A stretch of 64,000 nucleotides of DNA, taken from the NCBI GenBank assembly GCA_964510435.1, contig CAZEBU010000002.1:5458-69457 (forward strand), given 5' to 3'. Below are positions 1 through 64,000 of this stretch, piece by piece. Every line of letters starts with the position of its first letter. Within the stretch, counting starts at the first letter, position 1. Origin of the DNA: an uncultured Candidatus Saccharibacteria bacterium (GTDB lineage Bacteria; Patescibacteriota; WWE3; UBA101185; UBA10185). The position numbers and the translations under genes are program-made. A model generated the notes under the pieces. The model had not been told where the DNA came from, did not search any database, and was given only the letters and a program-made list of their open reading frames with translations.

Positions 1-180
1 AAATGGTACACCAAGTAGATACCCATTCAACATACCTTTTCCTTCAGGACATCCGACATAGGTAATACCCACTTCCCTATCACGTAAAACCCTAGTTATA
101 TTAAGCACTATCTTATCCCCTCCACCCATACTCTTTTCATCCACTTGCGCATTAAAAATTACCACCATCTCCCTTTTCAT
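1..180 (-). CDS. Hypothetical protein, partial. The N-terminal ~60 aa (MKREMVVIFNAQVDEKSMGGGDKIVLNITRVLRDREVGITYVGCPEGKGMLNGYLLGVPF...) lie in the window and the rest runs off the window start.
   Basis: Own translation of the minus strand. The ATG at 180..178 overlaps the TGA stop (179..177) of the upstream methyltransferase as ATGA coupling. The frame stays open to position 1. It is missing from the ORF track because it is truncated. Confidence 0.4.
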   Translation of the reverse strand, partial: MKREMVVIFNAQVDEKSMGGGDKIVLNITRVLRDREVGITYVGCPEGKGMLNGYLLGVPF

Positions 181-860
181 TTCTTTACTGCCTTTATAAC
201 TATAGTGGAACCCAAGGTAGGAAAAACTTTCGCTAATAATTTACTGTTTATTTTTCCTTCTATATCAAAATTAACGACTGTAGATACTGAATTCACAGTC
301 TTGAAACCATGCTCCCCCAGTAAATTTTTCATAGTAGAAAAGGTAAAGTAACGAATATGCCCGGCATCCTCACTCCCTAAGGTTGTTTCTAGTAGAGGGC
401 CTTTACCCAATAACAACATCAATCTTCTCCCCAAGGTAGCCACGTTCGGAGTTGTAATGATTAGTACTCCACCTGGTATTAGAACATGGTTAATGTTTTC
501 AAGAAAAGAGTCTGTATCGTAAATATGTTCGATAATTTCTCCTGCCACAACTAAATCAAATTTTGTTTTGACATTTTCACCCCAATTTTCCTCAAGATTA
601 AGTTTTTTAACATTTAAACCCCTCTTCCTAGCCTCTTTTACTGCGTTGCTTGATACATCAATTCCCTGCGTTTTAAACCCTAGGTTTTCCATAAGACTCA
701 TGAGATACCCACCGCCGCACCCCACATCTAGAACCGTTCCTTCCTCAGGAAGTAGCGAAATTATCACCTGAAATCTTACCTTCGTGGCTTCGTTCATATC
801 TCCTAGGTCTTTATATTTTTCAGTATTAAATTTTTCTATTAATTCACTCTTATTTTGCAT
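177..860 (-). CDS. Class I SAM-dependent methyltransferase (Methyltransf_11/12-like)
   Basis: The Gly-rich SAM-binding motif I, VLDVGCGGGY, is followed by acidic D at the end of beta2 (GIDVS) and by motif post-I/II (DLVVAGEIIEH). Length is 227 aa. Confidence 0.8.
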   Translation of the reverse strand: MQNKSELIEKFNTEKYKDLGDMNEATKVRFQVIISLLPEEGTVLDVGCGGGYLMSLMENLGFKTQGIDVSSNAVKEARKRGLNVKKLNLEENWGENVKTKFDLVVAGEIIEHIYDTDSFLENINHVLIPGGVLIITTPNVATLGRRLMLLLGKGPLLETTLGSEDAGHIRYFTFSTMKNLLGEHGFKTVNSVSTVVNFDIEGKINSKLLAKVFPTLGSTIVIKAVKK

Positions 861-1824
861 AGCCTAATAAACCTTTAATGAAACCTGATATACCTTTTAA
901 TTGATTCGCATCTCTTGTTCTTATTGCATTATAGACCCAATAAAAATTTAAGAGCAGTGTGTTCAGAAATACACCTATCACCCCTTTAAAAGATTTCGGC
1001 CTTATGTGTTTTCGATAAAATATTCCTGTGTCTAAGCCAATTATATAAGCATTTCTTGATGATCCCATTCTCAAATGGTGGTGAGAAATAACTTTAGGAT
1101 TAAAAATTACTTTATAACCTACCTTTTTTATACGGATAAACAGATCGCCGTCAGCATGATTAAAATTAAATCTAGTATCAAAACCACCTACTTCCTCTAA
1201 GACACTTATTTTTATCACCATACTTGAAGTTGTGGCTAAATCAATTTCTTGTCGAGGAAAATCTTTAGCCTCAGGTAGTGCCGCTCCTAAACTATACGCG
1301 CCGCTTTCAAATAGATTACCGGGCGCTAAGACTTTGCCTTCCATTGCAAAATGCAAGTAAGGCCAAACCAGTATTCTGAAAAATATGTTTTTCTGTGAAA
1401 TCAAGTACAAACGATGCATTTCCCCAGTAGGGTAGGTTGTTGAAATAATTGGCCCGGTAACCACCCCAATACTATCATCGCTAGTTAGTTCCTTGTGCGC
1501 GTTTTCTAGCCAGTCAGGTTCTAGTTCAACATCGTCTGCTACATAGGCGAGTAGTTCTGTTTGTGCGTTTCGCCAACCAATCTCAAAAAGATGAGATAAC
1601 TTCTTCTTGGAATCATTGATCAATTTCAGACGACTCATGTCAAAGGAATGCTTTTTAAGTAAGGGGTTGAGTCTCGACAAGTCTTTATAATTTTCCACTA
1701 ACAATACCATGTGATCATCATAGGATTGGTTAAAAATGGATTTCAAAGTTCTTGGCAACTCTTTATCTCTAAGCTTGCTTGGATATGTGTTTACTATGAA
1801 AGTGTATTTTTCTTTTATTCCCAT
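850..1824 (-). CDS. Family 2 glycosyltransferase (GT-A fold)
   Basis: N-terminal FIVNTYPSKLRDKELPRTLKSI..QSYDDHMVLLVEN and a DXD-like VADDVELEPDW are typical of GT2. It overlaps the downstream MTase by 11 nt. Confidence 0.7.
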   Translation of the reverse strand: MGIKEKYTFIVNTYPSKLRDKELPRTLKSIFNQSYDDHMVLLVENYKDLSRLNPLLKKHSFDMSRLKLINDSKKKLSHLFEIGWRNAQTELLAYVADDVELEPDWLENAHKELTSDDSIGVVTGPIISTTYPTGEMHRLYLISQKNIFFRILVWPYLHFAMEGKVLAPGNLFESGAYSLGAALPEAKDFPRQEIDLATTSSMVIKISVLEEVGGFDTRFNFNHADGDLFIRIKKVGYKVIFNPKVISHHHLRMGSSRNAYIIGLDTGIFYRKHIRPKSFKGVIGVFLNTLLLNFYWVYNAIRTRDANQLKGISGFIKGLLGYAK

Positions 1825-1883
1825 AAATCAAATGGCGATATCGTAGTCATATTTTAACATTATGGATTTGTTACTTGTTATAA

Positions 1884-2771
1884 TTGCTAAATATCAGCAT
1901 GAAAAATATTTTATTTAATGTTTTTAAGAAAGTTGTTAAGCCTCTTGAAAATAAAGGCTTATGGAAACTACCTCTAGTACCTATCATCTATGAAAAGGTC
2001 TACTCGCTTATCACCAACAATTCTGTATCTATGATTGAATATGATAACCTAAATATTTATGGTTATCACAATGATTCCGGTATGTTTCGAATCATGCAAC
2101 TCAACACGCATAACAAGTTCAAAGAGTTGGAATTATTTAAAAAACTTGTTCAAGGTACAGATTTCGTGATCGATATAGGAGCAAATATTGGAGTTAACAC
2201 TTTACTTGCTGGTAAATATATGAATAAAAATGGGGTAGTCCTTTCCTTCGAACCGAATTAAAAAAATTTCCTTATATTGAAAAGAAATGTGAATGAAAAT
2301 AATTTTAGCAATATTAAAATTTATAACCTAGCAGTAGCGGAAAAAAACAAGCAAGCAGAACTTAATATTGACAAGTATAGTTCCGGAGATCATTCGTTTT
2401 CGAAGAAGAATGTTCCAAGATACGCAAAATCCACATATGTAGAATGTACGAGTCTTGATGATTTCTTTAGTAAAAGTTACAGAAATAAAATAATAGATTT
2501 GCTCAAAATTGACACGCAAGGAGCTGAGATTTTAATTATTCAGGGAGCAAAAAAACTATTTGAGGAAAAAAGAATTAGTAAAATTTATATGGAATACTGG
2601 CCAGAGGGAATAATAAACGTGTCAGGAGAGAATAATTTACTTGATATGCTAAAGGAATACGGATTTAACATTAGCATAATTGAGGACGAGACGTATGAAC
2701 CTAAGGAATTAGATCTTGTAGACATACTACCCAACAGATATTATGACTTACTTTGTGCACTAGATTCCTAA
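1884..2771 (+). pseudogene. FkbM-family SAM-dependent methyltransferase (Methyltransf_21). It is interrupted by a single in-frame TAA at 2259-2261. ORFs 1884..2261 and 2277..2771 are in the same frame.
   Basis: The two track ORFs share frame 0. Joining them gives ...VIDIGANIGVNTLLAG...VVLSFEPN*KNFLILKRNVNENNFSNIKIYNLAVAEKNKQAELNI...LKIDTQGAEILII. That matches the FkbM consensus (DiGAniG ... afEPnpenfelLkkNl ... avsdk.g.a.l ... lKiDvEGaE) straight across the stop. Confidence 0.7.
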
Positions 2772-2780
2772 TGACTTAAA

Positions 2781-4061
2781 CTACTCATTACCAACCTGCC
2801 CTGTACCTTCCCAAACACTCTCCTTTCTAGTTCCGGGGTTAAAAATAACCCCCCCGAAAAGTCTGCTAAGAATGGGAAACGAATCTATCAGTAAATAACC
2901 CAGCACCATAAGCCTGCACGTAAATTTTTCACATTTCTTTACACTTGTTTGCGTATAGTATTCCTCATATTTCTTGATAATTTTTTCCCAAGGCATAGCT
3001 CGGGCTTTCTCCAAACCGCGATTGCTAAGTTCAGACAAAACCACGGGGTCATCAAGAAGTTTTTCAATAGTTTCCGCCAGCAATTCCGGATCCCTTGGCT
3101 CAAGCATAACACCGGTTTCCCCCACAACTTCCGGATTGGAACCACAGTTGGTAGTAAGTATCGGCGTCCCACAAGCCATGGCTTCTAAATACACCCAGCC
3201 AAATCCTTCGTACAGCGTGGGGAGTACGAATAAGTCAGCCAGGACATAGTATTTAGGTAATATAGGATTTACGTTCGAAATTTCCCCAATAAATCTCACA
3301 TAATCTTTTAATTTGTACATGAAAGCCTTATCTTCCAAAAACTTCCTTTCGACCCCATCACCCACAATTAACAGTTTAATGTTTCTAATCCTCCTCACGT
3401 TGACTAAAATATGCATAGCTTCAATAAGTGTAATGAGATTTTTTCTGGGATCTAGTCTACAAACAGTTAGTAGCACTTTTGTATCTTCGTTCCGTTTGTA
3501 TTTTTCCGCTAATTCATCAACTTCCAGATGAGGATTAAATCTCTCCAAATCAATACCTTTAGAGATCACTCGTGCTGAATAACCATATTTTTTACTTTGC
3601 TCATTCATAAAGTGTGTTACATGCACTACCCCATCAGCTCTTTTCCCTTCTAGTAATTCCAAGGGCGTATCGCCAGCCAAACAAATAACATAAGGGATAC
3701 CAAAAAATAACTTTATAAACCTCGCCAACAAGGCCTCTAATGAAAAATGTATGGAAATTACGTCAAACCTCTCACCCTTAATGTAAATTTGCACAAACTT
3801 TACAAAACTTTTTAGTAAAAATAAGAAGGCATAAAAAATCCCAAAGAATCCGTACGAATAATACCCTTTTGGGGATTTAAGAAAATGAGTTTTTATTCCT
3901 CTAATACCCTGTAAAGCATTCCCTTGCGTGGTTATTACAGTAACACTGTGTCCCCTTTTGACCGTCCAGTGAATAAAATCCTTCATAAAAGTTTCGTTGC
4001 CGCCCTCGTTGTAGCCAAGCCACCTATTTATTAATAAGATGTTTAATTTCTTATTTTGCAT
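2781..4061 (-). CDS. GT4-family glycosyltransferase (GT-B fold, retaining)
   Basis: The C-terminal domain carries the canonical EX7E region PTLYEGFGWVYLEAMACGTPILTTNCGSNPEVV. Length is 426 aa with an unusual hydrophobic C-terminal tail. Confidence 0.85.
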   Translation of the reverse strand: MQNKKLNILLINRWLGYNEGGNETFMKDFIHWTVKRGHSVTVITTQGNALQGIRGIKTHFLKSPKGYYSYGFFGIFYAFLFLLKSFVKFVQIYIKGERFDVISIHFSLEALLARFIKLFFGIPYVICLAGDTPLELLEGKRADGVVHVTHFMNEQSKKYGYSARVISKGIDLERFNPHLEVDELAEKYKRNEDTKVLLTVCRLDPRKNLITLIEAMHILVNVRRIRNIKLLIVGDGVERKFLEDKAFMYKLKDYVRFIGEISNVNPILPKYYVLADLFVLPTLYEGFGWVYLEAMACGTPILTTNCGSNPEVVGETGVMLEPRDPELLAETIEKLLDDPVVLSELSNRGLEKARAMPWEKIIKKYEEYYTQTSVKKCEKFTCRLMVLGYLLIDSFPILSRLFGGVIFNPGTRKESVWEGTGQVGNE

Positions 4062-7000
4062 AGTTTTTTAAGCAAAGTAATTATATTGTAACTAATGAGA
4101 AGAGTATAAAGTAAGACAGAAAAATACAACCAAACTCTAGATAATTTAGCTGGAGAGAATTCAATGATAATTTCTTTTGCGCCCCCCAGTACATTCTCAT
4201 CCAAAATCCAGGAATTAGCATAACCGTTAGCCACAAAGTGTGGTGCAAAGATTTCTTGTCCTTCTTCATCGTATAGTTTCCACTCCGAATTGAACTGCTG
4301 GTTAAGGATGAGTACGTGATTTCCAAACAAGCTGCCAAGATTACCCACACGATATTTAGTAAGGGATTCTTCCTTAAAATCAGGCTGAACCTCTAAAGAT
4401 CTAATTTCCGGGATAATATTTTCATAATATATGGCCGGAAGCTGTTTTATACCAAAATTGAAGTCCTTCAGCTTGTAACCTTGGCTATCGGATATATTAA
4501 AGAGTAGAATGTAAAAACCCTTTGTGGCAACATCAGACTGCAATAGTCTCGTTACGGCAAACAATTTATCAGCTATCTCCTCGGGATTAGTCGGTACCAG
4601 AAAATAAGCTAGTCGCCTTCCCTTTTGGTAATTATCTCTTTTTGCACCAACCAGATACTCATCTTTAAGACTATCGTACTCTTCAATAATGGCTATGCCC
4701 ACACTCGGTTCCATTTTGTCGTATTTAAAGGAAAATTCATAGTTCAGAGAAGGAACTGTCTCTTCTACCTTAAAATAAGCTACATTATCCATTTCGTCTA
4801 CAAATGAGCTCTGCTCTGTAGTTTGCAAACTGAATCTGGTCAGCGCCACCAATGATTTCAATAACTGGTCATCGTTTACCTTTTCGGACGTAAATAATGT
4901 GGAACTAAGAAAGTCGCCATAATCAATAAGTGCTATATCTTCAGAATCAAAATCGTATATCTCAATTAACTTATCGCTGTCAAGTGATTCGGCACTCTTG
5001 ATAATTTCATAATCGGAAACATGAGACATGATAAGCTCACCCAAACCATCTTCATCAAAGTAGTAACAAATTCCCTGGCAAACTGTCGTATTACCTAAAA
5101 GCCACTCTTTAAAATCATCAAACAATAACCTCCCGCCCTCCTCCGTATAGCTAATGTCTTTATACATTTTGAAATTATGCTTTGCAAAAACGGTGTCGGC
5201 ATAGTTCACATGCGTAAATAGATCCTGAATAAGCAAAAAGTACTTTAAATCACGCTCCTCAAGAGGCACAGCAGAAAATACTTCCTGCATTTTTTGGTAA
5301 TTATCCACATATTCCTTGAAAGAAATCTCAGTGTCAGCTTCTTCGTGTAAAACAACTTCAGCTAATCTACGCGAATTATTATTGATAAGCAAACTATATG
5401 CCTCCCTATAACTACTGGCGTTCTCCACTCGTGATCTTTCTTTCTTCAGGTTAAGTTGGTACGAAAAAAGATTGCTGGGAGGCTGTACGTACCTGGGTAA
5501 TGAAAAACCTGCGGGCTTCATGTTGTTTAGATCAACGGAATAGTATCTTTTAGGAAAAACCAAGCGTGGGTATCCCTCCGAATTTGCTAAGTTTTCATCA
5601 AGCAAAACATCATACTCATCCATATAGCTTAGTAAAGTGTCATACGTGTAAACCCGCTTTTCGTTGGTGAATATAAAGTTATTGCTCAGTTTTATTTTTT
5701 GCGAAGGATCCACTACTTCGAATATGGCCACACGATCTGAAGTGTAACCTAGAGACTCCCTTGTAACCTCCCTAAACAAGTTTGACGCACTTACCTTATC
5801 AAAAAGATACCAGTAGTCAGGGCTCATCTTATCAAAATAAAAAACCAGATACTGCACATCCAGTTTTTTCATGATCGTCTCCACGGAATCGTCAAATTCC
5901 TCCATTAACTTGCGCACGAAGCCGGCATAGAAGGTATTGGAAACGTCGGTATCCTTTCCGGTAATTTTCACAAACCCCTGCGCAGGTGTTATATCGTAAA
6001 AGGACGATTGGAATCCTCTGTACTCACCATGAAACTCTTTCCTGCTAAAATCTTCTGAGCTTGAGGTAATGGGAACTTTTAAAACTTTGCTTTTAATGTC
6101 TTTTTTAAACAAGAAATTTTCTACATCTATATAGTCATGGGCATACTCAAAGGTACGCAGCTTAATATTTTCGATTTCTCCCTTGTCTTCGTATAATTTC
6201 CATAAAATGAAGGGGTTAGCGTTGAGAATTACTAACAATACGCTGAGATAGAAGATTTTACGGTTTTTCTTGTAAAAATAGTGTAAAAAGGCCGCCATAA
6301 AAATAGCACTAACCAAAGAAAGTAAAGCAATATTCCTCCCGGGATCTCTAATGATGTTGGTAAAGGGAAGCTTTGACAACCTGTACGAACCTAGCATTAA
6401 AAGTGTAAATGGGTACAAAGTTATAAAAAGCAAGCTAATTTTATGAATATTTCTTAATACTTTTACTTTGACGGCACTAAAAATGACAATTAAAACTCCG
6501 ACAAATGAGATGAGAGTCAAAAACTTCAAATACGAAGATTCGTAAGAATAATTAAAAATAGTTCCCCAACCACGCACAATATTTTGCAGTTGAAATCTAG
6601 TCCACATCCCCAAACTTACTGAACTAAGCACGTTATCCGAACCGAATACCTTGGGATCTTTAAAAGTAAATAGATTTATCAACCAGTAAAGATTAAGCGC
6701 TATTAAAAACACGTGCAGCAAAAAGGAATAAATAAGATATCTTCTTAGAAGCTTCTTCTCTCTAAGAAAACTAAGTCCCAATGCAAGTATAGTTATTGAG
6801 TACCAGACTATGGTCGTGGAGTTGGCTAAGGCTAGTGAATAAATAAGCAGACAGACTATCAGATACGCTACTTTATTTTCCCGCACAGACCTTAAAAATA
6901 GCAAGATAAACAAGGGCAGCACGGACATGGAAAAAAGCATGTAGTCCCAACCAATAACCGTAAAATTAAACATGAAAGGTGATGTTTGAAAAATAAAACC

Positions 7001-7390
7001 ACCAATAAACGAGGATGTCTTGTTTAAGCCAAAATATCTCAGAAGATGATACATACTTAAGCCAGCTGCAACGAAATAAGCCAGTAAAATTAGCTTTGAG
7101 ATAAAAGCTCCGCTTAAACCTAGCTTAAAGATCAGATTAATTAAAAAAATAAAAGGCAGAGACGACCGTACCGGCTCATAACCACCGATCAAGGAAAAAT
7201 TCCTCCAGGGGGAAAGGGCACTTTGTAACCACAAATCGCTTTGCAGCTTGGTATAAGGAAAAGACCAATCACCACCAACTATAATACCTTTGGATAAAAA
7301 TGCCGGTAATAAAAAAAATAGGCTGATAAATAGGAAGAGTAGAGCTGCAATTAACTTATCGTTTTTATAAATTTTTCTCTTTATATCCAT
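4043..7390 (-). CDS. Large (1115 aa) polytopic membrane protein. About 400 aa of N-terminal TM helices are followed by a ~650 aa extracytoplasmic domain and a C-terminal TM anchor. It is a putative GT-C-type glycosyltransferase with YfhO/AftD-like architecture.
   Basis: There are many hydrophobic segments in the first 400 aa (LIAALLFLFISLFFLLPAFL, LILLAYFVAAGLSMY, ...). A long hydrophilic domain follows, and the terminal helix is VWLYFSVLLYTLLISYNIITLL. The family assignment is inferred from architecture only. Confidence 0.6.
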   Translation of the reverse strand: MDIKRKIYKNDKLIAALLFLFISLFFLLPAFLSKGIIVGGDWSFPYTKLQSDLWLQSALSPWRNFSLIGGYEPVRSSLPFIFLINLIFKLGLSGAFISKLILLAYFVAAGLSMYHLLRYFGLNKTSSFIGGFIFQTSPFMFNFTVIGWDYMLFSMSVLPLFILLFLRSVRENKVAYLIVCLLIYSLALANSTTIVWYSITILALGLSFLREKKLLRRYLIYSFLLHVFLIALNLYWLINLFTFKDPKVFGSDNVLSSVSLGMWTRFQLQNIVRGWGTIFNYSYESSYLKFLTLISFVGVLIVIFSAVKVKVLRNIHKISLLFITLYPFTLLMLGSYRLSKLPFTNIIRDPGRNIALLSLVSAIFMAAFLHYFYKKNRKIFYLSVLLVILNANPFILWKLYEDKGEIENIKLRTFEYAHDYIDVENFLFKKDIKSKVLKVPITSSSEDFSRKEFHGEYRGFQSSFYDITPAQGFVKITGKDTDVSNTFYAGFVRKLMEEFDDSVETIMKKLDVQYLVFYFDKMSPDYWYLFDKVSASNLFREVTRESLGYTSDRVAIFEVVDPSQKIKLSNNFIFTNEKRVYTYDTLLSYMDEYDVLLDENLANSEGYPRLVFPKRYYSVDLNNMKPAGFSLPRYVQPPSNLFSYQLNLKKERSRVENASSYREAYSLLINNNSRRLAEVVLHEEADTEISFKEYVDNYQKMQEVFSAVPLEERDLKYFLLIQDLFTHVNYADTVFAKHNFKMYKDISYTEEGGRLLFDDFKEWLLGNTTVCQGICYYFDEDGLGELIMSHVSDYEIIKSAESLDSDKLIEIYDFDSEDIALIDYGDFLSSTLFTSEKVNDDQLLKSLVALTRFSLQTTEQSSFVDEMDNVAYFKVEETVPSLNYEFSFKYDKMEPSVGIAIIEEYDSLKDEYLVGAKRDNYQKGRRLAYFLVPTNPEEIADKLFAVTRLLQSDVATKGFYILLFNISDSQGYKLKDFNFGIKQLPAIYYENIIPEIRSLEVQPDFKEESLTKYRVGNLGSLFGNHVLILNQQFNSEWKLYDEEGQEIFAPHFVANGYANSWILDENVLGGAKEIIIEFSPAKLSRVWLYFSVLLYTLLISYNIITLLKKLCKIRN
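4081..4350 (-). other. Track ORF, probably spurious. It lies inside the 1115-aa gene in another frame.
   Basis: It overlaps the 3' part of 4043..7390 on the same strand in a different frame, and there is no recognisable domain. Confidence 0.1.
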
Positions 7391-7405
7391 GACCCAGGAG
7401 TATCG

Positions 7406-8560
7406 CTAAAGATAACTTTTTAAGACCCTGACCATATTTTTAGCTATCTTGTGATGATTAAATACATTATTAGCAGTTTTCAAGCCACCTTTGACAAGTT
7501 TTTCATAAATATCCGTATTTTCATATAGGTAATCCATTTTCTCAGCTAGATCCTTAGCATCATCGGGTTCATAATAAACAGCGTTTTTTTTATCTTCTAT
7601 CACTTTCTCAAAAGCAGCTAATTTAGGAACTAAGGTAGGTTTTTTATAGGCCCAATTCTCTAAAAGGCAGGTGGTGACCACAAAATTATTAGCCATATTA
7701 GAACTTCTCATAACAACACTGACCTGTACTTCTCTCATTAGCTTGGCTAGTTTTTCATGGTTATACCAACCGGTAAAAGTAACATTTCTTAGCTTGATCT
7801 TTTTGGCATAAGATTTTATGGCTTCTTCTTCCCCTCCTCCACCGGCTATAATTAACCCCACATCCTTATGCTTTTTTTTAAATATTTTAAAGGCGTCAAA
7901 CAAAGTCTCCAGACCTTTGCACTTTAGCAAAGATCCGTGAAACATAATTTTCTTTGTTCTCGGCACCGCAATATCCGAAAAATCGGTATTTTTTAAATTG
8001 ATACTTTCCTGCACATAGGTAATTTTTTTCTTATCAACTCCTTGTTCAATAATATATTTTTTAAAGGGCTCACTGATAGCTACTACACCGTCCAATTTCT
8101 TCCACATTATCACCTCAATTTTTAAAGCTATCTTAAAAAGCATGGGATATGTATCCGCCAGGGAATAACCCGTTTGCAAGTCTCCCAGTCGAATGACTAC
8201 TTTAGATCTAGGGCTGATCATCTTGGCAATGAATCCGTAGTACGGTACCGAATCATCACAGTAAACAAGGTTAAAATTATATTTTTTCTGTAAAGATCGC
8301 ACGTAAAACGGTGCGAGAACGATCCAAAGGTAGGTTTTCCTCACTTTGTCCGAATGGTCACTCCTGTCAAAGGTAAACGGAAGCCTAATATACTCCAGAC
8401 CTTCCATCTCCTTGGGATATTTTTCCTCTTCCTTATAAGTAAGATAGTAAACTTCATAGTCGTTTCTTATTAATTCACGAAGAAACTCCATAAATGACGC
8501 ATTTGTTCCAACTACCTGTCTAGGGGGGTATCTATGTAAAACCAGTATTCTCTTCTTCAT
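7406..8560 (-). CDS. GT4-family glycosyltransferase
   Basis: The GT-B C-terminal domain is present (IMFHGSLLKCKGLETLFDAFKIF...GLIIAGGGGEEE...). The likely true start is MKKRILVLH at 8560, giving a 4-nt ATGA overlap with the upstream epimerase. The track ORF start at 8611 is an N-terminal over-extension. Confidence 0.85.
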   Translation of the reverse strand: MKKRILVLHRYPPRQVVGTNASFMEFLRELIRNDYEVYYLTYKEEEKYPKEMEGLEYIRLPFTFDRSDHSDKVRKTYLWIVLAPFYVRSLQKKYNFNLVYCDDSVPYYGFIAKMISPRSKVVIRLGDLQTGYSLADTYPMLFKIALKIEVIMWKKLDGVVAISEPFKKYIIEQGVDKKKITYVQESINLKNTDFSDIAVPRTKKIMFHGSLLKCKGLETLFDAFKIFKKKHKDVGLIIAGGGGEEEAIKSYAKKIKLRNVTFTGWYNHEKLAKLMREVQVSVVMRSSNMANNFVVTTCLLENWAYKKPTLVPKLAAFEKVIEDKKNAVYYEPDDAKDLAEKMDYLYENTDIYEKLVKGGLKTANNVFNHHKIAKNMVRVLKSYL

Positions 8561-9594
8561 GCATGCTCTCCAAGGTGCTCTTGTATGAGATTGGTGTTGG
8601 TGATGATCCAATCAGCCATTTTCTCCACACCTTCCTGTGGTATCGTTTTGGGTTCCCAGTCAAGTTCATCCTTAATTTTTGAGACATCTGATATGTAGAC
8701 AGGTTGATCCCCGGGTCGCCATTCGTCAAACTTATAGTCTATTTTCTTTTCCAGAAGACCCTCCAGCATCTCCAATAACTCCAGCAACGATAGGGTGTTG
8801 TTTGGCCCTCCTCCCACGTTGTAAATTTCTCCCGAAACTTTATCGATGTTTTTTGTTGCTAAATCCCAAGCTTCAAATAAATCATCGGCGTATAAAACAT
8901 CTCTCACCTGCATTCCATCACCAAAAATGGTTATCGGCTTACCTAGTTGAGCAGCAATCGTAAACCAGGCAACCCAACCCTGGTCTTCGATACCAAACTG
9001 TCTTTTACCATAAATGCAAGACTGTCTCATAACTACTGATCTAAGATCATACATTCTGGAAAAATCGCGTACATACTGATCCGCTGCACCTTTGGAACAT
9101 CCATACGGGGAATGAAAATCCAACAATCTATCTTCAGAAATACCTTTAGGTAAATCTTTAAAAACGTAGCGATGACCCTCTTTAACAATTTCAATCTCAG
9201 ACATTCCTCCATAAACCTTATTAGTTGAGGAATAAATAATCAGGGGTTTTCTCTCCGACCTGCGAATAGCCTCCAAAACATTAATCGTACCTAGAGCATT
9301 GGTGTCAAAGTCATCTTTGGGGTATTCATAAGAAGTTGTAACAGCCACCTGCCCGGCCAAGTGATAAACAGCATCTACCTGTTCTATTAAATTTCGCATT
9401 TTGTCAAAATCCACTCTTATATCAGCATGCACAAATTTCACTTTAGGGTATTTTTCCTGGAGATAAATAAGATTGGCCACGGCTCCTTTTCGGGAAAGAT
9501 TATCCAGCAAGATAACTTCCTCACTGCGATCCAATAGTTTTTCAGCAAAATTCGTACCTGTAAATCCGCAACCGCCTGTTAGCAAATATTTCAT
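8557..9594 (-). CDS. NAD-dependent sugar-nucleotide epimerase/dehydratase (extended SDR; CDP-paratose-2-epimerase / UDP-glucose-4-epimerase-like)
   Basis: There is an N-terminal Rossmann motif LLTGGCGFTGTNFAEKLL and a catalytic region YSSTNKVYG plus Y..K. Length is 345 aa. Confidence 0.85.
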   Translation of the reverse strand: MKYLLTGGCGFTGTNFAEKLLDRSEEVILLDNLSRKGAVANLIYLQEKYPKVKFVHADIRVDFDKMRNLIEQVDAVYHLAGQVAVTTSYEYPKDDFDTNALGTINVLEAIRRSERKPLIIYSSTNKVYGGMSEIEIVKEGHRYVFKDLPKGISEDRLLDFHSPYGCSKGAADQYVRDFSRMYDLRSVVMRQSCIYGKRQFGIEDQGWVAWFTIAAQLGKPITIFGDGMQVRDVLYADDLFEAWDLATKNIDKVSGEIYNVGGGPNNTLSLLELLEMLEGLLEKKIDYKFDEWRPGDQPVYISDVSKIKDELDWEPKTIPQEGVEKMADWIITNTNLIQEHLGEHA

Positions 9595-9635
9595 AACTGA
9601 TAAACATCCTACCCGATTTTTTGGAAATGTTAAAA

Positions 9636-11761
9636 TGCAGCTAGTGTTAATGAATAAAATCCAACCAAAAATAATTTATTACGCCTCACTTCTACTATTT
9701 ATTTTTTCACTGATTATAACTTTGATTTCCATGCTAAACGGTGTTCTGCCCCACCACTTGTTTTTTAACTCCGATGCTTTGTACTTAGCCACTATTCATA
9801 AAAGCATCTTTGTCGAAGGTTTCTCATTTACCAGTTATAAATTTCCCGACGCACCTTTCTTCTTTCCTGATTTTCTGATATTTAGCATCATATTTGCCGT
9901 CACAAAGAATTATCTGCTCACTAATATTCTCACTGCCTGGTCAATTCTTAGTATGGTTTTCATTGTTTTATATAAAATTGTGCAGTATCTGCTACCAAAA
10001 AGGCACTATCTAAAAAAATCCTTGCTCCTCTCGGGTTTCGCCTTGCTCATTGCTCTCATGGCGCAAAATCAGCTATTTCTCCACATTTTCCTGCTAATTT
10101 CCCCGGTATTTCACGAAGGGGAACTGCTCATAGTCATGCTCAGTTTATTGATCATCTTCGAGCTAGTACGCAAAGAGAGGGTCTTCCTTTATCCTATCCT
10201 ATTTGTGCTCATTGCTTTGGTAACTTTTTCGGATAAATCGGTGGTAAAGGATTTTACCGCTCCTTTTGCCATAGTTGTAGCTGTTACCTATTTCCTCGAT
10301 AAAGATATTTTCAAAAGATTTTGGAAAGCGCTTGTGGTTATAGTGCTGGCCACATTTGTCGGTAGTGTTTTGTATTCGATCATCTTGCCTTTCCCCAAAT
10401 CTTTTCCCGGCATCGTGACTTATAGTGGAAGAAATTTCGAGAACATGCTTAACAGCTTTAGAGACATCGCTAGTGAGAGGGTTCTTTTTGCTAACATAGC
10501 TAATCATAGGTACGAGTTTTCCAACTACTTAGCCTTATTTACTATTTTTATTGTTTTTTCTCTAGCTACTGTTGTTTTCCTCTTGTTTAAATACCTAAAA
10601 AAAATATCCCGGAAGGTGCAGCTTGATTTGTATGAAAAAAGAATGCTTCTATTTGGGCTCTTCATTTTAGGGCAAAGTATTCTTAATTTTGCTGCCACCA
10701 TATTTTTTGGTTATTACCACAGCTTAGTGCACACCCGCTATTTCACTCCTATGATGATCTTCCCTTATACCTGGTTTCTCATCTTTACGGGGGTACAGCT
10801 AGCTAAACATTTGCAAGAGAACTATTTAAAATATCTAAATATAGCGGTAATATTTCTGGTGGTGTTTGTCTCCTCACTTTTTTTCACTAAGATCAATGAG
10901 GGAGGTTTAGCCAACTATAAAAATTACAAACCTCCCAATTCCGTGTGTATTGATAAAATAGCCAAAGAGCATAATTTAAAATACGGTTTATCCGAACTAT
11001 GGAACACCGTGCACACGTTATTTTCAGATGAGGACGTGATTTTACATCAAATTTCCTCTCAAGGAAGTTTTCTCGAACCCTCCCACTGGCTAACTTCCTA
11101 CGAATGGTACGTGCAAAAGGCTCCGGAAATCCCTGAGCCACCGGAATATTCATTTATCGTTACGGAAAAGTTCGATACTAGTAAATTTGATAAGGTTCTT
11201 GGGGAGCCGTTATACGTTTACGATTGTCCGGAAACGCAGGTTTATGTTTACGATCCCCAAGTTATAGCACCAGTGGTAAATGGTTTATTTAGCTCTTGGT
11301 ATTTCTTCGATAGGCTTGACAGCGTGGGTGACGTAGTGGAAATCCCGGGTGGGCAGTTTGAGGAAATGATCTTTAATGTTGATGAAAATATTTCCTTGGT
11401 GGAACGCAAAACAACCCCCGAAAATCACCTACAAAGTGCTGATCAAGAAGGTCTGATCTCTTCCGGACCGTATGTGACCCTTAAAAAAGGTCTTTATAAG
11501 ATATCCCTGTGGTATCGTACGGACACGGAGGATGCCGGCTCGGTTGATATTATAACCTCACCACCGCTACAACGAACTAACTTTAATTTAGAAAATACCA
11601 ACGATGAAACTAGATCTTTTTCCGGTGAGGTAGAGATCGGCAAGGATATAAAGAAAATTACCATTAATCCTTACAATGTGGGTGCCATCAGACTAATGAT
11701 CAACTATAGCGGCGGCGGCACCCTAACTATTGAAAAATTGGTTATAGAAAGAATCGACTAG
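9636..11761 (+). CDS. Polytopic membrane protein (about 470 aa of TM region) with a ~230 aa C-terminal extracytoplasmic beta-rich domain. Function unknown.
   Basis: The start is taken at ATG 9636 (MQLVLMNKIQPK...). The track ORF at 9473 runs antisense into the epimerase. There are 12 or more hydrophobic helices. The C-terminal tail is GQFEEMIFNV...LYKISLWYRTDTEDAGSVDI...TLTIEKLVIERID. Confidence 0.6.
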
Positions 11762-11801
11762 GTCTAACCAGGTTAGACCAGGGTGATCTAGGTTAGACCT
11801 T
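11762..11801. terminator. Inverted-repeat hairpin (GGTCTAACC / GGTTAGACC, with a second GGTTAGACC copy) between convergent genes. Probable bidirectional terminator.
   Basis: The sequence is ctaGGTCTAACCaGGTTAGACCagggtgatctaGGTTAGACCt. It sits in the 31-nt gap between the + membrane gene (stop 11761) and the - rSAM gene (stop 11793). Confidence 0.4.
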
Positions 11802-13454
11802 AATAGAGGCTTTCTCTTCTTCCTCCACTTCTATGCTTTTCTTTATAGAATCCCCGATGGTCTTGTCTTCCTTTTTTGGTTTAAAGTGTGTGAACAGTTT
11901 TTTGGAAACATTTTTCCAAAAGCCTGATGATAACCAATTTATTGCCGTCTGTTCCTTATCAAAATCCAATAAATGACCTAGCAGTTTCCAAGCAGAATAG
12001 GCTAGATATTTAACATCGGAAAAACTTCTTACGGATACCGCTCTTCTGAAAATATACTTAGGAGTGAAAAATGATGAGTAGAGCTCTTGAGTTAGCTCGT
12101 ATAGTTTTTCCTGTGGAAAAGGAGTTCTCATTACGGGACGCCTCATATCAAAGGCTTCGTAATCCTTTGCATCCACTAACAACCAATCATTATCCAGACA
12201 CTCCTGGTATAGAGGTGTTCCCGGATAAGGAATAACGATAGTGGCCTGAATAGTGTCAACATATCCTTCGTTAAATAATCTTTTTGATAAAGCTATAGTG
12301 TTTTTAGCCATTTCTTCCGTTTCCCAAGGATAACCCAACATGATAGTTAAATGGGGTTCTAGTCCTGCTTTTTTGGCCATGCGCGCACCTTCTTCTATCT
12401 TGTGTACCTTCATGCCCTTATCCAACCTATCCAAAGTTTCCTGATTGGCTGATTCCATGCCATATAAAATGAATCTAAAATTGGCTTGCTTCATTAAATC
12501 ATAATATTCCTGGCTCAGTGCGTCTAGCCTCATATTGCAGCCCAAAACAACCTTTTTGTTATAACCTGAATCAATCATCAATTGGCAGAATTCCTTAAGA
12601 GGAGGGCCGATAAATAGCGTGCCTGCGTCATCGAAGATCTCTTTCACACCATAGTTATCCACCACATGCTTCACCTCAGCGAACAATCTTTGTGGAGAAA
12701 ACCTTCTATACGTACCCAAAGGATTTAACGTATGATCCCAGACACAAAAGGTACAGCGGTTCCACCAACAGTCCTTTCCTGAATACATATAGGTAGCCGG
12801 TGTATACTTATAGTTCCCGTTAGCATAGGCGTACAATTCCCATCTGGTTAGATCTCTATCGACAAAAGGCAGGTCATCAAGATCATGCGTCTGTTTCAGT
12901 GGTCCGGAGACCCAAAAATCATCTTCAAATTTGGCTAAATTACTTAGTTTTACATCCTTATCCTCGGTTCTACCCCAAATACCGCCTACCAACTCCACCT
13001 TCTTTGTCAAAGAATCCGCTAGATCAGTAAGCATAAAGTCATAATCACCTCCGGTAATGATGTAGTCCACACGGCAATTTTGCATACTCTCCTTGGGATC
13101 ATAAGTCGCGTGATCACCAACTAAAACTATCTTCATCTTAGGGAACTTACTTTTTAGCTGGTCAATAATTTCCCAGTGCTTCCTTATTACCGGAGCTTTT
13201 GTTTCCATCATCAGTAGATCAGGTTTTTCTTGCTCTAACTTACCCAACCACTCTTTATAGGACCACTCCTCTGCAATACCATCCAGCCAAACCACCTTGT
13301 AGCCTCTTTCCTGAGCCACCGAGGCAGCATACGCCGGCACCATAGGATAAATGAAGGTTTTGGCATTAAAAAACTGAAATTGCCTGTTCTGCGAAAGCAG
13401 TGGAACTCCTTTATTAGTTACAATGGGAGGGTATCCAATAGCTATTTTATACAT
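11793..13454 (-). CDS. Cobalamin (B12)-binding radical SAM enzyme (class B rSAM) with a non-canonical CX4CX2C cluster motif
   Basis: The N-terminal B12-binding-like domain contains KIVLVGDHATYDP and DYIITGGDYD. The rSAM core carries GKDCWWNRCTFCVWD, read from DNA as tgt tgg tgg aac cgc tgt acc ttt tgt. Later TIM-barrel elements are IFDDAGTLF and ILYGMESANQETL. Length is 553 aa. Confidence 0.8.
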   Translation of the reverse strand: MYKIAIGYPPIVTNKGVPLLSQNRQFQFFNAKTFIYPMVPAYAASVAQERGYKVVWLDGIAEEWSYKEWLGKLEQEKPDLLMMETKAPVIRKHWEIIDQLKSKFPKMKIVLVGDHATYDPKESMQNCRVDYIITGGDYDFMLTDLADSLTKKVELVGGIWGRTEDKDVKLSNLAKFEDDFWVSGPLKQTHDLDDLPFVDRDLTRWELYAYANGNYKYTPATYMYSGKDCWWNRCTFCVWDHTLNPLGTYRRFSPQRLFAEVKHVVDNYGVKEIFDDAGTLFIGPPLKEFCQLMIDSGYNKKVVLGCNMRLDALSQEYYDLMKQANFRFILYGMESANQETLDRLDKGMKVHKIEEGARMAKKAGLEPHLTIMLGYPWETEEMAKNTIALSKRLFNEGYVDTIQATIVIPYPGTPLYQECLDNDWLLVDAKDYEAFDMRRPVMRTPFPQEKLYELTQELYSSFFTPKYIFRRAVSVRSFSDVKYLAYSAWKLLGHLLDFDKEQTAINWLSSGFWKNVSKKLFTHFKPKKEDKTIGDSIKKSIEVEEEEKASIKV

Positions 13455-13495
13455 ATTACATATAGACTATTATAAATATGTTCCCCGGTCAATTT

Positions 13496-13756
13496 TTACC
13501 TTTCCGGCCACAACTGATTGCCGTTAAGATCCTCTACTACTATAGCTTTAGTGGGACAAGATTTTGCTGCCAGCACTATCTCAACGGCCTCATTCCAATT
13601 GGTTTCTTTAACAAAGGCTATTCCTTCTTCGTCCAGGTCAAAGGTCTCGGGCGCTTTAATAACACAAGTAGCCGCGCTGATACATTTTTTAGTGATAATT
13701 TTTATGCGAACCTTGGAATTTTCGAGCCCTGTATACTCGTCCTGACCTTTCAGCAT
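13496..13756 (-). CDS. Small mono-cluster [4Fe-4S]/[3Fe-4S] ferredoxin (Pyrococcus-Fd-like, Fer4_13-type)
   Basis: The fold is CISAATCVIKAPETFDLDEEGIAFV...AAKSCPTKAIVVED, i.e. C-x2-A-x2-C ... CP. The likely start is MLKGQ at 13756, 2 nt after the upstream GT2 stop. The track ORF extends to 13807. Confidence 0.65.
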   Translation of the reverse strand: MLKGQDEYTGLENSKVRIKIITKKCISAATCVIKAPETFDLDEEGIAFVKETNWNEAVEIVLAAKSCPTKAIVVEDLNGNQLWPER

Positions 13757-13757
13757 C

Positions 13758-14777
13758 TCATCCTTCTTGGTAATTTCCCGTTTCCTCATCCACTTCTCTG
13801 AGGGCAAACTTAGGCTTGATCACAAATCCAATCATAAAGTTTAAACCGTAATGCAAATGAGCCCTAAAAATACCAAAAAATATATATTTAAAGGCACCAA
13901 AATTTCTTTCTTGCATGCTGGCTCTCTGCGCTTCCGTAAAAACCATGGTGAAATATAAAAACGTAGCCGGTAAGTAAATTGACCATAATTTTGGAATTAT
14001 AAATGAACCGACGAGGCCAAACACTAACCCCAAAACAAACAGCGAGGGAATAAAGTAGGCTAATTTAAAAGAATTTTTTGGAAAGGCTCTGGCAAACCAT
14101 CCCCTATGCCTACCATATCGGGATAATTGCTGCAAAAAAGGCTTAAAAAGCTTCCTTCTGTGATGGTAAACAACAGGACCAGGATCATAAAGAAACTTTC
14201 TCTCATACTTTTTTATTAGATCCAGGCATAACTTAGTATCTTCACCCGGCCAATAGTCAGGATTGAACCCGCCTACTTCATCAAAAGCTTCCTTCTTGAC
14301 AAATAGATTAACGGAAGGGTAGTCATCAATTTCTCTTCGTTTAACCTTTTTATGTCTAAAAGCAGTAAAACCGCTGGTTAAGTATGATTCTAAAACGTGC
14401 CCTGTCACTTCTTCTAAAAAATCCACGTTGGGAGGAGTTAAAGCAGGACCACCTAAAGCGTACAGCTCGGGATTATCTCTAAAAATATTGGCGGCACTTC
14501 TCAGCCATCCAGAATCAGGGTAAGCATCGTCGTCTAGAAACACCAAAACATCACCAAGTGCCTCCCTAGCTCCCACGTTTCTTTTCTTACCCGGGCTAAC
14601 AGGCCCGGATTCCACCACCCTAAAGCGGTTTTCCCTAGAGCCAAAATTCACCTTGACGTATTTATCTAAAACTATGATAACCTCAAAATCGTAATAGCGT
14701 ACTTTTTTCAGGTGCGAAACAGTTTCCTTAATATACTCATTTATTGTTCTTACCGGTATGATGACAGAAAACTTCAT
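13758..14777 (-). CDS. GT2 glycosyltransferase with C-terminal transmembrane segments
   Basis: The GT-A N-terminus is MKFSVIIPVRT..FEVIIVLD and the DXD motif is VFLDDDAYPD. Hydrophobic helices appear after aa ~250. Confidence 0.8.
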   Translation of the reverse strand: MKFSVIIPVRTINEYIKETVSHLKKVRYYDFEVIIVLDKYVKVNFGSRENRFRVVESGPVSPGKKRNVGAREALGDVLVFLDDDAYPDSGWLRSAANIFRDNPELYALGGPALTPPNVDFLEEVTGHVLESYLTSGFTAFRHKKVKRREIDDYPSVNLFVKKEAFDEVGGFNPDYWPGEDTKLCLDLIKKYERKFLYDPGPVVYHHRRKLFKPFLQQLSRYGRHRGWFARAFPKNSFKLAYFIPSLFVLGLVFGLVGSFIIPKLWSIYLPATFLYFTMVFTEAQRASMQERNFGAFKYIFFGIFRAHLHYGLNFMIGFVIKPKFALREVDEETGNYQEG

Positions 14778-15581
14778 TTAAAGACCTGTATTAATTCTCA
14801 TGTCTAATTCCTTATTATAAACCCATTTTCTCCTATTTCCATCATCATAATACCTTAATAATTTCAATCTATAAAACACGGCCAGCGTATCTTTGAGCAT
14901 CTTCCTGATGTTTGGATCTAAAAATAAAGGCAGCCAACGTTGCCATTTGGAGCCTGGCTGAAAATTTAAGGTCAGCTGTACCGGAGCCTCGTGAATATTG
15001 GAAAAACCCAAGTGATTTGCTACAGCTAATAGTTCTATATCAAAGGCAAATGTTTTAATGAGCAGTCTTGGCATGACTTTTTCCAATACATGTCTTTTAT
15101 ACACCTTTAGACCCGCTTGCGTGTCTCTTACCCTCAATCCAAAGAGAAACTTCACCAGCAAGTAATATCCCTCGCTATATACTTTTCGCATAAAAGTATA
15201 ATTTACCTTGGAAGCTGAGTGCCTTTTACTACCGACGATGATATCGGAATCGTACCAAAGCATGTGTTCCAGTATTAAAGAGATACCATTGGGGTCAATG
15301 TCCATGCCGGCATCAATAAAGGCAATTTTCTCCCCGACAGCTCTGGCTATACCGTATTTTATTGCATAGCCCTTGCCATAGTTTTTCTTGTAAGTATAGA
15401 CTTTAAGATTATCTTTTTTTACCTTTTTTGCCTCTGTATAAGTTTTATCCGGAGAACCATCAACCACAACAATTATTTCAAAATCCCAGCGCGTATTGGA
15501 CATTACCTTATGAATATCACGTATATCTTCTTTTATAGTCTTGGCTTGCTTGTACGCAGGCACAATTATGGAAACTAGCAT
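14778..15581 (-). CDS. GT2 glycosyltransferase, Dpm1/GtrB-like polyprenyl-phosphate hexosyltransferase type (soluble, 267 aa)
   Basis: MLVSIIVPAYKQAKTI...EIIVVVDGSPDKTYTEA and the DAGMD motif are present. Its stop is adjacent to the start of the next GT2. Confidence 0.75.
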   Translation of the reverse strand: MLVSIIVPAYKQAKTIKEDIRDIHKVMSNTRWDFEIIVVVDGSPDKTYTEAKKVKKDNLKVYTYKKNYGKGYAIKYGIARAVGEKIAFIDAGMDIDPNGISLILEHMLWYDSDIIVGSKRHSASKVNYTFMRKVYSEGYYLLVKFLFGLRVRDTQAGLKVYKRHVLEKVMPRLLIKTFAFDIELLAVANHLGFSNIHEAPVQLTLNFQPGSKWQRWLPLFLDPNIRKMLKDTLAVFYRLKLLRYYDDGNRRKWVYNKELDMRINTGL

Positions 15582-15593
15582 ATAAAATTATTT

Positions 15594-16859
15594 TTAGCGA
15601 GCAGCGTCTCTAGATAATTTATACAGATAAATACCTAGGGTGACAAGGATTAAGGTGGAAACCAGGATATTGATGCGCATTATTTCAAAGATGTCCGTAT
15701 GATATCGGCTTATTAATATGTATTGCAATATTACTGCCGGAATGACAATAAGGGTGATTCTCGTTTTATCTATGGCCAAGAAGTATCTGATCATAAAGTG
15801 GATCAGCACATAAATAGAAATAAAAATAGAAAACATAGGCAAGTACGCTGCTGAGGAAATTAACCTTTCTCCAAAAAAGAGACCGGTGATAAATTTAGGC
15901 AGAAAGTTGTAGACAACTAGAGACCCAAATATTATAGCCAGGGTCATCCCTAAAAATAATTTAAATTTATCGTGATAATTTTTACCTACAGCCTTCAACG
16001 CTGATATCTGTGGATACATGACGGTAGAAATAGGACTGGCACCAAAGAGGATGATTTTACCCATAAGAACAGTACCCGCGTAGTAACCAACCAGATCAGC
16101 ATCAAAATATTTTTTCACTAAAATAATGTCAATGTTGTTAAGTGACAGCATTCCAATGTACATAAAAAGGGTGGGAACGGCAAAACGGGCAATTTTCTTG
16201 TAATACAGCTTAATGTTGGGCTTATTGCCGTTAACAAAATTGTTTTTCAGCAAAATAACACCCAAAAGATAAATAAAAAGTAGAGATAAAGAAAATCCTA
16301 AGTAAACTCCACCCACTTCGAAACCCAGCATGACAAATACAAAGGTGATGATAAGTCTTAACAGGCCGTTGCTGGCAGAAAACAAAGCTATCGCTCTAAA
16401 CCTAAGTAGACCTTGCAAGTAAGATTGTGGTGCCACAATTAGCAAATTTGCTAATATATATAAACCTAAAAATAGAAAAAGTAGAGGTTCTTCAATTTGC
16501 ATATAGTCAGAGAGGGCATTCCTACTTAAATAAAGGGTTATGAGGATTAACAAACCTAAAGCGATAAGAAAAGTACTTAATTTCCAAAAAAGTGCGGTGA
16601 TCTTTTCCCACTGGCGCCCACTGGCCAGTTCGGAAACAATTTTTACTAAAGAGATACCCATGACCACAGAAACCACACCAACTATAGAAAACACAGCAAG
16701 TAAAGCGTTGAAGGTACCGAAATCAGCCGGGGATAAGTTTCGTCCTAAGAATAACTGCAGTAAATAGCTGAAAAAACTGTTGATCAAGGATCCCAAGGCA
16801 ACTACAGCCGTACCGGACAACAAATGCTTAACTTTGATCTCCGTGATGATCCTTCTCAT
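15594..16859 (-). CDS. Wzx-like oligosaccharide flippase (MOP/polysaccharide-biosynthesis family)
   Basis: The protein is 421 aa and fully hydrophobic with about 12 TMs. The N-terminus is LLSGTAVVALGSLINSFFSYLLQLFLGRNLSPADFGTF, as in Polysacc_synt proteins. Confidence 0.65.
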   Translation of the reverse strand: MRRIITEIKVKHLLSGTAVVALGSLINSFFSYLLQLFLGRNLSPADFGTFNALLAVFSIVGVVSVVMGISLVKIVSELASGRQWEKITALFWKLSTFLIALGLLILITLYLSRNALSDYMQIEEPLLFLFLGLYILANLLIVAPQSYLQGLLRFRAIALFSASNGLLRLIITFVFVMLGFEVGGVYLGFSLSLLFIYLLGVILLKNNFVNGNKPNIKLYYKKIARFAVPTLFMYIGMLSLNNIDIILVKKYFDADLVGYYAGTVLMGKIILFGASPISTVMYPQISALKAVGKNYHDKFKLFLGMTLAIIFGSLVVYNFLPKFITGLFFGERLISSAAYLPMFSIFISIYVLIHFMIRYFLAIDKTRITLIVIPAVILQYILISRYHTDIFEIMRINILVSTLILVTLGIYLYKLSRDAAR

Positions 16860-16862
16860 AAA

Positions 16863-18494
16863 CTACTTAACCCTTTGGTAGACGTTGTATAAGTCAACAT
16901 GACGCAATTTTATAGTGTCGAGGAATTCCAGTTCGAATCTGCCCTCGTTGGCTGAATCGTCTTCATAAACAGGGTAAACAAAATAATTAGTTCTTATGGC
17001 CATGGGTGTGAGATCTTTTATAGTAGCCCTTCCGCCAATTTCTTCAATGAAAGGCCAGATCTGTGTGTAGTACTTTTCCTGAAAGCCTATGGTAAGTTTG
17101 TTCTCGATCTCCGCAGTGTAAAGAACTTCATCTACGCTCTGTCCTTCCAAAAATGCCTCGTGATCATTTTCCATTTTGATTTTTTGGAAGTAACTGATAA
17201 TTTCTTGCTGGCCAAGCATCCATTTAGGTTCTATGACATAAATGCCTTTGCTAAGTCCCCCAAAAAGAGGGGAATAATAGGAAAAGTAATTGGGGTGCAA
17301 ATACAGGGCGGTGATAAGAAAGTACACTACTACCCCAACAGTGGCCAACCAACCTAAGTACTTAATTTTCCCGTTAAGGTAATCAAATAAATACCGGAAA
17401 TAAAAACTGGCTATAAGAATGAGGGCAAGTATTGCCGGTAATATATAACGGTCAAGTTTTTTAGATGGTATAGAAAGTTCTACTAAGTAAAATACTGAAA
17501 ATAATAAAGCGTAAATTATAAACAACTTCATTTCCCTGCTTTTAATAAATTTTCGAAAAGTAATTAAAAAGGCCAGTAAACCTATGAATAAAGGTAAAGA
17601 AATTCTGTAAAGAATAACCAGAGGGTAAAACAACCACCCCGGGTCTGCCACCCAATTCCCCATGAACAGCTGGAAATGACCCCTTTCTACTCCAATAGTA
17701 AAAATACCCCTATATAAAGTTCCTAGAGCTAGCCTGGCGTGAGTCCACATAGCCGGCCATATGAGAATAAAAAGTGCAGCTACCACACCCATCCATAAGA
17801 TAAAAGTTTTGCTTGCACCTACAGTAGCCGCTCTGAAATTTTTTTCCCTAACAAAGTTTTCGATGAAGATGATCAGTGCTGAAAAAGGTATTAAAAAGAC
17901 TGCAGACGTTTTAGTAAGAAAAGCAGTGGCAGCAAATAGAGCGGAGATTATCAGATGTTTTCTCCTACGAGTCCAAAAATAGTAATAAAGCCAAACAAAG
18001 CTGGCGATCATTAGGGTAGACATCAAACCCTCCAAATGAAACATCCTAGTTAAGGCTATATAAAAAGGTTCCAACATCATGAAAAAAATAGCCAGCAGGG
18101 CGTACTTTTTTCCAAAAATTTCCTTTAGGGGGTGGAAAATAAGCGCCAGCAGAGCACCGATCATTAAAATAACAAAAAACTTTTGCACAGAATGCAGTTG
18201 AAAAATAGCGGCAATATTATTATCCGGAGGTAAAACACCCAACAAAGATTCGTAGTAAAAATTAAAGGCTTTCACGCCGGCGGCACCCAGCCACATCAGG
18301 GTAACCCCGGGGTGGTATTTTTGTATGGTTTTCTCGAATTCCAAGTTAAATACCCCGGAACCAAAATCGTAAGTGCGTGCTTTCCACTTCCATGCGTCCG
18401 TGTTGAACATATCGTGGCCCAAGCTAGGCAGCCTAGAGAGAACAAAAAACAGAAATACTAAGATAAATAATTTGTTTTCCTTGATTATTCTCAT
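16863..18494 (-). CDS. GT-C-type membrane glycosyltransferase (PMT_2 / GT39-ArnT-like), paralog A
   Basis: The N-terminus has TMs and the first extracytoplasmic loop carries ..YHPGVTLMWL... Length is 543 aa with a C-terminal soluble part. It is a paralog of 19951..21519. Confidence 0.65.
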   Translation of the reverse strand: MRIIKENKLFILVFLFFVLSRLPSLGHDMFNTDAWKWKARTYDFGSGVFNLEFEKTIQKYHPGVTLMWLGAAGVKAFNFYYESLLGVLPPDNNIAAIFQLHSVQKFFVILMIGALLALIFHPLKEIFGKKYALLAIFFMMLEPFYIALTRMFHLEGLMSTLMIASFVWLYYYFWTRRRKHLIISALFAATAFLTKTSAVFLIPFSALIIFIENFVREKNFRAATVGASKTFILWMGVVAALFILIWPAMWTHARLALGTLYRGIFTIGVERGHFQLFMGNWVADPGWLFYPLVILYRISLPLFIGLLAFLITFRKFIKSREMKLFIIYALLFSVFYLVELSIPSKKLDRYILPAILALILIASFYFRYLFDYLNGKIKYLGWLATVGVVVYFLITALYLHPNYFSYYSPLFGGLSKGIYVIEPKWMLGQQEIISYFQKIKMENDHEAFLEGQSVDEVLYTAEIENKLTIGFQEKYYTQIWPFIEEIGGRATIKDLTPMAIRTNYFVYPVYEDDSANEGRFELEFLDTIKLRHVDLYNVYQRVK

Positions 18495-18497
18495 ATT

Positions 18498-19970
18498 TTA
18501 TTGATAGATATATATCTTAGGACCTTTTCTATACTCGTTATCAATACTCAAGAGCAATTTTCTATCAGCTTTGCCCGCATCTTCCGAGACAAGAACCGAT
18601 CTTGCCACCATATCATCCGCTTTTTTGATATGTACATTTTTTATCTCCACCCTCTCCAACACAGGTTTAAAATCAGCGTCTTCATAATACACAGTACTTA
18701 ACTCTCTCTTATTATCCTGAAGCCAATAATATAGCAGCTGGCGGGTGTCTTTTCGATAAAAAGTATAAGAACCTTGTAAAGTCAGCAAAACCGGTACTAA
18801 AAAAACCACCACCCAGATAAGTTCTTTATACTTGAACTTAAATTTAAACTTCTCCAAAGCTGAGATCAACAAACCAATGCCGCTGATAATAACAAATGGG
18901 TAGGCTACAAAATAATAGTGTGCCCGGTCATTCTCAAAACCTGTAATGTAGTATATGAAAAGCATACCCAGAACATTAAGATACAAAAGATCCCTTGTGT
19001 TAAAAAAACTTTTGTCTTTAATGATTTTCAGCAAGATATAAAACACAGAAACCAGAAACATAATTGCAAATGTATAACCAAAGTTCTCAAAAAGTTTTTC
19101 CGGAAAAATTAGAATAAATTCTCTAATATGCTCTCCTAAAGGCAAACTACCCACATTCTTAAATTGCCATAAAGCACCTTTCGGGCCATCCGTTCTTAAA
19201 AAAGTCTGGTAATCAAGAACGGCAAAGGGAGTTCCCGCCACAAAACCTATTAAAGAAGTAATTCCTGCAAAAACAAGGTTCTCTAAAGACTCCAAACTAA
19301 TTATTTTTTCGCTTCTTTCCCACCACAACCTAAAAAAATGCGCGAGTAAAATAGCAAAGATGATAATGGCTCCGTTATACTTTGTAGAAGCGGCCAAGCC
19401 CGCAAACAAGCCTGCTAATAAGTAATTAGAAACATTTTTCTTAAAGAGTATCCGTGTTGAAAAATAAAGCGACCAAGTAAGAAAAAAGGTCATAGGGACA
19501 TCCGCCAGCGAATAGTGAGAATGCCATACATGAAAGGGAACAACAGCAAAAGCCAGCGCCGAGAGTAAACCTGCTCTCCTGCCAAATAGATCCCTGCCAA
19601 TCAAAAATATAGGTAAAGCCGTTAAAGCACCTAAAACAGCTGAAAAAACTCTGGTTAACAAGTAGAAGATCAGTTTGTCATTCCAGATTATAGGTGCCAA
19701 GAAATAAGTATATTCCTTATAACCTAAGAGCTGGATCAAATCTCTTAATTTTGCAAAAACCATGTATAAGAAATAATTTAGGTATATATAGAGATGCGGC
19801 CAGTCAAAATGCCCGGGATTCTTAAAAAATCTAATACCTAGTGCTGAGCGAACGATGGTTGGCTCATCAGGGTGAAAAATAAATGGGAAAGAATGTGAAA
19901 TACCAATAAGCCTAATGGCTATGCCCACAGCTATAATTATTATAAGATATTTACTTGTCTTGTTTAACAT
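18498..19970 (-). CDS. GT-C-type membrane glycosyltransferase (GT39/ArnT/PMT_2-like)
   Basis: An HPDEP acidic motif sits in the first periplasmic loop after TM1 (IFHPDEPTIVRSALG). There are about 11 TMs and a short C-terminal soluble domain. Confidence 0.65.
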   Translation of the reverse strand: MLNKTSKYLIIIIAVGIAIRLIGISHSFPFIFHPDEPTIVRSALGIRFFKNPGHFDWPHLYIYLNYFLYMVFAKLRDLIQLLGYKEYTYFLAPIIWNDKLIFYLLTRVFSAVLGALTALPIFLIGRDLFGRRAGLLSALAFAVVPFHVWHSHYSLADVPMTFFLTWSLYFSTRILFKKNVSNYLLAGLFAGLAASTKYNGAIIIFAILLAHFFRLWWERSEKIISLESLENLVFAGITSLIGFVAGTPFAVLDYQTFLRTDGPKGALWQFKNVGSLPLGEHIREFILIFPEKLFENFGYTFAIMFLVSVFYILLKIIKDKSFFNTRDLLYLNVLGMLFIYYITGFENDRAHYYFVAYPFVIISGIGLLISALEKFKFKFKYKELIWVVVFLVPVLLTLQGSYTFYRKDTRQLLYYWLQDNKRELSTVYYEDADFKPVLERVEIKNVHIKKADDMVARSVLVSEDAGKADRKLLLSIDNEYRKGPKIYIYQ

Positions 19971-21519
19971 AAAAACGCCAATATTCCAATCCGTTTATAA
20001 AAATAGACGAATCCTGGATAAATTTTACCTCACTTTTAAGAACTTTTTCGGGAATCTCTTCATTTACAGCCAGAACAAGAATTTTATAATCTCCGGTACC
20101 GGAAATTCTAATATCTGAAACCAGGGAGTTGGGATAGATTGATCTTATGGGTTTTGTGTCTATGAATCCCACCTTTACTTGAGAACCATAATTCTCCTGT
20201 AGATGTTTCTTAACTTCAAAAATGCCTATACCAAAAGATTTCTGGGCTATTATCTTGTTGGCTTGCTGACTATTTCCGAATAAGGGACTGGTATAGGTAA
20301 ATTGGTAAGGGTGTAGCTTGATCACCGGCCAGATAACGTAGACCATAAATATTATTAAGAAAAGGAGTTTAAGGTTTTTATGAGAGTGATAAACTTTTAG
20401 CAGGCGGCAATATCCAAAAACAGCCATGATACCTAAGATGGGAAAGAGTACTATCATGTACCTATCGAGTTTCTTTGCGGGAAAAGTCATGACCAGAAAA
20501 TATCCCAGATAGAAAATGGCAAGATATATAAAAAGTCTTTTGGCTTTTTCTTTTAAATTCATCTTCGAAAAACTTCTTATAAAATTCAGGAGATAGAGCA
20601 ATACCCCACCTAGTAAGAAAGGCGATGTCTTCATTAATATCACTAGCGGATAAAAGAAAATACCCGGATCCTTGGTAAGCTCTCCAAAAAATATCTGACT
20701 ATGTCCTTTTCGAACACCTATTCTGCTACCTTCACTAAATATATCCTTTAGTACTTCCCACGGTTTATCCCACAAAGCAGGGAAAAATAAAAAAGTTGCC
20801 GCCAAAAAGGGTAGTGTGATTACTAAAACATACTTCAAAACTTTCCGAAAATCCCTCCGGGTATAATATAAGAAAGATCCTCCCACAATAATAGTGAATA
20901 GGTAGGCACCTACACCAATACTTCTGGTTAAAAAGGAGGCTGCTAAAAACAAGCCGCAAATTAAACCATAAGTTTTATCATCTGTCTTAATGTAAAGATA
21001 GGAAAGCAGTAACGAAGAAAAAATAAATAGCATAAAGATAAGGTCCATATGGTACAGTCTTGAATTACCAACAATAAAGGGCTCCATGCTCATAACAAAC
21101 ACCACCAGTAATGACTTTTTGAAGCCTATTACTTTTGTCAACCAGTAGATTATTAATATACTTAGCACTAGCTGTACCAAGACCAGGGAATATTTGGCAA
21201 TAAAGTGGAAAGCGTAAAAGCTAAATTGATCATAAAGGGTAATGTTGATGATCTGCTTAAAGATCTCTATAGGAATTCCCGTGAGCCACATTAAAGATAC
21301 GCCAGGATGATAGTGCTGATAAGTTTTGCTAAATATCTGGTGCTTAAGACCAACAACAAACTGTTCTGATCTGTAGTGCCAATTTACAGCATCCGGATTA
21401 ATTGTATCGAAACCCAGCTGAGGAAGTCTTGTGATAAGAAATAGGATCACAAAAACAAGTAGCCAAATGATGGTCTTTTTATTAAGCGTCTTTACCCAAT
21501 GCATAGATAACTCCTCCAA
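19951..21519 (-). CDS. GT-C-type membrane glycosyltransferase (PMT_2-like), paralog B
   Basis: QHYHPGVSLMWL aligns with KYHPGVTLMWL of 16863..18494, and the topology is the same. Length is 522 aa. Confidence 0.65.
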   Translation of the reverse strand: MEELSMHWVKTLNKKTIIWLLVFVILFLITRLPQLGFDTINPDAVNWHYRSEQFVVGLKHQIFSKTYQHYHPGVSLMWLTGIPIEIFKQIINITLYDQFSFYAFHFIAKYSLVLVQLVLSILIIYWLTKVIGFKKSLLVVFVMSMEPFIVGNSRLYHMDLIFMLFIFSSLLLSYLYIKTDDKTYGLICGLFLAASFLTRSIGVGAYLFTIIVGGSFLYYTRRDFRKVLKYVLVITLPFLAATFLFFPALWDKPWEVLKDIFSEGSRIGVRKGHSQIFFGELTKDPGIFFYPLVILMKTSPFLLGGVLLYLLNFIRSFSKMNLKEKAKRLFIYLAIFYLGYFLVMTFPAKKLDRYMIVLFPILGIMAVFGYCRLLKVYHSHKNLKLLFLIIFMVYVIWPVIKLHPYQFTYTSPLFGNSQQANKIIAQKSFGIGIFEVKKHLQENYGSQVKVGFIDTKPIRSIYPNSLVSDIRISGTGDYKILVLAVNEEIPEKVLKSEVKFIQDSSIFINGLEYWRFYVKQDK

Positions 21520-22366
21520 TTAAGCTAACTCCTAGTCTAAAAAGATGGTAGACCAAGGAGGCGCTTAAACTTAAACTTCCTAGAACTCCTACTACGGCAA
21601 ATAGTTTCATGTACAAGGCATCCTGCACACCAATACCGTTTAGTGAGGGGATAAAAAATCCTGCCAAAGTAATTACCGGAAATATAAAAAGCGCATACAC
21701 AATAGGGAGCTTTATTCCTAAAGCCAGAAAAACAAAATACTGCGTAGCTATGGCAAGAAACTGTACTATAAATGAGGTAATAAAAGCCCATAAAAGTATT
21801 TTGTTCTTGCCTCGATAGGCATTTAACGAATGGTAGAGTTTTCTTACCTTTTCGGATCTGGAACTTAGAAAACTTAATAAATAAAAACCTATGAGTATTC
21901 CTACTACAAAAACTATTAAAATTAGCGCTCCCCAAATCCCCAGCATTTTTACCAAACTAAAAACAGAAATTAAACCTAGAGCAACAACTCCGGTAAATCT
22001 CTCCATAAAGGTAGCCGAAAAAGCATCCACAGCATCACCAAGCTTTTTTCCCAGTTTGTAAACTTTATAGACGTCTCCACCAATGCTGGTGGGCATGAAG
22101 TTGTTAAAAAATGCACCGGTAAAATATAGGTAGGTCAGGTATTTCACAGATACCCTCTCGGAATTCTTATGGATCAATAATGTTTTCCATCTATAGGAGC
22201 TGACAAGATAGTTTGTGACCAAAAGAAGTATGATAAACGGCACATATCCATAATCCAAAAGCCTAAAATTATTAAGAAAGCTTTCTTTATCCACACCATA
22301 AAAAATAATGGCTATAAGACTCACGCTTATAGTGAGTTTAATAATAAAGTTCCTTTTTTCTTTCAT
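21482..22366 (-). CDS. UPF0104 / LPG-synthase-TM family membrane protein (flippase-like domain)
   Basis: The protein is 294 aa with about 8 TMs. The N-terminal pattern KLTISVSLIAIIFYGVDKESFLNNFRLL..YVPFIILLLV is typical of the MprF-like flippase domain that often accompanies GT2 enzymes. Confidence 0.55.
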   Translation of the reverse strand: MKEKRNFIIKLTISVSLIAIIFYGVDKESFLNNFRLLDYGYVPFIILLLVTNYLVSSYRWKTLLIHKNSERVSVKYLTYLYFTGAFFNNFMPTSIGGDVYKVYKLGKKLGDAVDAFSATFMERFTGVVALGLISVFSLVKMLGIWGALILIVFVVGILIGFYLLSFLSSRSEKVRKLYHSLNAYRGKNKILLWAFITSFIVQFLAIATQYFVFLALGIKLPIVYALFIFPVITLAGFFIPSLNGIGVQDALYMKLFAVVGVLGSLSLSASLVYHLFRLGVSLIGGVIYALGKDA

Positions 22367-23832
22367 CTCTTCGAACCTTTAATAAAACCGGTAACTTTTT
22401 GGACAAAAGAAAACAGCTCCTCTTTTCTGATAAACCCTGCTATGTGTACTGACCATAAATACAAACCTACAAATATAAAATATGCCGGAAACTTAACATA
22501 AATATTAGAAATACTCCCCATATGGCTGACAACCAACGCCTGTACCATCAACAAAACATGCGCATAAGAAATAAACCTGATCTGCAGCCTACTTTGCAAG
22601 AGGCGCACCATATAAGCAAATCCTAAAAATGAACCCAAAAGCATTGAATACGACATGGTATAAACGGGGTTGTAAAACTTTCGGGTAATAAAATAGAAAC
22701 CTACGGTAACAATAAACATTAATAAAAATCCTAAAATCATATCTTTCACCTTTTTCGCGGGGATAGCCAAACTTGATTTTAAAATATTTATCAGAGAGAC
22801 AAAAATGAAACTAAACACCATGGGTAGCAACAAGGGTATTGCCTCGTTATATTTACTACTGCCGATCAAAACCTGTATTAACTCTTTTGCCCAATAAATT
22901 GCCGACATGGCAAAAAAGACGATAGTAACAAAGACTCTATTAAAGTTTTCGGCAAAGATATCCCTAAATTCCTTAATATTATGCACAAATTTCTCGGAAA
23001 AAACAGGTAGATTAACATCAGTTATGGCATCTGATACATGCATAAGTTTTTTGGCATACAACAAAGCAAAGGAATAGATTCCCAACCATTCAATATTACC
23101 GATAAATCCCAATAAGTTAGTTCCCGATCTTTCCCAGTTGATAACCAATATTTTTACAATGTAAATTGACATTCCTAAAGAAAACAATTCTTTGAAAATT
23201 TGTGTGAATTCATTTTTGGTGGGAAATCTCAATTTTTTGTAATAGGGTTTTAGGGCTATAATACCGTAACTTACAGTCTTTAGAGTTTCATGTATGAGTC
23301 CGGCATAAAAAAAGCCCAAAATCTTGTATTGATAAACCAAAGGAACGTAGAGGAGCAGGCTAACTAAAGCAACCACTACTTGGAAGATAAATAATTCTTT
23401 AAACCTCTTTGTGCCCGAAATAACTGCGTTAAAGATTGCTTGACTACCCTGCAGAAAGATGATCACCGCAAAAATTCGTAAAGGTAATAGTATCTCCATA
23501 AACTCATAGGCTGCAGAAATTCGCGGTGCAAAAACAAACAAACCCACGGCTATGGGAGTGGTTACCAGATATCTCACTGAAACGGTGGTAATAAATATTT
23601 TAAAGACATCTTTTTTCTTTTGGGCAGCAGCAATTTCTCTATTGGAAGCGCTAGCTAAGCCAAGATGTTGGTAGATCCCCAGTGCCGAACCCACCGAAAC
23701 CACTAACTGCACTAAACCCCACTCGCCAACACTCAATATGCGCAAAATTAAAAAGCTCTGGACTATACCCAAGAGCATGGCAGACATTCGAGAGACAAAA
23801 CTGATGAATTGCCACTTTTCTAATGAACGCAT
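22363..23832 (-). CDS. Wzx-like polysaccharide-biosynthesis flippase (MOP superfamily)
   Basis: The protein is 489 aa with about 14 TMs. The Polysacc_synt-like N-terminus is LLGIVQSFLILRILSVGEWGLVQLVVSV. Confidence 0.7.
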   Translation of the reverse strand: MRSLEKWQFISFVSRMSAMLLGIVQSFLILRILSVGEWGLVQLVVSVGSALGIYQHLGLASASNREIAAAQKKKDVFKIFITTVSVRYLVTTPIAVGLFVFAPRISAAYEFMEILLPLRIFAVIIFLQGSQAIFNAVISGTKRFKELFIFQVVVALVSLLLYVPLVYQYKILGFFYAGLIHETLKTVSYGIIALKPYYKKLRFPTKNEFTQIFKELFSLGMSIYIVKILVINWERSGTNLLGFIGNIEWLGIYSFALLYAKKLMHVSDAITDVNLPVFSEKFVHNIKEFRDIFAENFNRVFVTIVFFAMSAIYWAKELIQVLIGSSKYNEAIPLLLPMVFSFIFVSLINILKSSLAIPAKKVKDMILGFLLMFIVTVGFYFITRKFYNPVYTMSYSMLLGSFLGFAYMVRLLQSRLQIRFISYAHVLLMVQALVVSHMGSISNIYVKFPAYFIFVGLYLWSVHIAGFIRKEELFSFVQKVTGFIKGSKR

Positions 23833-23841
23833 AACTAAGTC

Positions 23842-23878
23842 ATTATATCTTGCTACGCTCGATGCGTCACTTTGTGAC
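23842..23878 (-). promoter_or_regulatory. Promoter P2. On the minus strand it reads AAAGTGACG -35, 17-nt spacer, TATAAT, 9 nt, then the ATG of wzx. The -35 lies inside the dyad GTCACtttGTGAC.
   Basis: Plus strand attata is at 23842-23847 and cgtcac at 23865-23870. The same architecture and the 16-mer GTCACTTTRTGACTAA recur at 36405-36420. Confidence 0.45.
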
Positions 23879-23894
23879 TAATCTAGTTTTGGGA

Positions 23895-26018
23895 TTAATT
23901 TACTGTTACCGTGCCTAAATACATGCTTCGGGTTCTTATTTTATTTCCCATACCTACAAATAAAAGATACTCTCCCGAATCAAGGAATTCAGGGGCAACC
24001 ACCTCAACACTCTCAAAATAATATCTGTTTTTTTCCCACTCCTCAGGCCTTTTTAAGGAAAAAGAGGGTAGATTAGCTAATTGATAAACTTCACCTGTTT
24101 CGCGGTTAACAAATGAGGTAAACATGAGATAGTCCTCTAAAGAAGTGTCCTTTTTAGATCCACTACCCCATCGGTGATAAACAATGTCAATTTTCTTGCT
24201 AATTCCTTTCTCAAAAACTTTGGGAATTTCGTAATCAACCACATTTACTCCTTGGAAAAATTCATAATCAAACTTGCCATCATAACGAAATATTTCTTGT
24301 ATAGGTAAAAGGGTTTCTTTATCATGTGGCCCTACTTTTTCGAAAACAAAAAAGTTCCCACAGCCGATTTTCAGTTCGTAATCTTCGCTTTTGATAACTT
24401 TCTCCACCACGTCCCTGATAATTTCCACGTCTATGTCCAAAATTGTGGTTATTTTTCTAGCAAAGACATCTATAATAAGGTAATCTGCCTCGTTATAAAG
24501 TGCCGGGAAAATGGCATACGTTTCTCTTTTAGCTAGGTGAGCGCCAAATGAATCTGAGCCGGAAACCGAAGCCCCGTCCGGTATCATTTTAACAATTTTT
24601 AATGCACACTCGCGATCTTTATCCTCCAGCTCTGTTAAACGCACAACTTCTCCTGTTGTCAGGTCTTTTTTGATAATTCCCTTGTCTGTCTTGGCAAAAA
24701 CTCGGGAAACGATTCTCTTCTGAAATGCCTGAGAAAGCCACAAATAAACCGGATTGTTGTAATAATGCATGGTAGTCAGGCTGAAAACAAAAACAAGCAG
24801 CGAAAACACCACTACGGTGTGTTTCTTTTTGATGTACTTCCGGAAAATATTCGAAAAATAGCCAATGGTCAATATTGTCGCGATGAACAAAACGGGAATG
24901 ATCATGGATATTCTATGATTGGTTATCTCCGCAGTACCGATACCTCCAGCAGAGGTCATAAAATTAATAATTAGATCCGGAAAAGCCATCGCCAAGGCTA
25001 AGGGGTGAGCAAAAGGCAGAAAAGCCAACGGCTCAAAAGTTCTACGAAAATTCTCCACTTTATCCCCTCCAAAGAAGACGCTCACCGATCTATCGGGCAT
25101 CAAAACTATATTTTTGGCTATTTCCAAATATGAATCACCAAATTCCTCATACCTATTAAGAAAATAATTGGGTAGGGCCACATCCCTCACGGTTGATCCC
25201 TGAATTCCCAAAGATTCGGCAAACTTTAAATAACCTTCCACCCTATATGAAGAATAGGCTGGAATAATTACAAAAAATGAAAGGAAAAACCAAACGGCAC
25301 TTACTAAAATCATGCTTGATCCCAGCTTGCCTGTTTTTGAAGAAAGCATACTTTTTAGATCCGGGTTTTCTTCATTCCTTAACAAAATGATAAATACCCC
25401 AAACATAAAGATATACAAGGGTACCTGCTCTTTTCCCATCATGGTAATTATTAAAAACACCCAAAAAAGAATCAGCGAGTTCTTATTGAGTGTGTTTTTC
25501 CGGTAATTTTTTTCGAAAATATAAAAGGCCGCTAAGAAAAACGGGATGACCGCCGTAACCCCATGAAAACCAGACCAAGCTGTTATATAACCTATGGAAG
25601 GATTTACCAAATAGGCTGTAGCTAGTAAAAAGGCAGCAAATTTTGATTGCAAATGAAGCTTAGCTATCGCATAAACCAAAAATGACGAAAAAATGACCAA
25701 TATTAACTGCGAGACCACCAAAGTCATAGCGTGTGGAAACAATTTAAAAATAGGTACAAAGAGATATAAAACAGGATCAACATGACTCATAGCCCACCTC
25801 GGTAAATTAGTCCCAAAATAATCAGTTAAGTATAGTCCTCTTCCTTGGCCGGCATTCCAAACCATTTGTGTCATATTCCCTAGATCAAATTTGCCGTAGT
25901 CAAAATTGCTATATCTAAAGAAATTTATCTTCAATGTTGCCGCCAACATTACCATGGAAAATAAAAATAACAAAACCAAAAAACCATGCTTTTTCATAAA
26001 AATAAAAATCTTTTGCAT
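23895..26018 (-). CDS. DUF2079-family membrane protein (predicted GT-C-like) with a large C-terminal extracytoplasmic domain
   Basis: The N-terminus FFRYSNFDYGKFDLGNMTQMVWNAGQGRGLY...SHVDPVLYLFVP matches the DUF2079 signature. Length is 707 aa. Confidence 0.6.
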   Translation of the reverse strand: MQKIFIFMKKHGFLVLLFLFSMVMLAATLKINFFRYSNFDYGKFDLGNMTQMVWNAGQGRGLYLTDYFGTNLPRWAMSHVDPVLYLFVPIFKLFPHAMTLVVSQLILVIFSSFLVYAIAKLHLQSKFAAFLLATAYLVNPSIGYITAWSGFHGVTAVIPFFLAAFYIFEKNYRKNTLNKNSLILFWVFLIITMMGKEQVPLYIFMFGVFIILLRNEENPDLKSMLSSKTGKLGSSMILVSAVWFFLSFFVIIPAYSSYRVEGYLKFAESLGIQGSTVRDVALPNYFLNRYEEFGDSYLEIAKNIVLMPDRSVSVFFGGDKVENFRRTFEPLAFLPFAHPLALAMAFPDLIINFMTSAGGIGTAEITNHRISMIIPVLFIATILTIGYFSNIFRKYIKKKHTVVVFSLLVFVFSLTTMHYYNNPVYLWLSQAFQKRIVSRVFAKTDKGIIKKDLTTGEVVRLTELEDKDRECALKIVKMIPDGASVSGSDSFGAHLAKRETYAIFPALYNEADYLIIDVFARKITTILDIDVEIIRDVVEKVIKSEDYELKIGCGNFFVFEKVGPHDKETLLPIQEIFRYDGKFDYEFFQGVNVVDYEIPKVFEKGISKKIDIVYHRWGSGSKKDTSLEDYLMFTSFVNRETGEVYQLANLPSFSLKRPEEWEKNRYYFESVEVVAPEFLDSGEYLLFVGMGNKIRTRSMYLGTVTVN

Positions 26019-26019
26019 C

Positions 26020-26724
26020 TTAGTCTAAGAATCTATATCTCAGTAAAGTTAATAACGCTGACAAACCATCTTTCCAGGTAATCTTTTTACCTTCAGAATG
26101 AGTTCTCCCTTTATAAGAAATGGGTACTTCCTTTATTCTCATCTTTGCTTTAAGTATCTTTGCCGTAATTTCCGGCTCAAAATTAAACCCCTTAGACTTG
26201 ATGTTTATTTTCCTAATAAAATCCCCCGGCATTAATTTGTAACAAGTTTCCATGTCGGTCAGCAAGACACCAAATAAAATATTGGTCACTAGGGTAAGAA
26301 GTTTATTCCCCACATAATGCAGATTAGTCATATCCTCATAGTTACCGGAAAACCTTGAACCATAGATCACATCCACATCTTCTTCTTCTAAAACCCTCAG
26401 CAATTTAAGATAGTCGTTGGGTTCATACTCCAGGTCTGCATCCTGCACGATAACGTAATCTCCGGTGGTGTTTTTAAAACCTTCCTTTAGTGTGTCCCCT
26501 TTTCCGGAGTTTTCACTTTTGTAGTAGATCTTCAATTGAGGATCTTTTTTAAAAAGTTCTCTTAAAATATCCCGTGTGCCATCGTTGGAAAAGTCATCAA
26601 TAAGAATAATTTCCTTGGTAATTTTTCCTAGATCAACCTTTTTTACTTTAGCCAACAATTCTAAAACAGTTTTCTTCTCGTTAAAAACAGGTATAACAAT
26701 GGATAATTTTTTAACATGATGCAT
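26020..26724 (-). CDS. GT2 glycosyltransferase, Dpm1-like polyprenyl-phosphate sugar synthase (soluble, 234 aa)
   Basis: LSIVIPVFNEKKTV...ILIDDFSNDGTRDIL and VQDADLEYEP are present. Confidence 0.8.
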   Translation of the reverse strand: MHHVKKLSIVIPVFNEKKTVLELLAKVKKVDLGKITKEIILIDDFSNDGTRDILRELFKKDPQLKIYYKSENSGKGDTLKEGFKNTTGDYVIVQDADLEYEPNDYLKLLRVLEEEDVDVIYGSRFSGNYEDMTNLHYVGNKLLTLVTNILFGVLLTDMETCYKLMPGDFIRKINIKSKGFNFEPEITAKILKAKMRIKEVPISYKGRTHSEGKKITWKDGLSALLTLLRYRFLD

Positions 26725-26726
26725 GA

Positions 26727-28262
26727 TTAGTCCACAAATTTCAAAATTTTCGTAAAAAACTCGGTACCTCTGATAGTATATCTGAATTCTTTTACCTCTT
26801 CTAAATGATCAACTTTCCGGGCATCAAAATCCATGGTGGGATTGTGCTCATTAGTGATCATAACGTAATCCAGGTTTTTCTCTGATAAAACATCATAGGT
26901 CCTTCCCACCCTAGCATCCATATTAAGATAAATTCCGGTAAGGTCGTCACCAGTTTGCCGGCGGTTTAAATACCAGTCTGAGACACTGCTCACATCGTTA
27001 TAAGCTACCCTACCCTGTAAATTTTTTGTCACATAAAGATTGGCGTCTATAACAGCTTTAAATATGTCTTTGTGAAGTGAAATAGAAGCGTACGACCAAA
27101 TAATTAACGACAAAATTAAAGTAGCCATGAACCAGGTATACTTCTTGAAATAAATAAAACTGAAATTAGCTATCTGCAACAGTATAGCTGCGTACAACAA
27201 CTGCTTATCCAAGATCAAGAATTGCAATCTCAAAAAGTATTGTGATAACAAATAAACCATAAATAACAAGGGCAGAGATAGGGTAATTTTAAACGAAAGG
27301 ATCCTATCTTCATGAAAATATTGGTAAATTGACATGGCCAAAGGAATGATCATAAGAGGAATTATGGGAGTAAATAATCTAGGAATAGCGGCGGGCCAAA
27401 TTAAAGCTAAGGTTAATTCTAAGATTATAAAGATACCCAAAGCTAAGTTTGTTGACAATAATCGTTTTAGCTTCCCATGTTTGCCAAAAACAAAAAAGAA
27501 GGCTGAGGTAAAACCAAAAAGATACAGTAAGGAAGCAAGATAGATCACAACCATACGCACATCATAAGCCCTGCCGCTTGGCTCCTCTAAATAGCTCGAG
27601 GTAAGGGGATTCCTGTACAAAAACCAAGGCATCATCACCAGAAGAAAAGTGATAAAAAGAACCGCCGCCTGCTTGATCTTTTCAGGCTTAAAACCCTTAA
27701 GCAACATACCCAAACCTAGAGATGCGCCCAAAAGATACCCTTCAAACCTCATCAGTGAAGCTAAACCTACAACTAGACCCAGCAGAGCTATTTTCCGGTA
27801 ATTTAAGTTTCCTTGCCATTTCCGATAAAGATAAAAAAGTAAGATTACCAAAGCGGTAAAAGGCAGGTCTGCCATAATCCGTATTGACCAGTAGAGTAAA
27901 ACCGGATTAAAAGTAAATAATAGTAAAGCCAGATCCTTAGTGCCTTTTTCCAGACTATAAGTCTCCAGTAATTTTTTAAATAGTAAAAAGGCGGCCAGAC
28001 TGAAAACAAACATTTCCACCCTACCCCAAAGCGCCTGATCCACATTTTCAGGTCTAAGGGCTAAAAGTAATGAAAACAAGGGTTGCCTCTTCTCATCTTC
28101 GGGGTACTCTCCCTGCCTGATAAACTCTGAGGCTCTCAATATGCGGTAGCTATCCCCCCACTCAGCATAATTAATGTTAAAGAGCAGTAGGTGGGTAACA
28201 ACAAAGATCCAAAATAATTTATTGGAGGTAATTTTCTTTAACACGCTTGTATATTCCCTCAA
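26727..28262 (-). CDS. GT-C-type membrane glycosyltransferase (GT39/GT83-like)
   Basis: The N-terminal polytopic region has an acidic first-loop motif (YAEWGDSYRILRASEF..YPEDE). The C-terminal ~130 aa are soluble. Length is 511 aa. Confidence 0.6.
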   Translation of the reverse strand: MREYTSVLKKITSNKLFWIFVVTHLLLFNINYAEWGDSYRILRASEFIRQGEYPEDEKRQPLFSLLLALRPENVDQALWGRVEMFVFSLAAFLLFKKLLETYSLEKGTKDLALLLFTFNPVLLYWSIRIMADLPFTALVILLFYLYRKWQGNLNYRKIALLGLVVGLASLMRFEGYLLGASLGLGMLLKGFKPEKIKQAAVLFITFLLVMMPWFLYRNPLTSSYLEEPSGRAYDVRMVVIYLASLLYLFGFTSAFFFVFGKHGKLKRLLSTNLALGIFIILELTLALIWPAAIPRLFTPIIPLMIIPLAMSIYQYFHEDRILSFKITLSLPLLFMVYLLSQYFLRLQFLILDKQLLYAAILLQIANFSFIYFKKYTWFMATLILSLIIWSYASISLHKDIFKAVIDANLYVTKNLQGRVAYNDVSSVSDWYLNRRQTGDDLTGIYLNMDARVGRTYDVLSEKNLDYVMITNEHNPTMDFDARKVDHLEEVKEFRYTIRGTEFFTKILKFVD

Positions 28263-29415
28263 TTTGTTCCGCTTTCACATCCCAAGAGTAATTTTTCATA
28301 ATTTTATACCTATCAACTTGCCTGGGATTTTTTATCATCTCCGAAATTTTCTCGGCAATATGCATAGGTTCTAAATTTTCCAGGTATTCTAAACCCGTTA
28401 CTTCTTCCTCAAGCCTGAAACCAAAACCTAAAACGGGTGTTCCGCAGGCGAGAGATTCCATCACAACCTTGGGTTGCCCCTCAAAAGATGAAGGTAGGAC
28501 AAAAAGGTCAGCTGACTGGTAAGCTATGGGAATTTGAGGATAGGGTGTATAGCCTACTTTGATCACCCTATTTTTAATTTTTTTCTCCATGATCAAGGCA
28601 TCTAACTTTCCGGTATAGCTCTCGTCACCTTCACCTAAGAGGAATAATTTATAGTTTTTTGGTAAATAGGTTAACGACTCTATGATCAGATGGATATTTT
28701 TCCTTTCTACCAAAGCCCCAACATTAAGAATTATTTTGTCTTGTGGGTTTAACCTTAACTCGATCCTTGTTTTAGCTTTTTCTTCCGGATTTATGGGTTT
28801 AAAAAATTCTGGGTTAACTCCCGTTTCTACCACATAGCACCTGCTTGCTTGAGCTTTGTAGTATTGTATAGCTTCATTTCTTAATTTTTCCGAAACAAAA
28901 ATACAGGCTGAGGCAGTTTTAACCGCTAACCTATCAGATAATTCCGCTAAAGGCCAATCCAGTATCTTAGAAATTAACTTGATCTCCTTTTCGCTTTCTT
29001 CCAGTTTTACCCTCCTGCCTTTAACCGTATTGTGAAAATGCACGATAAGGGGCGTTTGCATTTCTTTGAGCCACGGAAAATATTTTCTTAGGATATTCCG
29101 ATAAAGGAAGATCCACAGTCCAAAATGCCCGTGGGCATGAATAATATCTACCTGGTTCCTACTTCGCCACTGTAAATAATTTAGAAACATGGCTAATGAA
29201 GAGGTAAAAGAAATTGTCCCCTGAAAAGGAGCACGCCATACTGTGTGCAATTTGACGTTTTGTAAAGTTTCCGGACCTCCTGCCTTAGGCCACAATCCAC
29301 AAAATATATCAATTTCATGCCCCAGTTTCACTTGTGATCTCGTCAACTCGTAAGGAGCAGGCGCTAACCCCATCCAAGGGGGAGGCCATTCGTAGACTAT
29401 ACGCGTAATTTTCAC
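28219..29415 (-). CDS. GT4-family glycosyltransferase
   Basis: PSSFEGQPKVVMESLACGTPVLGF marks the GT-B EX7E region. Length is 398 aa. Confidence 0.85.
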   Translation of the reverse strand: MKITRIVYEWPPPWMGLAPAPYELTRSQVKLGHEIDIFCGLWPKAGGPETLQNVKLHTVWRAPFQGTISFTSSLAMFLNYLQWRSRNQVDIIHAHGHFGLWIFLYRNILRKYFPWLKEMQTPLIVHFHNTVKGRRVKLEESEKEIKLISKILDWPLAELSDRLAVKTASACIFVSEKLRNEAIQYYKAQASRCYVVETGVNPEFFKPINPEEKAKTRIELRLNPQDKIILNVGALVERKNIHLIIESLTYLPKNYKLFLLGEGDESYTGKLDALIMEKKIKNRVIKVGYTPYPQIPIAYQSADLFVLPSSFEGQPKVVMESLACGTPVLGFGFRLEEEVTGLEYLENLEPMHIAEKISEMIKNPRQVDRYKIMKNYSWDVKAEQIEGIYKRVKENYLQ

Positions 29416-30638
29416 GCCAACACCTCCTTGATAATTTCCTCATAACTATCCAGCATTTTGGTAGTAGTAAACCTTTCCTTGGCAATTTTTAGAGAATTCT
29501 CACTAAATTCCTGGCTAACCTTTTTGTTATTAATTATATGTAACATTTTCTCTTTAAATAACTCTATATTACCTTTTTCTACCAAGTAACCGGTTTCTTC
29601 GTTTACCAATGCATCTTTTACTCCTCCCGCATCATAGGCTACTACAGGCAGTCCCGAAAACATGGCCTCAATAAGCACCATAGGTAAACCCTCAAACCTT
29701 TTTGTAGGCAGGATAAATAACCCGTATTCCTTATTCTTATAATATTTTTCGATCAATTTATTGTAGGATGCAATTTTACCCACTAAATTAACATGATCCC
29801 TTAGATTGGGGTGAAATAACACCTCTTCTCTTAATTTCTCCAGAAGGTCTCCTGAGCCCAGCAGATCTATTTGCACAGTAGAAAACTCTTTTTCCTTAAA
29901 TATAGTTAGGATGTCATTAACTCCCTTTGATGCAATTATCTGACCTACATATAAAACCTTACTTCCTCTTGGTAAATTATGCGGTTGAAAAAAAGCCTTC
30001 TCATCAACCCCATTATGAATTACCACTACTTTGTCTTCTAAAATGAAGGTTTCTTCAATAAGAGCGGTGCGCACATAATTTGAAACCGCTACCACCTTAT
30101 CTGATCCGTGCACAAAATCCCTTTGTCTTCTAAAAAAGTTTTTTAGAATAAAGCCGGTATTTTTCAAGAACAGAAAAAGGTCTTTTGGAAAGTGTGCGTT
30201 GGTAAGAAAAGTTTTATACTCGCCAATGATCGTACCGTGAGAAATAGAAATTACTCTAATTTCCAGATCCCTCTTTTTTTTAATGATGCCTAAACCTGCA
30301 GAGCTTTGTGCTAAAGCTATATGGAAAACTTCTTTTTGATGAAATTTGTTAAACTCCTGCACAGAGCGATTTATCCAATTATTTTTTTGCCAAGAGCCAA
30401 AAAAACCAAGTAGTGGACCCATGCGGTAAACACAATCTACAAAAACATACTTGACCCCATTTTCATGAGCTTCATCTAGCGTTAAGTTCCATTTTGGGGA
30501 AAAAACAATTAATTCATGCCCTCTGGAAGCTAAACCCTCACACAATACTTTGTTTTGAGTTTCCAGCCCACCGTAGTCTTTATGCAGAGTGGTTTTTTTC
30601 GCAAAGACTGCGATTTTCATAAGGAAATTATACCTCAC
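29412..30638 (-). CDS. GT4-family glycosyltransferase
   Basis: PTKRFEGLPMVLIEAMFSGLPVVAYDAGGVKDAL is present. Length is 408 aa. There is a 4-nt overlap with the neighbour. Confidence 0.85.
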   Translation of the reverse strand: MRYNFLMKIAVFAKKTTLHKDYGGLETQNKVLCEGLASRGHELIVFSPKWNLTLDEAHENGVKYVFVDCVYRMGPLLGFFGSWQKNNWINRSVQEFNKFHQKEVFHIALAQSSAGLGIIKKKRDLEIRVISISHGTIIGEYKTFLTNAHFPKDLFLFLKNTGFILKNFFRRQRDFVHGSDKVVAVSNYVRTALIEETFILEDKVVVIHNGVDEKAFFQPHNLPRGSKVLYVGQIIASKGVNDILTIFKEKEFSTVQIDLLGSGDLLEKLREEVLFHPNLRDHVNLVGKIASYNKLIEKYYKNKEYGLFILPTKRFEGLPMVLIEAMFSGLPVVAYDAGGVKDALVNEETGYLVEKGNIELFKEKMLHIINNKKVSQEFSENSLKIAKERFTTTKMLDSYEEIIKEVLA

Positions 30639-31858
30639 GGACTAAGCAAAAGTAGTGATTCCAGCTTTTTTACATTAGTTTCCTGATCAAACATTTCTTG
30701 GGCTTTCAAATATACCGCGTTTCCTAACCGCTGTTTTCTCTCTTGATCTAAAAGTAATCTTTCTATCTCAGTAGCCAGGATCTCAGAATTCCTCTGCGGC
30801 ACGATCACACCTGTAACATCATCAATGATTAGTTCGGTCACGCTACCTGCATCGGTGGTTATTATAGGGAGCTTAGCTAGAGCAGCTTCTATAATTGTGT
30901 TAGGAATACCATCTGCATCTCCATACTCACTCTTAACAATGGGTAGTACAAACAGATCTGCAATGAGATAGTATTGCGCTATCTCCGAAAAAGGAGCACC
31001 TTTACCTTGTCCCTTAATATAAAAGGTTTCCTCTAAAGCTAATTCGCTTATTTTCTGCTGTAACTTTTCGTACAAGGGTCCCGGTCCTACCAAATATACT
31101 TCGTGCTTAAAGCCCCTATCTTTTAATATCTTAGAAGCCTCGATCATATACTCGATGCCCTTCTTTTCCGTTAATCTGGTTCCTCCCATAAATATCATAG
31201 GGCCGCCGGGTTTAGTGATGTTGATCTCTTTCGGAAATATATGTGCAGAGTCAATTCCATGGTGAATGAGATGTACTTTGGATTCATCTGCTTCAGAAAT
31301 TCTCATTAATCGCCGGTAAGCATGTTGATTACACACAGAAATAAACTTAGCCTTCTTTGCTTTGGTCTTTGGTAAGTGAGGATACTCCAGCACATCTCTT
31401 GCGTGGGCAGTGATGCTAAATGGCCTATCCAAAATAATGGCTACAAACATTGCTAAAGAGGAAAAATCAGAATAAAAATGGGCATGTATTTCATCAGGTT
31501 GGTAGTTTTTCAGGATATTGGCATAACCCAAGGCTTTAACTAGTAAGTAAAATTTCCCCCAGGTGCTCTTCGTCAAATCTCCCCTGATAATTTTCTGCAA
31601 TTCCCATATTTTGTCGGATTTCGTAAAAAAGTACCTTAGAGAAAAGAGGAGGTCTATTACATTTAGTCTTGCCTTGTGAGCATGGGGTTTTAGTATCTCA
31701 GGAATTTCACCTTTACCCTTTTTTAGATAAACAATAGTTATCTCTAAATTTCCTAACTGCACCAGTTTTTCTAGATCCCTAGCAATAAATGTCTCAGTCA
31801 AAACGGGAAATTCGGGTATGAAAACCAATATTTTTTTGTTGTTATTTATTTTTATCAT
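30635..31858 (-). CDS. GT4-family glycosyltransferase
   Basis: DADGIPNTIIEAALAKLPIITTDAGSVTELI is present. Length is 407 aa. Confidence 0.85.
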   Translation of the reverse strand: MIKINNNKKILVFIPEFPVLTETFIARDLEKLVQLGNLEITIVYLKKGKGEIPEILKPHAHKARLNVIDLLFSLRYFFTKSDKIWELQKIIRGDLTKSTWGKFYLLVKALGYANILKNYQPDEIHAHFYSDFSSLAMFVAIILDRPFSITAHARDVLEYPHLPKTKAKKAKFISVCNQHAYRRLMRISEADESKVHLIHHGIDSAHIFPKEINITKPGGPMIFMGGTRLTEKKGIEYMIEASKILKDRGFKHEVYLVGPGPLYEKLQQKISELALEETFYIKGQGKGAPFSEIAQYYLIADLFVLPIVKSEYGDADGIPNTIIEAALAKLPIITTDAGSVTELIIDDVTGVIVPQRNSEILATEIERLLLDQERKQRLGNAVYLKAQEMFDQETNVKKLESLLLLSP

Positions 31859-33209
31859 CTCTTAAAATAGCGTAGATCGGCCGATCTTCCTGTTCAGTCA
31901 ACCCGTTGGTCTTTTTGCCGATAGCAAAATAGGTAATACCCAGACTTTCCACCTCATCTTTTTGCAGAAGATTCCTACCATCAAAAATAACCGGCGCTTT
32001 CATCAATCTTTTAACTTTTTTCAAGTCAAGATTAGCAAATTCCATCCATTCAGTTAAAATACACAGGGCGTCGGCACCCTTAACAGCCTCATAAGCCGAA
32101 CTGCAGTAAGTAATGTTAGGTTTTCCGAGTTCTTTCCTGGCATTTTCCATGGCTTCCGGATCATAAACTTTAAGATTTGCACCCAAACCACGCAACATTT
32201 TTACAAGTCTAATGGAAACGGAATCGCGGGTGTCATCAGTGTTATTTTTGAAGGCTAAACCTAAACAGGCTAGAGATTTATTTGAAAGGTTACTACCAAG
32301 ATGAGAAACTATCTTTTTTAGAAAATAATCCTTTTGCAAATCATTTACCTCCATAACGCCGCGTAACAGCTTAAAATCGTACGCTTGGTCTGTAGAAGTT
32401 TTATACAAAGCAACCACATCCTTAGGGAAACAACTTCCGCCGTAACCTAATCCCGCATTTAAAAAATAAGCGCCGATCCTTTTATCCAGACCCATTCCTT
32501 TTGCTACAGTTTGTACATCAGCACCAGCTCGCTCACATAGTTGGCCTATTTCGTTGATAAAAGAGATCTTGGTAGCTAAAAAGGCATTAGAAGCGTATTT
32601 TATGAGCTCTGATGACCTTAGATCACACTCCACAAGAGGAGACTTTAGATGCTTGTATAACCTCCTCATGACCTTTAAAGCTTTTTGGGAATCAAAACCA
32701 ATAACCGTTCGGTCGGTGTTTTGCATATCCTCAATAGAGGAACCTTCTCTTAAAAATTCGGGGTTGGAAACAACATCAAAACTTACCTTTTGCTTTAAAT
32801 TTTCCTTAATGATTTCCTTGACTCTTTCGTTAGTACCAACCGGCACAGTACTCTTAACAACAATGACTTTGTAGGAGGTAAGACTCTGACCAATTTCCTT
32901 GGCTACAGCCCACACCGCACTTAGATCGGCAGCGCCATCATCACCTTGCGGAGTACCCACGCAGATAAAAACTACTTCCGCATCTTTAATACCCTTAGGA
33001 AGTGAGGTAGTAAATTTCAATCTTCCGTCTTCAATGTTTTTTAAAACGAGTTCGGATAAACCAGGCTCGTAAATAGGCATTTCCCCGGAGGTGATCTTCT
33101 TGATCTTTTTCCGGTCAATGTCTATGCCCACTACTTCCTTACCCCACTCAGCAAATACAGCCGCCCCTACTAATCCTATGTAGCCAGTGCCAATTATTGC
33201 TAGTTTCAT
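31842..33209 (-). CDS. ugd: UDP-glucose 6-dehydrogenase (UDP-glucose/GDP-mannose dehydrogenase family)
   Basis: The NAD-binding N-terminus is MKLAIIGTGYIGLVGAAVFA. The catalytic Cys region is GYGGSCFPKDV, and a C-terminal UDP-binding domain is present. Confidence 0.9.
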   Translation of the reverse strand: MKLAIIGTGYIGLVGAAVFAEWGKEVVGIDIDRKKIKKITSGEMPIYEPGLSELVLKNIEDGRLKFTTSLPKGIKDAEVVFICVGTPQGDDGAADLSAVWAVAKEIGQSLTSYKVIVVKSTVPVGTNERVKEIIKENLKQKVSFDVVSNPEFLREGSSIEDMQNTDRTVIGFDSQKALKVMRRLYKHLKSPLVECDLRSSELIKYASNAFLATKISFINEIGQLCERAGADVQTVAKGMGLDKRIGAYFLNAGLGYGGSCFPKDVVALYKTSTDQAYDFKLLRGVMEVNDLQKDYFLKKIVSHLGSNLSNKSLACLGLAFKNNTDDTRDSVSIRLVKMLRGLGANLKVYDPEAMENARKELGKPNITYCSSAYEAVKGADALCILTEWMEFANLDLKKVKRLMKAPVIFDGRNLLQKDEVESLGITYFAIGKKTNGLTEQEDRPIYAILRDDKNK

Positions 33210-33224
33210 AATAACTCCTCAAGT

Positions 33225-33980
33225 TTAAACTTTGTAAAACCCCCTCAAGTCATTAATTTTAACTTTCAGGACATCAAAGGACATTCTAAACGAATCCTTT
33301 AAGGGGTTCAATCTGGTCGTTTTAACATATGTCCAAGTTACCGGTATTTCTTTTATCTTATAGCCTAGTTTCCTTGCCAAATATAGTGCTTCTACATCAA
33401 ATGCCCCCATATATCCTGTGTTCTCCTCCTTAGCGTCTTCGCCATATGTGCGCATTCTAGGAAAAATATCTTTTGCTGCTTTACTTTTGAATAATTTAAA
33501 GCCGCACTGAGAATCTTTAATCCCGGGTAAAGCCATAAACTGTACATAATAGTTAAAAATTCTTCCCATGAGATGCCGGTAATAAGGTTCATTCACCCGA
33601 TTTGCCCCTACTCCTTCCCGAGAAGCAATTACAATATCAAAATCGTGTTCTTCTATCCAATTAAATAATTTCTTCAGTTCTTCTATAGGGGTTGAAAGGT
33701 CAGCATCTGCCATGTAAATGAAATTACCTCTTGCGGCCATGATCCCCGTCCAAACAGATGGTCCTTTTCCCTTATGAGAGTTCTCTATTAGCCTTAGTTC
33801 GCGGCACTCTTTGGCGTAATTTCCCACTAGCTCAGTAGTATTATCCTCGCTTCCGTCATCTACCACGATTATTTCAAACGATTCACAAAAGTTTCTCATA
33901 AAGGAAATTACTTGCGTCAGGGAGGGAACTATTTTATCTGCTTCGTTATACGCAGGTATAACTATCGAAAACTTTGGCAT
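33225..33980 (-). CDS. GT2 glycosyltransferase, Dpm1-like polyprenyl-phosphate sugar synthase (soluble, 251 aa)
   Basis: FSIVIPAYNEADKI...EIIVVDDGSEDNT and ADADLSTP are present. Confidence 0.8.
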   Translation of the reverse strand: MPKFSIVIPAYNEADKIVPSLTQVISFMRNFCESFEIIVVDDGSEDNTTELVGNYAKECRELRLIENSHKGKGPSVWTGIMAARGNFIYMADADLSTPIEELKKLFNWIEEHDFDIVIASREGVGANRVNEPYYRHLMGRIFNYYVQFMALPGIKDSQCGFKLFKSKAAKDIFPRMRTYGEDAKEENTGYMGAFDVEALYLARKLGYKIKEIPVTWTYVKTTRLNPLKDSFRMSFDVLKVKINDLRGFYKV

Positions 33981-34009
33981 AGTTTATGCTTACATATTTT
34001 ACAAATAAT

Positions 34010-35128
34010 TTAATCCTTTTTCCAAATAACCCGGCTATAGACCGTATAATTCCAAATTAATCCTACTAAAATACCAATAAAAAACGCTGCATAAGCTACT
34101 GGTGTAGTATCGCCAAAGTTGCCAATAGAAAATTTAATGAGCCAAGTCCTAAATATTATTGGAATATATGAGGAAATAAAATAGAGCGCAAAACTTGTTA
34201 CTCTCTTTTTCGTGCCGGTTATTTTTCTCTTTCGAAAAGACCACAGATCGTTAAGGGTATAAGTGGTAAGCATGCCGGCAAATCCTGAGACGGCACTAGC
34301 AGTGGTTGAACCTAAAGGGGTCAGCCTTAAGAGAGTGAAAAGTCCGCTATCAATAAAAAGGCCGGCAAATCCTACAAAAATAAATTTTATAAAGCTTTTG
34401 CTATCCTGATACCTCAAAAGTATGATTACCCTCAGAGAATCAAGCATATTTTCCCTCTCCATTTTTGAATTTCCCCTATCTCTTAAACCAAATTTTATGG
34501 GTACCTCAACGATCTTGGCCCCAAGACGGTGCATTTTAAATAAAAGATCCATTTTGTAAGCGAATCCACTGGAATTAACTTCATCAAGGTTAATGCGGTC
34601 TACAAACCCTTTTACCCTGGAAATTTTATAACCCGTTGTGAAATCGTTGACACTAAATATACCCAAAACCACCTTAGTAAAAATATTCCCGGCTAAACTT
34701 ATAAACTTTCTATAAAACGCCCATTCCTTTGGTATACTTCCACCTTTAATATAACGTGAACCAATAACATAATCTGCACCTTTATCTAAGGCGGCCACTA
34801 ATTTTGATAGATCCTTGGGATCGTGCTGAAAATCTGCATCCATCTCTACTAAAGCTTCCGGGTGAAGATCATGCAAAGCGTATTTGAATCCATACACATA
34901 GGCGTCCCCTAATCCCACCTTTTCTTTTTTCGAAAGTAAATGTACGCTGGCATGCTTCTCTGACAACCTTCTAACTACGTTCCCTGTTCCATCCGGAGAA
35001 CTGTCATCTACTACCAATATCTCAAACTGATGTTGCGGGATCTTATTGAACTCATTCAAAAGCATACCAATCAGACGCCTGATATTATCCGCTTCATTAT
35101 ATGTAGGAATGATCACTACTATCTTCAT
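34010..35128 (-). CDS. Polyprenyl-phosphate mannosyl/glycosyl-transferase: a GT2 catalytic domain fused to a C-terminal GtrA-like 4-TM domain
   Basis: IVVIIPTYNEADNI...ILVVDDSSPDGTG and EMDADFQHDP are present. The C-terminal ~120 aa are hydrophobic (FIFVGFAGLFIDSGLFTLL...), as in Ppm1/GtrB-type enzymes. Confidence 0.8.
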   Translation of the reverse strand: MKIVVIIPTYNEADNIRRLIGMLLNEFNKIPQHQFEILVVDDSSPDGTGNVVRRLSEKHASVHLLSKKEKVGLGDAYVYGFKYALHDLHPEALVEMDADFQHDPKDLSKLVAALDKGADYVIGSRYIKGGSIPKEWAFYRKFISLAGNIFTKVVLGIFSVNDFTTGYKISRVKGFVDRINLDEVNSSGFAYKMDLLFKMHRLGAKIVEVPIKFGLRDRGNSKMERENMLDSLRVIILLRYQDSKSFIKFIFVGFAGLFIDSGLFTLLRLTPLGSTTASAVSGFAGMLTTYTLNDLWSFRKRKITGTKKRVTSFALYFISSYIPIIFRTWLIKFSIGNFGDTTPVAYAAFFIGILVGLIWNYTVYSRVIWKKD

Positions 35129-35140
35129 AGCTTGTAAATC

Positions 35141-35398
35141 TTAGATACTAAGTGCAGTTAAAACAAGGAGAAAAACAAAAAAACCTATGAGAATATATTC
35201 TAAAGCTATTTGAAAGTCAAATCTACCTTCGAGTATGTGATGGATTATTCCCCAAAGTACATAAAATACAGCTGCCAAGGCCGTAATAATTATCCTCAGC
35301 TGTTTATCATTACCCACATAAAAAAACAATGCCACAAAGGTAGTGATTCCCAGCAAAATAACAGTGTATTCAACTAGCTTATAACTTTTAAACCTCAT
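35141..35398 (-). CDS. Small 2-3-TM membrane protein (85 aa), unknown function
   Basis: The sequence is entirely hydrophobic. Its start overlaps the stop of the CAP gene as ATGA, consistent with translational coupling in the operon. Confidence 0.45.
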   Translation of the reverse strand: MRFKSYKLVEYTVILLGITTFVALFFYVGNDKQLRIIITALAAVFYVLWGIIHHILEGRFDFQIALEYILIGFFVFLLVLTALSI

Positions 35399-36375
35399 AA
35401 AATGACTCCCGGAAAGACAGAAAGCATCACGCTAACAATGACCACAAGTAGAAATACCAAATGCGCCAAGGTATGGCCGGTTACTTTTAAAATACCGTGT
35501 CTTTTTGAATACCAAATATCTATACCTAGTAAAGTGGTGATAAATCCTCCAAAGGTGATAGTGATCGATCTGGTAACATTGCGAACGTCTATGGCCGGTT
35601 TCGTTTCTACGACTTCTTTGGATACTAGCAAGGCTAATTGCTTGTCTTCAATGATTTCCTTAACGGTCTCTCCTTCTACACTGGTAACGGCCTCAGGCAC
35701 AGTCGGGGGTACAACCTCAAAGACAGCTTCTTCTCCAGTGTCCACTAGCCGATTGGCAGCGGCAACTTGCGTAGGTACTCTAGAACGACCAAACATTTGC
35801 ACTACCAATGTTGTTTCATATCCCTCCAAAACTCCATTTACAATGGCAAAGCCAATGTCATCGTAATTTGCACTAAGTAAATTTTCTCTGTGCGTGGGGG
35901 ATTCGTACCAGGCCTCTACAACTTCCTTAGAGTTATAAAAATTTTTAGCCAAATTTTCTCCTGCATAAGTGTAATCGTACCCCTCTGAGAGAATAAAATC
36001 CCATGGCTTAGTGCCCAAAGGAGAGACGTGAGCCCAATATTCATACGCGTACATATCCTGAGCTTTTCTTTCGGCAGCCTTGCTTAATGCGTGGTTTAGT
36101 TGTAACGGTTTTAGACCCAATTTTGATCTTCTTTCGTTGGTGTATCTCAAAAGATCATCCGTGCTAATGTTAGAGGCATATCCTAATATCCCCGGCGCCA
36201 AAATAGGTAATATGCGCAGCATGATAACCAAAAGAACTAAGATCAAACTGTAGGTGACAAAGGCTCCCTGAGTTAATAATTTTGCTCTTGTACGATTTGT
36301 TTCGTGGGGAACGAAATGATAAATAAAACGATATTTCTGTATTGAATCCGAGTCTTTTGGCAGACGTGCTTTCAT
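35395..36375 (-). CDS. Membrane-anchored CAP/SCP/PR-1-like domain protein (YkwD-like)
   Basis: The CAP domain region is YAYEYWAHVSPLGTKPW...YAGENLAKNF..AWYESPTHRENLLSANYDDIGFAIVNG. It has an N-terminal signal-anchor helix. Confidence 0.75.
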   Translation of the reverse strand: MKARLPKDSDSIQKYRFIYHFVPHETNRTRAKLLTQGAFVTYSLILVLLVIMLRILPILAPGILGYASNISTDDLLRYTNERRSKLGLKPLQLNHALSKAAERKAQDMYAYEYWAHVSPLGTKPWDFILSEGYDYTYAGENLAKNFYNSKEVVEAWYESPTHRENLLSANYDDIGFAIVNGVLEGYETTLVVQMFGRSRVPTQVAAANRLVDTGEEAVFEVVPPTVPEAVTSVEGETVKEIIEDKQLALLVSKEVVETKPAIDVRNVTRSITITFGGFITTLLGIDIWYSKRHGILKVTGHTLAHLVFLLVVIVSVMLSVFPGVIL

Positions 36376-36384
36376 AACAAGAAA

Positions 36385-36425
36385 ATTATATCTCGTTTCA
36401 TTTGGTATGTCACTTTATGACTAAA
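36385..36425 (-). promoter_or_regulatory. Promoter P1. On the minus strand it reads AAAGTGACA -35, 17-nt spacer, TATAAT, 9 nt, then the ATG of the CAP gene. It heads a ~24 kb glycosylation super-operon.
   Basis: Plus strand attata is at 36385-36390 and tgtcac at 36408-36413. The shared 16-mer GTCACTTTATGACTAA matches P2. Confidence 0.45.
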
Positions 36426-36428
36426 ACA

Positions 36429-37046
36429 TTATTTCATTGCGGCTATGACGCGATCAAGGACCTCTTTAGGTGTACCTTCGGCATTAATTTCTACAAGTAA
36501 GCCATTTTTTTTAAAGTAAGAAATAACCTCTAAAGTATTTTCTCGATAAGCTTTAAATCTGGTATTTAGTACTTCTTCTGTATCGTCTTCCCTTTTGATC
36601 AGTTTACTTTTGTCGATGTCGCAAATACCCTCCACCTGTGGTTTTTTTGAAAGCAGATTATAAACGTGTCCTTCTTTTTCACATACTCTCCTTGCCAGGG
36701 TTCTTCTTTGAGAGATTTTCTTAGATATGTTTAAAAATATTACTTTATCAATTTGGGGGTCAAAATGCTCTAGATCATCTATGTGCCTCACCCACCCATC
36801 CAAAATATATCCTCTCTCATAACGGGAGTGGGTTGTTACTTCTTCCAATAAACCTCCTACAATATAGTTTGGTGCTAGCAAACCCTTATCCATGTATTCG
36901 TGAACTTTTTGATACCAAATGGTTTCTTCAGGAATGTCGCGTAATAAATCGCCGGTTTTCACTAAGGGGATGTTCAACTGTTCGGACAACATTTTACCTA
37001 TGGTGCCCTTGCCGCTCGCAGGTGGTCCTATCAACAAAATTTTCAT
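36429..37046 (-). CDS. adk: Adenylate kinase
   Basis: P-loop ILLIGPPASGKGT is followed by the LID region. It is located after secY as in canonical spc-operon tails. Confidence 0.9.
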   Translation of the reverse strand: MKILLIGPPASGKGTIGKMLSEQLNIPLVKTGDLLRDIPEETIWYQKVHEYMDKGLLAPNYIVGGLLEEVTTHSRYERGYILDGWVRHIDDLEHFDPQIDKVIFLNISKKISQRRTLARRVCEKEGHVYNLLSKKPQVEGICDIDKSKLIKREDDTEEVLNTRFKAYRENTLEVISYFKKNGLLVEINAEGTPKEVLDRVIAAMK

Positions 37047-37055
37047 GACCATAAA

Positions 37056-37331
37056 CTAGAAACCGGAAAGAATATCCTTTAATTCATCTACATTAACGCT
37101 GCTTCTTAATTGCTTCTCCACCTTTTTATCTGCGGCTTTCATGGCTTTATTTATCAAATCTTTTAGTTCCTTTTGTTCTTCGCTATCAATAATAATTGTC
37201 TCGATTTTTTTATCACCCCTAACAACTACCTTAATGCCTCTTTTTTCTTCGGCAGCGTATATTTGCTCCAATTGCTTTTGCATCTGGGACTTAGCTCTTT
37301 GTGCCTTGTATAAACCTTTTGGATTTATCAT
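37056..37331 (-). CDS. YbaB/EbfC-family nucleoid-associated protein (tentative)
   Basis: Length is 91 aa. The pattern KSQMQKQLEQ ... IKVVVRGDKKIETIIIDSEE...LKDLINKAMKAADKKVEK fits the YbaB profile (KQAQQMQ...v.G..kv.si.idp......LeDLi.aA.NdA). Confidence 0.45.
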   Translation of the reverse strand: MINPKGLYKAQRAKSQMQKQLEQIYAAEEKRGIKVVVRGDKKIETIIIDSEEQKELKDLINKAMKAADKKVEKQLRSSVNVDELKDILSGF

Positions 37332-37335
37332 ATTC

Positions 37336-38592
37336 TTACTGCAAGAAACTTTGATAATTTCTAGTCACCATCATTGACTCCACTTGCCTAATTGTATCAA
37401 GAACAACAGAAACCACAATTAACATGCTGGTTCCTCCTATCGCTAAACTAGTAAAACCTGTAGAAGCTTGAATAAAATAAGGTAATATTGCAATTAATCC
37501 CAAAAAAATGGCTCCCGACAAAGTTAGCCTCAAAGTAATACCCTTGAGAAACTCAGCAGTTGACTTACCCGGCCTGATGCCGGGAATAAACCCACCTCTC
37601 TTTTTAATGTCGTCAGCTATTTTTGCCGGATCAAATTGCATGAAGGTATAAAAGAAAGTGAAACCAAAAACCAATAAAAAGTATAAAAGATTATACAAGG
37701 CTGAGGTTTGCGCAAAATTAACCGCTAAAAACCCACCTATTTTATTTAGTACCGGCGAAGCGGTCGCTAACAACGGTCCGCTTATTAGAGAGGGTACCAG
37801 CACCAACGAAACAGCGAAAATAATAGGGATGACACCTGCTTGGTTTATTTTGATCGGCAAAAAATTAGTTACTCTCTGCGATCTTACACCACGTCTTCCG
37901 TATTCTATGGGAATATTTCTCGTTCCCTCATTCACCAGCACAATGGCCACAATGACTACTACAGCTAAAGCCAGAAAAACAATAATAGTAATAAGACCGT
38001 AACTATCAAGTAAAGAGATAAAACTTAGGACACCGCTAGGTAGCCGGCTAATAATACCTACAAAAATTAACATAGAAATTCCCTGTCCTATACCATATTC
38101 GGTAACCAAATCACCAAGCCAGATCATGATCATAGAACCACTCACAAATGAGAAAAGTAAAACACTCAATTCAAGAGACCCCAGTGTACTGATAACTGTT
38201 TGCCGGCTGAGTAAAAAGTACACGCCATACCCTTGAACCATTGCCAAAGGTATAGTTAAAAGTTTTGTATACAAGTTAATCTTTTCCCTACCGGCTTCTC
38301 CCTCACGTGATAACTCATCGAGTGCAGGAATCATTTTTGTAAATAATTGTATAATGATCGAGGCGTTTATATATGGGCCTAAACCTAAAGTAACAATAGA
38401 AAAATTTTGGAAGCCGCCTCCGCTAAATAGATCAAACATACCAAACAAGGCATTGCTTCCTAAAAAAGATCTTACTGCTGCCAGATCAACTCCGGGAACA
38501 GGTATATGTGCTAGGACACGGAAAATTATAATTACTAATAATGAAAAAAATATCTTTTTTCTTAATTCTTCGTTCTTTAATATCTTGATCAT
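37336..38592 (-). CDS. secY: Preprotein translocase subunit SecY
   Basis: Length is 418 aa with 10 TMs. It is located between rplO and adk. Confidence 0.95.
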   Translation of the reverse strand: MIKILKNEELRKKIFFSLLVIIIFRVLAHIPVPGVDLAAVRSFLGSNALFGMFDLFSGGGFQNFSIVTLGLGPYINASIIIQLFTKMIPALDELSREGEAGREKINLYTKLLTIPLAMVQGYGVYFLLSRQTVISTLGSLELSVLLFSFVSGSMIMIWLGDLVTEYGIGQGISMLIFVGIISRLPSGVLSFISLLDSYGLITIIVFLALAVVVIVAIVLVNEGTRNIPIEYGRRGVRSQRVTNFLPIKINQAGVIPIIFAVSLVLVPSLISGPLLATASPVLNKIGGFLAVNFAQTSALYNLLYFLLVFGFTFFYTFMQFDPAKIADDIKKRGGFIPGIRPGKSTAEFLKGITLRLTLSGAIFLGLIAILPYFIQASTGFTSLAIGGTSMLIVVSVVLDTIRQVESMMVTRNYQSFLQ

Positions 38593-38593
38593 T

Positions 38594-39043
38594 TTATTTC
38601 TCGATTATTTTAGAACCGCTTTTTTCGATTTTATCCTTCGCTCCTTTACTCACCATCACATCTTCGATCTCCAGCTTCTTATGAAGTTCACCATTAGAAA
38701 TAATTTTAACACCATGTTTCGGTGTACTGCTAATAATACCTTTCTGCAGCAATGTCTCCGGATTGACTTTGTCTCCATCCTGGAAAGAATTGAGTCTTAC
38801 TAGGGATACCACCGCAATATCTTTTCTACGATGATTCTTAAAACCGGATTTTTTAGGGATTTTTTTGTATAGGGGTACTTGTCCGCCCTCGAATCCCAGG
38901 GGGATCTTTCCGCTACCCCGGGATTTCTGACCTTTTGTCCCTAGACCAATTGTATGACCACCCTTACCGCTACCATATCCCCTTCCAACTCTCTTTTTCT
39001 TATTCCTATTAGTTTTTCTTTTCCTTAAATTATGAAGTTCCAT
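38594..39043 (-). CDS. rplO: 50S ribosomal protein L15
   Basis: The Gly-rich N-terminus is KRVGRGYGSGKGGHTIGLGTKGQKSRGSG. Confidence 0.95.
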   Translation of the reverse strand: MELHNLRKRKTNRNKKKRVGRGYGSGKGGHTIGLGTKGQKSRGSGKIPLGFEGGQVPLYKKIPKKSGFKNHRRKDIAVVSLVRLNSFQDGDKVNPETLLQKGIISSTPKHGVKIISNGELHKKLEIEDVMVSKGAKDKIEKSGSKIIEK

Positions 39044-39044
39044 C

Positions 39045-39506
39045 TTAAACTTTCCTCAGTTTCTTTAGGGCTAAAATCGTACATCTAACGTTAGCCAGCT
39101 TATTACTGGATCCCAGCATTTTAGCCGAAACATTCTTAGCTCCTGCAAGCTCTAAAACTGCTCTTACCGGACCGCCGGCAATGATACCCGACCCTTCAGG
39201 AGCCGGTTTTAACAGTACCCTTGCTGCTGCATACTTATGAAGTACTTCATGAGGAATAGTGGAATTCTGAAGATTTACCTCAACCACATTATCTTTTGCT
39301 TTACTTACAGCCTTTTGAATAGCCCTGGAAACGTCTTTTGCTCTACCTAAAGCTGATCCTACCTTTCCCTTCTTATTCCCTACAATTACCAAAGCCGTAA
39401 ATCCAATAGCGTTACCTCCAGTGACTTTCTTAGATACCCTTTTTATATGATATACCCTCTCTTCTAACTCCTGTCCTTTTACAAAACCTCTGTTGCCCGG
39501 AATCAT
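39045..39506 (-). CDS. rpsE: 30S ribosomal protein S5. It is immediately followed by rplO, so no L30 gene is present.
   Basis: VTGGNAIGFTALVIVGN is present. There is a 1-nt gap to rplO. Confidence 0.95.
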   Translation of the reverse strand: MIPGNRGFVKGQELEERVYHIKRVSKKVTGGNAIGFTALVIVGNKKGKVGSALGRAKDVSRAIQKAVSKAKDNVVEVNLQNSTIPHEVLHKYAAARVLLKPAPEGSGIIAGGPVRAVLELAGAKNVSAKMLGSSNKLANVRCTILALKKLRKV

Positions 39507-39865
39507 AATTTAAGACCTCCTTCCCCAGCGCCCTCAGCAATTTGTTTAACTCTGCCATGATATTTATAGCCATTTCTATCAAAAACCACACTTATAATGT
39601 TTTTCTCCAGCGCTTTTTTCGCCAACAGCTTACCGATCTCAAAAGAGGCTTCAGTTTTGTTAACCTTCTTATGCATCTTCTTAACTTCTTTAAATGAAAG
39701 ACCTAGTAAAGTTTTCCCCCTGCTGTCATCAATGATCTGGCCATAGCAATAACTGTTAGACCTAAAAACAGATAATCTAGGTCTCTTCTCCGTACCAAAT
39801 ACCTTTTTTCTAACTCTTAATTTTCGTCTATCACTTTTACTTTTTCTTAAAATCACTTTACCCAT
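39503..39865 (-). CDS. rplR: 50S ribosomal protein L18
   Basis: RPRLSVFRSNSYCYGQIIDD is present. Confidence 0.9.
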   Translation of the reverse strand: MGKVILRKSKSDRRKLRVRKKVFGTEKRPRLSVFRSNSYCYGQIIDDSRGKTLLGLSFKEVKKMHKKVNKTEASFEIGKLLAKKALEKNIISVVFDRNGYKYHGRVKQIAEGAGEGGLKL

Positions 39866-40407
39866 TATTGAACCTTTCCTGCCTTACCTGGCTTAGTTTT
39901 TACCACCTCTCCCGAATATCTTATACCCTTGCCTTTATATGGCTCCGGTTTTCTTAGGGACCTTATCTTTGCCGCCGTCAGTCCAACTAGCTGCTTATCA
40001 ATTCCCTTAACGGTAATATTCTTGTTGTCCTCTACGATAAGTTCGATACCATCAGGTTTTTTAAATTCCACCGGATGTGAATAACCTAAAGTCAATACCA
40101 TTCCATCGGAGACGCTTTTAGCACGGTAACCAACTCCCACTAATTCTAATTTCTTTTCGTAACCTGCTGTAACACCCTTGATCATATTATTTATTAAAGC
40201 TCTGGTTAATCCCCAATAAGCACCAGCTTTTTTACTTTCAAGCTTAACAGTAACAACCAACTCACCATCTTGGTTAACAACGTCAATTTCCGGCCTTTTA
40301 GTTATGCTCAACTCATTATTGGCATGCTTCACAGTAACTAAATCACCCTCTATTGTTACCTCAACGTTTTCCGGAATTTTAATTGGTGATCTACCTATAC
40401 GTGACAT
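39865..40407 (-). CDS. rplF: 50S ribosomal protein L6
   Basis: The N-terminus is MSRIGRSPIKIPENVEV. Confidence 0.95.
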   Translation of the reverse strand: MSRIGRSPIKIPENVEVTIEGDLVTVKHANNELSITKRPEIDVVNQDGELVVTVKLESKKAGAYWGLTRALINNMIKGVTAGYEKKLELVGVGYRAKSVSDGMVLTLGYSHPVEFKKPDGIELIVEDNKNITVKGIDKQLVGLTAAKIRSLRKPEPYKGKGIRYSGEVVKTKPGKAGKVQ

Positions 40408-40409
40408 AA

Positions 40410-40808
40410 TTAATAAACCCTACAAATTACCTCTCCCCCCAGATTTTTCTTCTTAGCTTCATACCCGCTCATTATTCCTCGGGAGGTAGTTACCACCAAC
40501 ACTCCCGAACCTCCTACTACAGGTTTAATTTCCGTACTACTTGTATATAATCTTCTGCCCGGTTTGGAGATCCTTTTGATCTCCGTTAACCTAAAACCTT
40601 CACCTTCTCTGGTTAGATCTATTCTCAATCGTTTATAACTTTTTCCTTTTTCTTTGAAAACCCTCACATCGTCTAAGTAGCCGGCCTTCTTAAGGACCTT
40701 AGCAATATCCTCACATTCTTTCGAATAAAAAGTCTCAATGCTCGAATTGCCCGCCATAGCAGCGTTTTTTACTGAACTTAGCATGTTTGATATTCTGTCT
40801 AAACTCAT
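40410..40808 (-). CDS. rpsH: 30S ribosomal protein S8
   Basis: Length is 132 aa, ending ...GGEVICRVY. Confidence 0.95.
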   Translation of the reverse strand: MSLDRISNMLSSVKNAAMAGNSSIETFYSKECEDIAKVLKKAGYLDDVRVFKEKGKSYKRLRIDLTREGEGFRLTEIKRISKPGRRLYTSSTEIKPVVGGSGVLVVTTSRGIMSGYEAKKKNLGGEVICRVY

Positions 40809-40810
40809 AT

Positions 40811-40999
40811 CTACCAGCTTGCTTTCTGCACTCCGGGAAGCTCACCCCTATGCGCCAGTTCTCTAAAACACTTTCTGCAAATTTCAAATCTTCTCATAAA
40901 GCCTCTGGGATTAGCACAAATCCTACAGCGATTGTATTTTCTAACTTCAAATCTAAATTTACCTTTGCTATGCTTTTGTTTTAATGCTTCTTTAGCCAT
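40811..40999 (-). CDS. rpsN: 30S ribosomal protein S14, zinc-ribbon type Z (62 aa)
   Basis: CRICANPRGFMRRFEICRKCFREL contains the CxxC...CxxC zinc ribbon. Confidence 0.95.
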   Translation of the reverse strand: MAKEALKQKHSKGKFRFEVRKYNRCRICANPRGFMRRFEICRKCFRELAHRGELPGVQKASW

Positions 41000-41036
41000 A
41001 CTAGCTTGTTAATATATCACTTTCATGAATAATTTT

Positions 41037-41606
41037 CTATTTGTTTTCATCTATTTCTTCTTTAAACGGCATGCCGATTTTTTTAAGTAACGAACGGTTC
41101 AACTCTTTATCGGAACTAGAACTCACAATGGTCACCTGCATATGTCGTATTCCTTTTGTGGTATTAGGATCCACCTCCGGGAAAATAATATGCTCAGTAA
41201 TTCCTAGAGAATAATTACCTGCATCATCAAACGAATCCTCATTCAAACCTCTAAAGTCGCGAATTCTTGGTATGGATACATTTATTAATTTATCCAAGAA
41301 TGCCCACATATGATCTCCTCTTAAAGTAGCTGCATATCCTACTACGTCGCCTTTTCTAATTTTAAAGCCGGACTCAGATAACCTTGCTTTTCTGGGATAG
41401 GGCTTTTGGCCCAATAAAAGAGTAAGATCATGCTCGAAGCTTTCCACCGCATCCCTACTCTCTCTAAAAGAACCTATACCGGCGTTAACCACAATTTTAA
41501 TTAATCTTGGCACCTGCATAACATTTTTTAAACCAAATTCCTTTTTCATGGCGGGTACTATTTTTTTAAGATAGTTTTCTTTTAACCTGGTCATTTTATT
41601 TATCAA
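41037..41606 (-). CDS. rplE: 50S ribosomal protein L5
   Basis: Position and sequence agree (..VMQVPRLIKIVVNAGIG..). Confidence 0.95.
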   Translation of the reverse strand: MINKMTRLKENYLKKIVPAMKKEFGLKNVMQVPRLIKIVVNAGIGSFRESRDAVESFEHDLTLLLGQKPYPRKARLSESGFKIRKGDVVGYAATLRGDHMWAFLDKLINVSIPRIRDFRGLNEDSFDDAGNYSLGITEHIIFPEVDPNTTKGIRHMQVTIVSSSSDKELNRSLLKKIGMPFKEEIDENK

Positions 41607-41919
41607 TTACCTCATTGGTAACTTTATTAACTCGGTATTTTTTTCCGTCAACTACCTTAATACCAAGCCTTATAGGCCGGCCAAGTTGATCATCAAAGTA
41701 CATCACATTTGAAACGCTGATCGGTGCTTCCTTTTTTATAATACCGCCCTCCTTAGATACCGCTCCCGGCTTAACGTGTCGCTTTACTATGTTAACCCCT
41801 TCCACAACCACCCTACTTGTCTGCAAATTAACCCTAAGCACACTACCAATCTTCCCTAAATCTTTCCCGGAGATCACTTTTACCTTGTCACCCTTTTTGA
41901 TCTTCATAATTTTTACCAA
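41596..41919 (-). CDS. rplX: 50S ribosomal protein L24
   Basis: KIKKGDKVKVISGKDLGK shows the KOW motif. Confidence 0.95.
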   Translation of the reverse strand: MVKIMKIKKGDKVKVISGKDLGKIGSVLRVNLQTSRVVVEGVNIVKRHVKPGAVSKEGGIIKKEAPISVSNVMYFDDQLGRPIRLGIKVVDGKKYRVNKVTNEVIDK

Positions 41920-42281
41920 ACCTCCTTAGCTAAAGAGGCAATTTTTAAGAAACCCTCATCTCTTATTTCCCTAGCAATAGGACCAAACACACGAGTTCCA
42001 ACCATGTTCTTATCCTTACTTATCACCACAGCCGCATTATCATCAAACCTTATGTAACTGCCGTCTTTCCTTCTAACTTCTTTTCTTGTCCTGACGATCA
42101 AGGCACGAATAATTGTATGGTCTTTTAGCGCTCCCGCCGCGGTTGCACCGCTTACCACCGCGCTAACCGTGTCACCTACGGTAGCAAATCTCCTACCTGA
42201 ACTCCCGGGAATACCAATCAGTTTTAGTTTTTTGGCTCCCGAATTATCCGCTACATTTAGTACTGTACCTACTTGCACCAT
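41913..42281 (-). CDS. rplN: 50S ribosomal protein L14
   Basis: The N-terminus is MVQVGTVLNVADNSGAKK. Confidence 0.95.
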   Translation of the reverse strand: MVQVGTVLNVADNSGAKKLKLIGIPGSSGRRFATVGDTVSAVVSGATAAGALKDHTIIRALIVRTRKEVRRKDGSYIRFDDNAAVVISKDKNMVGTRVFGPIAREIRDEGFLKIASLAKEVW

Positions 42282-42283
42282 AA

Positions 42284-42529
42284 TTACCCCTTATCCTTTG
42301 ATAAATCCTTTATAACTTTCCAGGTTACGGATTTACTATAAGGGGGCACTTCCTCAATGAGCACCGTATCACCCGTTTTAACTCCTAATTCATCCCTGGC
42401 CATAAATTTCTTTGTTCCTCTAACTAATTTCTTATATACAGGATGTCTTTTTTGTACCTTAACTGATACAACAACCGTTTTTTCCATTCTGTCTGAAATA
42501 ACTGTTCCTTCTAACTTTTTTTTAGGCAT
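42284..42529 (-). CDS. rpsQ: 30S ribosomal protein S17
   Basis: KLEGTVISDRMEKTVVVSV is present. Confidence 0.95.
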   Translation of the reverse strand: MPKKKLEGTVISDRMEKTVVVSVKVQKRHPVYKKLVRGTKKFMARDELGVKTGDTVLIEEVPPYSKSVTWKVIKDLSKDKG

Positions 42530-42734
42530 TTTTTGTATCCTCCAAAAATCTCTTCTCCGAAATAATTGTTTTTAGACGAGCAATATCTTTACGAAAATAC
42601 TTCATTTTCGAAACATTCTTATCTTTGCCTTTAAAAAGATCGCTCATCTGCTTTTGTAAATTTACTACTTGCTTAGAAAGTATTTCGTTTAATTCATTTA
42701 TGTTTTTGGTTCTTAAATCTCTTGCTTTTAACAT
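42522..42734 (-). CDS. rpmC: 50S ribosomal protein L29
   Basis: Length is 70 aa. The N-terminus is MLKARDLRTKNINELNE. Confidence 0.9.
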   Translation of the reverse strand: MLKARDLRTKNINELNEILSKQVVNLQKQMSDLFKGKDKNVSKMKYFRKDIARLKTIISEKRFLEDTKNA

Positions 42735-42741
42735 AATTATT

Positions 42742-43149
42742 TTATTCCCTCATCACAAACCTTGTTTTAAGTGGCAATTTATCAGCAGCTCTTCTAAAAG
42801 CTGCCCTGGCAATGTCCTCAGTTACGCCTGATATTTCAAAAATTATCTTTCCCGGTTTTACCACGGCTGCAAAGTGATCCGGAGGTGATTTCCCACTACC
42901 CATTCTTGTTTCCTGAGGTTTTTTAGAAACTGACTTATGCGGGAATACTCTAATCCATAACTTACCACCTCTTTTTGTCTTATGACTTATCGCTTTTCTT
43001 GCTGCCTCGATCTGTCTTGAAGTAAGCAAACCCCTATCTTCCGACTTTAATGCGTATTCACCAAATGAGACTGTGCTACCTCTAATTGCTACACCCTTAT
43101 TAGTACCTCTTTGATGTTTTCTATATTTCACTTTCTTCGGCATTAACAT
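42742..43149 (-). CDS. rplP: 50S ribosomal protein L16
   Basis: The N-terminus is [15 protein letters not shown]. Confidence 0.95.
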
Positions 43150-43182
43150 ATATGTACACTCCTAGGCTTTTAAAAAAACCTC

Positions 43183-43815
43183 TTACAATTCTATTTCTCC
43201 TTTGTAGATCCAAACTTTTACCCCCACTGTTCCGTACAACAAATTACAATTCACTTGAGCATAATCGATATCTGCTCTTAAAGTCTGCAAAGGAACTGGG
43301 CCGTTTTTATACTTTTCGGTACGGGCAATTGTGTTGCTGCCACTTAGCAACCCTTTAACTTGGATCTTAATTCCCTTCACACCCTTATCCATGGCAGTAT
43401 TTATAGCATTGTTAGCTATCCTTCTAGCTGGTATCCGCCTTTTTAGCTGCCTACAGATGTATTGGGCTACTAACTCGGCTTCTATCTCAGGTGTCTTAAT
43501 TTCCTCTACGCTAATTTTTATTTTGGAATCAGTCATTTTTTTTAACTCTTTCTCTGTGGCCTCTATTCCAGATCCTGCTCTTCCAATAACTATACCCGGC
43601 TTTGATACCTTAACTTGAATTCTTAATTCATTGACTGCCCTTTCTATCTCTACACTCTTAAGACCTGCCATATCAAGCCTTTTTTTAAGTAATTCACGAA
43701 TTTTATAATCTTCGTAAACATTCTTGGCATAACCTTTCTTATCCGAAAACCATCTGGATTTCCAATCTTTGGTTATTCCTAATCTAAATCCATAAGGATG
43801 TATCTTTTGACCCAT
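43183..43815 (-). CDS. rpsC: 30S ribosomal protein S3
   Basis: MGQKIHPYGFRLGITKDW shows the KH domain. Confidence 0.95.
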   Translation of the reverse strand: MGQKIHPYGFRLGITKDWKSRWFSDKKGYAKNVYEDYKIRELLKKRLDMAGLKSVEIERAVNELRIQVKVSKPGIVIGRAGSGIEATEKELKKMTDSKIKISVEEIKTPEIEAELVAQYICRQLKRRIPARRIANNAINTAMDKGVKGIKIQVKGLLSGSNTIARTEKYKNGPVPLQTLRADIDYAQVNCNLLYGTVGVKVWIYKGEIEL

Positions 43816-43816
43816 G

Positions 43817-44212
43817 CTACTTTTTCTTGGTTACCTTTCTAATCCGTCCTTTGCTTTCTACGGGCTCTACCTTAGTGGACGACAAACCAATTACTATATG
43901 ACTATTCCTCTTAAGAATAGGGTCAAATCTTCCCTTTGACCCCATACGACCGAATTTGTATGTTCTTGCTTGATTTGCATATACTTCGGAGAGATAGAGC
44001 TTTTCCGGATCCAAATTATAGTTATTTTTTGCATTAGATTCCGCTGACTTTAAGACTTTTAAGACCATTTTTGCGGCCTTTGTATGATCAAAAGTGAGAA
44101 GAAGCTTAGCATCGTGCAGAGACCTGTCTTTAATCATATCTATAACAATACCCACCTTTTTAGGTGATATTCTGGCCATTTTGTGTTTTGCATAAACTTC
44201 CGCTTTACCCAT
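43817..44212 (-). CDS. rplV: 50S ribosomal protein L22
   Basis: MARISPKKVGIVIDMI is present. The likely start is MGKAEVYAK at 44212. The track ORF extends to 44272 into rpsS. Confidence 0.9.
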   Translation of the reverse strand: MGKAEVYAKHKMARISPKKVGIVIDMIKDRSLHDAKLLLTFDHTKAAKMVLKVLKSAESNAKNNYNLDPEKLYLSEVYANQARTYKFGRMGSKGRFDPILKRNSHIVIGLSSTKVEPVESKGRIRKVTKKK

Positions 44213-44228
44213 AAGATCCCAATAACAA

Positions 44229-44492
44229 TTACTTTTTTGAGGAGTGACCCCTAAACACTCTGGTAGGTGCAAATTCCCCTAGCTTGTGACCCACCATTGA
44301 TTCAGTTATATACACGGCAACATGTTTTCTTCCGTCATGCACTTCAAACGTCAACCCAACCATCTCAGGAGTGATAGTTGATCTTCTCGACCAAGTCTTT
44401 ATGGGAGTTTTCTTTCCTGACTCCAGGACTCTATTAATTTTTTTCTGTAGCTTTTCGTCTACATAAATACCTTTTTTCAGTGATCTACCCAT
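44229..44492 (-). CDS. rpsS: 30S ribosomal protein S19
   Basis: The N-terminus is [15 protein letters not shown]. Confidence 0.95.
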
Positions 44493-44497
44493 ATTAT

Positions 44498-45322
44498 TTA
44501 CCTCCTTTTAGTCTTTCTTTTTACAATATACTTATTTGTACTTTTTCTTCTTCGAGTTTTTTTACCTCTAGTTTTTTTACCCCAAGGAGTCTTTGGAGAA
44601 GGCATACCAATACCAGTATCCGAATAAGAACCTCCGTGAGGATGGGCATCAGTCCCCATAGCTACTCCACGTACCGCAGGTCTCCAGCCCAAGTGCCTTT
44701 TCTTTCCTGCCTTACCCACTCTGATATGTCTATGGTCAGCATTACTCAATCCACCAATTGTGGCATAACAAGCATCAATGATCATCTTTACCTCGCCGCT
44801 GGGCAGTTTGACGCTTGCATATTTTCCCTCTTTAGCCATAATTACTGCTGAATTACCCGCTCCCCGCGCAATTTGTCCTCCTCTACCGGGATTAATTTCG
44901 ACGTTGTGTATTTTAGTACTAAGTGGGATTTCACTCAAGGGAAGTGCATTCCCCACCTCCAAGGGAGCTTTCTTACCGGCCGTGATCTCCATACCTACTC
45001 TTAATCCCTCCGGTGATAATATATATCTTTTTTCTCCGTCGGCATAATTAATAAGAGCGATATTACAACCCCTGTTTGGATCGTGTTCGATAGTTGCCAC
45101 CTTGCCGGGAATATTCCTTTTATTTCTCTTAAAATCTATCACCCTATACTGTTTTTTTGCTCCTCTCTGTCTGTGCCTGGTAGATATTCTTCCCTTGTTT
45201 CTTCCCACCGGCCCTTTAAGTGATTTGGTGAGCTTTTTATTAGACTTAACCTTATCCACCTCTCTCACCAAAGTCTTCCTAAACCTTATTCCCGGACTTG
45301 TGGGTTTGAACGTCTTGATCAT
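44498..45322 (-). CDS. rplB: 50S ribosomal protein L2
   Basis: Length is 274 aa with a C-terminal GGGEGK-like basic tail. Confidence 0.95.
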
Positions 45323-45324
45323 TT

Positions 45325-45612
45325 TTATTTACCTACAAGATCAATTTTCTGACCTTCTTTCAACTTAACAACCACTTTTTTCCATCCCCTCGTCTTAATA
45401 AAATTTCTGGTGCCAACTATCCTTCTCTTTTTTCCCGGCATTATCATGGTGTTTACTTTAACTACATCGACATCATAAAGTCTTTTCACTTCCAAAGCTA
45501 TAGCCCCCTTGGATGCTTTTTTGTTTGCCCTAAAGACATATTTTGACTCCGGCTCTAAAGCCAGGGTTTTTTCAGTCACTATTGGTTTTATAACTGTTTC
45601 ACTTAATCTCAT
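45325..45612 (-). CDS. rplW: 50S ribosomal protein L23
   Basis: Length is 95 aa and VIKPIVTEKT is present. Confidence 0.9.
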   Translation of the reverse strand: MRLSETVIKPIVTEKTLALEPESKYVFRANKKASKGAIALEVKRLYDVDVVKVNTMIMPGKKRRIVGTRNFIKTRGWKKVVVKLKEGQKIDLVGK

Positions 45613-46229
45613 TTGATCCTTTCCTGCAAACTAATCAGTGATTCCTCAGCAAATAGTACATTCTCACTGGAAATTAGATCAAAAGCATTGATGTTTTGAG
45701 CTAACGAACACTCCAGCTGTTTGACATTGGCGGTACTTTTTAAAACGTTCGCGTCACTCTTCTCTAAAACCACCAATGTCTTACCTGTTAAATTAAGGTT
45801 TTCTATCAGCTCTTTCATTTTTTTGGTGCTTGGTTTATTGAGTTTTACATGATCAACAACAAATATTTTTTTCCCCACATACTTCTCTGATAAAGCACTG
45901 ATCATAGTGGCTTTTTTCATTTTCTTGGGCATGGATAATTGCCAAGATTTAGGTTTTGGTCCGTGTGCGATACCTCCATGAACCCATAAAGGGCTTCTCC
46001 TCGAGCCGTGTCTGGCTCTGCCAGTACCTTTTTGCTTCCAAGGCTTCTTGCCTCCCCCAGACACCTCAGCCCTTGTCTTTGTAGCGGAAGTTCCTTGCCT
46101 TTTATTCGAACGGTAGACATGTATATATTGAGTTAACAGGTCACGGTTTACTTTTTGACCAAACACTTTTTTATCAAGTGTCACTTCTGAAACTTTTTTT
46201 CCTGTTTTATCAACTACGTCAACTTTCAT
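45609..46229 (-). CDS. rplD: 50S ribosomal protein L4
   Basis: Length is 206 aa. It is located between rplC and rplW. Confidence 0.9.
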   Translation of the reverse strand: MKVDVVDKTGKKVSEVTLDKKVFGQKVNRDLLTQYIHVYRSNKRQGTSATKTRAEVSGGGKKPWKQKGTGRARHGSRRSPLWVHGGIAHGPKPKSWQLSMPKKMKKATMISALSEKYVGKKIFVVDHVKLNKPSTKKMKELIENLNLTGKTLVVLEKSDANVLKSTANVKQLECSLAQNINAFDLISSENVLFAEESLISLQERIK

Positions 46230-46231
46230 AC

Positions 46232-46660
46232 CTAGTCCACAAGTAAAACTTTAACTTTAGAGTTTACTGCTCCTGGTATAGGGCCGGAAACCATAAACTC
46301 ACTGCCGTCTTTTGATACGTTAACAATTTTTAAACCCTTAATGGTCACATTCTTATTTCCGTGTCTGCCCGCCATTTTTTTACCTTTAAAAACACGACCG
46401 GGCGTCTGAGATCCTATAGACCCTGCTGCTCTTGGTTTATTAGATTGCCCATGCGTTGCTCGACCCCCTTTAAAACCCCACTTTTTCATTACTCCAGTGA
46501 AGCCTTTTCCTTTTGATCTTCCCGTAACGGCAACCTCTTTATCTAAATAATCACTTTCTATCCCGTCATCCGTTTTAATGATGGTCACAGGAACAACCTT
46601 ACCGTTCCCCAAAAATATCTGACTCATCTTTACTTTTTTTCCTTTTATAACTTTATTCAT
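46232..46660 (-). CDS. rplC: 50S ribosomal protein L3, reduced form (142 aa, versus about 210 aa typically)
   Basis: The N-terminus is KGKKVKMSQIFLGNGKVVPVTII. The core GKGFTGVMKKWGFKGGRATHGQS...GRVFKGKKMAGRHGN is conserved. About 65 aa of the usual N-terminal-domain insertion are absent. Confidence 0.9.
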   Translation of the reverse strand: MNKVIKGKKVKMSQIFLGNGKVVPVTIIKTDDGIESDYLDKEVAVTGRSKGKGFTGVMKKWGFKGGRATHGQSNKPRAAGSIGSQTPGRVFKGKKMAGRHGNKNVTIKGLKIVNVSKDGSEFMVSGPIPGAVNSKVKVLLVD

Positions 46661-46691
46661 CTTATTACCGCGTTATTCGTTTATACTCCAC

Positions 46692-46716
46692 AAAAAAAGC
46701 GCCCTTGGGGCGCCCC
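46692..46716 (-). terminator. GC-rich hairpin plus U7 (intrinsic terminator / attenuator) about 30 nt upstream of the rplC start codon
   Basis: The minus strand reads GGGGCGCCCCAAGGGCGC followed by TTTTTTT, with stem GCGCCC/GGGCGC. This stretch is unusually GC-rich for this genome. Confidence 0.55.
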
Positions 46717-46776
46717 ATATCGCAAGCTTTTTCCCAAGACATTAATAATCATGTACCTTTTTCAGTCACAATCTGC

Positions 46777-46808
46777 ATTATATCTTACTTTGCTCGATAA
46801 ATCACTTC
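46777..46808 (-). promoter_or_regulatory. Promoter-like P3 inside the rpsJ-rplC spacer. On the minus strand it reads GAAGTGATT -35, 17-nt spacer, TATAAT, then about 65 nt to the terminator hairpin.
   Basis: Plus strand attata is at 46777-46782 and aatcac at 46800-46805. It shares the TCA-N3-AGTGAY upstream element with P1 and P2. Confidence 0.4.
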
Positions 46809-46858
46809 TTGATAAATCTGGCTTCGTTCGATGTATTACTTCGTAATAGAACAAAATA

Positions 46859-47179
46859 CTACATCTTTATTGAAATACCTACACCTGCAGGCAAGTTCAA
46901 TCTAGATAGGCTATCTACTGTTGAGCTAGTTGGATTAATGACATCTATCACTCTCTTGTGTGTCCTTAACTCAAACTGCTCTCTTGATCTCTTATCAATA
47001 TGGGGACCTCTAATAACAGTGAACCTTTCTTTTCTTGTAGGCAGCGGTATGGGACCAACAACCTTTGCTCCTGTTCTAATCACCGTATCCACTATTTTGG
47101 AGCAACTTAGATCCATGACCCTACTGTCATACGAATTTAGCTTTATTCTAATTTTTATATCCTTCTGTTCTTTAGCCAT
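46859..47179 (-). CDS. rpsJ: 30S ribosomal protein S10
   Basis: Length is 106 aa with N-terminus [14 protein letters not shown]. It is separated from rplC by a 198-nt untranslated spacer. Confidence 0.95.
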
Positions 47180-47193
47180 CGCCGTTCATAGAG

Positions 47194-47216
47194 AGGGCGC
47201 TGCATAGCAGCGCCCT
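47194..47216. other. Perfect 10-bp GC-rich hairpin (AGGGCGCTGC-ATA-GCAGCGCCCT) between the tuf stop and the rpsJ start
   Basis: It sits 19 nt after the tuf TAA and 14 nt before the rpsJ ATG. On the plus strand it is followed by TTCCTTTT. On the transcribed minus strand it is followed by CUCUAU. Confidence 0.5.
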
Positions 47217-47235
47217 TTCCTTTTAAAAAACCAGG

Positions 47236-48414
47236 TTATGAAATTACTTTTGTAATAACTCCAGCCCCAACAGTATGTCCGCCTTCTCTGACAGCAAACT
47301 TTAGACCCTCTTCTAGGGCAACGGGAGTGATCAACTTTACCGTCATGTTAACATCGTCACCCGGCATTACCATTTCTACTCCCTCAGGAAGTGTAATACT
47401 TCCCGTAACATCAGTGGTCCTCAGGTAAAACTGGGGTCTGTAACCACTGAAGAACTGTTTATGCCTCCCACCCTCTTCTTTTGAGAGAACATAGACTTGG
47501 GCTTCAAACTCCATATGTGGTGTAATGCTCCCGGGTTTTGCTAAAACTTGCCCTCTTTCTATGTCTTCCCTATCGATCCCTCTTAGCAAAATACCCACAT
47601 TGTCACCCGCTTGACCTTCTTTAAGTTGCTTTCTAAACATTTCCACGCCCGTAACCACTGTCTTCTGGGTATCTCTAATGCCTACAATTTCCACTTCCTC
47701 ATTTAAGGCAACTTTTCCTCTTTCTATTCTTCCAGTGGCTACAGTTCCTCTGCCCTTAATGGAAAAGACATCTTCCACAGGCATTAAAAATGGTTTATCA
47801 AGTTCCCTATCAGGAGTAGGGATATATTCGTCAACAGCATCCATAAGCTCGATGATTGATTTTTTTGCCTCTTCGTCTCCTTCAAGCGCTTTAAGAGCAC
47901 TTCCCTTGATAATAGGGATCTCATCACCCGGGAAACCATATTTGGTCAACAATTCCCTAACTTCCAGTTCCACAAGATCCAGAATTTCATCATCCTGCAC
48001 CATGTCTACTTTGTTCATATAAACTACCATGGCTGGCACATTGACTTGTTTAGCCAACAAGATATGCTCTCTGGTCTGAGGCATGGGTCCATCCGGAGCG
48101 GAAACTACCAAAACAGCACCATCTACTTGCGCGGCGCCGGTGATCATGTTTTTAATGTAGTCAGCATGACCCGGACAGTCAATGTGCGCATAGTGCCGTT
48201 TTTCGGTTTCGTACTCTACGTGGGTAATATTGATAGTGATGCCTCTTTCTTTTTCCTCAGGCGCTTTATCAATATCCTCAAATTTATAAAATTCTGCTAG
48301 CCCTTTTTCTGATAATACTTTTGTAATAGCTGCAGTTAAGGTTGTTTTACCATGGTCAACATGTCCGATGGTCCCTATGTTGATATGCGGCTTTGTTCTT
48401 TGAAATTCAGCCAT
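47236..48414 (-). CDS. tuf: Elongation factor Tu
   Basis: GHVDHGKTT and DCPGHADY are present. Length is 392 aa. Confidence 0.98.
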
Positions 48415-48498
48415 TTTTTTCCTTTCAAATTAATTAACTAATTATTTATTCCTATTAAAATTTTAGCAGAGGTAGTTAACCAAGAAAAGCGATTAAAA

Positions 48499-50586
48499 TC
48501 AAGACCTTCCTTTGACGATCTCCTCTGTTATCTGAGCTGGTACTTCCTCGTAGTGACTTGGTTCCATTGTAAAAGAGGCTCTGCCTTGCGTAAGACCCCT
48601 TATTTCCGTGGCATAGCCAAACATTTCACCCAATGGAACTTTCACTTGAATGATAGTTGCCTGACCTTCAGATTTTGTTTGCTCTATTTTTCCCCTTTTC
48701 CCGGAAATATTTCCTATGATATCACCCATAAATTCTTCAGGTGCCACAACCTCTAAATTCATAATAGGTTCGATCAAATAAGTATCTGCCTTTTTCTGTG
48801 CCTCCCTAAAAGCTCCAATAGCAGCTAACTTGAAAGCCAGTTCAGAAGAATCCACCTCATGGAATGAGCCATCATACAAAGAAACTTTTATGTCCGTCAC
48901 GGGATAACCCGCAACACTACCACTTTCAGCAGCTTCTTTAATACCCTTTTCTACGCCGGGAATAAATTCTTTGGGAATAGCTCCGCGCACAATTTTATTA
49001 GCAAACTCCAAACCTTTTCCTCTCGGTAAAGGTTCCATAGTAATAAGAACGTGACCGTACTGCCCACGTCCACCCGACTGTCTGATATACTTGTTTTCTG
49101 CATTAACCTTCTGACGTACGGTTTCTCTATAAGCAACCTGTGGTTTTCCAGTGTTGATCTCTACATCAAATTCCCTTTTCATGCGATCAACAATTATCTC
49201 CAGATGAAGTTCTCCCATACCATACAAGAGAGTTTCTCCAGTCTCCTGATTTGTTTTCATTTTTAAAGTGGGATCTTCCTCTAAAAATTTCTTGATAACT
49301 TCTCCCATTTTATCTCTATCACCTTTTGTTTTTGGTTCGACTACAACTCCGATAACAGGCTCGGCAAAAGTAATTGATTCCAGTAAAATCCGGTTGCTTT
49401 CGTCACAAAGCGTATCTCCGGTAGTGGTGTCACTCAAACCTATAATTGCACCTATTTCACCCGCTTTTATTTTCTTGATTTCCTCCCGGTGATTGGCATG
49501 CATGAGTAGTATCCTTCCCACTCTTTCTTTTTTGTTTTTCGTAGTATTCATTACGTATGACCCTGCATCTAAAATGCCGGCGTAAACCCTGATATATGTG
49601 AGCCTCCCCACATACGGGTCGGTCTGGATCTTAAAAGCCAAAGCAGCAAGAGGCTCCTCCACAGTCTCATCTAAAACGTACTTTTCTCCGTCAGAAATCC
49701 TTGTTCCCACCACGTTAGCCACATCCAAGGGAGCGGGTAAATAATTAATCACTGAATCTAAAACATACTGAGCAGGTACGCCACGACCATCACCTCCGAT
49801 AACAGGGAAGAAGTTTGCCGACAAGGTAGCTTTTCTAAGGCACATGGCAATCTCTTCCTCAGTGAGTTTTTCGTCGTTTAAGAACTTTTCCATCATGGCT
49901 TCATCGTACTCCACGACAGCCTCGATCAGTTTTTGTCGTAATTCTTGTGCCTTCTCAAGCAAATCCTCCGGAACCTCTTCTTCAACCAACTCATCCTGTT
50001 TAATTTCCGTGTATACATAGGCTTTCATTTTTATTAGATCTACATTCCCTCTCAGATCCTTTTCGAAACCGATAGGTAAAAATATAGGGTGGGCATTTGG
50101 CGATAGCTTTTGCCTAATGGACTCAATACTTTTTTCAAGATCCCCACCTACTTGATTGATCTTGTTCACAAAACAGATTCTTGGGACTCCATACTTGTTT
50201 GCTTGCCTCCAAACTGTCTCGGATTGTGGTTCAACTCCCATTTTCCCGTCGAAAACAACAACAGCACCATCCAAAACGCGTAAGGACCTTTCAACTTCAG
50301 CTGTAAAGTCTACATGTCCGGGAGTATCAATAATATTAATGCGGTAATTATTCCAATAACAAGTAGTTGCTGCGCTGGTTATAGTAATACCTCTCTCTCG
50401 TTCTTGTTCCATCCAATCCATTTGGGTATCTCCTGTGTGTACTTCCCCTATTTTATGAGTTTTTCCGGTGTAGTAGAGAATACTCTCCGTAGTTGTGGTC
50501 TTGCCGGCATCGATATGGGCAATAATACCAATATTGCGTATTTTATCCATAGAATATTCTTCCTGTGTGGTGCTGCTTTCAGTCAT
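48499..50586 (-). CDS. fusA: Elongation factor G
   Basis: AHIDAGKTT and DTPGHVDF are present. Length is 695 aa. Confidence 0.98.
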
Positions 50587-50589
50587 ACG

Positions 50590-51057
50590 TTAAAACCGTG
50601 CAAAATGTGCAAATGCCCTATTTGCCTCGGCAACCTTGTGTATTTCGCTTCGTTTTCTCACTGCGTCTCCCAACCCCTCACTTGCATCCTTAAGTTCTTT
50701 GTGCAGTCTTACTACCATATCAGTACCTTGTTTGCTTCTAGCAGCTCGAACAAGCCACCTTACAGCCAAAGCCTCCGCACGATCATATTTAAGCGGGTAT
50801 GGTACTTGATAGGTTGCGCCTCCAACTCTTCGTGACCTCACCTCCTGAGAAGGCATAACATTTTTTACTGCCTGTTCGAAGGCCTTCAGAGAGTCCTTTC
50901 TGTCATCAGCCAACTTTTCCATAGCACCGTAAACTATATTTCTAGCCGTGCTTTTCTTACCACCAAGCATAACTACATTAATCATTCGCGTAACTATTTT
51001 GGATTTATAAATGGGATCCGGTACTATTGGTCTTTTTTTTGCTCTCTTGGATCTCAT
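50590..51057 (-). CDS. rpsG: 30S ribosomal protein S7
   Basis: Length is 155 aa. There is an ATGA overlap with rpsL. Confidence 0.95.
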
Positions 51058-51464
51058 GTCTCTCTCTTGGCGCCATATATTGAGCGTGAACTTTTTCTAC
51101 CTTCTACACCTGTTAGATCATATACTCCTCTCACAATAGTATATTTGATTCCGGGAAGATCATTAACTTTACCGCCTCTGACCAAAACCACTGAGTGCTC
51201 TTGAAGGCCGTGACCTTCCCCCGGTATATATGCTGTAACCTCCTGTCTATTGGATAATCTTACCCGAGCCACTTTTCTCAAAGCAGAGTTAGGTTTCTTA
51301 GGAGTTTGTGTCATCACCTGCAAACATACCCCTCTTTTATACGGTGATCTAACATTCTCATACTTCCTTTTCTTGGAATTATAAATCTCCCCCATAGCCG
51401 GAGTTTTTACCTTTTTTGTTTTTCGTTTTCTGCCTTTTCTTATTAATTGGTTTACTGTTGGCAT
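51054..51464 (-). CDS. rpsL: 30S ribosomal protein S12
   Basis: The N-terminus is [13 protein letters not shown]. Confidence 0.95.
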
Positions 51465-51468
51465 AATT

Positions 51469-54400
51469 TTACTCTAATCTTGCATTTTCACCGGTTGGAA
51501 TTAGCCTTCCAATAATAACATTTTCCTTAAGCCCAAGTAACGAGTCGACTTTACCAGACGAGGCCGCATCGGTCAACACATTACTGGTCATAATAAACGA
51601 AGCTGCAGCTAAAAAGCTATCGCTTATGAGAGAGGATTTAGTAATTCCTAATAAATGCATTTCTGCTACCGCTGGTTCTCCACCTTCCGCTAAAATTTTC
51701 TCATTACCCTCCAAAAAACTGTCCTTAGACACTTTTTCGTCAATTAAAAATTCTGTGTCTCCGCTTTCTGCTATACGTACGTTCTTAAACATCTGCTTGA
51801 CTATGACCTCAATATGTTTGTCATTCAAACTAACTCCTTGCGAAGCATAAACTTTTTGAATTTCGTCAATAATATACTTCTGCGTATCCCAAGCACCAAC
51901 AACAGTTAGTAGATCTCTTAGATCCAAATGCCCCGAAGTAAGCTTGTCACCCTTTTTAACCTTATCTTCATCTTCAACTAAGATTTCCGATAATGGGTCC
52001 ACCAGGTATTCGACGACGGTTTCCTTTTCCTCGCTATCTACCCCTGCCACTAAAATTCTTCTTTCGTCGCCTGAAACGTGTAGTTTTACTTTACCGTCAA
52101 GCTCGCACATAGTAGCTAAAAATTTTGGTGTTCTTGCCTCTACTAGCTCTTCTACTCTTGGTAGACCTTGTGTTATATCTTTTCCGGCTAAACCACCCGT
52201 ATGGAATGTCCTCATAGTAAGCTGTGTTCCCGGCTCTCCGATGGACTGCGCAGCAGCAACACCAACGGCTGTACCTATTTTAACTTCCTTCCCACTCATC
52301 AAGTCCATACCATAACATTTTGGGCAAATACCTCTGCTCGTTTCACATCCTAACGGAGACCTGATCATTATTTCCTCCACACCTAGTTTTTCTATTTCAG
52401 CAATATCTTCATCTTCCAGCAAGGTACCGGCTTTAATAACAATTTTTTTCTTAGCTTTAACAGCCTCCGATAAATACCTTCCTCTGACTCTGCTAGCAAA
52501 ATCCTGTAACATAGTGCCTTCCCCAACCTTCATCTTTCTGCCGTTTTCCGTTTTACAATCTTCCTCTCTGACAATTACCTCCTGAGCTACATCAACAAGT
52601 CTCCTAGTCAAATAGCCTGCATCAGCAGTTTTTAGTCCTTTGTCAACCAATCCTTTTCTAGCACCACGAGCTCCAACAAAATACTCTAACCCCGATAATC
52701 CTAACTTGTAGTTACCCAACAGAGGCAATAAAACAGTCTTGCCGGTAGGATCGGCAACAAGACCCTTAATACCTGCAATTTGGTTAACTTGGCTACGAGA
52801 TGCTCTTGTAGATCCTGATTTAACAAGCACCTTCACCGGATTATCTTCCTCCAAGTTGTCCCACACTCTTTCGCTTATATCATCTACAACTTTGTACCAG
52901 GCATCCTCAGTTAATCGTGTAGCTTCTTGGGAGGTGATCAAACCTCTCTTAAAGTTCCTATCAACATCACGAACGGCCGTTCTTCCCCGTTCAATTATCT
53001 CCTCTGTTCCCTTAGGGATCTGTATATCCGATAAAGCTACTGATTGTCCTGATATGGTGCCGTATTTAAATCCTAAATCCTTTAAGTCATCGATCAGTCC
53101 CACAACTACCTCAGTTGATTCTGTAGCAAATGCTCTGGAAAGAAGAACGGTGACATTTTTCTTATCCATGTCCTCATTCATAAAACCATACGATTCAGGT
53201 ATCACCTTATTGAACATAACTCTACCTGGAGTTGTCTCTATGATCTCACCATCTATATTTACTTTGGCTTTTTGTTTTAATCCAACCAATCTGTTTACAT
53301 TCATAGCAAATAACAATTCATTTTCATCCGAAAAGACTCCTTCGTACGTTTTTAGATCACTATCGATGGTAGTCATAAAGTAAATTCCATAAAGCATTAT
53401 TTTCGTTGGAATGGACATAGGAGATCCGTTGGAAGGGTTCAATAAATTATTGGTGGAAATAACCACAGTTTTTGCTTCCTCAATGGCTTCTTTAGACAAA
53501 GGAACGTGCACTGCCATCTGATCGCCGTCGAAATCAGCATTAAATCCGGAACAAACACATAAATGCAATCTGATGGAGTTTCCTTCAATTAACTTGGGGT
53601 AAAATGCCTGGATACCCAATCTCCACAAAGTAGGGGCTCTGTTAAGTAAAACGGGGTGTCCCTCCACAACATTCTCTAGAATATCCCAAACTTCCGGACT
53701 TCGTTGCTCTAAATAATATTTAGCACTTTTAACGTTGGGTGCGTAGCCTTTAGCTAATATGTCCCTAAGTATATACGGTTTAAATAATTCCAAAGCCATT
53801 TCCTTGGGAATTCCACAAGTATCTAATTTTAGAGTAGGACCATTAATAATGACCGCACGTCCGGAGTAATCAACTCTTTTACCTAGTAAATTGAGTCTAA
53901 AGGTGCCCTGCTTACCCTTGATCATGTCCGCCAACGATCTCAATTCTTTTTTCCCCCTAGACACTCTGGCTCTTTGTCTTTGTTTAGAAGAATCAAACAA
54001 TGCATCAACCGCCTCTTGCAACATTCTTTTCTCATTTCTAACAATAATTTCCGGCGCACCTAAGTCCAGTAGCCTTTTTAATCTACTATTTCTATTGATC
54101 ACTCTTCTGTAAAGATCATTAAGGTCAGCGGTGGCAAATCTTCCCCCCTCTAATTGCACCATAGGTCTCAGATCGGGAGGGATAACAGGAATAACATCGA
54201 TGATCATATTACTGGGCGGTATAGACGCTCTTCTAAATTGTTCTACAACTTTTAGTCTTTTAGCAATTTTTATAGCTTTCTGGCCTTTAGATTCATCGAG
54301 TTGATCACGTAATTCTAGTGATAGTTTATTAAGATCCATCTCCTCGAGAATTCCTTTTAGCGCCTGGGCACCGATTTCCAATCTACAAAACTTATCTAAA

Positions 54401-55143
54401 TACCCATGTAGGCTAAGATATTCATTTTCATAGAGAACCGTAAATAATTCGATGCTCTCAATTTTTTTTAGTATCAATTTAAAAGTGGCATCCTGCTCAA
54501 TCATTTTCTCTTCATAAACACTCCTAACTGCTTGTACACTCTGTTTCTGCTTGAACTCTTTTTCCTGGTCTTTTAGATCATCACCACCTTTGCCTCCTTT
54601 TTTAAATTCCTTTTCCACCTCTTTTATTTTTTCTTCCATTTCTTTTTCTAAAATGAGTCTTGATTTTTCATGATCTTTTTCGACCGTGCTGATCGCCTCG
54701 GCTTTTTTGGAACCGTCAATTTCCGTAACGATAAATGCCGAAAAATATATTACAGACTCAACGTTTCTAGGTGTTACGTTTAACATCAAGGCCATTTTTG
54801 AGGGAATTCCCCTAAATAACCACACATGAGCTACCGGCGACGCAAGTTTAATATGCCCCATTCTATCCCTTCTGACCCTAGAAGTAGTTACTTGTACTCC
54901 ACATTTATCACAAATAACATCTTTGTACCTTATTCCCTTGTATTTTCCACAATAACATTCATAATTTTTCTGAGGCCCAAAAATTCTCTCATCAAACAAA
55001 CCATCTCTTTCCGCTTTGAAAGTCCTGTAGTTAATTGTCTCCGGTTTGGTAATTTCACCATACGACCAAGACAAGATCTCTTTACTATCAGCGAGGTAGA
55101 TCTTAATGGCGTCGAATTTTTTCAGACTGGCTAAATCTTTCAT
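51469..55143 (-). CDS. rpoC: DNA-directed RNA polymerase subunit beta'
   Basis: Length is 1224 aa. The [14 protein letters not shown] catalytic loop and a Zn-binding N-terminus are present. Confidence 0.98.
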
Positions 55144-55144
55144 A

Positions 55145-58100
55145 TTATTTCTCTAGCTCCTGCAAATTTTCGTCAATTTTCTCTCCAGTTTCCTCTTTTT
55201 CTTCTGTTTTCTCTGCTACTCCTTTAGTTTCAGTCAAAAAAATAGGTTTGATGCCTATTCCCAGACCATTAAGCTGCCTTACCAGCAATTTGAAGGTTTC
55301 GGGTATTGTAGGTTCGGGTATTTCCGTACCTTGAATAATGGAACTATACGCCTTAGTTCTGCCTATTAGATCATCGGACTTTATGGTTATCATTTCATTT
55401 AATATATGCGCTGCCCCATAAGACTCTAGTGCCCAAACCTCCATTTCCCCAAACCTCTGTCCACCAAATTGCGCCTTACCACCCAGCGGCTGCTGGGTAA
55501 TCAACGAGTACGGCCCAGTGGACCGTGCGTGCATTTTTTCTTCGCTCATATGGACTAGTTTTAAAATATAGGTATTCCCAACAATAATTTCGTCATGAAA
55601 ATATTCCCCTGTCCTACCATCCACAAGTTTCATTTTTCCGCTTTTAGGTAATCCCGCTGCCGTTAATTCTTTTTGGATATCCTCCTCCGGAATGGATTGC
55701 AGTAAAGGTACCTCATACTTCTTATTCAGAATTTTTCCTGCCATACCCAGCGGAGCTTCAATGATCTGACCCACATTCATTCTCTTAAGAACTGCTTCTG
55801 AGGAAAAAATAATATCTACTGTTGATCCATCAGGCAACATGGGCATATCAACTTCCGAGACGATGGCTGAGATAACACCTTTATTCCCATGTCTGCCGGC
55901 TAATTTATCTCCGATTTCTATCTTTTTCATCTGGGCAACGTAGACGCTTATTTCTTCCATTGTTCCTGCAGGAAGATCCTTATTTTCTTCCTTGGTTACT
56001 CTTTTAACCCCAATAACCACACCGTGCTGCCCATGGGGCATATACAAAGAATTATCTCTGACATCTTTGGCTTTTTCACCGAAGATGGCTCTTAAAAGTC
56101 TTTCTTCTGCTGATAGCTCAGCTTCTCCTTTAGGGGCAACTTTTCCTACTAAAATATCACCGGAATTCACTTTCGAGCCTACTGCTACCACACCCTCTTC
56201 ATCAAGATTCCTCAAACTATCTTCAGCGACGTTAGGGATATCTCTAGTGATTTCTTCAGGTCCCAATTTAGTTTCCAAAACAGGTAGAGAATGATCAGAG
56301 ATGTGTATGGAGGTAAAAACATCATCTTTAACCAGGCGGTCCGATATAACAATGCCATCCTCAAATTCGTATCCCTCCCAAATCATATAAGCTACCCTGA
56401 CGTTCGCGCCAATAGCAATATCACCATCTTCGGAAGAGGGACCTTCAATCAAAATGTCGCCCTTTTTAAACTTATCCCCGGATTTTACTCTCACATATTG
56501 ATTAAAACAGGTTTTAGTATTTGATTGCTGGAATTTAGTAGCCATATAGGTAGCTTTGCCTTCTTTTTTATATGTAACCTCAACTTTACCGGCATCCGCA
56601 TAAGTCACCTCACCGTTATCTTGGGCGGCAGTCACCGCATGGGAATTAAAGGCAATGTCCCTTTCTATTCCGGTACCCACAATGGGGGACTCGGGCTTAA
56701 CCAAAGGAACTGACTGGGACATTTGCTGGGTGCCCATTAGAGCTCTAGCTACATCATTATTTTGCAGGAAGGGAATCAATCCGGCACTAATACCAACAAT
56801 CTGTCTGGGCAACACTTCTATGTAATCAGCTAGTAAGACATCGCCTAAAACAAAGTCTCCAGCCCTTCGCAAAGGTATCTGGCTTTCCGTAATGTAATCC
56901 TTGTCATCTGTTTTCACCGAAGCGTCAGTGATATAAAAATTTTCCTCGTCATAGGCCGCCAAATAGACCACCTCATCGGTAATTCTAACTTTTCCGACTT
57001 TGCTTTTATCTAGTTTTAGATAAGGCGTCTCCACAAACCCGTAATTATTAACACGAGCATACATAGCTAAATAATTGATCAAACCGATATTAGGTCCCTC
57101 GGGTGTTCTTACCGGACATATTCGTCCAAAGGAAGAATAATGAACATCCCTCACAGCCATACTAGCGCGCTCTTTAGTTAAACCACCAGGACCCATCACC
57201 GAAAGCCTTCTTAAATGAGCTAAAGACGTCAACGGGTTTTGCTGGTCCTGAAACTGTGAAAGTTGCCCGGTGGCAAAAAAGCTATGAATGCTTGCAGCCA
57301 CCGCTCTGGGAGAAATTAATATCCCCGGCATAGGGAGTTCCTCTCTTGCCTGCATGGTCATCCTTTCCTTAATGTTCTTTTCCATTCTCAAAAACCCGAT
57401 CCTCATCTGCCATTGAAGTAATTCACCTACACGCTTAACCCTTCTATTAGCTAGGTTATCTACGTCACTTACTTCGCCAACACCATTATTCAGTTCAATA
57501 ATTCTCTTTACTATGGAGATCAAATCTTCTAACTGCAGTAATCTATGTTTTGGCTCATTGGGAAAATTATGTCCCAATTCTTGATTTAGCTTAAATCTTC
57601 CAACCTCCCCCAAACTATACCTACGGGTATTAAAAAACAACGCGTCTACATAGGCTTTGGCGTTTTCCAAAACTAAGGGCTCTCCCGGTCTCTGCTTTCT
57701 ATAAACCTCTAAACAAGCTTCGTCAAAGCTACTAGATGGGTCTTTTGAGAGCGTGCTTTCAATATAATTAATCTCCGGGTCAGTCTCTACATTCTCAAAT
57801 ACGTCTCTAATCTCATCATCAGTTTCCAATCCAAAAATTCTTAATAAGGTAGTGATACTCATTTTCCTTTTTCTGTCTATCTTTACATTAATAACTCCAC
57901 TTCTGGACGTTTCAATTTCCAGCCAAGCACCGTTTTTTGGTAGAACTTTAGCCCCTCCGAGGAACTGTCCCGTAACGGGAGATATGTCCCCAGTAAACAA
58001 CACACCTTCCGATCTAATAAGCTGATTGATTATTACCCTTTCAATACCGTTAATAATGAAAGTACCCCGGTCTGTCATCAGGGGTATATCACCCATATAT

Positions 58101-58399
58101 ATTTTTTGTTCCTTTTTTTTCCTGCTGAGAGTATCTTTAAGAGTGGTCTTTATATACCAAGAGGCATCATAAGTCCTACCTGAATGGATAGCATCTTCTA
58201 CAGATATGTTTTCTTTTTCGATTTCCGGATCTGATAAGACTAGGACCCACCCTCTACCGGAGTAATCCTCGATCACTCCAAGCTCATCAAGTATTTCCTT
58301 TATACCTTGCTTTAAGAACCAATCATACGACTCCAACTGCACATCCATCAGATTGGGTAAAGCAAGCTTCCTTTTTAGCTTCGAAAAAGAATGACGCAT
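55145..58399 (-). CDS. rpoB: DNA-directed RNA polymerase subunit beta (compact, 1084 aa)
   Basis: Conserved beta-subunit blocks are present. There is a 1-nt gap to rpoC. Confidence 0.98.
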   Translation of the reverse strand: MRHSFSKLKRKLALPNLMDVQLESYDWFLKQGIKEILDELGVIEDYSGRGWVLVLSDPEIEKENISVEDAIHSGRTYDASWYIKTTLKDTLSRKKKEQKIYMGDIPLMTDRGTFIINGIERVIINQLIRSEGVLFTGDISPVTGQFLGGAKVLPKNGAWLEIETSRSGVINVKIDRKRKMSITTLLRIFGLETDDEIRDVFENVETDPEINYIESTLSKDPSSSFDEACLEVYRKQRPGEPLVLENAKAYVDALFFNTRRYSLGEVGRFKLNQELGHNFPNEPKHRLLQLEDLISIVKRIIELNNGVGEVSDVDNLANRRVKRVGELLQWQMRIGFLRMEKNIKERMTMQAREELPMPGILISPRAVAASIHSFFATGQLSQFQDQQNPLTSLAHLRRLSVMGPGGLTKERASMAVRDVHYSSFGRICPVRTPEGPNIGLINYLAMYARVNNYGFVETPYLKLDKSKVGKVRITDEVVYLAAYDEENFYITDASVKTDDKDYITESQIPLRRAGDFVLGDVLLADYIEVLPRQIVGISAGLIPFLQNNDVARALMGTQQMSQSVPLVKPESPIVGTGIERDIAFNSHAVTAAQDNGEVTYADAGKVEVTYKKEGKATYMATKFQQSNTKTCFNQYVRVKSGDKFKKGDILIEGPSSEDGDIAIGANVRVAYMIWEGYEFEDGIVISDRLVKDDVFTSIHISDHSLPVLETKLGPEEITRDIPNVAEDSLRNLDEEGVVAVGSKVNSGDILVGKVAPKGEAELSAEERLLRAIFGEKAKDVRDNSLYMPHGQHGVVIGVKRVTKEENKDLPAGTMEEISVYVAQMKKIEIGDKLAGRHGNKGVISAIVSEVDMPMLPDGSTVDIIFSSEAVLKRMNVGQIIEAPLGMAGKILNKKYEVPLLQSIPEEDIQKELTAAGLPKSGKMKLVDGRTGEYFHDEIIVGNTYILKLVHMSEEKMHARSTGPYSLITQQPLGGKAQFGGQRFGEMEVWALESYGAAHILNEMITIKSDDLIGRTKAYSSIIQGTEIPEPTIPETFKLLVRQLNGLGIGIKPIFLTETKGVAEKTEEKEETGEKIDENLQELEK

Positions 58400-58423
58400 T
58401 TATAAAAAAGATAATAACTAGCC

Positions 58424-58494
58424 CCGTTTTTTGCCCTTTTATAAGAAAAAAGGGCAACGAAGCGTAAATTACCACGACAAATACACTATGTCAA
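58424..58494 (-). promoter_or_regulatory. rpoB promoter plus leader hairpin. The promoter reads TTGACA, 17-nt spacer, tgGTAATTT (extended -10). The hairpin reads GCCCTTTT-TTCTTAT-AAAAGGGC.
   Basis: Plus strand tgtcaa is at 58489-58494 and aaatta at 58466-58471, with cca immediately 3' on the plus strand (i.e. TGn upstream of the -10 on the minus strand). The hairpin is at 58424-58446. Confidence 0.45.
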
Positions 58495-58569
58495 CAACTT
58501 GTTCTACTCACTTTCCCGCTATGCGGGAAGAGAAGAAACCTAGGTTTCCAAACCGATAATTCTTCTTTT

Positions 58570-59112
58570 TTAGTTTATATAACCAACCTGAGAAGGGGGC
58601 CAAAATCTAAAAACTACCCTACCCACTATGCGTTCTACGTCAATAAGACCAAAAACCCTCGAATCTGCTGATCTACCACGATTATCCCCCAGAACCATAT
58701 ACTCGTTTTCTTCAATTTTTAGCGATCTACCCTCTTTTATACGTCCTCCGGCTGTAGTACAAGTATCTTCTTGTAAATATGGTTCGTCCAGCTTATATTT
58801 TTTCCCACCCCTATTTATATAAACCTCACAATTATATATTTTAACGATATCTCCGGGAACTGCAATAATTCTTTTAATAAAATCGACATTATCGTTTTGC
58901 GGAGGGTTTAAAACAACCACTTCCCCAATTTCATAGTCCTTGAAATATTTAGTGATCTTCTCCACTAATATCCTTTCGCCACCGTAAAAATTGGGTTCCA
59001 TGCTTGCGCCCTGTACTTGTTCGGGCATAGCAATGGTAGTATAAATAATTAATATTACAATAGCGCTGGTAATAGCGGTTTCGATTAGTTCTAGGATTGT
59101 GTTCTTGTTCAT
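58570..59112 (-). CDS. lepB: Signal peptidase I (S26 family)
   Basis: The catalytic Ser box is GASMEPNF. Box D/E is VLGDNRGRSADSR. The N-terminal signal anchor is also present. Confidence 0.9.
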   Translation of the reverse strand: MNKNTILELIETAITSAIVILIIYTTIAMPEQVQGASMEPNFYGGERILVEKITKYFKDYEIGEVVVLNPPQNDNVDFIKRIIAVPGDIVKIYNCEVYINRGGKKYKLDEPYLQEDTCTTAGGRIKEGRSLKIEENEYMVLGDNRGRSADSRVFGLIDVERIVGRVVFRFWPPSQVGYIN

Positions 59113-59138
59113 TGCTGTATCATAATATCATTAGAAAA

Positions 59139-60719
59139 ATGAAACAAGTAGAATTAAAAATAGCTTCATTTAAAGATTTAAAAAGGGTGCTTGTCTCTAA
59201 TATTCCGCTTTTTTTAATCGTGGCTGTACTTGCCATTATTACTTTTATTAATGGCGTAAACGGAGAGTTCGTCTCAGATGACATTCCCGGAATTGTTAAT
59301 CATCCGGACGTGATTAATTTAGGGAACGCATTTAAATCCGGTAATTTACAGGTTATGCTGCAGGGAACGATTTACTCTGTCTTTGGGGCAAATGAAGTTC
59401 CTTTCCATCTTTTTTCTTTGTTCTTGCATATTGTAAATTTGGTTCTTTTCTTTTTCATCATCTATAACATTTTCAGCAAGAAAATCGCAGCCATTGCCAT
59501 GGTTTTGTATGCTGTGCACCCTTTAATATCAGAATCACTCTTATGGATCTCCGCAGTCAACTACCTGCTATCTACCTTCTTTCTCTATGTCTGCACGTTA
59601 CTGTACCTTATGTATAAAAAGAATCAAGATAGAAGGTATCTTATTACCGTTTTCTTATTGTTTGCCTTTTTAGGTGTATTTTTCCCCAATTTCTGGGTTC
59701 TCATTATTCCGCTTCTTATCGCAGGTATAGACTTCTTTTTGCTTAAAACAAAAATCAGTCTTAAACCTCTTTTAAAACTTTCACCACTCTTCATAATTTC
59801 TATCGTGGTATTTCTATACATAGGATTTTTCCAAAGTGAGATCTCAGTATCAGAGAGGATAGAATCTTTGGACACACCGGAAGCCACGCCGTTCTTAAAC
59901 AGGCTTCCTTATTCCATTTACATGGTGGGTGAATTGCTTATTTACCCTAAAAATCTTACTCTTTACCACGAAGGGGAGATGATCTCTACTTTCAAATATC
60001 AAGCTATGACCGTAATAGCAATCTTAGTCATACTGGGGTTAATTTATCTTTGGAAGAAACCTAAATACAGAATTGTCGCTGGTTTGATAACACTAATATT
60101 TATCTCTGTTCTACCGGTATTTAGCCCCCTACAGGTTGCTTGGTTTGCCGCGGAAAGATATCTCTACGTGGCTGCCGGGTTTTTTACAACACTTCTGGCA
60201 ATGCTTTTCTTAAAGCTAGATCGAAAATGGAAAGGCAAAAATCTAGCCATTATTCTTACCGTTTTGTTAACCGTAGTCTATTCAGGAAGAAGTATTGCTC
60301 GAACATTTGACTGGAAAACCAGAAAATCGGTCTGGCTCTCAACCGCTAAAGTCTCACCGTACAGTGCGCGTGTTCATAACAACCTAGGAGATGTCTATGG
60401 CATAGAAAACGACTGGCAAAGATCAATACAACACTTTGAAACAGCCATTCAACTTAAACCTGACTACAGTGAAGCAATGCATAACTTAGGAAACACCTAT
60501 ATGCGCATGGGGCAGCTTGAAACGGCAAGGGAATTACTATTAGCCTCCTTAAAAATTAATCCTGCGCTTTTCCAATCACTTCACAAGCTTGGTTTGGTTG
60601 AATACAACCTAGGAAATCCGGAAACTGCAGAAAAATATTTTGTGAAAAGTATAGAAGTCAATCCAAATTATCTACCGGCTGTTCAAGCTTTACAAACTTT
60701 GCGGCAAAGAACCCAGTAA
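59139..60719 (+). CDS. TMTC-like protein: a DUF1736/PMT_2-type GT-C membrane domain followed by C-terminal TPR repeats
   Basis: GEFVSDDIPGIVNHPDV, FHLFSLFLHIVNLVLFF and YAVHPLISESLLWISAVNYLLSTFF parallel the conserved blocks of eukaryotic TMTC O-mannosyltransferases. About 11 TMs are followed by four or more TPRs (..ARVHNNLGDVYGIENDWQRSIQHFETAIQLKPDYSEAMHNLGNTYMRMGQLE..). The start is chosen at MKQVELK (59139). The track ORF at 59097 overlaps the lepB start. Confidence 0.7.
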   Translation: MKQVELKIASFKDLKRVLVSNIPLFLIVAVLAIITFINGVNGEFVSDDIPGIVNHPDVINLGNAFKSGNLQVMLQGTIYSVFGANEVPFHLFSLFLHIVNLVLFFFIIYNIFSKKIAAIAMVLYAVHPLISESLLWISAVNYLLSTFFLYVCTLLYLMYKKNQDRRYLITVFLLFAFLGVFFPNFWVLIIPLLIAGIDFFLLKTKISLKPLLKLSPLFIISIVVFLYIGFFQSEISVSERIESLDTPEATPFLNRLPYSIYMVGELLIYPKNLTLYHEGEMISTFKYQAMTVIAILVILGLIYLWKKPKYRIVAGLITLIFISVLPVFSPLQVAWFAAERYLYVAAGFFTTLLAMLFLKLDRKWKGKNLAIILTVLLTVVYSGRSIARTFDWKTRKSVWLSTAKVSPYSARVHNNLGDVYGIENDWQRSIQHFETAIQLKPDYSEAMHNLGNTYMRMGQLETARELLLASLKINPALFQSLHKLGLVEYNLGNPETAEKYFVKSIEVNPNYLPAVQALQTLRQRTQ

Positions 60720-61542
60720 AAAAACCATTAGGAAAGACTTTTTTAACTTCGAGAAGGCTTATTTTTTTGAATTTTTCCAAAATCCAAGTGACAACCTTTT
60801 CATTTTCTTCCTTGCTATAAGTGCAGGTTGAGTAGACCAAAGTTCCTCCGGGTTTAAGCATATTGATTGCTGACGCAGCTAGTTTTTTTTGTAATTTTGA
60901 AAGCTTCTTTGGTAATCTTGGATACCAATACTTTAGTGGATCAGGATCAGCTAAACAGATGAGACCTTCATTAGAGCAAGGGGCGTCCAACAAAACTTTA
61001 TCAAAGTAGTTATTAAAAAGTTTATACTTTCTTTCTAAACCAACCCCGTTATTATTAATAACCTCCACGTTAGAAAACTTTTGTCTCTTAAGATTATCTT
61101 CCATTTTGAAGATCCTTTTTTTGTTATTGTCTACTGCCACTATCTGGGCACGGCCTTTAGTAACATGCGCTATCTGAGAAGTCTTACTACCAGGAGCAGC
61201 ACACATATCCAATATCCTTTCACCTTCCTGAGGATCAAGCATAATCACCGGCAGCATGCTGGATAACCCCTGGATATATATTTTTCCCTGATCTACAAGC
61301 TCTGTCTCCGATAATTTAAGGTTGTCAGGACCTTCTTTAACAATGTAACTACTATAAAAAGGCCCAGGTTTTACTCCGAAACCCTGACTTCTTAGTTCTC
61401 GGAGAGCGTCATTTGTACTTATCCGGTTAGTATTTACACGAAAGGTTACCGGCGGCTTTGTATACAAGTGCTGCATTATTCTCACATGCTTAGGGCCAAA
61501 TATATTTTGCACCTTCTGAATGAAAATATCCTTTTTTTCCAT
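60658..61542 (-). CDS. NOL1/NOP2/Sun-family RNA (m5C) methyltransferase (RsmB/RsmF-like catalytic core only)
   Basis: The SAM-binding motif is DMCAAPGSKTSQIA. The catalytic Cys motifs are DKVLLDAPCSNEGL and TLVYSTCTYSKEENE. Confidence 0.85.
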   Translation of the reverse strand: MEKKDIFIQKVQNIFGPKHVRIMQHLYTKPPVTFRVNTNRISTNDALRELRSQGFGVKPGPFYSSYIVKEGPDNLKLSETELVDQGKIYIQGLSSMLPVIMLDPQEGERILDMCAAPGSKTSQIAHVTKGRAQIVAVDNNKKRIFKMEDNLKRQKFSNVEVINNNGVGLERKYKLFNNYFDKVLLDAPCSNEGLICLADPDPLKYWYPRLPKKLSKLQKKLAASAINMLKPGGTLVYSTCTYSKEENEKVVTWILEKFKKISLLEVKKVFPNGFFTGFFAAKFVKLEQPVDNLD

Positions 61543-61587
61543 CTTGTAAATAATTCTAGCAAATTACTTACTGAAAATTCTTTCCTA

Positions 61588-61643
61588 TTTACATAGATTG
61601 CACCAAAGTATATTCTTAAATTATCCCAACCATATAAGGAGGG
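61588..61643 (+). promoter_or_regulatory. Promoter (TTTACA, 16-nt spacer, TATTCT) and a strong Shine-Dalgarno AAGGAGGG placed 3 nt before the ATG of the 93-aa ORF
   Basis: tttaca is at 61588-61593, tattct at 61610-61615 and aaggaggg at 61636-61643. Confidence 0.45.
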
Positions 61644-61646
61644 ATC

Positions 61647-61928
61647 ATGGATCTGTCTGACATGCCGTGGTCGGACATTTATAACCTGCTCCGTAGTAAC
61701 GGGAATGGTTTAAAGTGCCTGGTTAATGGTAAGGATGGCTATTTGATTGTTGAAAGGAGCAAGGTACGAGGTCTAGAAACATGGATTTTCATTTTGGAAT
61801 CCGAATTCCATAATGGAACTGTTTCTGAATCGGATCGTGAAAAAATTGTTGAGGTATCCTGCGACTTCTGCCAAAACATGAAACCCGTCACGAATGGTGT
61901 TTCGATCACCAAAGCCGAAGTACACTAA
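61647..61928 (+). CDS. Small hypothetical protein (93 aa). Monocistronic, with its own promoter, strong RBS and terminator.
   Basis: The ORF has a strong SD and is followed by a perfect intrinsic terminator. There is no recognisable domain. It contains a CDFC pair. Confidence 0.55.
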   Translation: MDLSDMPWSDIYNLLRSNGNGLKCLVNGKDGYLIVERSKVRGLETWIFILESEFHNGTVSESDREKIVEVSCDFCQNMKPVTNGVSITKAEVH

Positions 61929-61962
61929 GTGCTTCTTACTGTACTTCGGTTTGTTTTTTCTT
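61915..61962 (+). terminator. Rho-independent terminator of the small ORF: a 10-bp stem CCGAAGTACA / TGTACTTCGG with a 15-nt loop that contains the TAA stop, followed by TTTGTTTTTTCTT
   Basis: Read directly: the stem is at 61915-61924 and 61940-61949, and the U-tract at 61950-61962. Confidence 0.8.
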
Positions 61963-61984
61963 AGCAGCTAGTTAGAACAATAAA

Positions 61985-63115
61985 ATGAACGCGGAAAACA
62001 ATTTTACCTTATGGACAAAGAAATACGGAAACGAAACCAGCGGCCATATATCAGCACACACTTCACAAATTTTACAGTCGCAGAATAGTCCGCACCGTAT
62101 TACGTCTAGCAGTAATCCCATAATCCTAAAAAAATCCTCTTATATAAAAACGGGTAAGTACCCTAAACATTTAAATTTTGGAAGGAACAAATTATTTGCC
62201 TCATATATCGAAGGGTGTGGTATCGATATGTTTGAATTTGTAGATAATAAACTGATAAAAATAACAAGCAATAAACTACCTGCAAGCTGCATTCATTCAA
62301 TCATATATCGTAATTTAATCTACGTTTCTGTATCAACTTTATGTAGTAAAAAATCAAAAAAGGATTTACTTGCTGTACTAAATGCGGACAATCTAGAAAA
62401 ATTAGAGCTCGTGAGTACTCGAGGTAAGTGGTCAAAGTTCATAAAAATACATCCAACCCAACCATTACTTTTCGTATCAAATTGGTTTTCAAACGATCTA
62501 AGCGTATTCGACATTCACAACCCTGAAAAACCTGTTTTCCTAAGAAAAATAAAATGTGGAATTTCTCCAAGAGGGATAGATTTCACCCCAGATGGCAAAA
62601 TTGGGTTAGTAGCATGCTACTACTCAAGAAATATCGTTGAAATAAAAGTAAGTGGAGAATCGAATGTAAAGGTTACCTACATAGGTAAACCATACGATTA
62701 TCCAAATTACTCAGGGAATATGCGGGATATTAAAATTATAAATAATAAAAGTGCAATTGTTTCAAATATGGGGCGTAATTTAATTCACCTATACAGCATT
62801 AAAAAAAGGAAAATAGTAAAATCAACAATTGTTGGAAAACATCCAAACAGTATTACTATTTACAAAAATTCCCATGTTCTTGTAAGTTGTTTCCTGTCAA
62901 ACAGATTATATCTACTAAATGTGCCTGGTTTGAAAATTCTTGGTGTGTCAAGAGCCACAGGAAAAAACACAGTTGGTTTGGCAACATTTGGTGAAACTGT
63001 ATTTTCATCAGCTTTCGGCAGTGGTTTGATAGAAGTGTGGAAACCAGCTAAACAAATAAATAAAACAAACCCGCGGATAGGAGGGAGGCGAACGCCTGCA
63101 CCAACCAAAACCTAA
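61985..63115 (+). CDS. YVTN-family beta-propeller repeat protein (lactonase/7-bladed propeller-like)
   Basis: Propeller-blade repeats such as GISPRGIDFTPDGKIGLVACYYSRNIVEI and HPNSITIYKNSHVLVSC are present. The last ~20 codons overlap the mraY 3' end in antisense. The basic tail RIGGRRTPAPTKT may be read-through artefact. Confidence 0.6.
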   Translation: MNAENNFTLWTKKYGNETSGHISAHTSQILQSQNSPHRITSSSNPIILKKSSYIKTGKYPKHLNFGRNKLFASYIEGCGIDMFEFVDNKLIKITSNKLPASCIHSIIYRNLIYVSVSTLCSKKSKKDLLAVLNADNLEKLELVSTRGKWSKFIKIHPTQPLLFVSNWFSNDLSVFDIHNPEKPVFLRKIKCGISPRGIDFTPDGKIGLVACYYSRNIVEIKVSGESNVKVTYIGKPYDYPNYSGNMRDIKIINNKSAIVSNMGRNLIHLYSIKKRKIVKSTIVGKHPNSITIYKNSHVLVSCFLSNRLYLLNVPGLKILGVSRATGKNTVGLATFGETVFSSAFGSGLIEVWKPAKQINKTNPRIGGRRTPAPTKT

Positions 63116-63986
63116 AAACTACTTTAGTACCATTCCAACCAATAGCTTCAAAATGATGATGTAACGGAGCAATTTTAAATACGGTTTTGCCTCTAAAATA
63201 CAAGGAAAACCACTGAATCAAAGATGTCGATGCATCAACAATATAAACAAATCCAAAAACCGGTAACAAATAAAAAGTCCCTGTGGTTAAAGTAAGCACA
63301 CCGATAATTGAACCTAATGCAAGGGCACCCGTATCACCCATAAATAACCTGGCGGGGTTGATATTAAAGTATAAATAAGCCAACACGGCTCCAAACACTA
63401 CAAAAACGAATGTTAGATCTGCTAGGTCCCCGGTTGTATTTGAGACGAAAAATCCCAAAGTAAGTAAGGTGATCAATAAAGATCCGGAAGACAACCCGTC
63501 AATACCGTCAATTATATTGAAGGCATTACTCAGAAAGATTATGGTTAAAACAGAAATAGCAAAGAGTAGCCAAAATGATGTGACCTCAAAATTAAAAAAG
63601 GGGATATTTACGCGGAATAAATTATTTGTAACCCCCCAGTAACTAATTAAGGATCCTGCAGAGAGCTGAATTAATAATTTATGGCGTACTCTAAGGGCTA
63701 ATCCCCTAAATCTAAAAACCTTCTTAAAATCATCATAAAATCCCATCAAACCAAAGATAATTAAACTAAAAGTGAAAAGAAGATACTTCTCTCTGCTAAT
63801 TTCGTAGGCACTTCCGTAGTACAGAAAAGTATAAATAAACAAGACAACCAGAACTATTAGTATTCCACCTCCGGTAGGCGTTCCTGACTTATGCGCTTTA
63901 ATTTTGTCGAAAACATCCATGACCTGCCCAAACCTATCTTTTCTGTGTTTTTTTCTAAAAGGATCCTGCAATTTGAATCTATACAA
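63048..63986 (-). CDS. mraY: Phospho-N-acetylmuramoyl-pentapeptide transferase MraY (N-terminus possibly clipped by the window end)
   Basis: The Mg-binding region is GTPTGGGILIV and NAFNIIDGIDGL. The His-rich loop is KIAPLHHHFEAIGW. The protein is polytopic. Confidence 0.85.
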   Translation of the reverse strand: MYRFKLQDPFRKKHRKDRFGQVMDVFDKIKAHKSGTPTGGGILIVLVVLFIYTFLYYGSAYEISREKYLLFTFSLIIFGLMGFYDDFKKVFRFRGLALRVRHKLLIQLSAGSLISYWGVTNNLFRVNIPFFNFEVTSFWLLFAISVLTIIFLSNAFNIIDGIDGLSSGSLLITLLTLGFFVSNTTGDLADLTFVFVVFGAVLAYLYFNINPARLFMGDTGALALGSIIGVLTLTTGTFYLLPVFGFVYIVDASTSLIQWFSLYFRGKTVFKIAPLHHHFEAIGWNGTKVVFRFWLVQAFASLLSAGLFYLFV

Positions 63987-64000
63987 AAGGCTAATAAAAG

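Follow-up and report, generated by a model that had tools for sequence, protein, structure and literature searches.

The FkbM-family gene and its surroundings

The window analysed here is a stretch of 64 kb (positions 1-64000), and its first part, about 35 kb, is a surface-glycan island. The island carries a class I methyltransferase, at least nine GT2/GT4 glycosyltransferases, two Wzx-type flippases, three tandem PMT_2/GT-C enzymes, a DUF2079 protein, a sugar epimerase/dehydratase, a UDP-glucose dehydrogenase and a B12-binding radical SAM enzyme, all of them intact. A first-pass annotation had proposed, from two genes next door, that the locus makes a methylated glycan; the glycan context is confirmed and is much larger than was described. 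Within the island lies a gene of the FkbM methyltransferase family that is interrupted by a stop codon. The gene and its immediate neighbours are arranged as follows:

177..860, minus strand: class I SAM methyltransferase, intact (Methyltransf_23/11/25)
850..1824, minus strand: family 2 glycosyltransferase (GT2), intact, divergent neighbour (PF00535, E = 1.4e-9)
1825..1898, no strand assigned: divergent intergenic region of 74 bp between GT2 (minus) and the FkbM gene (plus), presumed promoter
1899..2258, plus strand: N-terminal fragment of the FkbM-family methyltransferase gene, 120 codons
2258..2269, plus strand: T2-A7-T3 tract, TTAAAAAAATTT, read directly from the sequence
2259..2261, plus strand: premature in-frame TAA, codon 121, equivalent to H124 of the intact homologue P0002
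2262..2771, plus strand: C-terminal fragment of the same FkbM gene, 169 codons plus the native TAA at 2769-2771
2781..4061, minus strand: GT4-family glycosyltransferase, intact, convergent neighbour (one-SNP variant 2838 G>C, N408K)

The premature TAA at 2259-2261 is in frame and falls within a single FkbM-family methyltransferase domain. The plus-strand codons around it read TTC GAA CCG AAT TAA AAA AAT TTC CTT, and the stop's T and its first two A's make up the T/A boundary of the T2-A7-T3 tract. The frame runs without a stop from 1884 to 2258 and again from 2262 up to the native TAA; when the gene is read through the stop there is neither a frameshift nor a second lesion, as the first-pass annotation had stated. 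The open downstream frame is not a chance pattern, with a random stretch of 169 codons of the same composition staying open at a probability of about 3e-5.

ATG 1899 is probably the true start of the gene, because the 120-aa product of the gene callers begins there and its M1 aligns with the closest homologues. This 120-aa product was called on four contigs. The N-terminal fragment consists of a lineage-specific N-terminal extension, beta1 with motif I, helix A, and beta2 ending in FEP (E118, P119), while the C-terminal fragment holds the remaining Rossmann fold and the KIDTQGAE motif. The public annotation of the C-terminal fragment is a 160-aa product (P0001) that starts at GTG 2289; position 2277, the earlier start given for a second open reading frame, is merely the first TTG past the stop.

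The FkbM gene is a lone plus-strand unit amid minus-strand genes, and the stop therefore has no polar effect. A promoter scan of the intergenic region at 1825..1898 gave nothing above shuffle expectation, and the promoter/terminator scan was uninformative.

Family assignment and position of the break in the fold

Family profiles were matched to the read-through translation (290 aa, with X at the stop). The FkbM domain profile PF05050 matched in one stretch, residues 92-256 against profile positions 1-171 of 173, with 75 bits against a cut-off of 22.7. TIGR01444 likewise matched in one stretch, residues 90-234 against positions 2-143 of 143, with 103.4 bits against a cut-off of 37.7. When the fragments were searched separately with TIGR01444, the N-terminal one covered profile positions 2-31 and the C-terminal one positions 34-143. 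The family identity given in the first-pass annotation thus holds, both profiles being matched well above their cut-offs. The gene is a member of the FkbM family by descent, but a disrupted one that is no longer a single uninterrupted open reading frame.

In most respects the read-through protein resembles the rest of the family (PF05050, Methyltransf_21; TIGR01444). It has the family's length of about 290 aa with a full-length profile match, the motif I sequence DIGANIG, the FEP acidic residue and a KIDxxGxE motif, and like the intact homologues, which occupy comparable loci, it is encoded among glycosyltransferases and flippases. Unlike the family, it is cut by TAA at codon 121, its nearest intact relative (P0002) is only about 40% identical, and it carries an N-terminal extension of about 90 residues that is common only to a few proteins from uncultured organisms.

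The catalytic landmarks are all in place. The SAM loop of motif I, DIGANIG, spans residues 92-98 on beta1, with D92, G94, A95 and G98 at least 90% conserved in the homologue alignment. At the end of beta2 the FEP acidic signature is present with E118 and P119, in a column conserved in 41 of 42 sequences, and the stop comes two residues further on. KIDTQGAE occupies residues 203-210, of which K203, D205, G208 and E210 are invariant. Together with E232, every invariant or near-invariant residue is kept (D92, G94, A95, G98, E118, P119, K203, D205, G208, E210 and E232). The family and its motif I loop suggest SAM-dependent methyl transfer, probably to a sugar-coat or glycan acceptor, the acceptor being suggested solely by the glycan-locus context.

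The first-pass annotation had placed the stop inside the family's most conserved block. This is correct for the surrounding block, FEPxxxNFxxLxxN, which is conserved, but not for the exact column of the stop, which is variable: across the 42 sequences it holds P in 23, S in 4, L in 3, Q, I and K in 2 each, and H in 1. Leucine is the residue in three of the four closest homologues.

To place the break in the fold we used an AlphaFold2 model of the closest intact homologue, P0002 (pLDDT 94.7, pTM 0.91). In this model beta1 spans residues 92-96, a helix 102-111, beta2 116-120 and a further helix 124-136, and H124, the residue equivalent to the stop, opens the helix after beta2. A fold search returned generic class I methyltransferases only. 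Judged from the model, neither fragment would amount to a complete SAM-methyltransferase fold. Among class I methyltransferases neither such fragment should be active alone, and on that general knowledge both fragments of the FkbM gene should be inactive by themselves.

Recurrence of the stop and the search for an intact allele

An exact look-up of both fragments found four further public contigs (L001-L004), all with the identical TAA and identical flanks:

Logan SRR6439360: contig sharing the identical TAA
Logan SRR6439358: contig sharing the identical TAA
NCBI GCA_006243175.1, VAPB010857169.1: contig sharing the identical TAA
NCBI GCA_006243215.1, VAPC010827892.1: contig sharing the identical TAA

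At least two sequencing runs and two assembly pipelines lie behind these four contigs, which match the window at 100% identity, without a mismatch, over 921-3589 bp. A literature search found no paper that cites the run or assembly accessions. The change at the stop is a substitution and not a homopolymer length error. Because the same TAA recurs across runs and pipelines and the lesion is of this type, a one-off assembly or sequencing error, one of the explanations in the first-pass annotation, is unlikely. The TAA allele is the consensus wherever the organism was assembled. More generally, independent public assemblies (Logan, NCBI) can substitute for read mapping when a suspicious stop codon is being vetted.

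A fifth contig, L005 (VAPB010096512.1), has one SNP relative to the window in 1930 bp, 2838 G>C, which changes Asn408 to Lys in the GT4 gene; it ends at window position 2572, before the part of the gene with the TAA site is reached. Since it differs by only this one SNP, a nearly clonal population is indicated, with at least two near-identical strains in the sample. The independent contigs break at 1350, 2183, 2270, 2390 and 2572-2595. Several of these ends (2183, 2270, 2390) lie within about 100 nt of the stop, L003 and L004 both begin at 1350, and L002 shares 24 bp (2572-2595) with L005. Either low coverage or micro-diversity lies behind the breaks around the FkbM gene.

We looked for an intact allele in several collections. 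Relatives at E <= 0.001 numbered 7,574, the best matches all being continuous proteins, and all homologues are one continuous protein of about 290 aa. An exhaustive search of 1.84 billion representatives for a close orthologue returned, below E = 1e-30, only the fragment itself; the next matches were 38-48% identical and continuous over the break. The best full-length match in a word-indexed protein search was 42% identical, although this negative is a weak one, as the same search missed the gene's own 120-aa N-terminal fragment (P0245), which is in the collection. In a scan of GTDB species genomes the best match was 34% identical. None of ten candidate revertant or intact proteins was present by exact look-up in a collection of 15 billion proteins, and a pattern of the flanking DNA with NNN at the stop codon had no match in JGI metagenomes. 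As for the proposal that the stop is a population variant, no intact allele turned up in these public collections, and a low-frequency sense allele is possible.

The nearest intact homologue, P0002, is about 40% identical overall, with 40% for the N-terminal and 38% for the C-terminal half. The halves are equally similar, and there is therefore no extra decay downstream of the stop. In the region 6001-7706 of contig L089, P0002 has as neighbours a sulfotransferase and, on the opposite strand, a second paralogue of the FkbM family. It is probably not the positional orthologue of the window gene, because its gene context differs from that in the window.

Split genes are also seen near another intact homologue, P0005. 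On its ENA contig (L091) a GT2 gene at 4755-5805 appears to be split into adjacent pieces of 92 + 276 aa and a GT4 gene at 10213-11393 into pieces of 217 + 173 aa. Either long-read sequencing introduced indel errors here, or another uncultured organism also has disrupted glycan genes.

Decoding of the stop and probable loss of the methyltransferase

The genetic code is the standard bacterial one. The ends of 52 confident genes in the window are TAA in 33 cases, TGA in 12 and TAG in 7, the TAA-ended genes including tuf, rpoB, rpoC and ribosomal protein genes. No internal stop codon, TAA included, was found in any other gene of the 64-kb window, and ARAGORN found no tRNA or tmRNA genes anywhere in it. 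Ribosomal protein L2 places the organism in the Patescibacteria (CPR); the closest match overall has 84% identity, and among named relatives the closest are a 'Patescibacteria group bacterium' (78%) and members of candidate division WWE3 (66-69%). Altered codes do occur in some Patescibacteria, UGA being read as glycine in Gracilibacteria and Absconditabacteria, which speaks for considering a TAA that is reassigned or decoded by a suppressor tRNA. Against this stand the use of TAA to end 33 of the 52 genes, with TGA and TAG as stops too, and the lack of another internal TAA or of any tRNA gene in the window. Stop usage effectively refutes reassignment, which the first-pass annotation had already called unlikely, and we regard this reading as extremely improbable.

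The context of the internal stop is also an ordinary one. The base after the 33 genuine TAA stops is A in 17, making TAA-A the commonest genuine terminator context in the window, and in five the sequence is TAA AAA, as at the internal stop. The 70 nt downstream fold no better than shuffled sequence (z = +1.04), giving no sign of a stimulatory RNA structure. No Shine-Dalgarno-like sequence was seen ahead of TTG 2277 or GTG 2289; an obvious Shine-Dalgarno is also missing from many other genes of the window. On this evidence the TAA site is not built for recoding. No orthologue above about 48% identity, in which conservation of the stop could be compared, was found among the 1.84 billion representatives or the GTDB species genomes, and the more distant homologues all have a sense codon. 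Two ways around the stop were rejected outright. Frameshift bypass fails because, past AAT, the -1 frame runs into a stop within 13 codons and the +1 frame within 7, and neither is in register with the downstream domain. Transcriptional slippage on A7 would leave the TAA in place.

We consider it very likely that an accessory glycan methyltransferase of the FkbM family has recently lost its function through a nonsense mutation, and that this allele is at consensus frequency in the sampled population. A recent nonsense mutation was among the three explanations offered in the first-pass annotation, and it is the favoured one, the rest of the gene being intact and the two halves equally similar to P0002. 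A single base change would have turned a sense codon into TAA. The ancestral codon may have been TTA (Leu), TCA (Ser), CAA (Gln) or AAA (Lys), each one step from TAA and each coding for a residue seen at the column; proline, the commonest residue there, is two steps away. Stop-creating changes make up 5.2% of all possible single-base substitutions in this A+T-rich gene, and such a nonsense event is therefore expected to be common and unremarkable.

Like the ancestral codon, the consequences for activity and for the glycan and the lesion's age are inferred. Ribosomes would terminate after Asn120 and release a 120-aa product with the SAM glycine loop and beta2, without the remaining Rossmann fold and the substrate side. 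The 169 codons downstream lack motif I and have no evident ribosome-binding site. The enzyme would thereby be lost, and the glycan made by the intact neighbour genes would presumably be one methyl group short. The lesion appears to be young, because the invariant residues are intact, the halves are equally similar to P0002 and the 169 codons are still open. The intact rest of the gene is equally compatible with a functional recoded or split gene.

The gene could be decoded at a low level in spite of the stop, either by near-cognate read-through of UAA or by a hop in which peptidyl-tRNA-Asn moves from AAT 2256-2258 to AAT 2265-2267, giving a little near-full-length enzyme and methylation that is attenuated rather than abolished. 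The perfect preservation of both halves and the identical AAT codons on either side of TAA AAA would fit such leaky decoding. There is also a report of low-level translation through the in-frame stops of disrupted Salmonella genes, or pseudo-pseudogenes (PMC9122581), which resemble the window gene in having a single in-frame stop in an otherwise intact gene. However, the Salmonella cases are mainly UAG followed by C (PMC9122581), whereas the stop here is UAA followed by A, the genome's standard terminator. The TAA-AAA context is the one in which genes of this genome normally end, no RNA structure lies downstream and the homologues compared all have a sense codon where the stop stands. A hop would moreover remove three residues from a loop of constant length in all 42 aligned homologues. 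We therefore think leaky decoding unlikely. A further version, in which the TAA is a tolerated low-efficiency decoding site (read-through or the 9-nt AAT-to-AAT hop) whose trickle of expression tunes glycan methylation, would explain why the rest of the gene is still intact, and we hold it to be quite unlikely. The fragments could alternatively form a functional split gene, with the 120-aa product and a product of about 160 aa, made by re-initiation at TTG 2277 or GTG 2289, assembling non-covalently into an active enzyme. The break does fall at a strand/helix junction and not within a secondary-structure element, the in-frame TTG and GTG are 16 and 28 nt past the stop, and the missing Shine-Dalgarno ahead of them is a trait shared with many window genes. 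Yet neither candidate start has a Shine-Dalgarno-like sequence, starting at 2277 or 2289 would remove 6-10 residues of a conserved helix (NFLILKRN), and the best matches among the 7,574 relatives are continuous. The fragments are separated by a single codon, the mark of a point mutation and not of an evolved split, and this reading seems very unlikely to us.

The remaining readings turn on the A7 run that touches the stop. Together with the contig ends at 2183, 2270 and 2390, which low coverage or micro-diversity could explain, a site next to a homopolymer might suggest an artefact, or a minority or chimeric consensus, in an organism that really has a sense codon. Agreement of the four additional contigs at this base, the nature of the lesion as a substitution and the absence of the ten candidate intact proteins from the 15-billion-protein collection all argue against it, and we give it very little credence. 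Glycan-modifying genes are often phase-variable via homopolymer tracts, and A7 slippage could in principle act as the switch of a contingency gene. Here, however, both open reading frames are already in the same frame; gain or loss of an A keeps T-A-A and only shifts the reading frame, each of the other two frames meets a stop within 7-13 codons, and the tract does not vary among the five assemblies. Phase variation is accordingly hardly credible.

For the nonsense allele, the closest functional precedent is the inactivation of wbeT (rfbT) in V. cholerae O1. Point mutations in that gene, stops included, inactivate the methyltransferase and convert Ogawa to Inaba (PMC5051702, PMC9927444, PMC5055329), stripping the terminal methyl group from the O-antigen (PMC5051702, PMC9927444). 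Both cases have a SAM methyltransferase of a surface glycan hit by a point mutation, with the other genes of the locus intact. Close homologues of the window gene have weak precomputed matches to the RfbT family (PF05575), but the window protein itself has none, and the organism is a different one. That the enzyme 'caps' the glycan, as the first-pass annotation put it, is suggested by analogy. If the loss was selected, for example by phage escape or changed host attachment, serotype switching in V. cholerae would be its parallel.

The importance of the allele is mostly local; it is a real but ordinary event. In annotation the locus should be one pseudogene and not a 160-aa 'FkbM' protein plus a 120-aa hypothetical protein. 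The gene is probably non-functional, and metabolic or glycan reconstructions should not count the methyltransferase as active.

Other genes of the island also stand out. Three large open reading frames, at 4043-7390 (minus), 9473-11761 (plus) and 26727-28262 (minus), encode proteins of 1115, 762 and 511 aa that had no Pfam match at E <= 1e-3, and the 1115-aa protein has numerous hydrophobic segments at its start. All three are candidates for uncharacterised glycan polymerases or surface proteins in this CPR lineage. The B12-binding radical SAM enzyme (PF02310 + PF04055; 11793-13454, minus) is embedded among glycosyltransferases and could be C-methylating or otherwise sugar-modifying. At 16863-21519 and 21482-26018, both minus, the three tandem PMT_2/GT-C-type paralogues are followed by LPG_synthase_TM, the second Wzx-like flippase and the DUF2079 membrane protein, a set of membrane glycosylation genes that is unusually dense for a small-genome bacterium.

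Follow-up and report, generated by a model that had tools for sequence, protein, structure and literature searches.

By the window is meant here the whole 64-kb stretch of DNA that was analysed. It contains a minus-strand block in which three PMT_2-family glycosyltransferases (GT-C), a Wzx-type flippase, two GT2 enzymes distinguished here by their lengths as GT2(267) and GT2(339), a small ferredoxin and a radical SAM (rSAM) enzyme are encoded one after another (Table 1). An earlier description made from the DNA letters, referred to below as the sequence-only reading, placed the rSAM gene in a glycan cluster, and the GT2, flippase and GT-C genes around it bear this out. Its further statement that the gene lies at the tail of the glycan operon stands only in part. 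The rSAM gene does end the co-directional block, because it is met there by a convergent 762-aa gene, but minus-strand glycan genes go on down to about position 177.

Table 1. Features of the locus, in window coordinates.
Feature	Position	Strand	Basis or remark
NAD-dependent sugar epimerase/dehydratase (SDR), 345 aa	8557..9594	-	Pfam, NCBIfam
762-aa gene	9473-11761	+	Convergent to rSAM gene; no homologue in related loci
rSAM enzyme, 553 aa	11793..13454	-	N-terminal Rossmann (B12-binding-type) domain, partial TIM-barrel rSAM domain, C-terminal helical region
Radical_SAM domain	12291..12761	-	Residues 232-388; PF04055, 59 bits (cutoff 29.5)
Cluster-binding motif C229-W-W-N-R-C234-T-F-C237	12744..12770	-	Flanked by K227 (Cys1-2) and W239 (Cys3+2)
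B12-binding-type Rossmann domain	13050..13355	-	Residues 34-135; PF02310, 37.3 bits (cutoff 32.1)
Spacer, ferredoxin stop to rSAM ATG	13455..13495		41 nt; sequence read
Mono-cluster ferredoxin, 86 aa	13496..13756	-	Fer4_13, 39 bits; Fer4_15, 28 bits
Membrane-anchored GT2, 339 aa	13758..14777	-	Glyco_trans_2_3; Pfam, NCBIfam
GT2, polyprenyl-phosphate sugar synthase type, 267 aa	14778..15581	-	NCBIfam PgfS, PpgS, ArnC, AglJ among matches
Polysacc_synt (Wzx-type) flippase	15594..16859	-	Pfam; syntenic in related loci
Three PMT_2-family GT-C membrane glycosyltransferases	16863-18494, 18498-19970, 19951-21519	-	Pfam

The order GT-C, flippase, GT2(267), GT2(339), ferredoxin (where there is one) and rSAM is found in 44 species-level loci, and most WWE3 loci keep two of the three PMT_2 genes in synteny. 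No gene accompanies rSAM more constantly than GT2(339), which lies upstream of the rSAM gene in 44 GTDB loci. The two genes overlap by 4 nt in L057 and L062, and in four genomes (L001, L006, L011 and L037) GT2(339) is fused to GT2(267), whose nearest solved relatives are the P. furiosus Dol-P-Man synthase (5mlz), ArnC and GtrB. The pairing of GT2(339) with rSAM extends to a Woesearchaeota locus and other distant loci. In the Woesearchaeota locus, the GT2 (Glyco_trans_2_3) and rSAM genes stand beside STT3/AglB, a GT4-family phosphotransferase, a Dol-P-sugar synthase and a three-Cys ferredoxin; in L059-L061, paralogues of rSAM are found together with YfhO/PMT, GT2, epimerases and Bac_transf. The rSAM family itself occurs in WWE3/Katanobacteria and a handful of other Patescibacteria, and among the DPANN archaea in at least one member of the Woesearchaeota.

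Domain architecture and the cysteine motif

The translated ORF (11793-13454, minus strand) includes SGKDCWWNRCTFCVWDH. Its PF04055 score and partial TIM-barrel fold place the protein in the Radical SAM superfamily, and the Rossmann domain matched by PF02310 supplies the N-terminal B12-binding domain by which class B is recognised. Both matches exceed their Pfam cutoffs, in agreement with the architecture originally claimed; DUF4070, which had been suggested for the C-terminal region, has no Pfam match in the protein. The observation of a B12-domain rSAM gene with a CX4CX2C motif is real. The family is uncharacterised, strongly conserved and of class B architecture, with a Rossmann B12-type domain joined to an rSAM barrel.

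Nucleotides 12744-12770 of the minus strand read CWWNRCTFC on translation, and the motif is therefore CX4CX2C, as had been reported. Of seven Cys in the protein (127, 229, 234, 237, 290, 306 and 419), the three of this motif are the only candidate cluster site: a canonical CX3CX2C occurs nowhere in the protein, nor in any of 120 homologues with at least 68% identity, all of which keep the pattern C-[WY]-[WY]-x-[RK]-C-x-F-C. When the comparison is carried down to 25% identity (94 sequences), C229, C234 and C237 are the only Cys conserved at 90% or more. On this alignment they are the sole conserved Cys triad, at the position of the [4Fe-4S]/SAM site. Inteins, where rSAM homologues have them, sit exactly at Cys1 or Cys3.

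Across the rSAM clade, Cys1 and Cys2 are separated by 3, 4, 7, 9, 10, 17 or 18 residues, and the extra residue amounts to a single-position insertion into this Cys loop, whose length varies through the clade. The clade also includes a set of triad-less paralogues. With spacings from 3 to 18 in the clade, and with CX4CX2C documented both in OxsB, a class B enzyme of solved structure (PMC9204698), and in GenD1 (PMC4340712), the earlier description of the motif as unusual for class B is overstated. In a profile alignment, the OxsB sequence CDYSRCTFC matches that of the window enzyme column for column. The spacing thus has precedents, and the motif by itself is not new. CX4CX2C spacing has also been reported in archaeal Elp3, and a link to Elp3-type enzymes had been drawn in the sequence-only reading. 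The window protein is unrelated to these: the match to Elp3 chains is confined to a generic part of the barrel (profile positions 282-402) and scores 48 bits, and no acetyltransferase domain, the C-terminal feature of Elp3, was found in it with Pfam.

The B12-type domain and the supply of cobalamin

In profile comparisons, the N-terminal domain aligns to the cobalamin (Cbl) domains of OxsB, TsrM, TokK, CysS and MgmA and not to AprD4. A search for the DxHxxG motif (D.H..G) found none in the Rossmann domain. As to whether the B12-binding residues are missing, the answer is mixed. G113 stands at the position of the Gly-Gly motif on beta-4, and G136-D-Y-D139, just downstream of the Pfam match, is a conservative variant at the position of the GE motif on alpha-5. 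Column conservation places K/R227 and W239 at the positions of R204 and W215 of TokK, which are Cys-loop contacts. The 'downstream' Cbl motif G-x-S/T-x-X, however, is altered and reads M82-x-E84-x-K86, with Glu in place of Ser/Thr. Lys86 occupies the lower-axial position, which is hydrophilic here as it is in TsrM and OxsB, neither of which is a radical methylase.

Given these residues, it is likely that the rSAM enzyme binds cobalamin and plausible that it uses it. The stronger claim of cobalamin dependence is not established; the best structural match, AprD4, is cobalamin-independent. It had been pointed out that the cofactor would have to be scavenged; no cobalamin transporter, uptake or salvage genes were found among the scanned ORFs of the 64-kb window, and the window gave zero Rfam matches of any kind, hence no cobalamin riboswitch. 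Nothing relevant on radical SAM or cobalamin in WWE3/CPR came from a search of the literature.

A three-cysteine ferredoxin

The sequence-only reading described a Pyrococcus-type, mono-cluster ferredoxin 41 nt upstream of the rSAM gene as a dedicated electron donor. Its mono-cluster character and the distance are correct. The protein has three Cys in total, arranged as C25-I-S-A28-A-T-C31 ... C67-P68, and Ala takes the second-Cys position both in the window copy and in 29/29 WWE3 copies. Three Cys only, Ala at this position and a distal Cys-Pro together make up the [3Fe-4S] mono-cluster signature, CXXA/GXXC(X)nCP, as opposed to the CxxDxxC of P. furiosus (PMC6237146). The motif thus predicts a [3Fe-4S] cluster. 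The P. furiosus type, CXXDXXC(X)nCP, is ruled out by the replacement of Asp with Ala at the second ligand position. Potentials reported for [3Fe-4S] clusters range from -203 to -85 mV, values that would normally be poor for reduction of an rSAM cluster.

The mechanically called ORF, 13496-13807, begins at a TTG and runs into the upstream GT2. Translation probably starts at the ATG at 13756, which lies 1 nt past the GT2 stop codon, is preceded by AAGGA and yields the 86 aa that are the length of the homologues. The spacer that follows the gene holds a TATAAT hexamer (13469-13474, minus strand) and, as read, no clear Shine-Dalgarno sequence; scans for promoters and terminators in the vicinity gave results at or below chance.

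The word 'dedicated' does not survive comparison with the related loci. A ferredoxin of this kind is present in 28 of 44, always directly after GT2(339); it adjoins the rSAM gene in 15 of the 28 and lies 0.9-6.6 kb away in the other 13. In some 12 loci, the next gene is X, Cys-rich and unannotated (CPTH...DTCYCxRC). The accessory genes X and Y, which elsewhere stand between ferredoxin and rSAM, match no Pfam family and are not in the window. It is conceivable, though we think it rather doubtful, that the ferredoxin is not the partner of the rSAM enzyme at all and serves another enzyme of the cluster, with gene X as a possible client, or is a general electron carrier held in synteny. The ferredoxin always follows GT2(339) by 4-83 nt but can lie anywhere from 43 nt to 6.6 kb away from rSAM, 13 loci where GT2 abuts rSAM lack it, and its potential would be unfavourable for SAM cleavage, all of which suits such a role. 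Such a role is harder to reconcile with the archaeal locus L055, where a three-Cys CxxAxxC...CP ferredoxin is again encoded some 6 kb away from rSAM, with L041, where a different, four-Cys ferredoxin fills the same slot, and with the window itself, in which rSAM is the only redox enzyme that family scans recognise in the adjacent genes.

Proposed function and relation to known enzymes

We lean, with modest confidence, towards radical modification of the sugar on a lipid-linked surface-glycan intermediate as the function of the rSAM enzyme, whose substrate and product we infer from the gene neighbourhood only. GT2(267), which is of the Dol-P/Und-P-sugar-synthase type, and then the membrane enzyme GT2(339) would make a polyprenyl-phosphate-linked sugar intermediate, and the cytoplasmic rSAM enzyme would act on its sugar. 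A 5'-deoxyadenosyl radical would take an H atom and an unactivated sugar carbon would be converted, the outcome being either C-methylation from methylcobalamin or, without methylation, a rearrangement of the ring or a dehydration. The Wzx-type flippase would then flip the product, and the PMT_2/GT-C enzymes would pass it to a surface acceptor, with the three-Cys ferredoxin as an optional, lineage-specific redox partner. The substrate could instead be a nucleotide sugar.

An alternative possibility, which we consider unlikely, is that the protein, like AprD4, carries out its radical chemistry on sugars without cobalamin, and that its Rossmann domain is structural only. A sugar diol would then be dehydrated, deoxygenated, epimerised or oxidised, possibly with a nearby SDR as reductase, and the reduced-genome organism would therefore have no need to scavenge B12, in keeping with the lack of B12 genes among the scanned ORFs, and of a riboswitch, in the 64-kb window. 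AprD4 is the closest structure (PDB 6FD2, 16% identity) and also the top sequence-profile match (176 bits), and it likewise has a non-canonical Cys motif, CPYPCRFYC. Together with ArsL, it sits in the 'B12' network yet binds no cobalamin (PMC12931638). The profile match, however, covers the barrel and C-terminal region only, whereas the N-terminal domain aligns to true Cbl domains, scores above the PF02310 gathering threshold and conserves Cbl-contact positions of TokK, OxsB and TsrM. Membership of the AprD4 family proper (NCBIfam NF033070) is ruled out by a score of 44 bits vs 500, confined to the rSAM domain, and by a motif of CX4CX2C vs CX3CX3C. SDR genes do follow the rSAM gene directly in L002, L014, L034 and L041, in L014 after 75 nt and with 66% identity to the window SDR, but SDRs are commonplace in any glycan cluster.

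A ring contraction like those of HpnJ and OxsB, by which the hexose added to a lipid acceptor by GT2 would become a carbocyclic or rearranged head group, must be regarded as improbable. Cobalamin, the [3Fe-4S] ferredoxin or both would serve here as electron sink and not as methyl carrier; the high potential predicted for the ferredoxin fits a role as acceptor, and both the hydrophilic Lys86 and the CX4CX2C of ring-contracting OxsB are in line with this chemistry. HpnJ (TIGR03471) is the best curated family for the rSAM protein and for most relatives tested, and its match spans both domains, but at 159.8 bits the score is far below the cutoff of 577.6, and the relatives peak at 348. With no hopanoid genes in the window besides, HpnJ membership is ruled out; membership of BchE (TIGR02026) is likewise ruled out, at 106.8 bits vs 481, and the protein attains the cutoff of no curated family. 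The order GT2-then-rSAM mirrors HpnI-(HpnK)-HpnJ (PMC13459092), yet GT2(339) matches neither HpnI nor HpnB in NCBIfam, and the scanned ORFs of the window include no HpnK/YdjC-type deacetylase. The HpnJ mechanism is itself putative. In addition, at stringent thresholds HpnJ falls into one cluster with Fom3 and MoeK5, which are methylases, and nearness to HpnJ is therefore no guide to chemistry.

If radical modification of a lipid-linked sugar is indeed the function, radical chemistry would build a conserved part of the surface glycan in WWE3/Katanobacteria and perhaps in certain DPANN archaea, and surface glycans are the likely interface between episymbiont and host. A requirement for cobalamin would tie organisms that are believed to make next to nothing themselves to one specific cofactor. 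The rSAM clade offers a natural series of Cys-loop lengths, from CX3 to CX18, in one fold, and the three-Cys ferredoxin would challenge the usual picture of how rSAM clusters are reduced. More speculatively, CPR and DPANN may share a module of membrane GT2, B12-domain rSAM enzyme with expanded Cys loop and [3Fe-4S]-type ferredoxin that gives polyprenyl-phosphate-linked surface glycans a radical-derived sugar not described so far, be it C-methylated, deoxygenated or carbocyclic, a combined proposal that we hold only tentatively and think less probable than its contrary. Were it true, these minimal-genome episymbionts would depend on corrinoid scavenged from the community or the host.

Among known systems, [3Fe-4S] mono-cluster ferredoxins, such as those that partner P450 in actinomycetes, have the same motif and size (86 aa; Fer4_13/Fer4_15), but the window type accompanies a glycan cluster and rSAM in CPR/DPANN and not a P450. 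Elp3 combines rSAM with a C-terminal acetyltransferase and lacks the B12-type domain found here. AprD4, a radical SAM 1,2-diol dehydratase of sugars, is cobalamin-free, and its N-terminal domain does not align with that of the window family. HpnJ, in hopanoid cyclitol-ether formation, takes a lipid-linked amino sugar as its substrate once a membrane GT2 has acted; HpnJ-like relatives carry the canonical CX3CX2C (e.g. P0172, CTGRCIFC), unlike the window enzyme. GenD1, a gentamicin/sisomicin-type C-methyltransferase of class B with Cx4Cx2C, methylates aminoglycoside sugars with cobalamin in an actinomycete secondary-metabolite pathway, and is likened here by its published description (PMC4340712). 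Cobalamin-dependent radical methylases of the TokK/CysS type share with the rSAM protein a basic residue at Cys1-2, Trp at Cys3+2, the Gly motif on beta-4 and the acidic motif on alpha-5. OxsB of oxetanocin biosynthesis (PDB 5UL2-5UL4) has the same Cbl-type Rossmann domain and rSAM barrel, acts on a sugar-ring substrate and carries a CX4CX2C motif that aligns residue for residue with that of the window enzyme.

The radical SAM protein and its cysteine triad

The radical SAM (rSAM) gene of the window encodes a protein whose core translates as CWWNRCTFC, with four residues between the first two cysteines as the sequence-only reading had described, and inspection of all seven cysteines (127, 229, 234, 237, 290, 306, and 419) found no canonical CX3CX2C triad elsewhere in it. 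Pfam places a Radical_SAM domain at residues 232-388 (59 bits) and a B12-binding domain (PF02310) at residues 34-135 (37.3 bits vs. a cutoff of 32.1), as had been expected, while DUF4070, the third domain of that expectation, was not found in the protein. In the 41-nt spacer ahead of the gene, a perfect TATAAT hexamer stands 15 nt 5' of the rSAM ATG, and there is no obvious Shine-Dalgarno sequence. The hexamer was left unflagged by a consensus promoter scan and could be an internal promoter yielding a near-leaderless rSAM transcript.

Among 5.8 billion proteins searched, 4,987 relatives were found. The best 120 share 68-100% identity with the protein, and nearly all of them belong to candidate division WWE3 or to other Patescibacteria. 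C-[WY]-[WY]-x-[RK]-C-x-F-C is kept in all of these best 120 and CX3CX2C occurs in none, and in a 94-sequence alignment reaching down to 25% identity, C229, C234, and C237 are the only cysteines conserved in at least 90%. The first spacing nevertheless varies within the clade. Among 50%-identity representatives, searched exhaustively with HMMER, there are CX4 (CWWGRCTFC), CX7 (CWWRKDGGCTFC), CX9, CX10, CX17, and CX18 forms, and CX3 (CPYxCxFC) is found in more remote HpnJ/BchE-like sequences. Inteins, which tend to home to catalytic sites, mark the equivalents of C229/C234/C237 independently as the functional triad: several homologues, including one Woesearchaeota protein, carry inteins with a LAGLIDADG endonuclease inserted exactly at the third cysteine (CTF/C...N/C[VS]W), where the cluster ligand would double as the +1 splice nucleophile. 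An unspliced protein of this kind would be unable to bind the cluster. The carriers are homologues P0122-P0126 and P0153, most of their inteins having the endonuclease, and in P0124 the intein is placed before the first cysteine (HN/CWWRR).

The triad is wholly lost in a few full-length relatives, which have Ser-Ser-Ser or similar instead. Five of these paralogue-like proteins (P0140, P0144, P0146, P0147, and P0155; 31-37% identity; S-S-G, S-S-S, Y-S-S, and so on) may be non-catalytic or use a different site, and all except P0155 retain cysteines aligned with C290, C306, and C419. Within the WWE3 clade, the latter three show little or no variation (24, 25, and 25 of 25 aligned close sequences, respectively), and among 69 remote relatives C290 is kept in 58 and C306 in 46. 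If close enough together in the fold, they might make up an auxiliary metal site.

No curated NCBIfam model is reached by the protein. Membership in HpnJ or BchE was rejected, both scores being far below their cutoffs (160 vs. 578 and 107 vs. 481 bits), and PhpK, HpnR, and AprD4 score 69, 49, and 44 bits; ten more distant relatives also have HpnJ or BchE as top match with cutoffs unreached. AlphaFold, run on the 94-sequence alignment, gave a confident model (pLDDT 93, pTM 0.92), and RimO and MiaB are among the best structural matches of this predicted fold. The protein represents a genuine and well-conserved subfamily, so far uncharacterised, within a known class of enzymes.

Features of the window and of related loci (L-handles)
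Feature	Location	Coordinates	Strand	Remark
rSAM ORF	window	11793-13454	-	553 aa, SGKDCWWNRCTFCVWDH
Cluster motif	window	12744-12770	-	CWWNRCTFC
C290	window	12569-12587	-	
C306	window	12537-12539	-	
C419	window	12198-12200	-	
TATAAT hexamer	window	13469-13474	-	
Ferredoxin, listed TTG start	window	13807	-	
Ferredoxin, ATG	window	13756	-	86 aa
GT2(339)	window	13758-14777	-	339 aa, Glyco_trans_2_3
GT2(267)	window	14778-15581	-	267 aa
Multi-pass membrane protein	window	9473-11761	+	762 aa
ORF in glycan region	window	4043-7390	-	1115 aa
LPG_synthase_TM protein	window	21482-22366	-	
LPG_synthase_TM protein	L055	6138-7091		Woesearchaeota
Intein-bearing rSAM loci	L055/L056	8001-9998		
GT2(267)-GT2(339) fusion	L001; L006; L011; L037	1317-3218; 5503-7335; 6907-8727; 7867-9705		
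rSAM paralogues	L060; L061	5514-13123; 1252-11556		four each
Gene X	L011; L006; L001	8996-9928; 7623-8597; 3483-4493		also ~9 other loci
Second gap gene	L020; L029; L002	9157-9912; 8704-9462; 9193-9918		~240-250 aa

Glycosyltransferase partners and synteny

The ORFs scanned over roughly 0.2-35 kb of the window are mostly glycan-synthesis genes, which bears out the assignment of the rSAM gene to a glycan cluster. Next come adk, secY, and a series of long ORFs whose order and sizes lead us to read them as ribosomal-protein, elongation-factor, and rpoBC operons. The genes upstream of rSAM and on its strand are those of a ferredoxin, the membrane-anchored GT2(339), GT2(267), which among solved structures is closest to Dol-P-Man synthase, ArnC, and GtrB, a Wzx-type flippase, and three PMT_2/GT-C transferases. 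GT2(339) holds this upstream, same-strand position in 44 species-representative GTDB loci, and those with a long enough flank usually also have the flippase, GT2(267), and two GT-C genes, in unchanged order. In four genomes, the two GT2 genes are fused to encode one protein of 606-633 aa, which suggests that the two enzymes act consecutively.

The pairing of a Glyco_trans_2_3 GT2 with an rSAM gene recurs outside WWE3. The neighbours of the pair in the Woesearchaeota locus are STT3/AglB, a GT4-family phosphotransferase, LPG_synthase_TM, and a GT2 of the Dol-P-sugar-synthase type. The paired genes share a 4-nt overlap in L057 and L062, and in a deltaproteobacterial locus the rSAM gene is followed by a Bac_transf phosphotransferase. 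The B12-rSAM paralogues of the metagenomic loci L060 and L061 lie among YfhO/PMT GT-C, GT2, GT4, methyltransferase, and epimerase genes, which suggests glycans that are heavily radical-modified; L060 additionally has a SPASM rSAM gene. Because the pairing is recurrent within and outside WWE3, the conserved functional unit is GT2 plus rSAM in polyprenyl-phosphate-dependent glycosylation systems.

In the window, the oppositely oriented gene for the multi-pass membrane protein stands between the rSAM gene and an SDR gene that comes directly after rSAM in L014. Since its product also lacks a tblastn match in any related locus, it looks like a genome-specific insertion; Pfam and NCBIfam gave no match either. 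No Pfam family matches the 1115-aa ORF of the glycan region. The LPG_synthase_TM-family membrane protein, which the WWE3-type loci L002/L003 have as well, may be one more conserved part of the glycan cluster. GC skew is negative throughout window positions 1-64000, the minus strand carries nearly all genes, and Rfam at gathering thresholds found nothing across the 64 kb, the presumed ribosomal-protein operon stretch included.

A recurrent ferredoxin

The ORF directly upstream of the rSAM gene is indeed a mono-cluster ferredoxin, matching Fer4_13 and Fer4_15 in Pfam and ending 41 nt before the rSAM start. With the listed TTG start it overlaps the GT2 before it by 50 nt. The ATG lies 1 nt past the GT2 stop codon with AAGGA ahead, and gives the length seen in homologues. 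Three cysteines arranged as C-x-x-A-x-x-C...C-P, a [3Fe-4S] signature, are present in 29 of 29 WWE3 copies, and the position held by Ala is Asp in the P. furiosus ferredoxin (PMC6237146), so the label "Pyrococcus-type" does not apply.

Among the 44 loci, 28 have the ferredoxin, in every case 4-83 nt past GT2(339). It abuts the rSAM gene in 15 of these, as in the window, and in 13 is separated from it by 0.9-6.6 kb of inserted genes. Another 13 of the 44 have no ferredoxin and GT2 abuts the rSAM gene; in L041 a four-Cys ferredoxin occupies the slot, and in L019 and L020 the ferredoxin is absent, with another gene in the gap. The archaeal locus, too, has a three-Cys ferredoxin (CIGAAAC...CP), at a distance of ~6 kb from its rSAM gene. 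Taken together, these observations make the ferredoxin a recurrent but dispensable companion of the rSAM gene, and the earlier view of it as a dedicated electron donor is not supported. A potential of -203 to -85 mV is well above the usual need of reductive SAM cleavage. This is about the range of characterised [3Fe-4S] ferredoxins (PMC6237146). The protein may be a donor, an acceptor, or the partner of another enzyme.

An unannotated gene X (~310-340 aa; conserved CPTH and DTCYCxRC motifs; no Pfam match), absent from the window, lies between ferredoxin and rSAM genes in ~12 WWE3 loci and could encode another client of the ferredoxin. In some loci, a second unannotated gene without Pfam match fills the gap ahead of rSAM, and two of the three listed (L002 and L020) lack the ferredoxin.

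Cobalamin, precedents, and probable chemistry

The CX4CX2C motif had been considered unusual for class B enzymes and known from those of the Elp3 type. For class B it is not really unusual. The motif has clear precedents in OxsB, a structurally solved cobalamin-dependent rSAM enzyme (2022 review, PMC9204698), and in GenD1, a cobalamin-dependent sugar C-methyltransferase (2015 paper, PMC4340712), and many Cys-spacing variants are on record in RadicalSAM.org (PMC9477430). A profile search of the PDB aligned CDYSRCTFC of OxsB (5UL2-5UL4) column for column with the family motif, and its top match, AprD4 (6FD2), has its own variant, CPYPCRFYC. A relationship to Elp3 was rejected, its chains matching the generic barrel part only (48 bits).

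Evidence on cobalamin binding is mixed, and we lean somewhat towards it. In favour, the PF02310 threshold is passed, the family profile aligns the N-domain to the true cobalamin domains of OxsB, TsrM, TokK, CysS, and MgmA but not to the AprD4 N-domain, and several structure-derived hot spots (PMC9204698) are conserved. These include G113 in beta-4 (Gly-Gly motif position), G136-D-Y-D139 (Gly-Glu motif position), K/R227 two residues ahead of Cys1 (position of TokK R204), and W239 two residues past Cys3, where TokK has W215, a residue stacked between cluster and corrin (PMC9204698). Against binding, the "downstream" motif G-x-S/T-x-X is here M82-x-E84-x-K86, with Glu in place of Ser/Thr. DxHxxG is also absent from the protein, although this is normal for class B. 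Further against binding, the scanned ORFs and Rfam revealed no B12 transport gene, salvage gene, or riboswitch in the 64 kb, and the best match of the predicted fold, AprD4, does not bind cobalamin despite its place in the "B12" similarity network (2026 review, PMC12931638).

Beside the architecture, triad, and synteny observed here, we infer a pathway in which GT2(267) would put a sugar onto polyprenyl phosphate, GT2(339) would extend or use the loaded sugar, the rSAM enzyme would alter a sugar carbon through hydrogen abstraction, the flippase would export the modified product, and the GT-C enzymes would transfer it once flipped. The order of the two GT2 steps is consistent with weak NCBIfam matches to AglJ and AglG, which belong to the Haloferax Dol-P pathway. 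As to the chemistry, our judgement, which is not a computed value, gives roughly half of the weight to a non-methylating rearrangement or dehydration like that of HpnJ, OxsB, or AprD4, about a third to cobalamin-dependent C-methylation as in GenD1, MoeK5, or TokK, and the rest to other outcomes. What makes the system worth following is its distribution across CPR and DPANN, its coupling to a membrane GT2, its ferredoxin of the [3Fe-4S] type, and the cobalamin question. All of the nearest characterised relatives work on sugar rings: AprD4 is a 1,2-diol dehydratase of an aminoglycoside sugar, and HpnJ and MoeK5 both act on lipid-anchored sugars. In the similarity network, HpnJ and MoeK5 co-cluster (PMC9204698).

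Follow-up and report, generated by a model that had tools for sequence, protein, structure and literature searches.

A lineage-conserved WWE3 gene block that may assemble a core cell-envelope glycoconjugate

The window analysed here (the whole 64-kb stretch of DNA) raises the question of what a WWE3 cell builds with a long series of glycosyltransferase and membrane-protein genes. WWE3 is the lineage of this genome, in agreement with the CPR host proposed in the initial annotation. Judged from sequence, the block would on balance serve, throughout WWE3, to assemble a core cell-envelope glycoconjugate, mainly through extracytoplasmic glycosylation.

The ORF layout gave a 24.6-kb head-to-tail run of 21 genes, all on the minus strand, from 36375 down to 11793 (Table 1; genes are named below by their lower coordinate). 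This count includes the B12-radical SAM gene; from the CAP gene to the ferredoxin gene there are 20. The single-strand arrangement described earlier was thus confirmed. Spacing at the 20 internal junctions spans −50 to +62 nt, with gaps wider than 41 nt at just two places: 53 nt upstream of the CAP gene and 62 nt upstream of 22363. Instead of the many ATGA overlaps reported, 4-nt overlaps occur at just four junctions (two ATGA, two GTGA). HMM, profile–profile and structure tests bore out the three GT4, two MOP/Wzx proteins, one UPF0104 protein and ugd listed for the block, while the GT2 number five (34010, 33225, 26020, 14778 and 13758; HMM) and not about six.

Table 1. Features of the block and its promoter-like modules, in the direction of transcription
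Coordinates	Strand	Assignment	Basis
36373–36424	−	P1 promoter-like module, inside 53-nt adk–CAP gap	TTAGTCATAAAGTGAC-N16-GATATAAT-N9-ATG
35395–36375	−	CAP/YkwD-family protein, N- and C-terminal TM, first gene of block	Pfam CAP, E 3.6e-19
35141–35398	−	85-aa protein, 3 TM; fills apparent gap	ORF, ATGA overlap onto CAP
34010–35128	−	DPMS-type polyprenyl-phosphate hexose synthase, GT2 + GtrA/DPMS TM domain	Pfam Glycos_transf_2 + GtrA_DPMS_TM
33225–33980	−	Soluble DPMS/ArnC/GtrB-class GT2, candidate polyprenyl-P-sugar synthase	HMM + PDB matches
31842–33209	−	UDP-glucose 6-dehydrogenase (ugd)	Three UDPG_MGDP_dh Pfam domains
30635–31858	−	GT4 glycosyltransferase, cytoplasmic, GT-B	Pfam Glycos_transf_1 + Glyco_trans_1_4
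29412–30638	−	GT4 glycosyltransferase	HMM
28219–29415	−	GT4 glycosyltransferase	HMM
26727–28262	−	Divergent GT-C transferase, ~8 TM + C-terminal soluble domain	PMT_2, only 19.3 bits
26020–26724	−	Soluble DPMS/AglJ-class GT2 between two GT-C genes	Pfam
23895–26018	−	DUF2079 protein, GT-C-fold transferase + C-terminal beta-sandwich domain	DUF2079 HMM
23830–23881	−	P2 promoter-like module, inside 62-nt gap before 22363–23832	TTAGTCACAAAGTGAC-N16-GATATAAT-N9-ATG
22363–23832	−	MOP-superfamily (Wzx-like) flippase candidate	Pfam Polysacc_synt_3 + Polysacc_synt
21482–22366	−	MprF-type flippase-like membrane domain, LPG_synthase_TM/UPF0104	Pfam, E 1.1e-43
19951–21519	−	GT-C transferase, paralog of 16863–18494	PMT_2, 27.4 bits
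18498–19970	−	PMT/ArnT-like GT-C transferase	Pfam PMT_2 64 bits, PMT 51 bits, STT3 29 bits
16863–18494	−	GT-C transferase	PMT_2, 31.3 bits
15594–16859	−	Second MOP-superfamily (Wzx-like) flippase candidate	Pfam Polysacc_synt + Polysacc_synt_3
14778–15581	−	Divergent DPMS-class GT2	Non-canonical FID-x-GMDI replaces DxD
13758–14777	−	GT2 with C-terminal membrane segment, MftF/EpsD/AglG-like	Pfam Glycos_transf_2 + Glyco_trans_2_3
13496–13807	−	Small single-cluster 4Fe-4S ferredoxin	Pfam Fer4_13, E 1.4e-9
11793–13454	−	B12-binding radical SAM enzyme, HpnJ-like, conserved 3′ end of block	Pfam B12-binding + Radical_SAM

The ferredoxin/radical SAM pair at which the block had been said to end exists, but the gene first read as the radical SAM enzyme, 13758, is ruled out by its two Pfam glycosyltransferase matches; the true enzyme, 11793, lies beyond the end then assigned. 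It matches NCBIfam HpnJ (E 1e-46, below cutoff), with AprD4 as top PDB match (E 5e-9). The ferredoxin is syntenic in two relatives, L004 and L026, and in both the radical SAM gene directly follows it (71 and 55% identity, respectively). In L018 the enzyme (65%) occupies the corresponding downstream position, where no ferredoxin ortholog was detected. The pair probably modifies a sugar or the lipid. At the opposite end the CAP protein (NCBIfam YkwD, E 1.9e-30) is syntenic in 18 loci; the 85-aa protein matched no Pfam family and has orthologs in 11 loci. Neither has an evident part in glycosylation.

Four of the GT2 (34010, 33225, 26020 and 14778) belong to the DPMS/GtrB/ArnC class, are 26–31% identical to one another and are distinct from other GT2s. 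Their nearest solved relative is Pyrococcus furiosus DPMS; ArnC and GtrB come next. This upholds their earlier description as short Dpm1/GtrB-like synthases, with the caveat that the DxD motif is kept in three of the four and 14778 lacks the canonical form. The longest, 34010, aligns over its full length to P. furiosus DPMS (5MLZ, E 7.4e-46) with a conserved EMDaDFQHdP motif, and Pfam GtrA_DPMS_TM substantiates the GtrA-like tail noted previously. For 33225 (conserved DaD motif; 28–31% identity to the three others), DPMS and ArnC headed the PDB ranking, chondroitin synthase stood above GtrB, and its score nearly equalled that of DPMS. The third enzyme, 26020, had DPMS, ArnC and GtrB as top PDB matches, a conserved QDADLEY motif and orthologs in 29 of 32 loci. 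Each of the four paralogs would charge polyprenyl phosphate with one monosaccharide. Ugd, which is missing in four relatives and scores above the cutoff for NDP-sugar dehydrogenases, would supply UDP-glucuronic acid, and the three GT4 together with the membrane-tethered GT2 13758 (TM segment 243–261) may assemble, at the cytoplasmic face, a primer or core carried on a lipid. Among the GT4, 30635 lacks a TM segment and has an EpsE-like top NCBIfam match below cutoff, and the sub-threshold matches of 28219 include TuaC, MshA and the DAG glucosyltransferases Dgs and Mgs. All NCBIfam matches of the GT2 and GT4, those of 13758 included, fall far below equivalog cutoffs, so that sugar specificities cannot be read from them.

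The polytopic proteins proposed as GT-C enzymes proved to be such and not transporters. PMT_2 scored above its gathering threshold for 16863, 18498 and 19951 and below it for 26727, and 23895 was recognized by the DUF2079 model. The ortholog profile of 18498 matched yeast Pmt1 (E 2e-13) and AglB (E 0.006). Profile comparison by hhalign joined 26727 (95%, E 3e-8, 377 columns) and 16863 (95%, E 2e-8) to the 18498 family, and 19951 to 16863 (A4 versus A5, E 4.5e-69). All five carry an invariant Asp or Glu directly past TM1: E33-W-G-D36 in 26727, P41-D42 in 19951, T31-D32 in 16863, and H32 and D34 in 18498, where P33 and E35 are nearly invariant (at least 90%). Because the N-termini are rich in Lys and Arg, this loop is placed outside the membrane. 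In each of the five, the first loop facing outward holds the acidic motif and the C-terminal domain is soluble; these enzymes would pass sugars on outside the membrane. Like the PMT/ArnT enzymes (GT39/GT83), 18498 exceeds the PMT and PMT_2 gathering scores, matches Pmt1 and has the loop-1 Asp-Glu; in contrast to protein O-mannosyltransferases it lacks a MIR domain, and at 490 aa it is much shorter. Sequence alone cannot tell whether its acceptor is a protein, a lipid or a glycan.

Candidates for translocating the lipid-linked sugars are the two MOP-type proteins (~9 hydrophobic segments in 22363 by a crude hydropathy count; ~10 TM segments in 15594), the MprF-type domain 21482 (NCBIfam TIGR00374 flippase-like domain, above cutoff; missing in four relatives) and the GtrA/DPMS membrane domain of 34010. 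MOP flippases usually carry Und-PP-oligosaccharides, which need a phosphoglycosyltransferase (PGT); such an enzyme could sit elsewhere in the genome, our view being 64 kb. MOP-superfamily proteins can also act as polyprenyl-P-sugar flippases (PMC11127046), a MATE member being documented in the GT136 pentofuranose systems (Kelly et al. 2024; PMC11127046). As in those systems, in GtrA/GtrB/GtrC of Shigella and Salmonella phages, and in CsbB/GtcA/YfhO and GacI/GacL of Gram-positives, a GT2 synthase of polyprenyl-phosphate sugars is encoded next to a candidate flippase and a GT-C, and a polyprenyl-monophosphate sugar donor would be used outside the membrane. In the block the trio 26727, 26020 and 23895 is linked by gaps of 1–2 nt. 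However, the known three-component systems are single triads, often strain-variable, that decorate a polymer made elsewhere, whereas the WWE3 block is lineage-conserved, joins four synthases, about four flippase candidates and five GT-Cs with GT4/GT2 core enzymes, and has no separately encoded backbone pathway in view. Several extracytoplasmic transfers from lipid-P sugars, as predicted initially, are supported, and every testable element of that prediction held.

Could the block instead be an ordinary repeat-unit locus for a Wzx-dependent capsule or EPS, with GT-C/GT2 pairs that add only side-chain decorations? The two MOP proteins of Wzx type would fit, together with the three GT4, a single classical GT2, ugd, the further glycan genes downstream and two 11-TM proteins there (4043–7390 and 9473–11761); PGT, polymerase and chain-length regulator would then lie elsewhere or among polytopic proteins without an assigned family. 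The downstream glycan genes comprise a methyltransferase, one GT2, two GT4 and an SDR of the NDP-sugar epimerase/dehydratase family that best matches dTDP-glucose 4,6-dehydratase. However, no PGT, Wzy, Wzz or ligase was matched by HMMs in the block or the 64-kb window, as the initial annotation had noted for the first three in the block; Bac_transf, non-MraY Glycos_transf_4, Wzy_C/EpsG, Wzz and LCP gave zero matches throughout the window. The flanking MraY is genuine, with the MraY-specific HHH motif, and hence a different enzyme, as had been said. GT-C genes also outnumber cytoplasmic glycosyltransferases. Moreover, the same gene order recurs, immediately behind rpoBC/ribosomal-protein/secY/adk, in about 25 species-level WWE3/Patescibacteria genomes (~0.86–1.1 Mb) at 40–75% amino-acid identity, in contrast to hypervariable O-antigen and capsule loci. 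We therefore consider a repeat-unit locus very improbable.

A protein glycosylation pathway resembling archaeal Agl, serving S-layer, pilin or other secreted proteins, deserves more weight. Here an AglJ/DPMS-like GT2 would start the oligosaccharide on polyprenyl monophosphate, which would make a PGT unnecessary; GT4 and GT2 would add Ugd-derived hexuronic acids, a MOP flippase would export the product, the PMT/STT3-like 18498 would transfer it to protein, and the other GT-Cs would add final sugars in the manner of AglD, AglR and AglS. The clustered Agl N-glycosylation genes of Haloferax volcanii work with Dol-P and without a PGT; they encode an AglJ-like Dol-P hexose transferase, further glycosyltransferases, the UDP-Glc dehydrogenase AglM, the DPMS AglD, the Wzx-like flippase AglR and the mannosyltransferase AglS, which acts outside (PMC3871713). 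Clustering, AglJ-like/DPMS enzymes, glycosyltransferases, a UDP-Glc dehydrogenase, a Wzx-like flippase and the missing PGT recur in the block. AglJ is the top NCBIfam match of 26020 (E 7e-34), 13758 matches AglG and ugd matches AglM (401 bits); 18498 passes the STT3 gathering score besides those of PMT and PMT_2; the block adjoins the secY region; and a glycosylated S-layer was proposed for WWE3 by Kantor et al. (PMC3812714). Yet every Agl match lies far under its equivalog cutoff, and for ugd TuaD (552 bits) outscores AglM. The STT3 likeness is weak (29 bits, and E 0.006 for AglB), and the block has no clear AglB/STT3 oligosaccharyltransferase; no acceptor protein is identifiable within the block; the host is bacterial; and five distinct GT-Cs exceed the need of known protein-glycosylation systems. 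We regard this pathway as a possible but doubtful explanation.

The block might also comprise two or more independent envelope-glycosylation modules, chance neighbours behind the ribosomal-protein operon, with one (A) reaching from CAP to DUF2079 and Wzx and the other (B) from the MprF-like protein to the radical SAM enzyme. Some relatives have the block cut in two by housekeeping genes. In L014 the first Wzx gene is separated from the MprF-like gene by ITPase, ProRS and an opposite-strand Elp3-like radical SAM gene, and spacing indicates a like arrangement for L020 and L028. In L024 the DUF2079 gene is followed by a peptidase and an ABC gene. P1 was the best sigma70-like match within 31–39 kb (GTGACA-17-TATAAT, 11 of 12 positions against consensus), but a single transcript starting there is weakened both by P2, its exact twin (0.01 matches expected), and by the opposite-strand genes that split the block in relatives. 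P1 is not kept in relatives, with an adk–CAP gap of only 9 nt in L004 and 22 nt in L017. In this genome the two modules would part the block into two ~12-kb units. Against independence, A and B are adjacent and in unchanged order in most genomes, the identity of P1 and P2 suggests co-regulation, and the split points disagree, P2 preceding the Wzx gene and the inserts following it. Separate modules thus seem unlikely.

For a core envelope glycoconjugate, assembly of LM/LAM and arabinogalactan in mycobacteria and corynebacteria offers a parallel, with PimA/B as GT4, Ppm1 and PpgS as GT2, and MptA/B/C, PimE, Aft and Emb as GT-C. In contrast to the scattered mycobacterial genes and their GT-C families GT87, GT53 and GT85, WWE3 has one operon-like block with PMT_2-like and DUF2079 enzymes and nothing that points to PI or DPA chemistry, in a CPR host with a genome of ~1 Mb. 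The acceptor is most likely a membrane- or wall-anchored glycopolymer, lipoglycan-like in the manner of mycobacterial LM/LAM, and in second place a protein. Since its order is kept lineage-wide, the block probably makes a core surface glycan of these cells.

Domain searches bore out the initial annotation of this locus as a glycosylation block: the gene list proved essentially right by Pfam and NCBIfam, the observation was confirmed and its interpretation supported, with minor corrections. The block consists of 21 minus-strand genes that run from 36375 down to 11793 and begin straight after adk. Its first gene, encoding a CAP/YkwD protein, is not a glycosylation enzyme. The gene at 13758-14777, formerly taken for the radical SAM enzyme, encodes a GT2 protein by domain search, and the true radical SAM gene lies just beyond the block as first delimited. 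GT2 enzymes number five instead of about six. All sizeable ORFs between 58399 and 11793 are on the minus strand, in an AT-rich window (GC 35-42 %) with negative GC skew along its whole length. Junctions range from -50 to +62 nt, several of the longer apparent overlaps being artefacts of mechanically taking the first TTG or GTG as the start. Overlaps of 4 nt occur at four junctions (two ATGA, two GTGA), fewer than the many ATGA junctions first described. Only two gaps exceed 41 nt: the first gene is preceded by 53 nt and 22363-23832 by 62 nt. No tRNA or Rfam elements were found anywhere in the 64-kb window.

Genes of the glycosylation block and the array upstream of it
Feature	Coordinates	Strand	Evidence or position
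rpoB-rpoC-rpsG-fusA-tuf-S10/spc-secY-ybaB-adk array	36429-58399	minus	upstream of block
CAP/YkwD membrane protein	35395-36375	minus	Pfam/NCBIfam
85-aa 3-TM protein	35141-35398	minus	
GT2 with GtrA/DPMS-TM domain	34010-35128	minus	Pfam/NCBIfam
GT2	33225-33980	minus	Pfam/NCBIfam
ugd	31842-33209	minus	Pfam/NCBIfam
GT4 (three genes)	30635-31858, 29412-30638, 28219-29415	minus	Pfam/NCBIfam
Polytopic protein, weak PMT_2	26727-28262	minus	Pfam
GT2	26020-26724	minus	Pfam/NCBIfam
DUF2079 protein	23895-26018	minus	Pfam/NCBIfam
MOP/Wzx protein	22363-23832	minus	Polysacc_synt, Polysacc_synt_3
LPG_synthase_TM (flippase-like) protein	21482-22366	minus	Pfam/NCBIfam
PMT_2 proteins (three genes)	19951-21519, 18498-19970, 16863-18494	minus	Pfam
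MOP/Wzx protein	15594-16859	minus	Polysacc_synt, Polysacc_synt_3
GT2	14778-15581	minus	Pfam/NCBIfam
GT2 with C-terminal TM segment	13758-14777	minus	Pfam/NCBIfam
Ferredoxin	13496-13807	minus	Pfam/NCBIfam
B12-binding radical SAM enzyme	11793-13454	minus	Pfam/NCBIfam

The main new result is the lineage-wide conservation of gene order. The DUF2079 protein has relatives in 32 species-representative genomes, every one of which is candidate division WWE3 or 'Patescibacteria' and some auto-labelled Saccharibacteria. When every window protein was compared with the related loci by tblastn, the order CAP, small TM protein, DPMS, GT2, ugd, three GT4, GT-C, GT2, DUF2079, MOP, MprF-like, three GT-C, MOP, GT2, GT2 and ferredoxin was retained in essentially every locus of adequate length, with equally tight spacing and identities of 36-77 %. 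The ybaB-adk pair precedes the CAP gene wherever the flank is long enough (loci L004 and L017, where 9 and 22 nt separate it from CAP). At the other end L004 and L026 have the ferredoxin and radical SAM genes after the last GT2; L018 has the radical SAM gene downstream, with no ferredoxin ortholog detected. Four genomes lack ugd and four lack the MprF-like gene. Housekeeping insertions in some relatives define two separable modules: L014 carries ITPase, ProRS and an opposite-strand Elp3-like rSAM-GNAT gene between the first MOP and the MprF-like gene (13613-17318), L020 and L028 have the same insertion as judged by spacing, and L024 carries M16 peptidase and ABC ATPase genes after DUF2079 (10484-13590). 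Searches of the literature found no published description of this locus, no papers on DUF2079 and only general remarks on WWE3 glycosyltransferases, among them that WWE3 is rich in these enzymes and that polysaccharides, glycoproteins or a glycosylated S-layer may be their products (Kantor et al. 2013, PMC3812714).

Four of the GT2 proteins (34010, 33225, 26020 and 14778, named by start coordinate) find their best PDB match in the dolichol-phosphate-mannose synthase of P. furiosus (5MLZ), and the hits that follow include ArnC and GtrB. The alignment of 34010-35128 runs over the full length (1-333 of the protein on 23-343 of 5MLZ, E 7e-46) and takes in the membrane domain, where Pfam GtrA_DPMS_TM spans residues 248-369; the protein has the P. 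furiosus-type architecture of a GT-A domain with a DxD motif, then interface helices and a 4-helix GtrA/DPMS TM domain. The four share 26-31 % pairwise identity and have no BLAST relation to the GT2s 13758 and 850. In three of them the canonical DxD is kept across orthologs (EMDaDFQHdP in 34010-35128, aDaDls.P and QDADLEY.P in the others). In the 14778 family FID-x-GMDI is conserved where the DxD is expected, which makes the assignment of this protein as a synthase weaker. The three short proteins lack TM segments, as do human DPM1 and mycobacterial Ppm1-D2 and PpgS. The earlier placement of the short GT2s in the polyprenyl-P-hexose synthase class is supported, with DPMS, ArnC and GtrB as the closest solved relatives and 14778 as the divergent member. 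All NCBIfam scores are far below the equivalog cutoffs and so assign no particular sugars.

PMT_2 matches, profile-profile comparisons and a structure model agreed in supporting the proposal that the polytopic ORFs are GT-C transferases. The 18498-19970 protein scores above the gathering thresholds of PMT_2, PMT and STT3, and its ortholog profile matches yeast Pmt1 (E 2e-13) and archaeal AglB (E 0.006). It has the HMM and loop-1 DE features of the protein O-mannosyltransferase family GT39, and Pfam detected no MIR domain in it. Proteins 16863 and 19951 exceed the PMT_2 cutoff marginally and are paralogs of each other (hhalign E 4.5e-69), and hhalign connects 16863 with the 18498 family (95 % probability). 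For 26727 the PMT_2 score of 19.3 bits is under the Pfam cutoff; the profile of its orthologs aligns with the 18498 family over 377 columns (hhalign, 95 % probability, E 3e-8), placing its EWGD onto the HPDE motif of that family. The family profiles of 26727 and DUF2079 gave no meaningful matches in the PDB, and hhalign found no significant similarity between DUF2079 and the PMT-like family. Since DUF2079 had no sequence link to GT-C families, its structure was modelled from 45 homologs (pLDDT 87, pTM 0.84), and the model predicts an N-terminal polytopic module with the GT-C helix arrangement.

All five proteins are built alike: a K/R-rich N-terminus leads into TM1, after which come a long loop, the remaining TM segments and, at the C-terminal end, a soluble domain. 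The loop after TM1 opens with an invariant acidic residue in each, namely D32 in 16863, D34 in 18498 (E35 being nearly invariant), D42 in 19951, E33/D36 in 26727 and D39/D44 in DUF2079 (19-26 orthologs each). By the positive-inside rule, the K/R-rich N-termini predict that this loop faces outward, as the acidic loop does in characterised GT-C enzymes. GT-C genes are encoded directly beside a synthase gene, the GT-C / GT2 / GT-C series being separated by gaps of 1-2 nt.

A DPMS-class GT2, a candidate flippase and a GT-C together constitute three-component extracytoplasmic glycosylation (PMC11127046). The block holds each part several times over: four GT2s of the GtrB/DPMS/ArnC class, five GT-Cs and four translocator candidates with unassigned substrates, namely the GtrA_DPMS_TM domain, the TIGR00374 (MprF-type) flippase-like domain and the MOP proteins 15594-16859 and 22363-23832, both Wzx-type by their Polysacc_synt domains. 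Two 'Wzx' proteins need not imply Und-PP-linked oligosaccharides, since a MOP-superfamily (MATE) flippase for polyprenyl-P-sugar has been documented (PMC11127046).

Apart from the Wzx-type proteins, the parts that would mark a Wzx/Wzy pathway were not detected in the 64-kb window. HMM searches returned no match to the initiating phosphoglycosyltransferase (PGT) family Bac_transf (PF02397), Wzy_C, EpsG, Wzz or LCP among the ORFs of the block or the rest of the 64-kb window, in line with what had been noted for the block. The only PF00953 (Glycos_transf_4) protein in the window, 63048-63986, might have been a WecA-type initiator; its scores (E 5e-52 as MraY, E 6e-14 as WecA) and the MraY signature PLHHHFE ruled this out, so that the flanking mraY is indeed a different enzyme. 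This minus-strand gene adjoins a beta-propeller protein and an RsmB-like methyltransferase, with no visible dcw/mur cluster, and a WWE3 genome was reported to contain no complete identifiable peptidoglycan pathway (Kantor et al. 2013, PMC3812714). The radical SAM enzyme resembles sugar-acting HpnJ, at a sub-threshold score, and AprD4. Membership in the HpnJ/hopanoid family was rejected on that score (TIGR03471, 159.8 bits against a cutoff of 577.6) and the absence of hpn genes around 11793-13454; the protein is kept only as a B12-binding radical SAM enzyme of that broad clade.

The block had been described as a single super-operon transcribed from P1, the promoter-like module before the CAP gene. 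P1 (36413-36385, minus; GTGACA-17-TATAAT) is the best sigma70-like site within 31-39 kb, and no terminator-like intergenic sites occur inside the block. The P1 module (36373-36424, minus) reads TTAGTCATAAAGTGAC-N16-GATATAAT-N9-ATG. Against a single transcript, a twin, P2 (23881-23830, minus; TTAGTCACAAAGTGAC-N16-GATATAAT-N9-ATG), lies in the 62-nt gap. The two are identical modules with the shared pattern TTAGTCAYAAAGTGAC-N16-GATATAAT-N9-ATG, which has 2 exact matches against 0.01 expected; the exact 16-mer was found at these two places only, and promoter-like sites overall were no more frequent than in shuffles. Given the P2 twin and the housekeeping insertions that split the locus in relatives, the block is not obligatorily one transcript and behaves as two modules. 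Within the 16-mer the palindrome GTCAC-AAA-GTGAC lies across the -35 hexamer and is a plausible operator. As the -10 box ends 9 nt ahead of the ATG in both modules, the mRNAs may be near-leaderless. The 16-mer was present in 0 of 32 related loci, so the motif is confined to this genome or its near relatives; at the promoter-bearing junction some related loci keep TATAAT and others have a 4-nt overlap.

Downstream, the conserved core gives way to a strain-variable glycan region (177-11761), as suggested by an 1115-aa protein (4043-7390, minus) so nearly absent from databases that a set of 5.8 billion proteins contains just two homologs of it; none of the related loci extends past the radical SAM gene. 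The interval 177-9594 (minus) encodes a SAM methyltransferase, a GT2, two GT4s and an SDR enzyme of the NDP-sugar epimerase/dehydratase family, with dTDP-glucose 4,6-dehydratase as its best NCBIfam match. The 1115-aa protein carries about 10 TM segments in its N-terminal part, with an invariant GGDW following TM1, then a large outside domain and a TM anchor at the C-terminus. It may be an orphan enzyme of GT-C-like type; the AlphaFold model obtained for it was too poor to use (pLDDT 42.6). The gene at 9473-11761 (plus) is the sole sizeable plus-strand gene between 2772 and 59096 and converges on the radical SAM gene; its 762-aa product has about 11 TM segments and, at the C-terminus, a soluble domain of some 290 aa. 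Neither protein gave a Pfam or NCBIfam match even at E 10 or a PDB match, and single-sequence hhalign against GT-C profiles was uninformative. An FkbM-family methyltransferase gene at 1884-2771 (plus) contains one in-frame TAA at 2259-2261 (…SFEPN*KNFLILKRN…) and is probably a pseudogene or a sequencing error. At the other end of the window, 59097-60719 (plus) encodes a GT-C candidate with a PMT_2 score just under the cutoff (25.5 bits) fused to C-terminal TPR repeats; it adjoins signal peptidase I, upstream of rpoB. Counting this candidate and the two unclassified polytopic proteins with the five of the block, the window may hold up to eight GT-C-like membrane proteins.

Taken together, the locus very probably uses polyprenyl-P-sugars to assemble a conserved envelope glycoconjugate on the extracytoplasmic side. 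Four cytoplasmic glycosyltransferases and ugd could build an acceptor core, and the radical SAM enzyme with its ferredoxin may modify a sugar or the lipid. An anchored glycopolymer or lipoglycan is the leading candidate for the acceptor, at somewhat under even chances; a protein acceptor comes second and is less likely, and the remaining likelihood falls to other acceptors. The system is a new, concatenated and lineage-conserved variant of known GT-C/polyprenyl-phosphate glycosylation and is not categorically new. One of its two closest functional analogies is actinobacterial LM/LAM/AG assembly, in which GT4 enzymes prime on lipid without a PGT, Ppm1 or PpgS supplies donors and many GT-Cs act. 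The other is the haloarchaeal Agl pathway, which AglJ initiates on Dol-P and in which a final mannose is added by AglD, AglR and AglS (PMC3871713). A full bacterial counterpart of Agl seems improbable. It would start a hexuronic-acid oligosaccharide with a DPMS/AglJ-like GT2 on polyprenyl monophosphate, standing in for the missing phosphoglycosyltransferase; GT4 and GT2 enzymes would extend the chain, a MOP protein flip it, a PMT/STT3-like GT-C transfer it en bloc and additional GT-Cs complete it with polyprenyl-P-sugars as donors, the radical SAM enzyme adding an unusual sugar modification. Were this so, the product would be the main surface coat of all WWE3 bacteria, as their S-layer or pilus glycan or wall polymer.

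CPR/Patescibacteria cells are tiny episymbionts whose surfaces mediate host attachment, and to our knowledge almost nothing has been established about their envelope glycans. The locus accounts for about 2.2-2.9 % of the genome, which measures about 0.86-1.1 Mb. This share, the order kept across a candidate phylum and the position at the end of the most conserved bacterial gene array argue for a core and not an accessory function. With its four donor synthases, two promoters and five GT-Cs whose catalytic residues can be identified, the locus offers a parts list toward the identity of the WWE3 coat, and it raises the testable possibility that PGT-independent, GT-C-driven glycan assembly extends beyond Actinobacteria and Archaea.

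Follow-up and report, generated by a model that had tools for sequence, protein, structure and literature searches.

Genes and promoter sites in the window

The window is a 64-kb stretch of genomic DNA, assigned to the candidate division WWE3 of the Patescibacteria (CPR) from the names of its homologues. Three sites on its minus strand share a common architecture, and direct reading of that strand confirmed the sequences written down in the first-pass annotation. P1, TTAGTCATAAAGTGACA-N17-TATAAT-N9-ATG (-35 at 36413-36408, -10 at 36390-36385, ATG at 36375), occupies the gap between adk and the gene of a CAP-domain protein of the cysteine-rich secretory protein family (35395..36375, minus strand; 326 aa; Pfam PF00188, E=3.6e-19). 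P2, TTAGTCACAAAGTGACG-N17-TATAAT-N9-ATG (-35 at 23870-23865, -10 at 23847-23842, ATG at 23832), occupies the gap between a DUF2079 gene and wzx, which encodes a Wzx-like oligosaccharide flippase (Polysacc_synt; 22363..23832, minus strand; 489 aa; Pfam PF13440/PF01943). P3, TTTATCAAGAAGTGATT-N17-TATAAT (-35 at 46805-46800, -10 at 46782-46777), is located inside the 198-nt rpsJ-rplC spacer. Pfam bears out the gene identities proposed earlier: a CAP-domain protein, a Wzx-like flippase and S10/L3.

Each site is embedded in a module (P1, 36384..36432; P2, 23841..23889; P3, 46776..46824; all on the minus strand) that comprises a dyad RTCA-N5-TGAY, whose right arm constitutes a GTGAC-type -35 element, a 17-bp spacer and then AGATATAAT. 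The dyad is GTCATAAAGTGAC in P1 (36421-36409), the perfect GTCAC-AAA-GTGAC in P2 (23878-23866) and ATCA-AGAAG-TGAT in P3 (46813-46801). The -35 hexamers GTGACA, GTGACG and GTGATT of P1, P2 and P3 match TTGACA at 5/6, 4/6 and 3/6 positions; the three sites are therefore ordinary sigma-70-like promoters and no exotic class, which corrects the first-pass description of the -35 as GTGAC-like rather than TTGACA. P1 scores 11/12 and P2 10/12 against the sigma-70 consensus, and they are the best or near-best coding-strand matches in 20-40 kb. The stretch between TATAAT and ATG reads tttcttgtt before CAP and gacttagtt before wzx.

A direct-repeat family around P2

The proposal that the sites belong to one motif family was upheld by an unbiased repeat search of the whole window, in which P1-P3 made up the largest family of direct repeats (D1), with a length of 49 nt. 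The P2 copy is 67% identical to that of P1 and 76% identical to that of P3. The pattern AGTGAY-N18-TATAAT, with at most one mismatch, occurs five times (three exact) against 0.9 expected, a number reached in 0/100 shuffles. The three module copies are the whole sample from these 64 kb. With the gap left free, GTGAY-Nx-TATAAT is found three times at x=18 and never at any other gap from 12 to 24.

P2 and P3 have ATCGAGCnnAGnAAGATATAAT in common (expected count 0.00), being identical at 19/22 of its positions and different at the three n positions, and P1 and P2 share a 16-mer for which 1.35 occurrences are expected even with three mismatches allowed, so the exact repeat is far rarer. In 50-mer queries the family members match each other at 34-37/50 positions against a background maximum of 27-31/50, whereas P1 and P3 match at 27/50, which is at background level; P2 thus links the other two. 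Upstream of the -10, the three promoters agree pairwise at 28, 30 and 21 of 43 positions; when their counterparts in either of two other genomes are compared among themselves, 9-16/43 positions agree. The background-level identity of P1 and P3 would suit a chance likeness among AT-rich, near-consensus promoters that form no family, as would the lack of enrichment of promoter-like hexamer pairs over shuffles (49 vs 56.5; 42 vs 45.7). The blind repeat search, the specificity for gap 18, the 22-nt P2/P3 pattern and the rarity of the P1/P2 16-mer nevertheless leave this explanation with next to no probability, and we regard it as effectively refuted.

A possible further copy, degenerate and marginal, is located 34 nt upstream of P3 (46810..46859, minus strand) with the dyad TATTAC-GAA-GTAATA. 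It retains 18/24 family-invariant positions (~0.44 expected at that score) and is identical to P2 and P3 at 29-30/50 positions against a background maximum of 27-29.

Orthologous promoters in WWE3 relatives

The orthologous sites were compared in 4-10 WWE3 relatives (CAP, 10; Wzx, 4; rplC leader, 8). All of them retain a -10 box (TATAAT/TACAAT) at the corresponding site (10/10, 4/4 and 8/8, respectively). In the CAP orthologues it is preceded by TGn in 10/10 and followed at N7-N10 by the ATG, with the exception of one locus (L024, N28). In the four Wzx orthologues, 7-9 nt separate TATAAT from the MKSLEKWQ start that they share, and the upstream gaps measure just 23-29 nt and contain no module element. 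The rplC-leader promoter appears in eight relatives as TTGnTATAATGC, with TGn in 8/8. With the -10 preserved in this way throughout the relatives examined, P1-P3 are very probably real, near-consensus promoters of the housekeeping type, and promoters have long stood at these three positions in WWE3 bacteria.

By contrast, the upstream element described as conserved in the first-pass annotation is missing from the orthologous promoters, which keep the -10 and, at CAP and wzx, its short distance to the ATG (with the one exception). GTGAY-N18-TATAAT has no occurrence in 297 kb of WWE3 relatives, and a search for the extended motif in 185,579 GTDB species genomes returned six scattered matches in unrelated phyla, which is chance level (we estimate ~9 for a random 18.5-base pattern). 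The module is therefore a genome-specific promoter module, probably copied or homogenized.

The relatives' CAP and rplC-leader promoters are of the textbook extended -10 type (TGnTATAAT) with a poor -35, and their wzx promoters have a bare -10; across these relatives the best -35 match is 1-4/6, and the DNA upstream is unrelated. The window versions, which lack TGn and carry the -35 matches given above, are instead -35/-10 sigma-70 promoters with a 17-bp spacer. The promoter class has thus switched at orthologous promoters of one genome, via the same shared module; to our knowledge, such a switch through a shared module has no prior description.

Origin of the module

The explanation that we favor, with moderate confidence, is that three genome-specific copies of a ~49-bp module were placed by copying onto old WWE3 promoter positions, where two would yield near-leaderless CAP and wzx transcripts and the third would feed an attenuator of rplC. 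The module would have overwritten everything upstream of TATAAT, including TGn where the relatives have one, and supplied a -35 instead. Copying or gene conversion between promoters, that is, promoter reuse, is the most likely origin on present sequence data: the P2-P3 similarity runs through the 17-bp spacer, which points to copying and not to a short operator. As the copies are no more than 67-76% identical and P1 and P3 match at background level, convergence under a common constraint may also be a source of the likeness.

Reused and putatively mobile promoters (PMC3575422) offer a parallel, as highly similar promoters of one genome precede unrelated genes there too and are missing at the orthologous sites of relatives. 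The copies in the window differ from them in their short length (49 nt), in their identity of no more than 67-76%, and in having landed on, or converted, promoters that already existed, with the -10 aligned to the old one. The module copies show no sign of a transposase, of inverted repeats or of target duplications.

A rival reading, which builds on the operator suggested in the first-pass annotation, takes the dyad for the binding site of a dimeric regulator. This operator would overlap the -35 and place the CAP, wzx/glycosylation and rplC operons under common control. In P1, P2 and P3 alike the dyad keeps a constant distance from the -10 and overlaps the -35, so that a repressor bound there would compete with sigma, and its symmetry is maintained by paired changes (GTCA..TGAC in P1 and P2, ATCA..TGAT in P3, ATTAC..GTAAT in the marginal copy, with T..A at the third arm position). 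Such complementarity-preserving changes are, however, seen more typically in hairpins than in sites that a protein recognizes base by base, the similarity extends beyond the dyad into the spacer and the 5' flank as expected of copies, and the dyad is kept at no orthologous promoter and is missing from the 297 kb of WWE3 DNA.

As for a candidate regulator, Pfam identifies no dedicated transcription factor encoded in the window, and a ybaB/ebfC gene, of a DNA-binding family, is conserved between secY and adk, adjoining P1 and two genes upstream of it. The DNA-binding specificity of YbaB/EbfC orthologues is said, in a study devoted to them, to differ among them. These proteins are described in the literature as nucleoid-associated. 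Borrelia EbfC binds GTnAC (PMC2665219), a site that both arms of the P2 dyad fit; P1 has one such arm and P3 none, and by our base-composition estimate GTnAC occurs by chance about every 300 bp. There is, moreover, no functional tie among the three gene sets, nor between glycosylation and ribosomal-protein control, and we consider a shared operator unlikely. The paired changes, G..C in P1 and P2 and A..T in P3, are unexplained by simple copying, and hint at selection on the dyad itself.

Probable near-leaderless transcription of CAP and wzx

The housekeeping-sigma RNA polymerase would bind the -35 and -10 and, from sigma-70 geometry, start ~7 nt past TATAAT. At CAP and wzx this start would fall 1-3 nt before the ATG, position 7 being the G of ...GTTATG at both; the mRNAs would therefore have no ribosome-binding leader and be translated leaderless or near-leaderless. 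The start codons are backed by N-termini whose residues stay conserved while their codons change synonymously, and by stops or gene ends directly upstream. In CAP, the start lies 9 nt past the P1 -10 box with an in-frame TAA 12 nt upstream, and homologues in WWE3/Patescibacteria show a query coverage of 97-100%. The Wzx homologues, mostly of 485-492 aa, show the same coverage. In both proteins conservation begins at residue 1 (MRSLEKWQ/MKSLEKWQ in Wzx; M[KR]A[RY] in CAP). Residue 16 of Wzx is Met in this genome only, which identifies the ATG upstream of it as the conserved start, and the NCBI copy of this protein (P0121) is annotated 15 codons short.

Since the short -10-to-ATG distance and the N-terminal conservation hold in the relatives, a 0-3-nt leader is the best reading of the CAP and wzx transcripts. 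The N9 spacing slightly exceeds the 6-8 nt typical for documented leaderless genes, and a leader of 2-3 nt is likelier than an mRNA that begins with the AUG itself. The earlier proposal of leaderless mRNAs for CAP and wzx is thus supported, with their conserved N7-N10 spacing; P3 is not leaderless and would drive a leader RNA. The missing Shine-Dalgarno sequence that it invoked is not diagnostic here: an SD-like core precedes just 15/47 ATG genes of the window, so its absence alone is no argument for leaderless translation.

Neither P1 nor P2 has a terminator upstream, and the genes lie close together in long co-directional arrays, so read-through transcripts are probably present as well. This arrangement and the weak SD use would also fit a reading in which the TATAAT boxes are unused, CAP and wzx are translated SD-less from read-through polycistronic mRNAs, and the module acts as RNA, for instance by forming a small intercistronic hairpin that signals RNA processing or stability; the dyad covaries like a stem and would allow a hairpin of 4-5 bp. 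Such a hairpin, of 4-5 bp and a triloop, is very weak, however, and TATAAT, usually with the TGn extension specific to RNA polymerase, stands at a fixed distance in 22/22 orthologous sites of the three sets while the flanks diverge. Downstream of the P3 box, a conserved leader begins at the distance expected of a transcription start. We know of no RNA-level role for TGnTATAAT and find this reading improbable, and we retain promoter-driven, near-leaderless transcription.

Near-leaderless mRNAs look general in this lineage, to judge from the distance between TATAAT and the first ATG of long open reading frames, which is most often 5-9 nt (about 35 cases, 20 of them in this range; the other bins mostly hold 0-1 cases each, and at most 3). 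The geometry recurs among the orthologues of CAP, Wzx, GT4 and radical-SAM. A GT4 glycosyltransferase gene (402 aa) has TATAAT-N6-ATG without the module (30618..30632, minus strand), at a start six codons downstream of the GTG chosen by the ORF finder, and five relatives have TATAAT-N6/7-ATG. A B12-binding radical-SAM gene (Pfam) is preceded by TTGACC-N17-TAGTCT-N9-ATG with a canonical -35 (13452..13492, minus strand); two relatives (L060, L061) conserve this promoter, and a third (L063) keeps the -10 and the spacing with a -35 that reads TTGTTC. TAAGAT-N9-ATG before a GT2/GtrA gene (35126..35143, minus strand), whose box overlaps the stop of a small DUF5656 open reading frame, is a weaker candidate, as coding may account for its conservation as TAATAT/TAAGAT-N9-ATG in 4/5 orthologues.

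In the 'group C' genomes of GeneMarkS-2, which comprise Actinobacteria and Deinococcus-Thermus, leaderless transcription is recognized by a Pribnow box that precedes the start codon by 6-8 nt (PMC6028130). The WWE3 genes resemble this group in that the -10 lies a few nucleotides before the ATG of genes with their own promoter, with no room for a ribosome-binding site, in that other genes of the same genome use SD, and in that automated annotation misplaces starts, as in the NCBI Wzx entry. They differ in lineage, in a box that is a full TATAAT, often TGn-extended, and not TANNNT, in a spacing of 6-10 nt with a mode of 9, so that a 1-3-nt leader is likely, and in that the promoters are mostly internal to long gene arrays and do not serve operon-first genes. 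A search of the accessible literature found no report of leaderless mRNAs in CPR/WWE3.

A putative leader RNA before rplC

Unlike P1 and P2, P3 is followed by a leader with a terminator in front of rplC. This putative leader RNA of ~80 nt (46690..46771, minus strand) is conserved in 10 WWE3 loci. It ends in a terminator hairpin, GGGGCGCC-CCAA-GGGCGC followed by T7 (46716-46690, minus strand), that is the RNAalifold consensus and the best terminator-like site in 40-60 kb. Two upstream boxes on the same strand, CTTGGG (46738-46733) and GCTT (46727-46724), can alternatively pair with CCCAAG (46709-46704) and GGGC (46715-46712), respectively. In an alignment of this antiterminator that was adjusted manually in view of the structure, 96/96 cells are paired, 6/10 pairs show double-sided changes, half of which come from one sequence (L021), and 0/500 shuffles score as high.

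The leader would thus adopt one of two folds, the intrinsic terminator or an antiterminator in which the 5' strand and apex of the terminator are sequestered. It is likely an attenuator of the rplC operon, gating entry into the ribosomal-protein genes from rplC to adk, with a ribosomal protein as the probable effector. Precedents are the leader of the E. coli S10 operon, which is subject to L4-mediated attenuation (PMC3616713), and the B. subtilis L20 leader, an attenuator (PMC1865079). Like these, the rplC leader would be a transcribed leader before a ribosomal-protein operon with alternative folds and an intrinsic terminator, so operon transcription needs read-through. This terminator/antiterminator leader is previously undescribed, and an Rfam search of it returned no match in sequence or structure. 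It differs from the S10 and L20 leaders in its small size, in its simple terminator/antiterminator pair and in its position after rpsJ and before rplC, with a promoter of its own.

Three promoters share an upstream module

Direct reading of the minus strand, with the coordinates re-verified, returned three promoter sites exactly as reported in the first-pass annotation. P1 (36385–36425) is TTAGTCATAAAGTGACA-N17-TATAAT-N9-ATG and precedes the gene of a CAP-domain protein, P2 (23842–23878) is TTAGTCACAAAGTGACG-N17-TATAAT-N9-ATG and precedes the gene of a Wzx-type flippase, and P3 (46777–46808) is TTTATCAAGAAGTGATT-N17-TATAAT and lies in the 198-nt gap from rpsJ to a short (142-aa) rplC. The gene assignments hold as well, and all three sites are intergenic and on the gene strand. 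Each has the layout of a sigma-70 promoter, a TATAAT −10 box and a TTGACA-like −35 box at a spacing of 17 ± 1 bp: P1 (GTGACA-17-TATAAT) matches the consensus at 11 of 12 positions, P2 (GTGACG-17-TATAAT) at 10 and P3 (GTGATT-17-TATAAT) at 9. P1 and P2 rank among the best matches of this type on the coding strand in 20–40 kb. With the −10 box also retained in relatives (see below), the three sites are very probably real promoters. The −35 region had been described as GTGAC-like rather than TTGACA; the GTGAC-like reading stands, but not a class apart from TTGACA, to which the three boxes match at 5/6, 4/6 and 3/6 positions. It is an ordinary −35 box with one base changed, and what is unusual is the approximately 30 further bases that the sites share. 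An alternative sigma factor is ruled out by the canonical TATAAT and by the −35 box of P1, which is one base off TTGACA, and a UP element by the lack of an A/T tract in the upstream part.

The recurrence of the three sites is not due to chance. The motif AGTGAY-N18-TATAAT has three exact matches in the window and five with at most one mismatch, against 0.9 expected. The pattern GTGAY-Nx-TATAAT, scanned over gaps of 12 to 24, is present only at x = 18, three times. P2 and P3 have ATCGAGCnnAGnAAGATATAAT in common (expected number 0.00). When the whole window was searched blind for repeats, the three sites came out as the first family, 49 nt in length, with 67% and 76% identity to P2, so that motif counts, gap scan and repeat search all bear out the recurrent family proposed earlier. 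The shared unit, termed here the module, comprises a dyad (RTCA-N5-TGAY) whose right arm is the −35 box, the 17-bp spacer and TATAAT. In queries with 50-mers its members match each other at 34–37 of 50 positions, the background ceiling being 27–31, and the kinship of P1 and P3 is visible only via P2. A possible further copy, degenerate and marginal, is found 34 nt upstream of P3. A fourth AGATATAAT, at 62905 (−), is antisense within a coding region and lacks the upstream element, and is attributed to chance; two 16-mer matches, at 4227 and 53369, are weak (three mismatches), lie in coding DNA and were discarded.

The −10 boxes are conserved in WWE3, the module is not

CAP, Wzx and L3 all have homologues that are named candidate division WWE3 or Patescibacteria. 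A SecY-based metagenome scan and exact-protein look-ups provided a comparison set of 25 WWE3 loci totalling 297 kb; more distant loci of the SecY scan (L022–L058), which have an L3 of normal length and a short rpsJ-rplC gap with GGAGG, were uninformative for this lineage. The exact CAP protein was found only on contigs of 1.4–2.3 kb, and contigs of this organism occur in GCA_006243175.1 and SRR6439359; one L3 protein (P0241) is 97% identical to that of the window. The gene order rpoB-rpoC-rpsL-rpsG-fusA-tuf-rpsJ, gap, rplC...secY-ybaB-adk-CAP-(DUF5656)-GT2..., glycosyltransferase cluster, DUF2079-wzx is conserved in WWE3.

A −10 box is retained at the orthologous place in every relative compared. 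Upstream of CAP (10/10), TGnTATAAT (TGcTACAAT in locus L021) stands 7–10 nt before an M[KR]A[RY] start, with the exception of locus L024 at 28 nt; upstream of wzx (4/4), TATAAT stands 7–9 nt before MKSLEKWQ or MRSLEKWQ; and the rplC leader (8/8) has TTGnTATAATGC (TGgTACAATGC in locus L069). At all three sites the window reads AGA at the place of an extended −10 element (TGn). The best −35 match of the relatives reaches only 1–4 of 6, and their upstream sequences are mutually unrelated. Of 43 upstream positions, the three promoters of the window share 28, 30 and 21 in pairwise comparison, whereas the same promoters within each of two other genomes share 9–16. The gap between DUF2079 and wzx measures 23–29 nt in the relatives and 62 nt in the window, the surplus being the module.

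The module motif has no occurrence in the 297 kb of WWE3 relatives, including all orthologous CAP, Wzx and rplC promoters. A search of 185,579 GTDB species genomes, among which the source genome is not included, for GTCAYAAAGTGAC-N18-TATAAT returned six scattered matches in unrelated phyla (Lachnospiraceae, Chitinophagaceae, Peptoniphilus and others), compared with about nine estimated by chance, and this chance level rules out a widespread conserved element. The orthologous upstream regions, which the first-pass annotation had singled out for comparison, thus keep the −10 box but lack the upstream element at every promoter. On this comparison, the promoter positions are old in WWE3 and the shared module is specific to one genome, in which a single module would have replaced all DNA upstream of a pre-existing −10 box at three promoters. 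Promoters of the extended −10 or bare −10 type would consequently have become −35/−10 promoters, an architecture rewritten inside one genome, which makes the case relevant to promoter evolution.

Copying would be the simplest origin of the module, because the likeness spans the spacer and the 5′ flank as well. The pattern resembles promoter reuse (PMC3575422), in which similar promoter DNA precedes non-homologous genes of one genome and is absent at orthologous sites, although 67–76% identity over 49 nt may not reach the threshold published for similarity. The insertion boundaries show neither terminal repeats nor target duplications, and the copies number three, perhaps four, in 64 kb. The likeness beyond the dyad also argues against the earlier suggestion that the dyad is an operator for a regulator acting on the three promoters. 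The dyad occupies the identical place in all of them (−43 to −31), and its symmetry survives through paired changes (G..C in P1 and P2, A..T in P3, T..A in the marginal copy), two points in favour of an operator. A candidate regulator is encoded next to P1, where the gene of YbaB/EbfC, the sole DNA-binding family found in the 64-kb window, is located; the Borrelia EbfC binds GTnAC (PMC2665219), which both arms of P2 fit. P1 contains only one GTnAC, however, and P3 none, the window encodes no other transcription factor, and the dyad is conserved in no relative, being absent at the orthologous promoters and in the 297 kb and matched at chance level in GTDB. We therefore consider an operator unlikely. 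The specific claim of co-ordinated control of glycosylation and ribosomal proteins, which if true would tie surface glycosylation and the secreted CAP protein to ribosomal-protein synthesis, is less probable still. Nothing links CAP or wzx to rplC. In every WWE3 locus examined, the ybaB/ebfC-family gene (37056–37331, −, in the window) is located between secY and adk, an unusual position at the end of a ribosomal-protein operon.

Start codons directly downstream of the −10 box

The −10 box precedes the start codon by 9 nt at CAP and wzx and, L024 (N28) excepted, by 7–10 nt in the orthologues. This geometry extends beyond the module. When TATAAT boxes in 361 kb of WWE3 DNA (the window and relatives) are paired with the first ATG of a long open reading frame, the distances peak sharply at 5–9 nt, with 20 of about 35 cases, other bins holding mostly 0–1 and at most 3; orthologous redundancy reduces this sample to three or four gene families plus singletons. 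A GT4 glycosyltransferase gene has TATAAT-N6-ATG at 30632–30618 (−), with N6 or N7 in five relatives, which would be a true leaderless geometry. The GTG chosen by the ORF finder for this gene, at 30638, overlaps the conserved TATAAT, and it is the ATG at 30620 that is conserved as the start. A radical-SAM gene shows TTGACC-N17-TAGTCT-N9-ATG, conserved in loci L060 and L061, with the −10 box and its spacing also kept in L063. Many start-adjacent −10 boxes carry the TGn extension, which is specific to RNA polymerase and speaks for a promoter function of these boxes over one in translation.

The start codons of CAP and wzx are secure. The N-termini of both proteins are conserved from residue 1, with synonymous changes at third positions, and the CAP ATG is preceded at 12 nt by a TAA in frame. 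The NCBI copy of Wzx (P0121, 474 aa) starts 15 codons short, at Met16, a residue that is not Met in any relative; the conserved N-terminus thus identifies the upstream ATG, at 9 nt from TATAAT, as the true start codon. Transcription usually starts 7 nt past the −10 box, and initiation at this distance at P1 and P2 would fall on the G of GTTATG, giving a predicted leader of 3 nt at CAP and wzx and of 0–1 nt in the N6–N8 relatives. The N9 spacing sits at the long end of the usual leaderless range. The absence of a Shine-Dalgarno sequence proves nothing by itself, because only 15 of the 47 ATG-start genes in the window have an SD-like core (at least 4 nt, 4–20 nt upstream), GGAGG-type sites being found mostly within the ribosomal-protein cluster. 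No terminator was found upstream of P1 or P2, so that read-through transcripts probably exist too.

Near-leaderless starts at CAP and wzx are thus likely, as had been proposed, on the strength of the N9 spacing and of the conserved spacing and N-termini. They are not a trait of the promoter family; rather, the short geometry is conserved and appears to be general in the WWE3 lineage. The geometry at P1, at P2 and in the relatives resembles the 'group C' pattern of GeneMarkS-2, which denotes leaderless transcription (PMC6028130). The literature that was searched contained no study of leaderless mRNAs from CPR bacteria. To our knowledge, there is hardly any experimental work on how transcription and translation begin in CPR/Patescibacteria, and the comparison provides evidence for strong −10 boxes set directly against start codons in WWE3. 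Gene callers would misplace such starts, as with the 15 codons of Wzx. The short Wzx annotation is likely a systematic mis-annotation of near-leaderless genes.

A candidate attenuator in the rplC leader

P3 differs from P1 and P2 in that it drives an rplC leader with a terminator. The best terminator-like site of 40–60 kb, GGGGCGCC-CCAA-GGGCGC followed by T7 (46716–46690, −), lies downstream of P3 and ends 30 nt before the rplC start. The leader of approximately 80 nt (46690–46771, −) is conserved in the rpsJ-rplC spacers of WWE3 loci L010, L018, L021, L024 and L064–L069. Ten WWE3 loci share the layout TATAATGC-N4-TGTG, an A-rich stretch, CTTGGGAATAGCT, 6–10 nt, a GC hairpin with a T-run, 5–70 nt and the rplC ATG. 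No conserved promoter was found between terminator and rplC in these ten loci, and the operon must consequently be transcribed by read-through.

In 10/10 sequences the CTTGGG box has its best antiparallel match in the terminator apex, with six of six pairs, and the pairing covaries: CTTGGG:CCCAAG in the window and L065, CTTGGA:TCCAAG in L010, CTTTGG:CCAAAG in L064 and CTAGGG:CCCTGG in L069. The adjoining GCUC pairs with GAGC of the 5′ strand of the terminator. MAFFT alignments of the leaders mis-registered the CTTGGG box, and an N-padded alignment was made by hand with the structure in mind; in this alignment all 96 of 96 cells of the two-helix antiterminator are paired, compared with 14–65% in slid controls. 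Changes on both sides occur in six of ten pairs (0.9 ± 0.9 in shuffles, none of 500 as high), half of these double changes being supplied by L021 alone. Terminator and antiterminator are mutually exclusive, which corresponds to a classical attenuator, and the WWE3 rplC leader would represent a newly recognised candidate of this kind.

Analogy with the S10/L4 leader of E. coli (PMC3616713) and the L20 leader of B. subtilis (PMC1865079) makes a ribosomal protein of the operon the likely effector. Ribosome-mediated attenuation is ruled out, as the 23-codon open reading frame of the window leader has no counterpart in the relatives and there is no conserved leader peptide. Rfam returned nothing for the whole window at the gathering score, and for the rpsJ-rplC spacer at E ≤ 10 only unrelated sub-threshold matches (best E = 0.93); homology to the E. 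coli S10 (L4) leader was thus not detected at the gathering score, with Rfam models that may not include the L4 leader. The sequence comparison points to a compact candidate attenuator before the main ribosomal-protein operon in a lineage whose ribosomes are reduced. Ribosomal protein L3 itself (46232–46660, −) has 142 aa and all WWE3 homologues have 129–176 aa, a lineage trait, where a typical bacterial L3 has about 210 aa.

Every part is of a kind already known from other systems, and it is the instances that are new; no known principle is overturned, and the value lies in concrete predictions for an uncultured phylum. A joint scheme, in which the ultra-small WWE3/CPR bacteria, with their very few transcription factors, routinely produce leaderless mRNAs from TGnTATAAT boxes set against start codons, the copied module carries the operator of a global regulator (possibly YbaB/EbfC) tying glycosylation and CAP to ribosomal-protein synthesis, and the leader, as a new class responsive to ribosomal proteins, additionally gates the ribosomal-protein operon, strikes us as improbable when all its parts are taken together.

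Other features of the loci

In the tuf-rpsJ gap of the window, a strong GC hairpin, AGGGCGCTGC-TAT-GCAGCGCCCT (47190–47216, −), lies just before the rpsJ start and is not followed by a T-run; it may serve in processing or stability, or act as a non-canonical terminator. In locus L069 an inserted PIN-domain gene pair (7509–8214) separates fusA from tuf, and the ribosomal-protein operon is interrupted between rplX and rplE by the insertion of a SpoU methylase (14865–15590). About 23 kb of the window (13000–36400, −) is occupied by co-directional glycosylation genes whose order is syntenic across WWE3, comprising many GT2 and GT4 glycosyltransferases, PMT_2-type membrane glycosyltransferases, two flippases, DUF2079 and an LPG_synthase_TM protein; the cluster of the relatives includes a UDP-glucose dehydrogenase. 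A putative 762-aa open reading frame with a TTG start and no Pfam match (9473–11761, +) and a minus-strand gene (8557–9594) overlap at the 5′ end of the latter.
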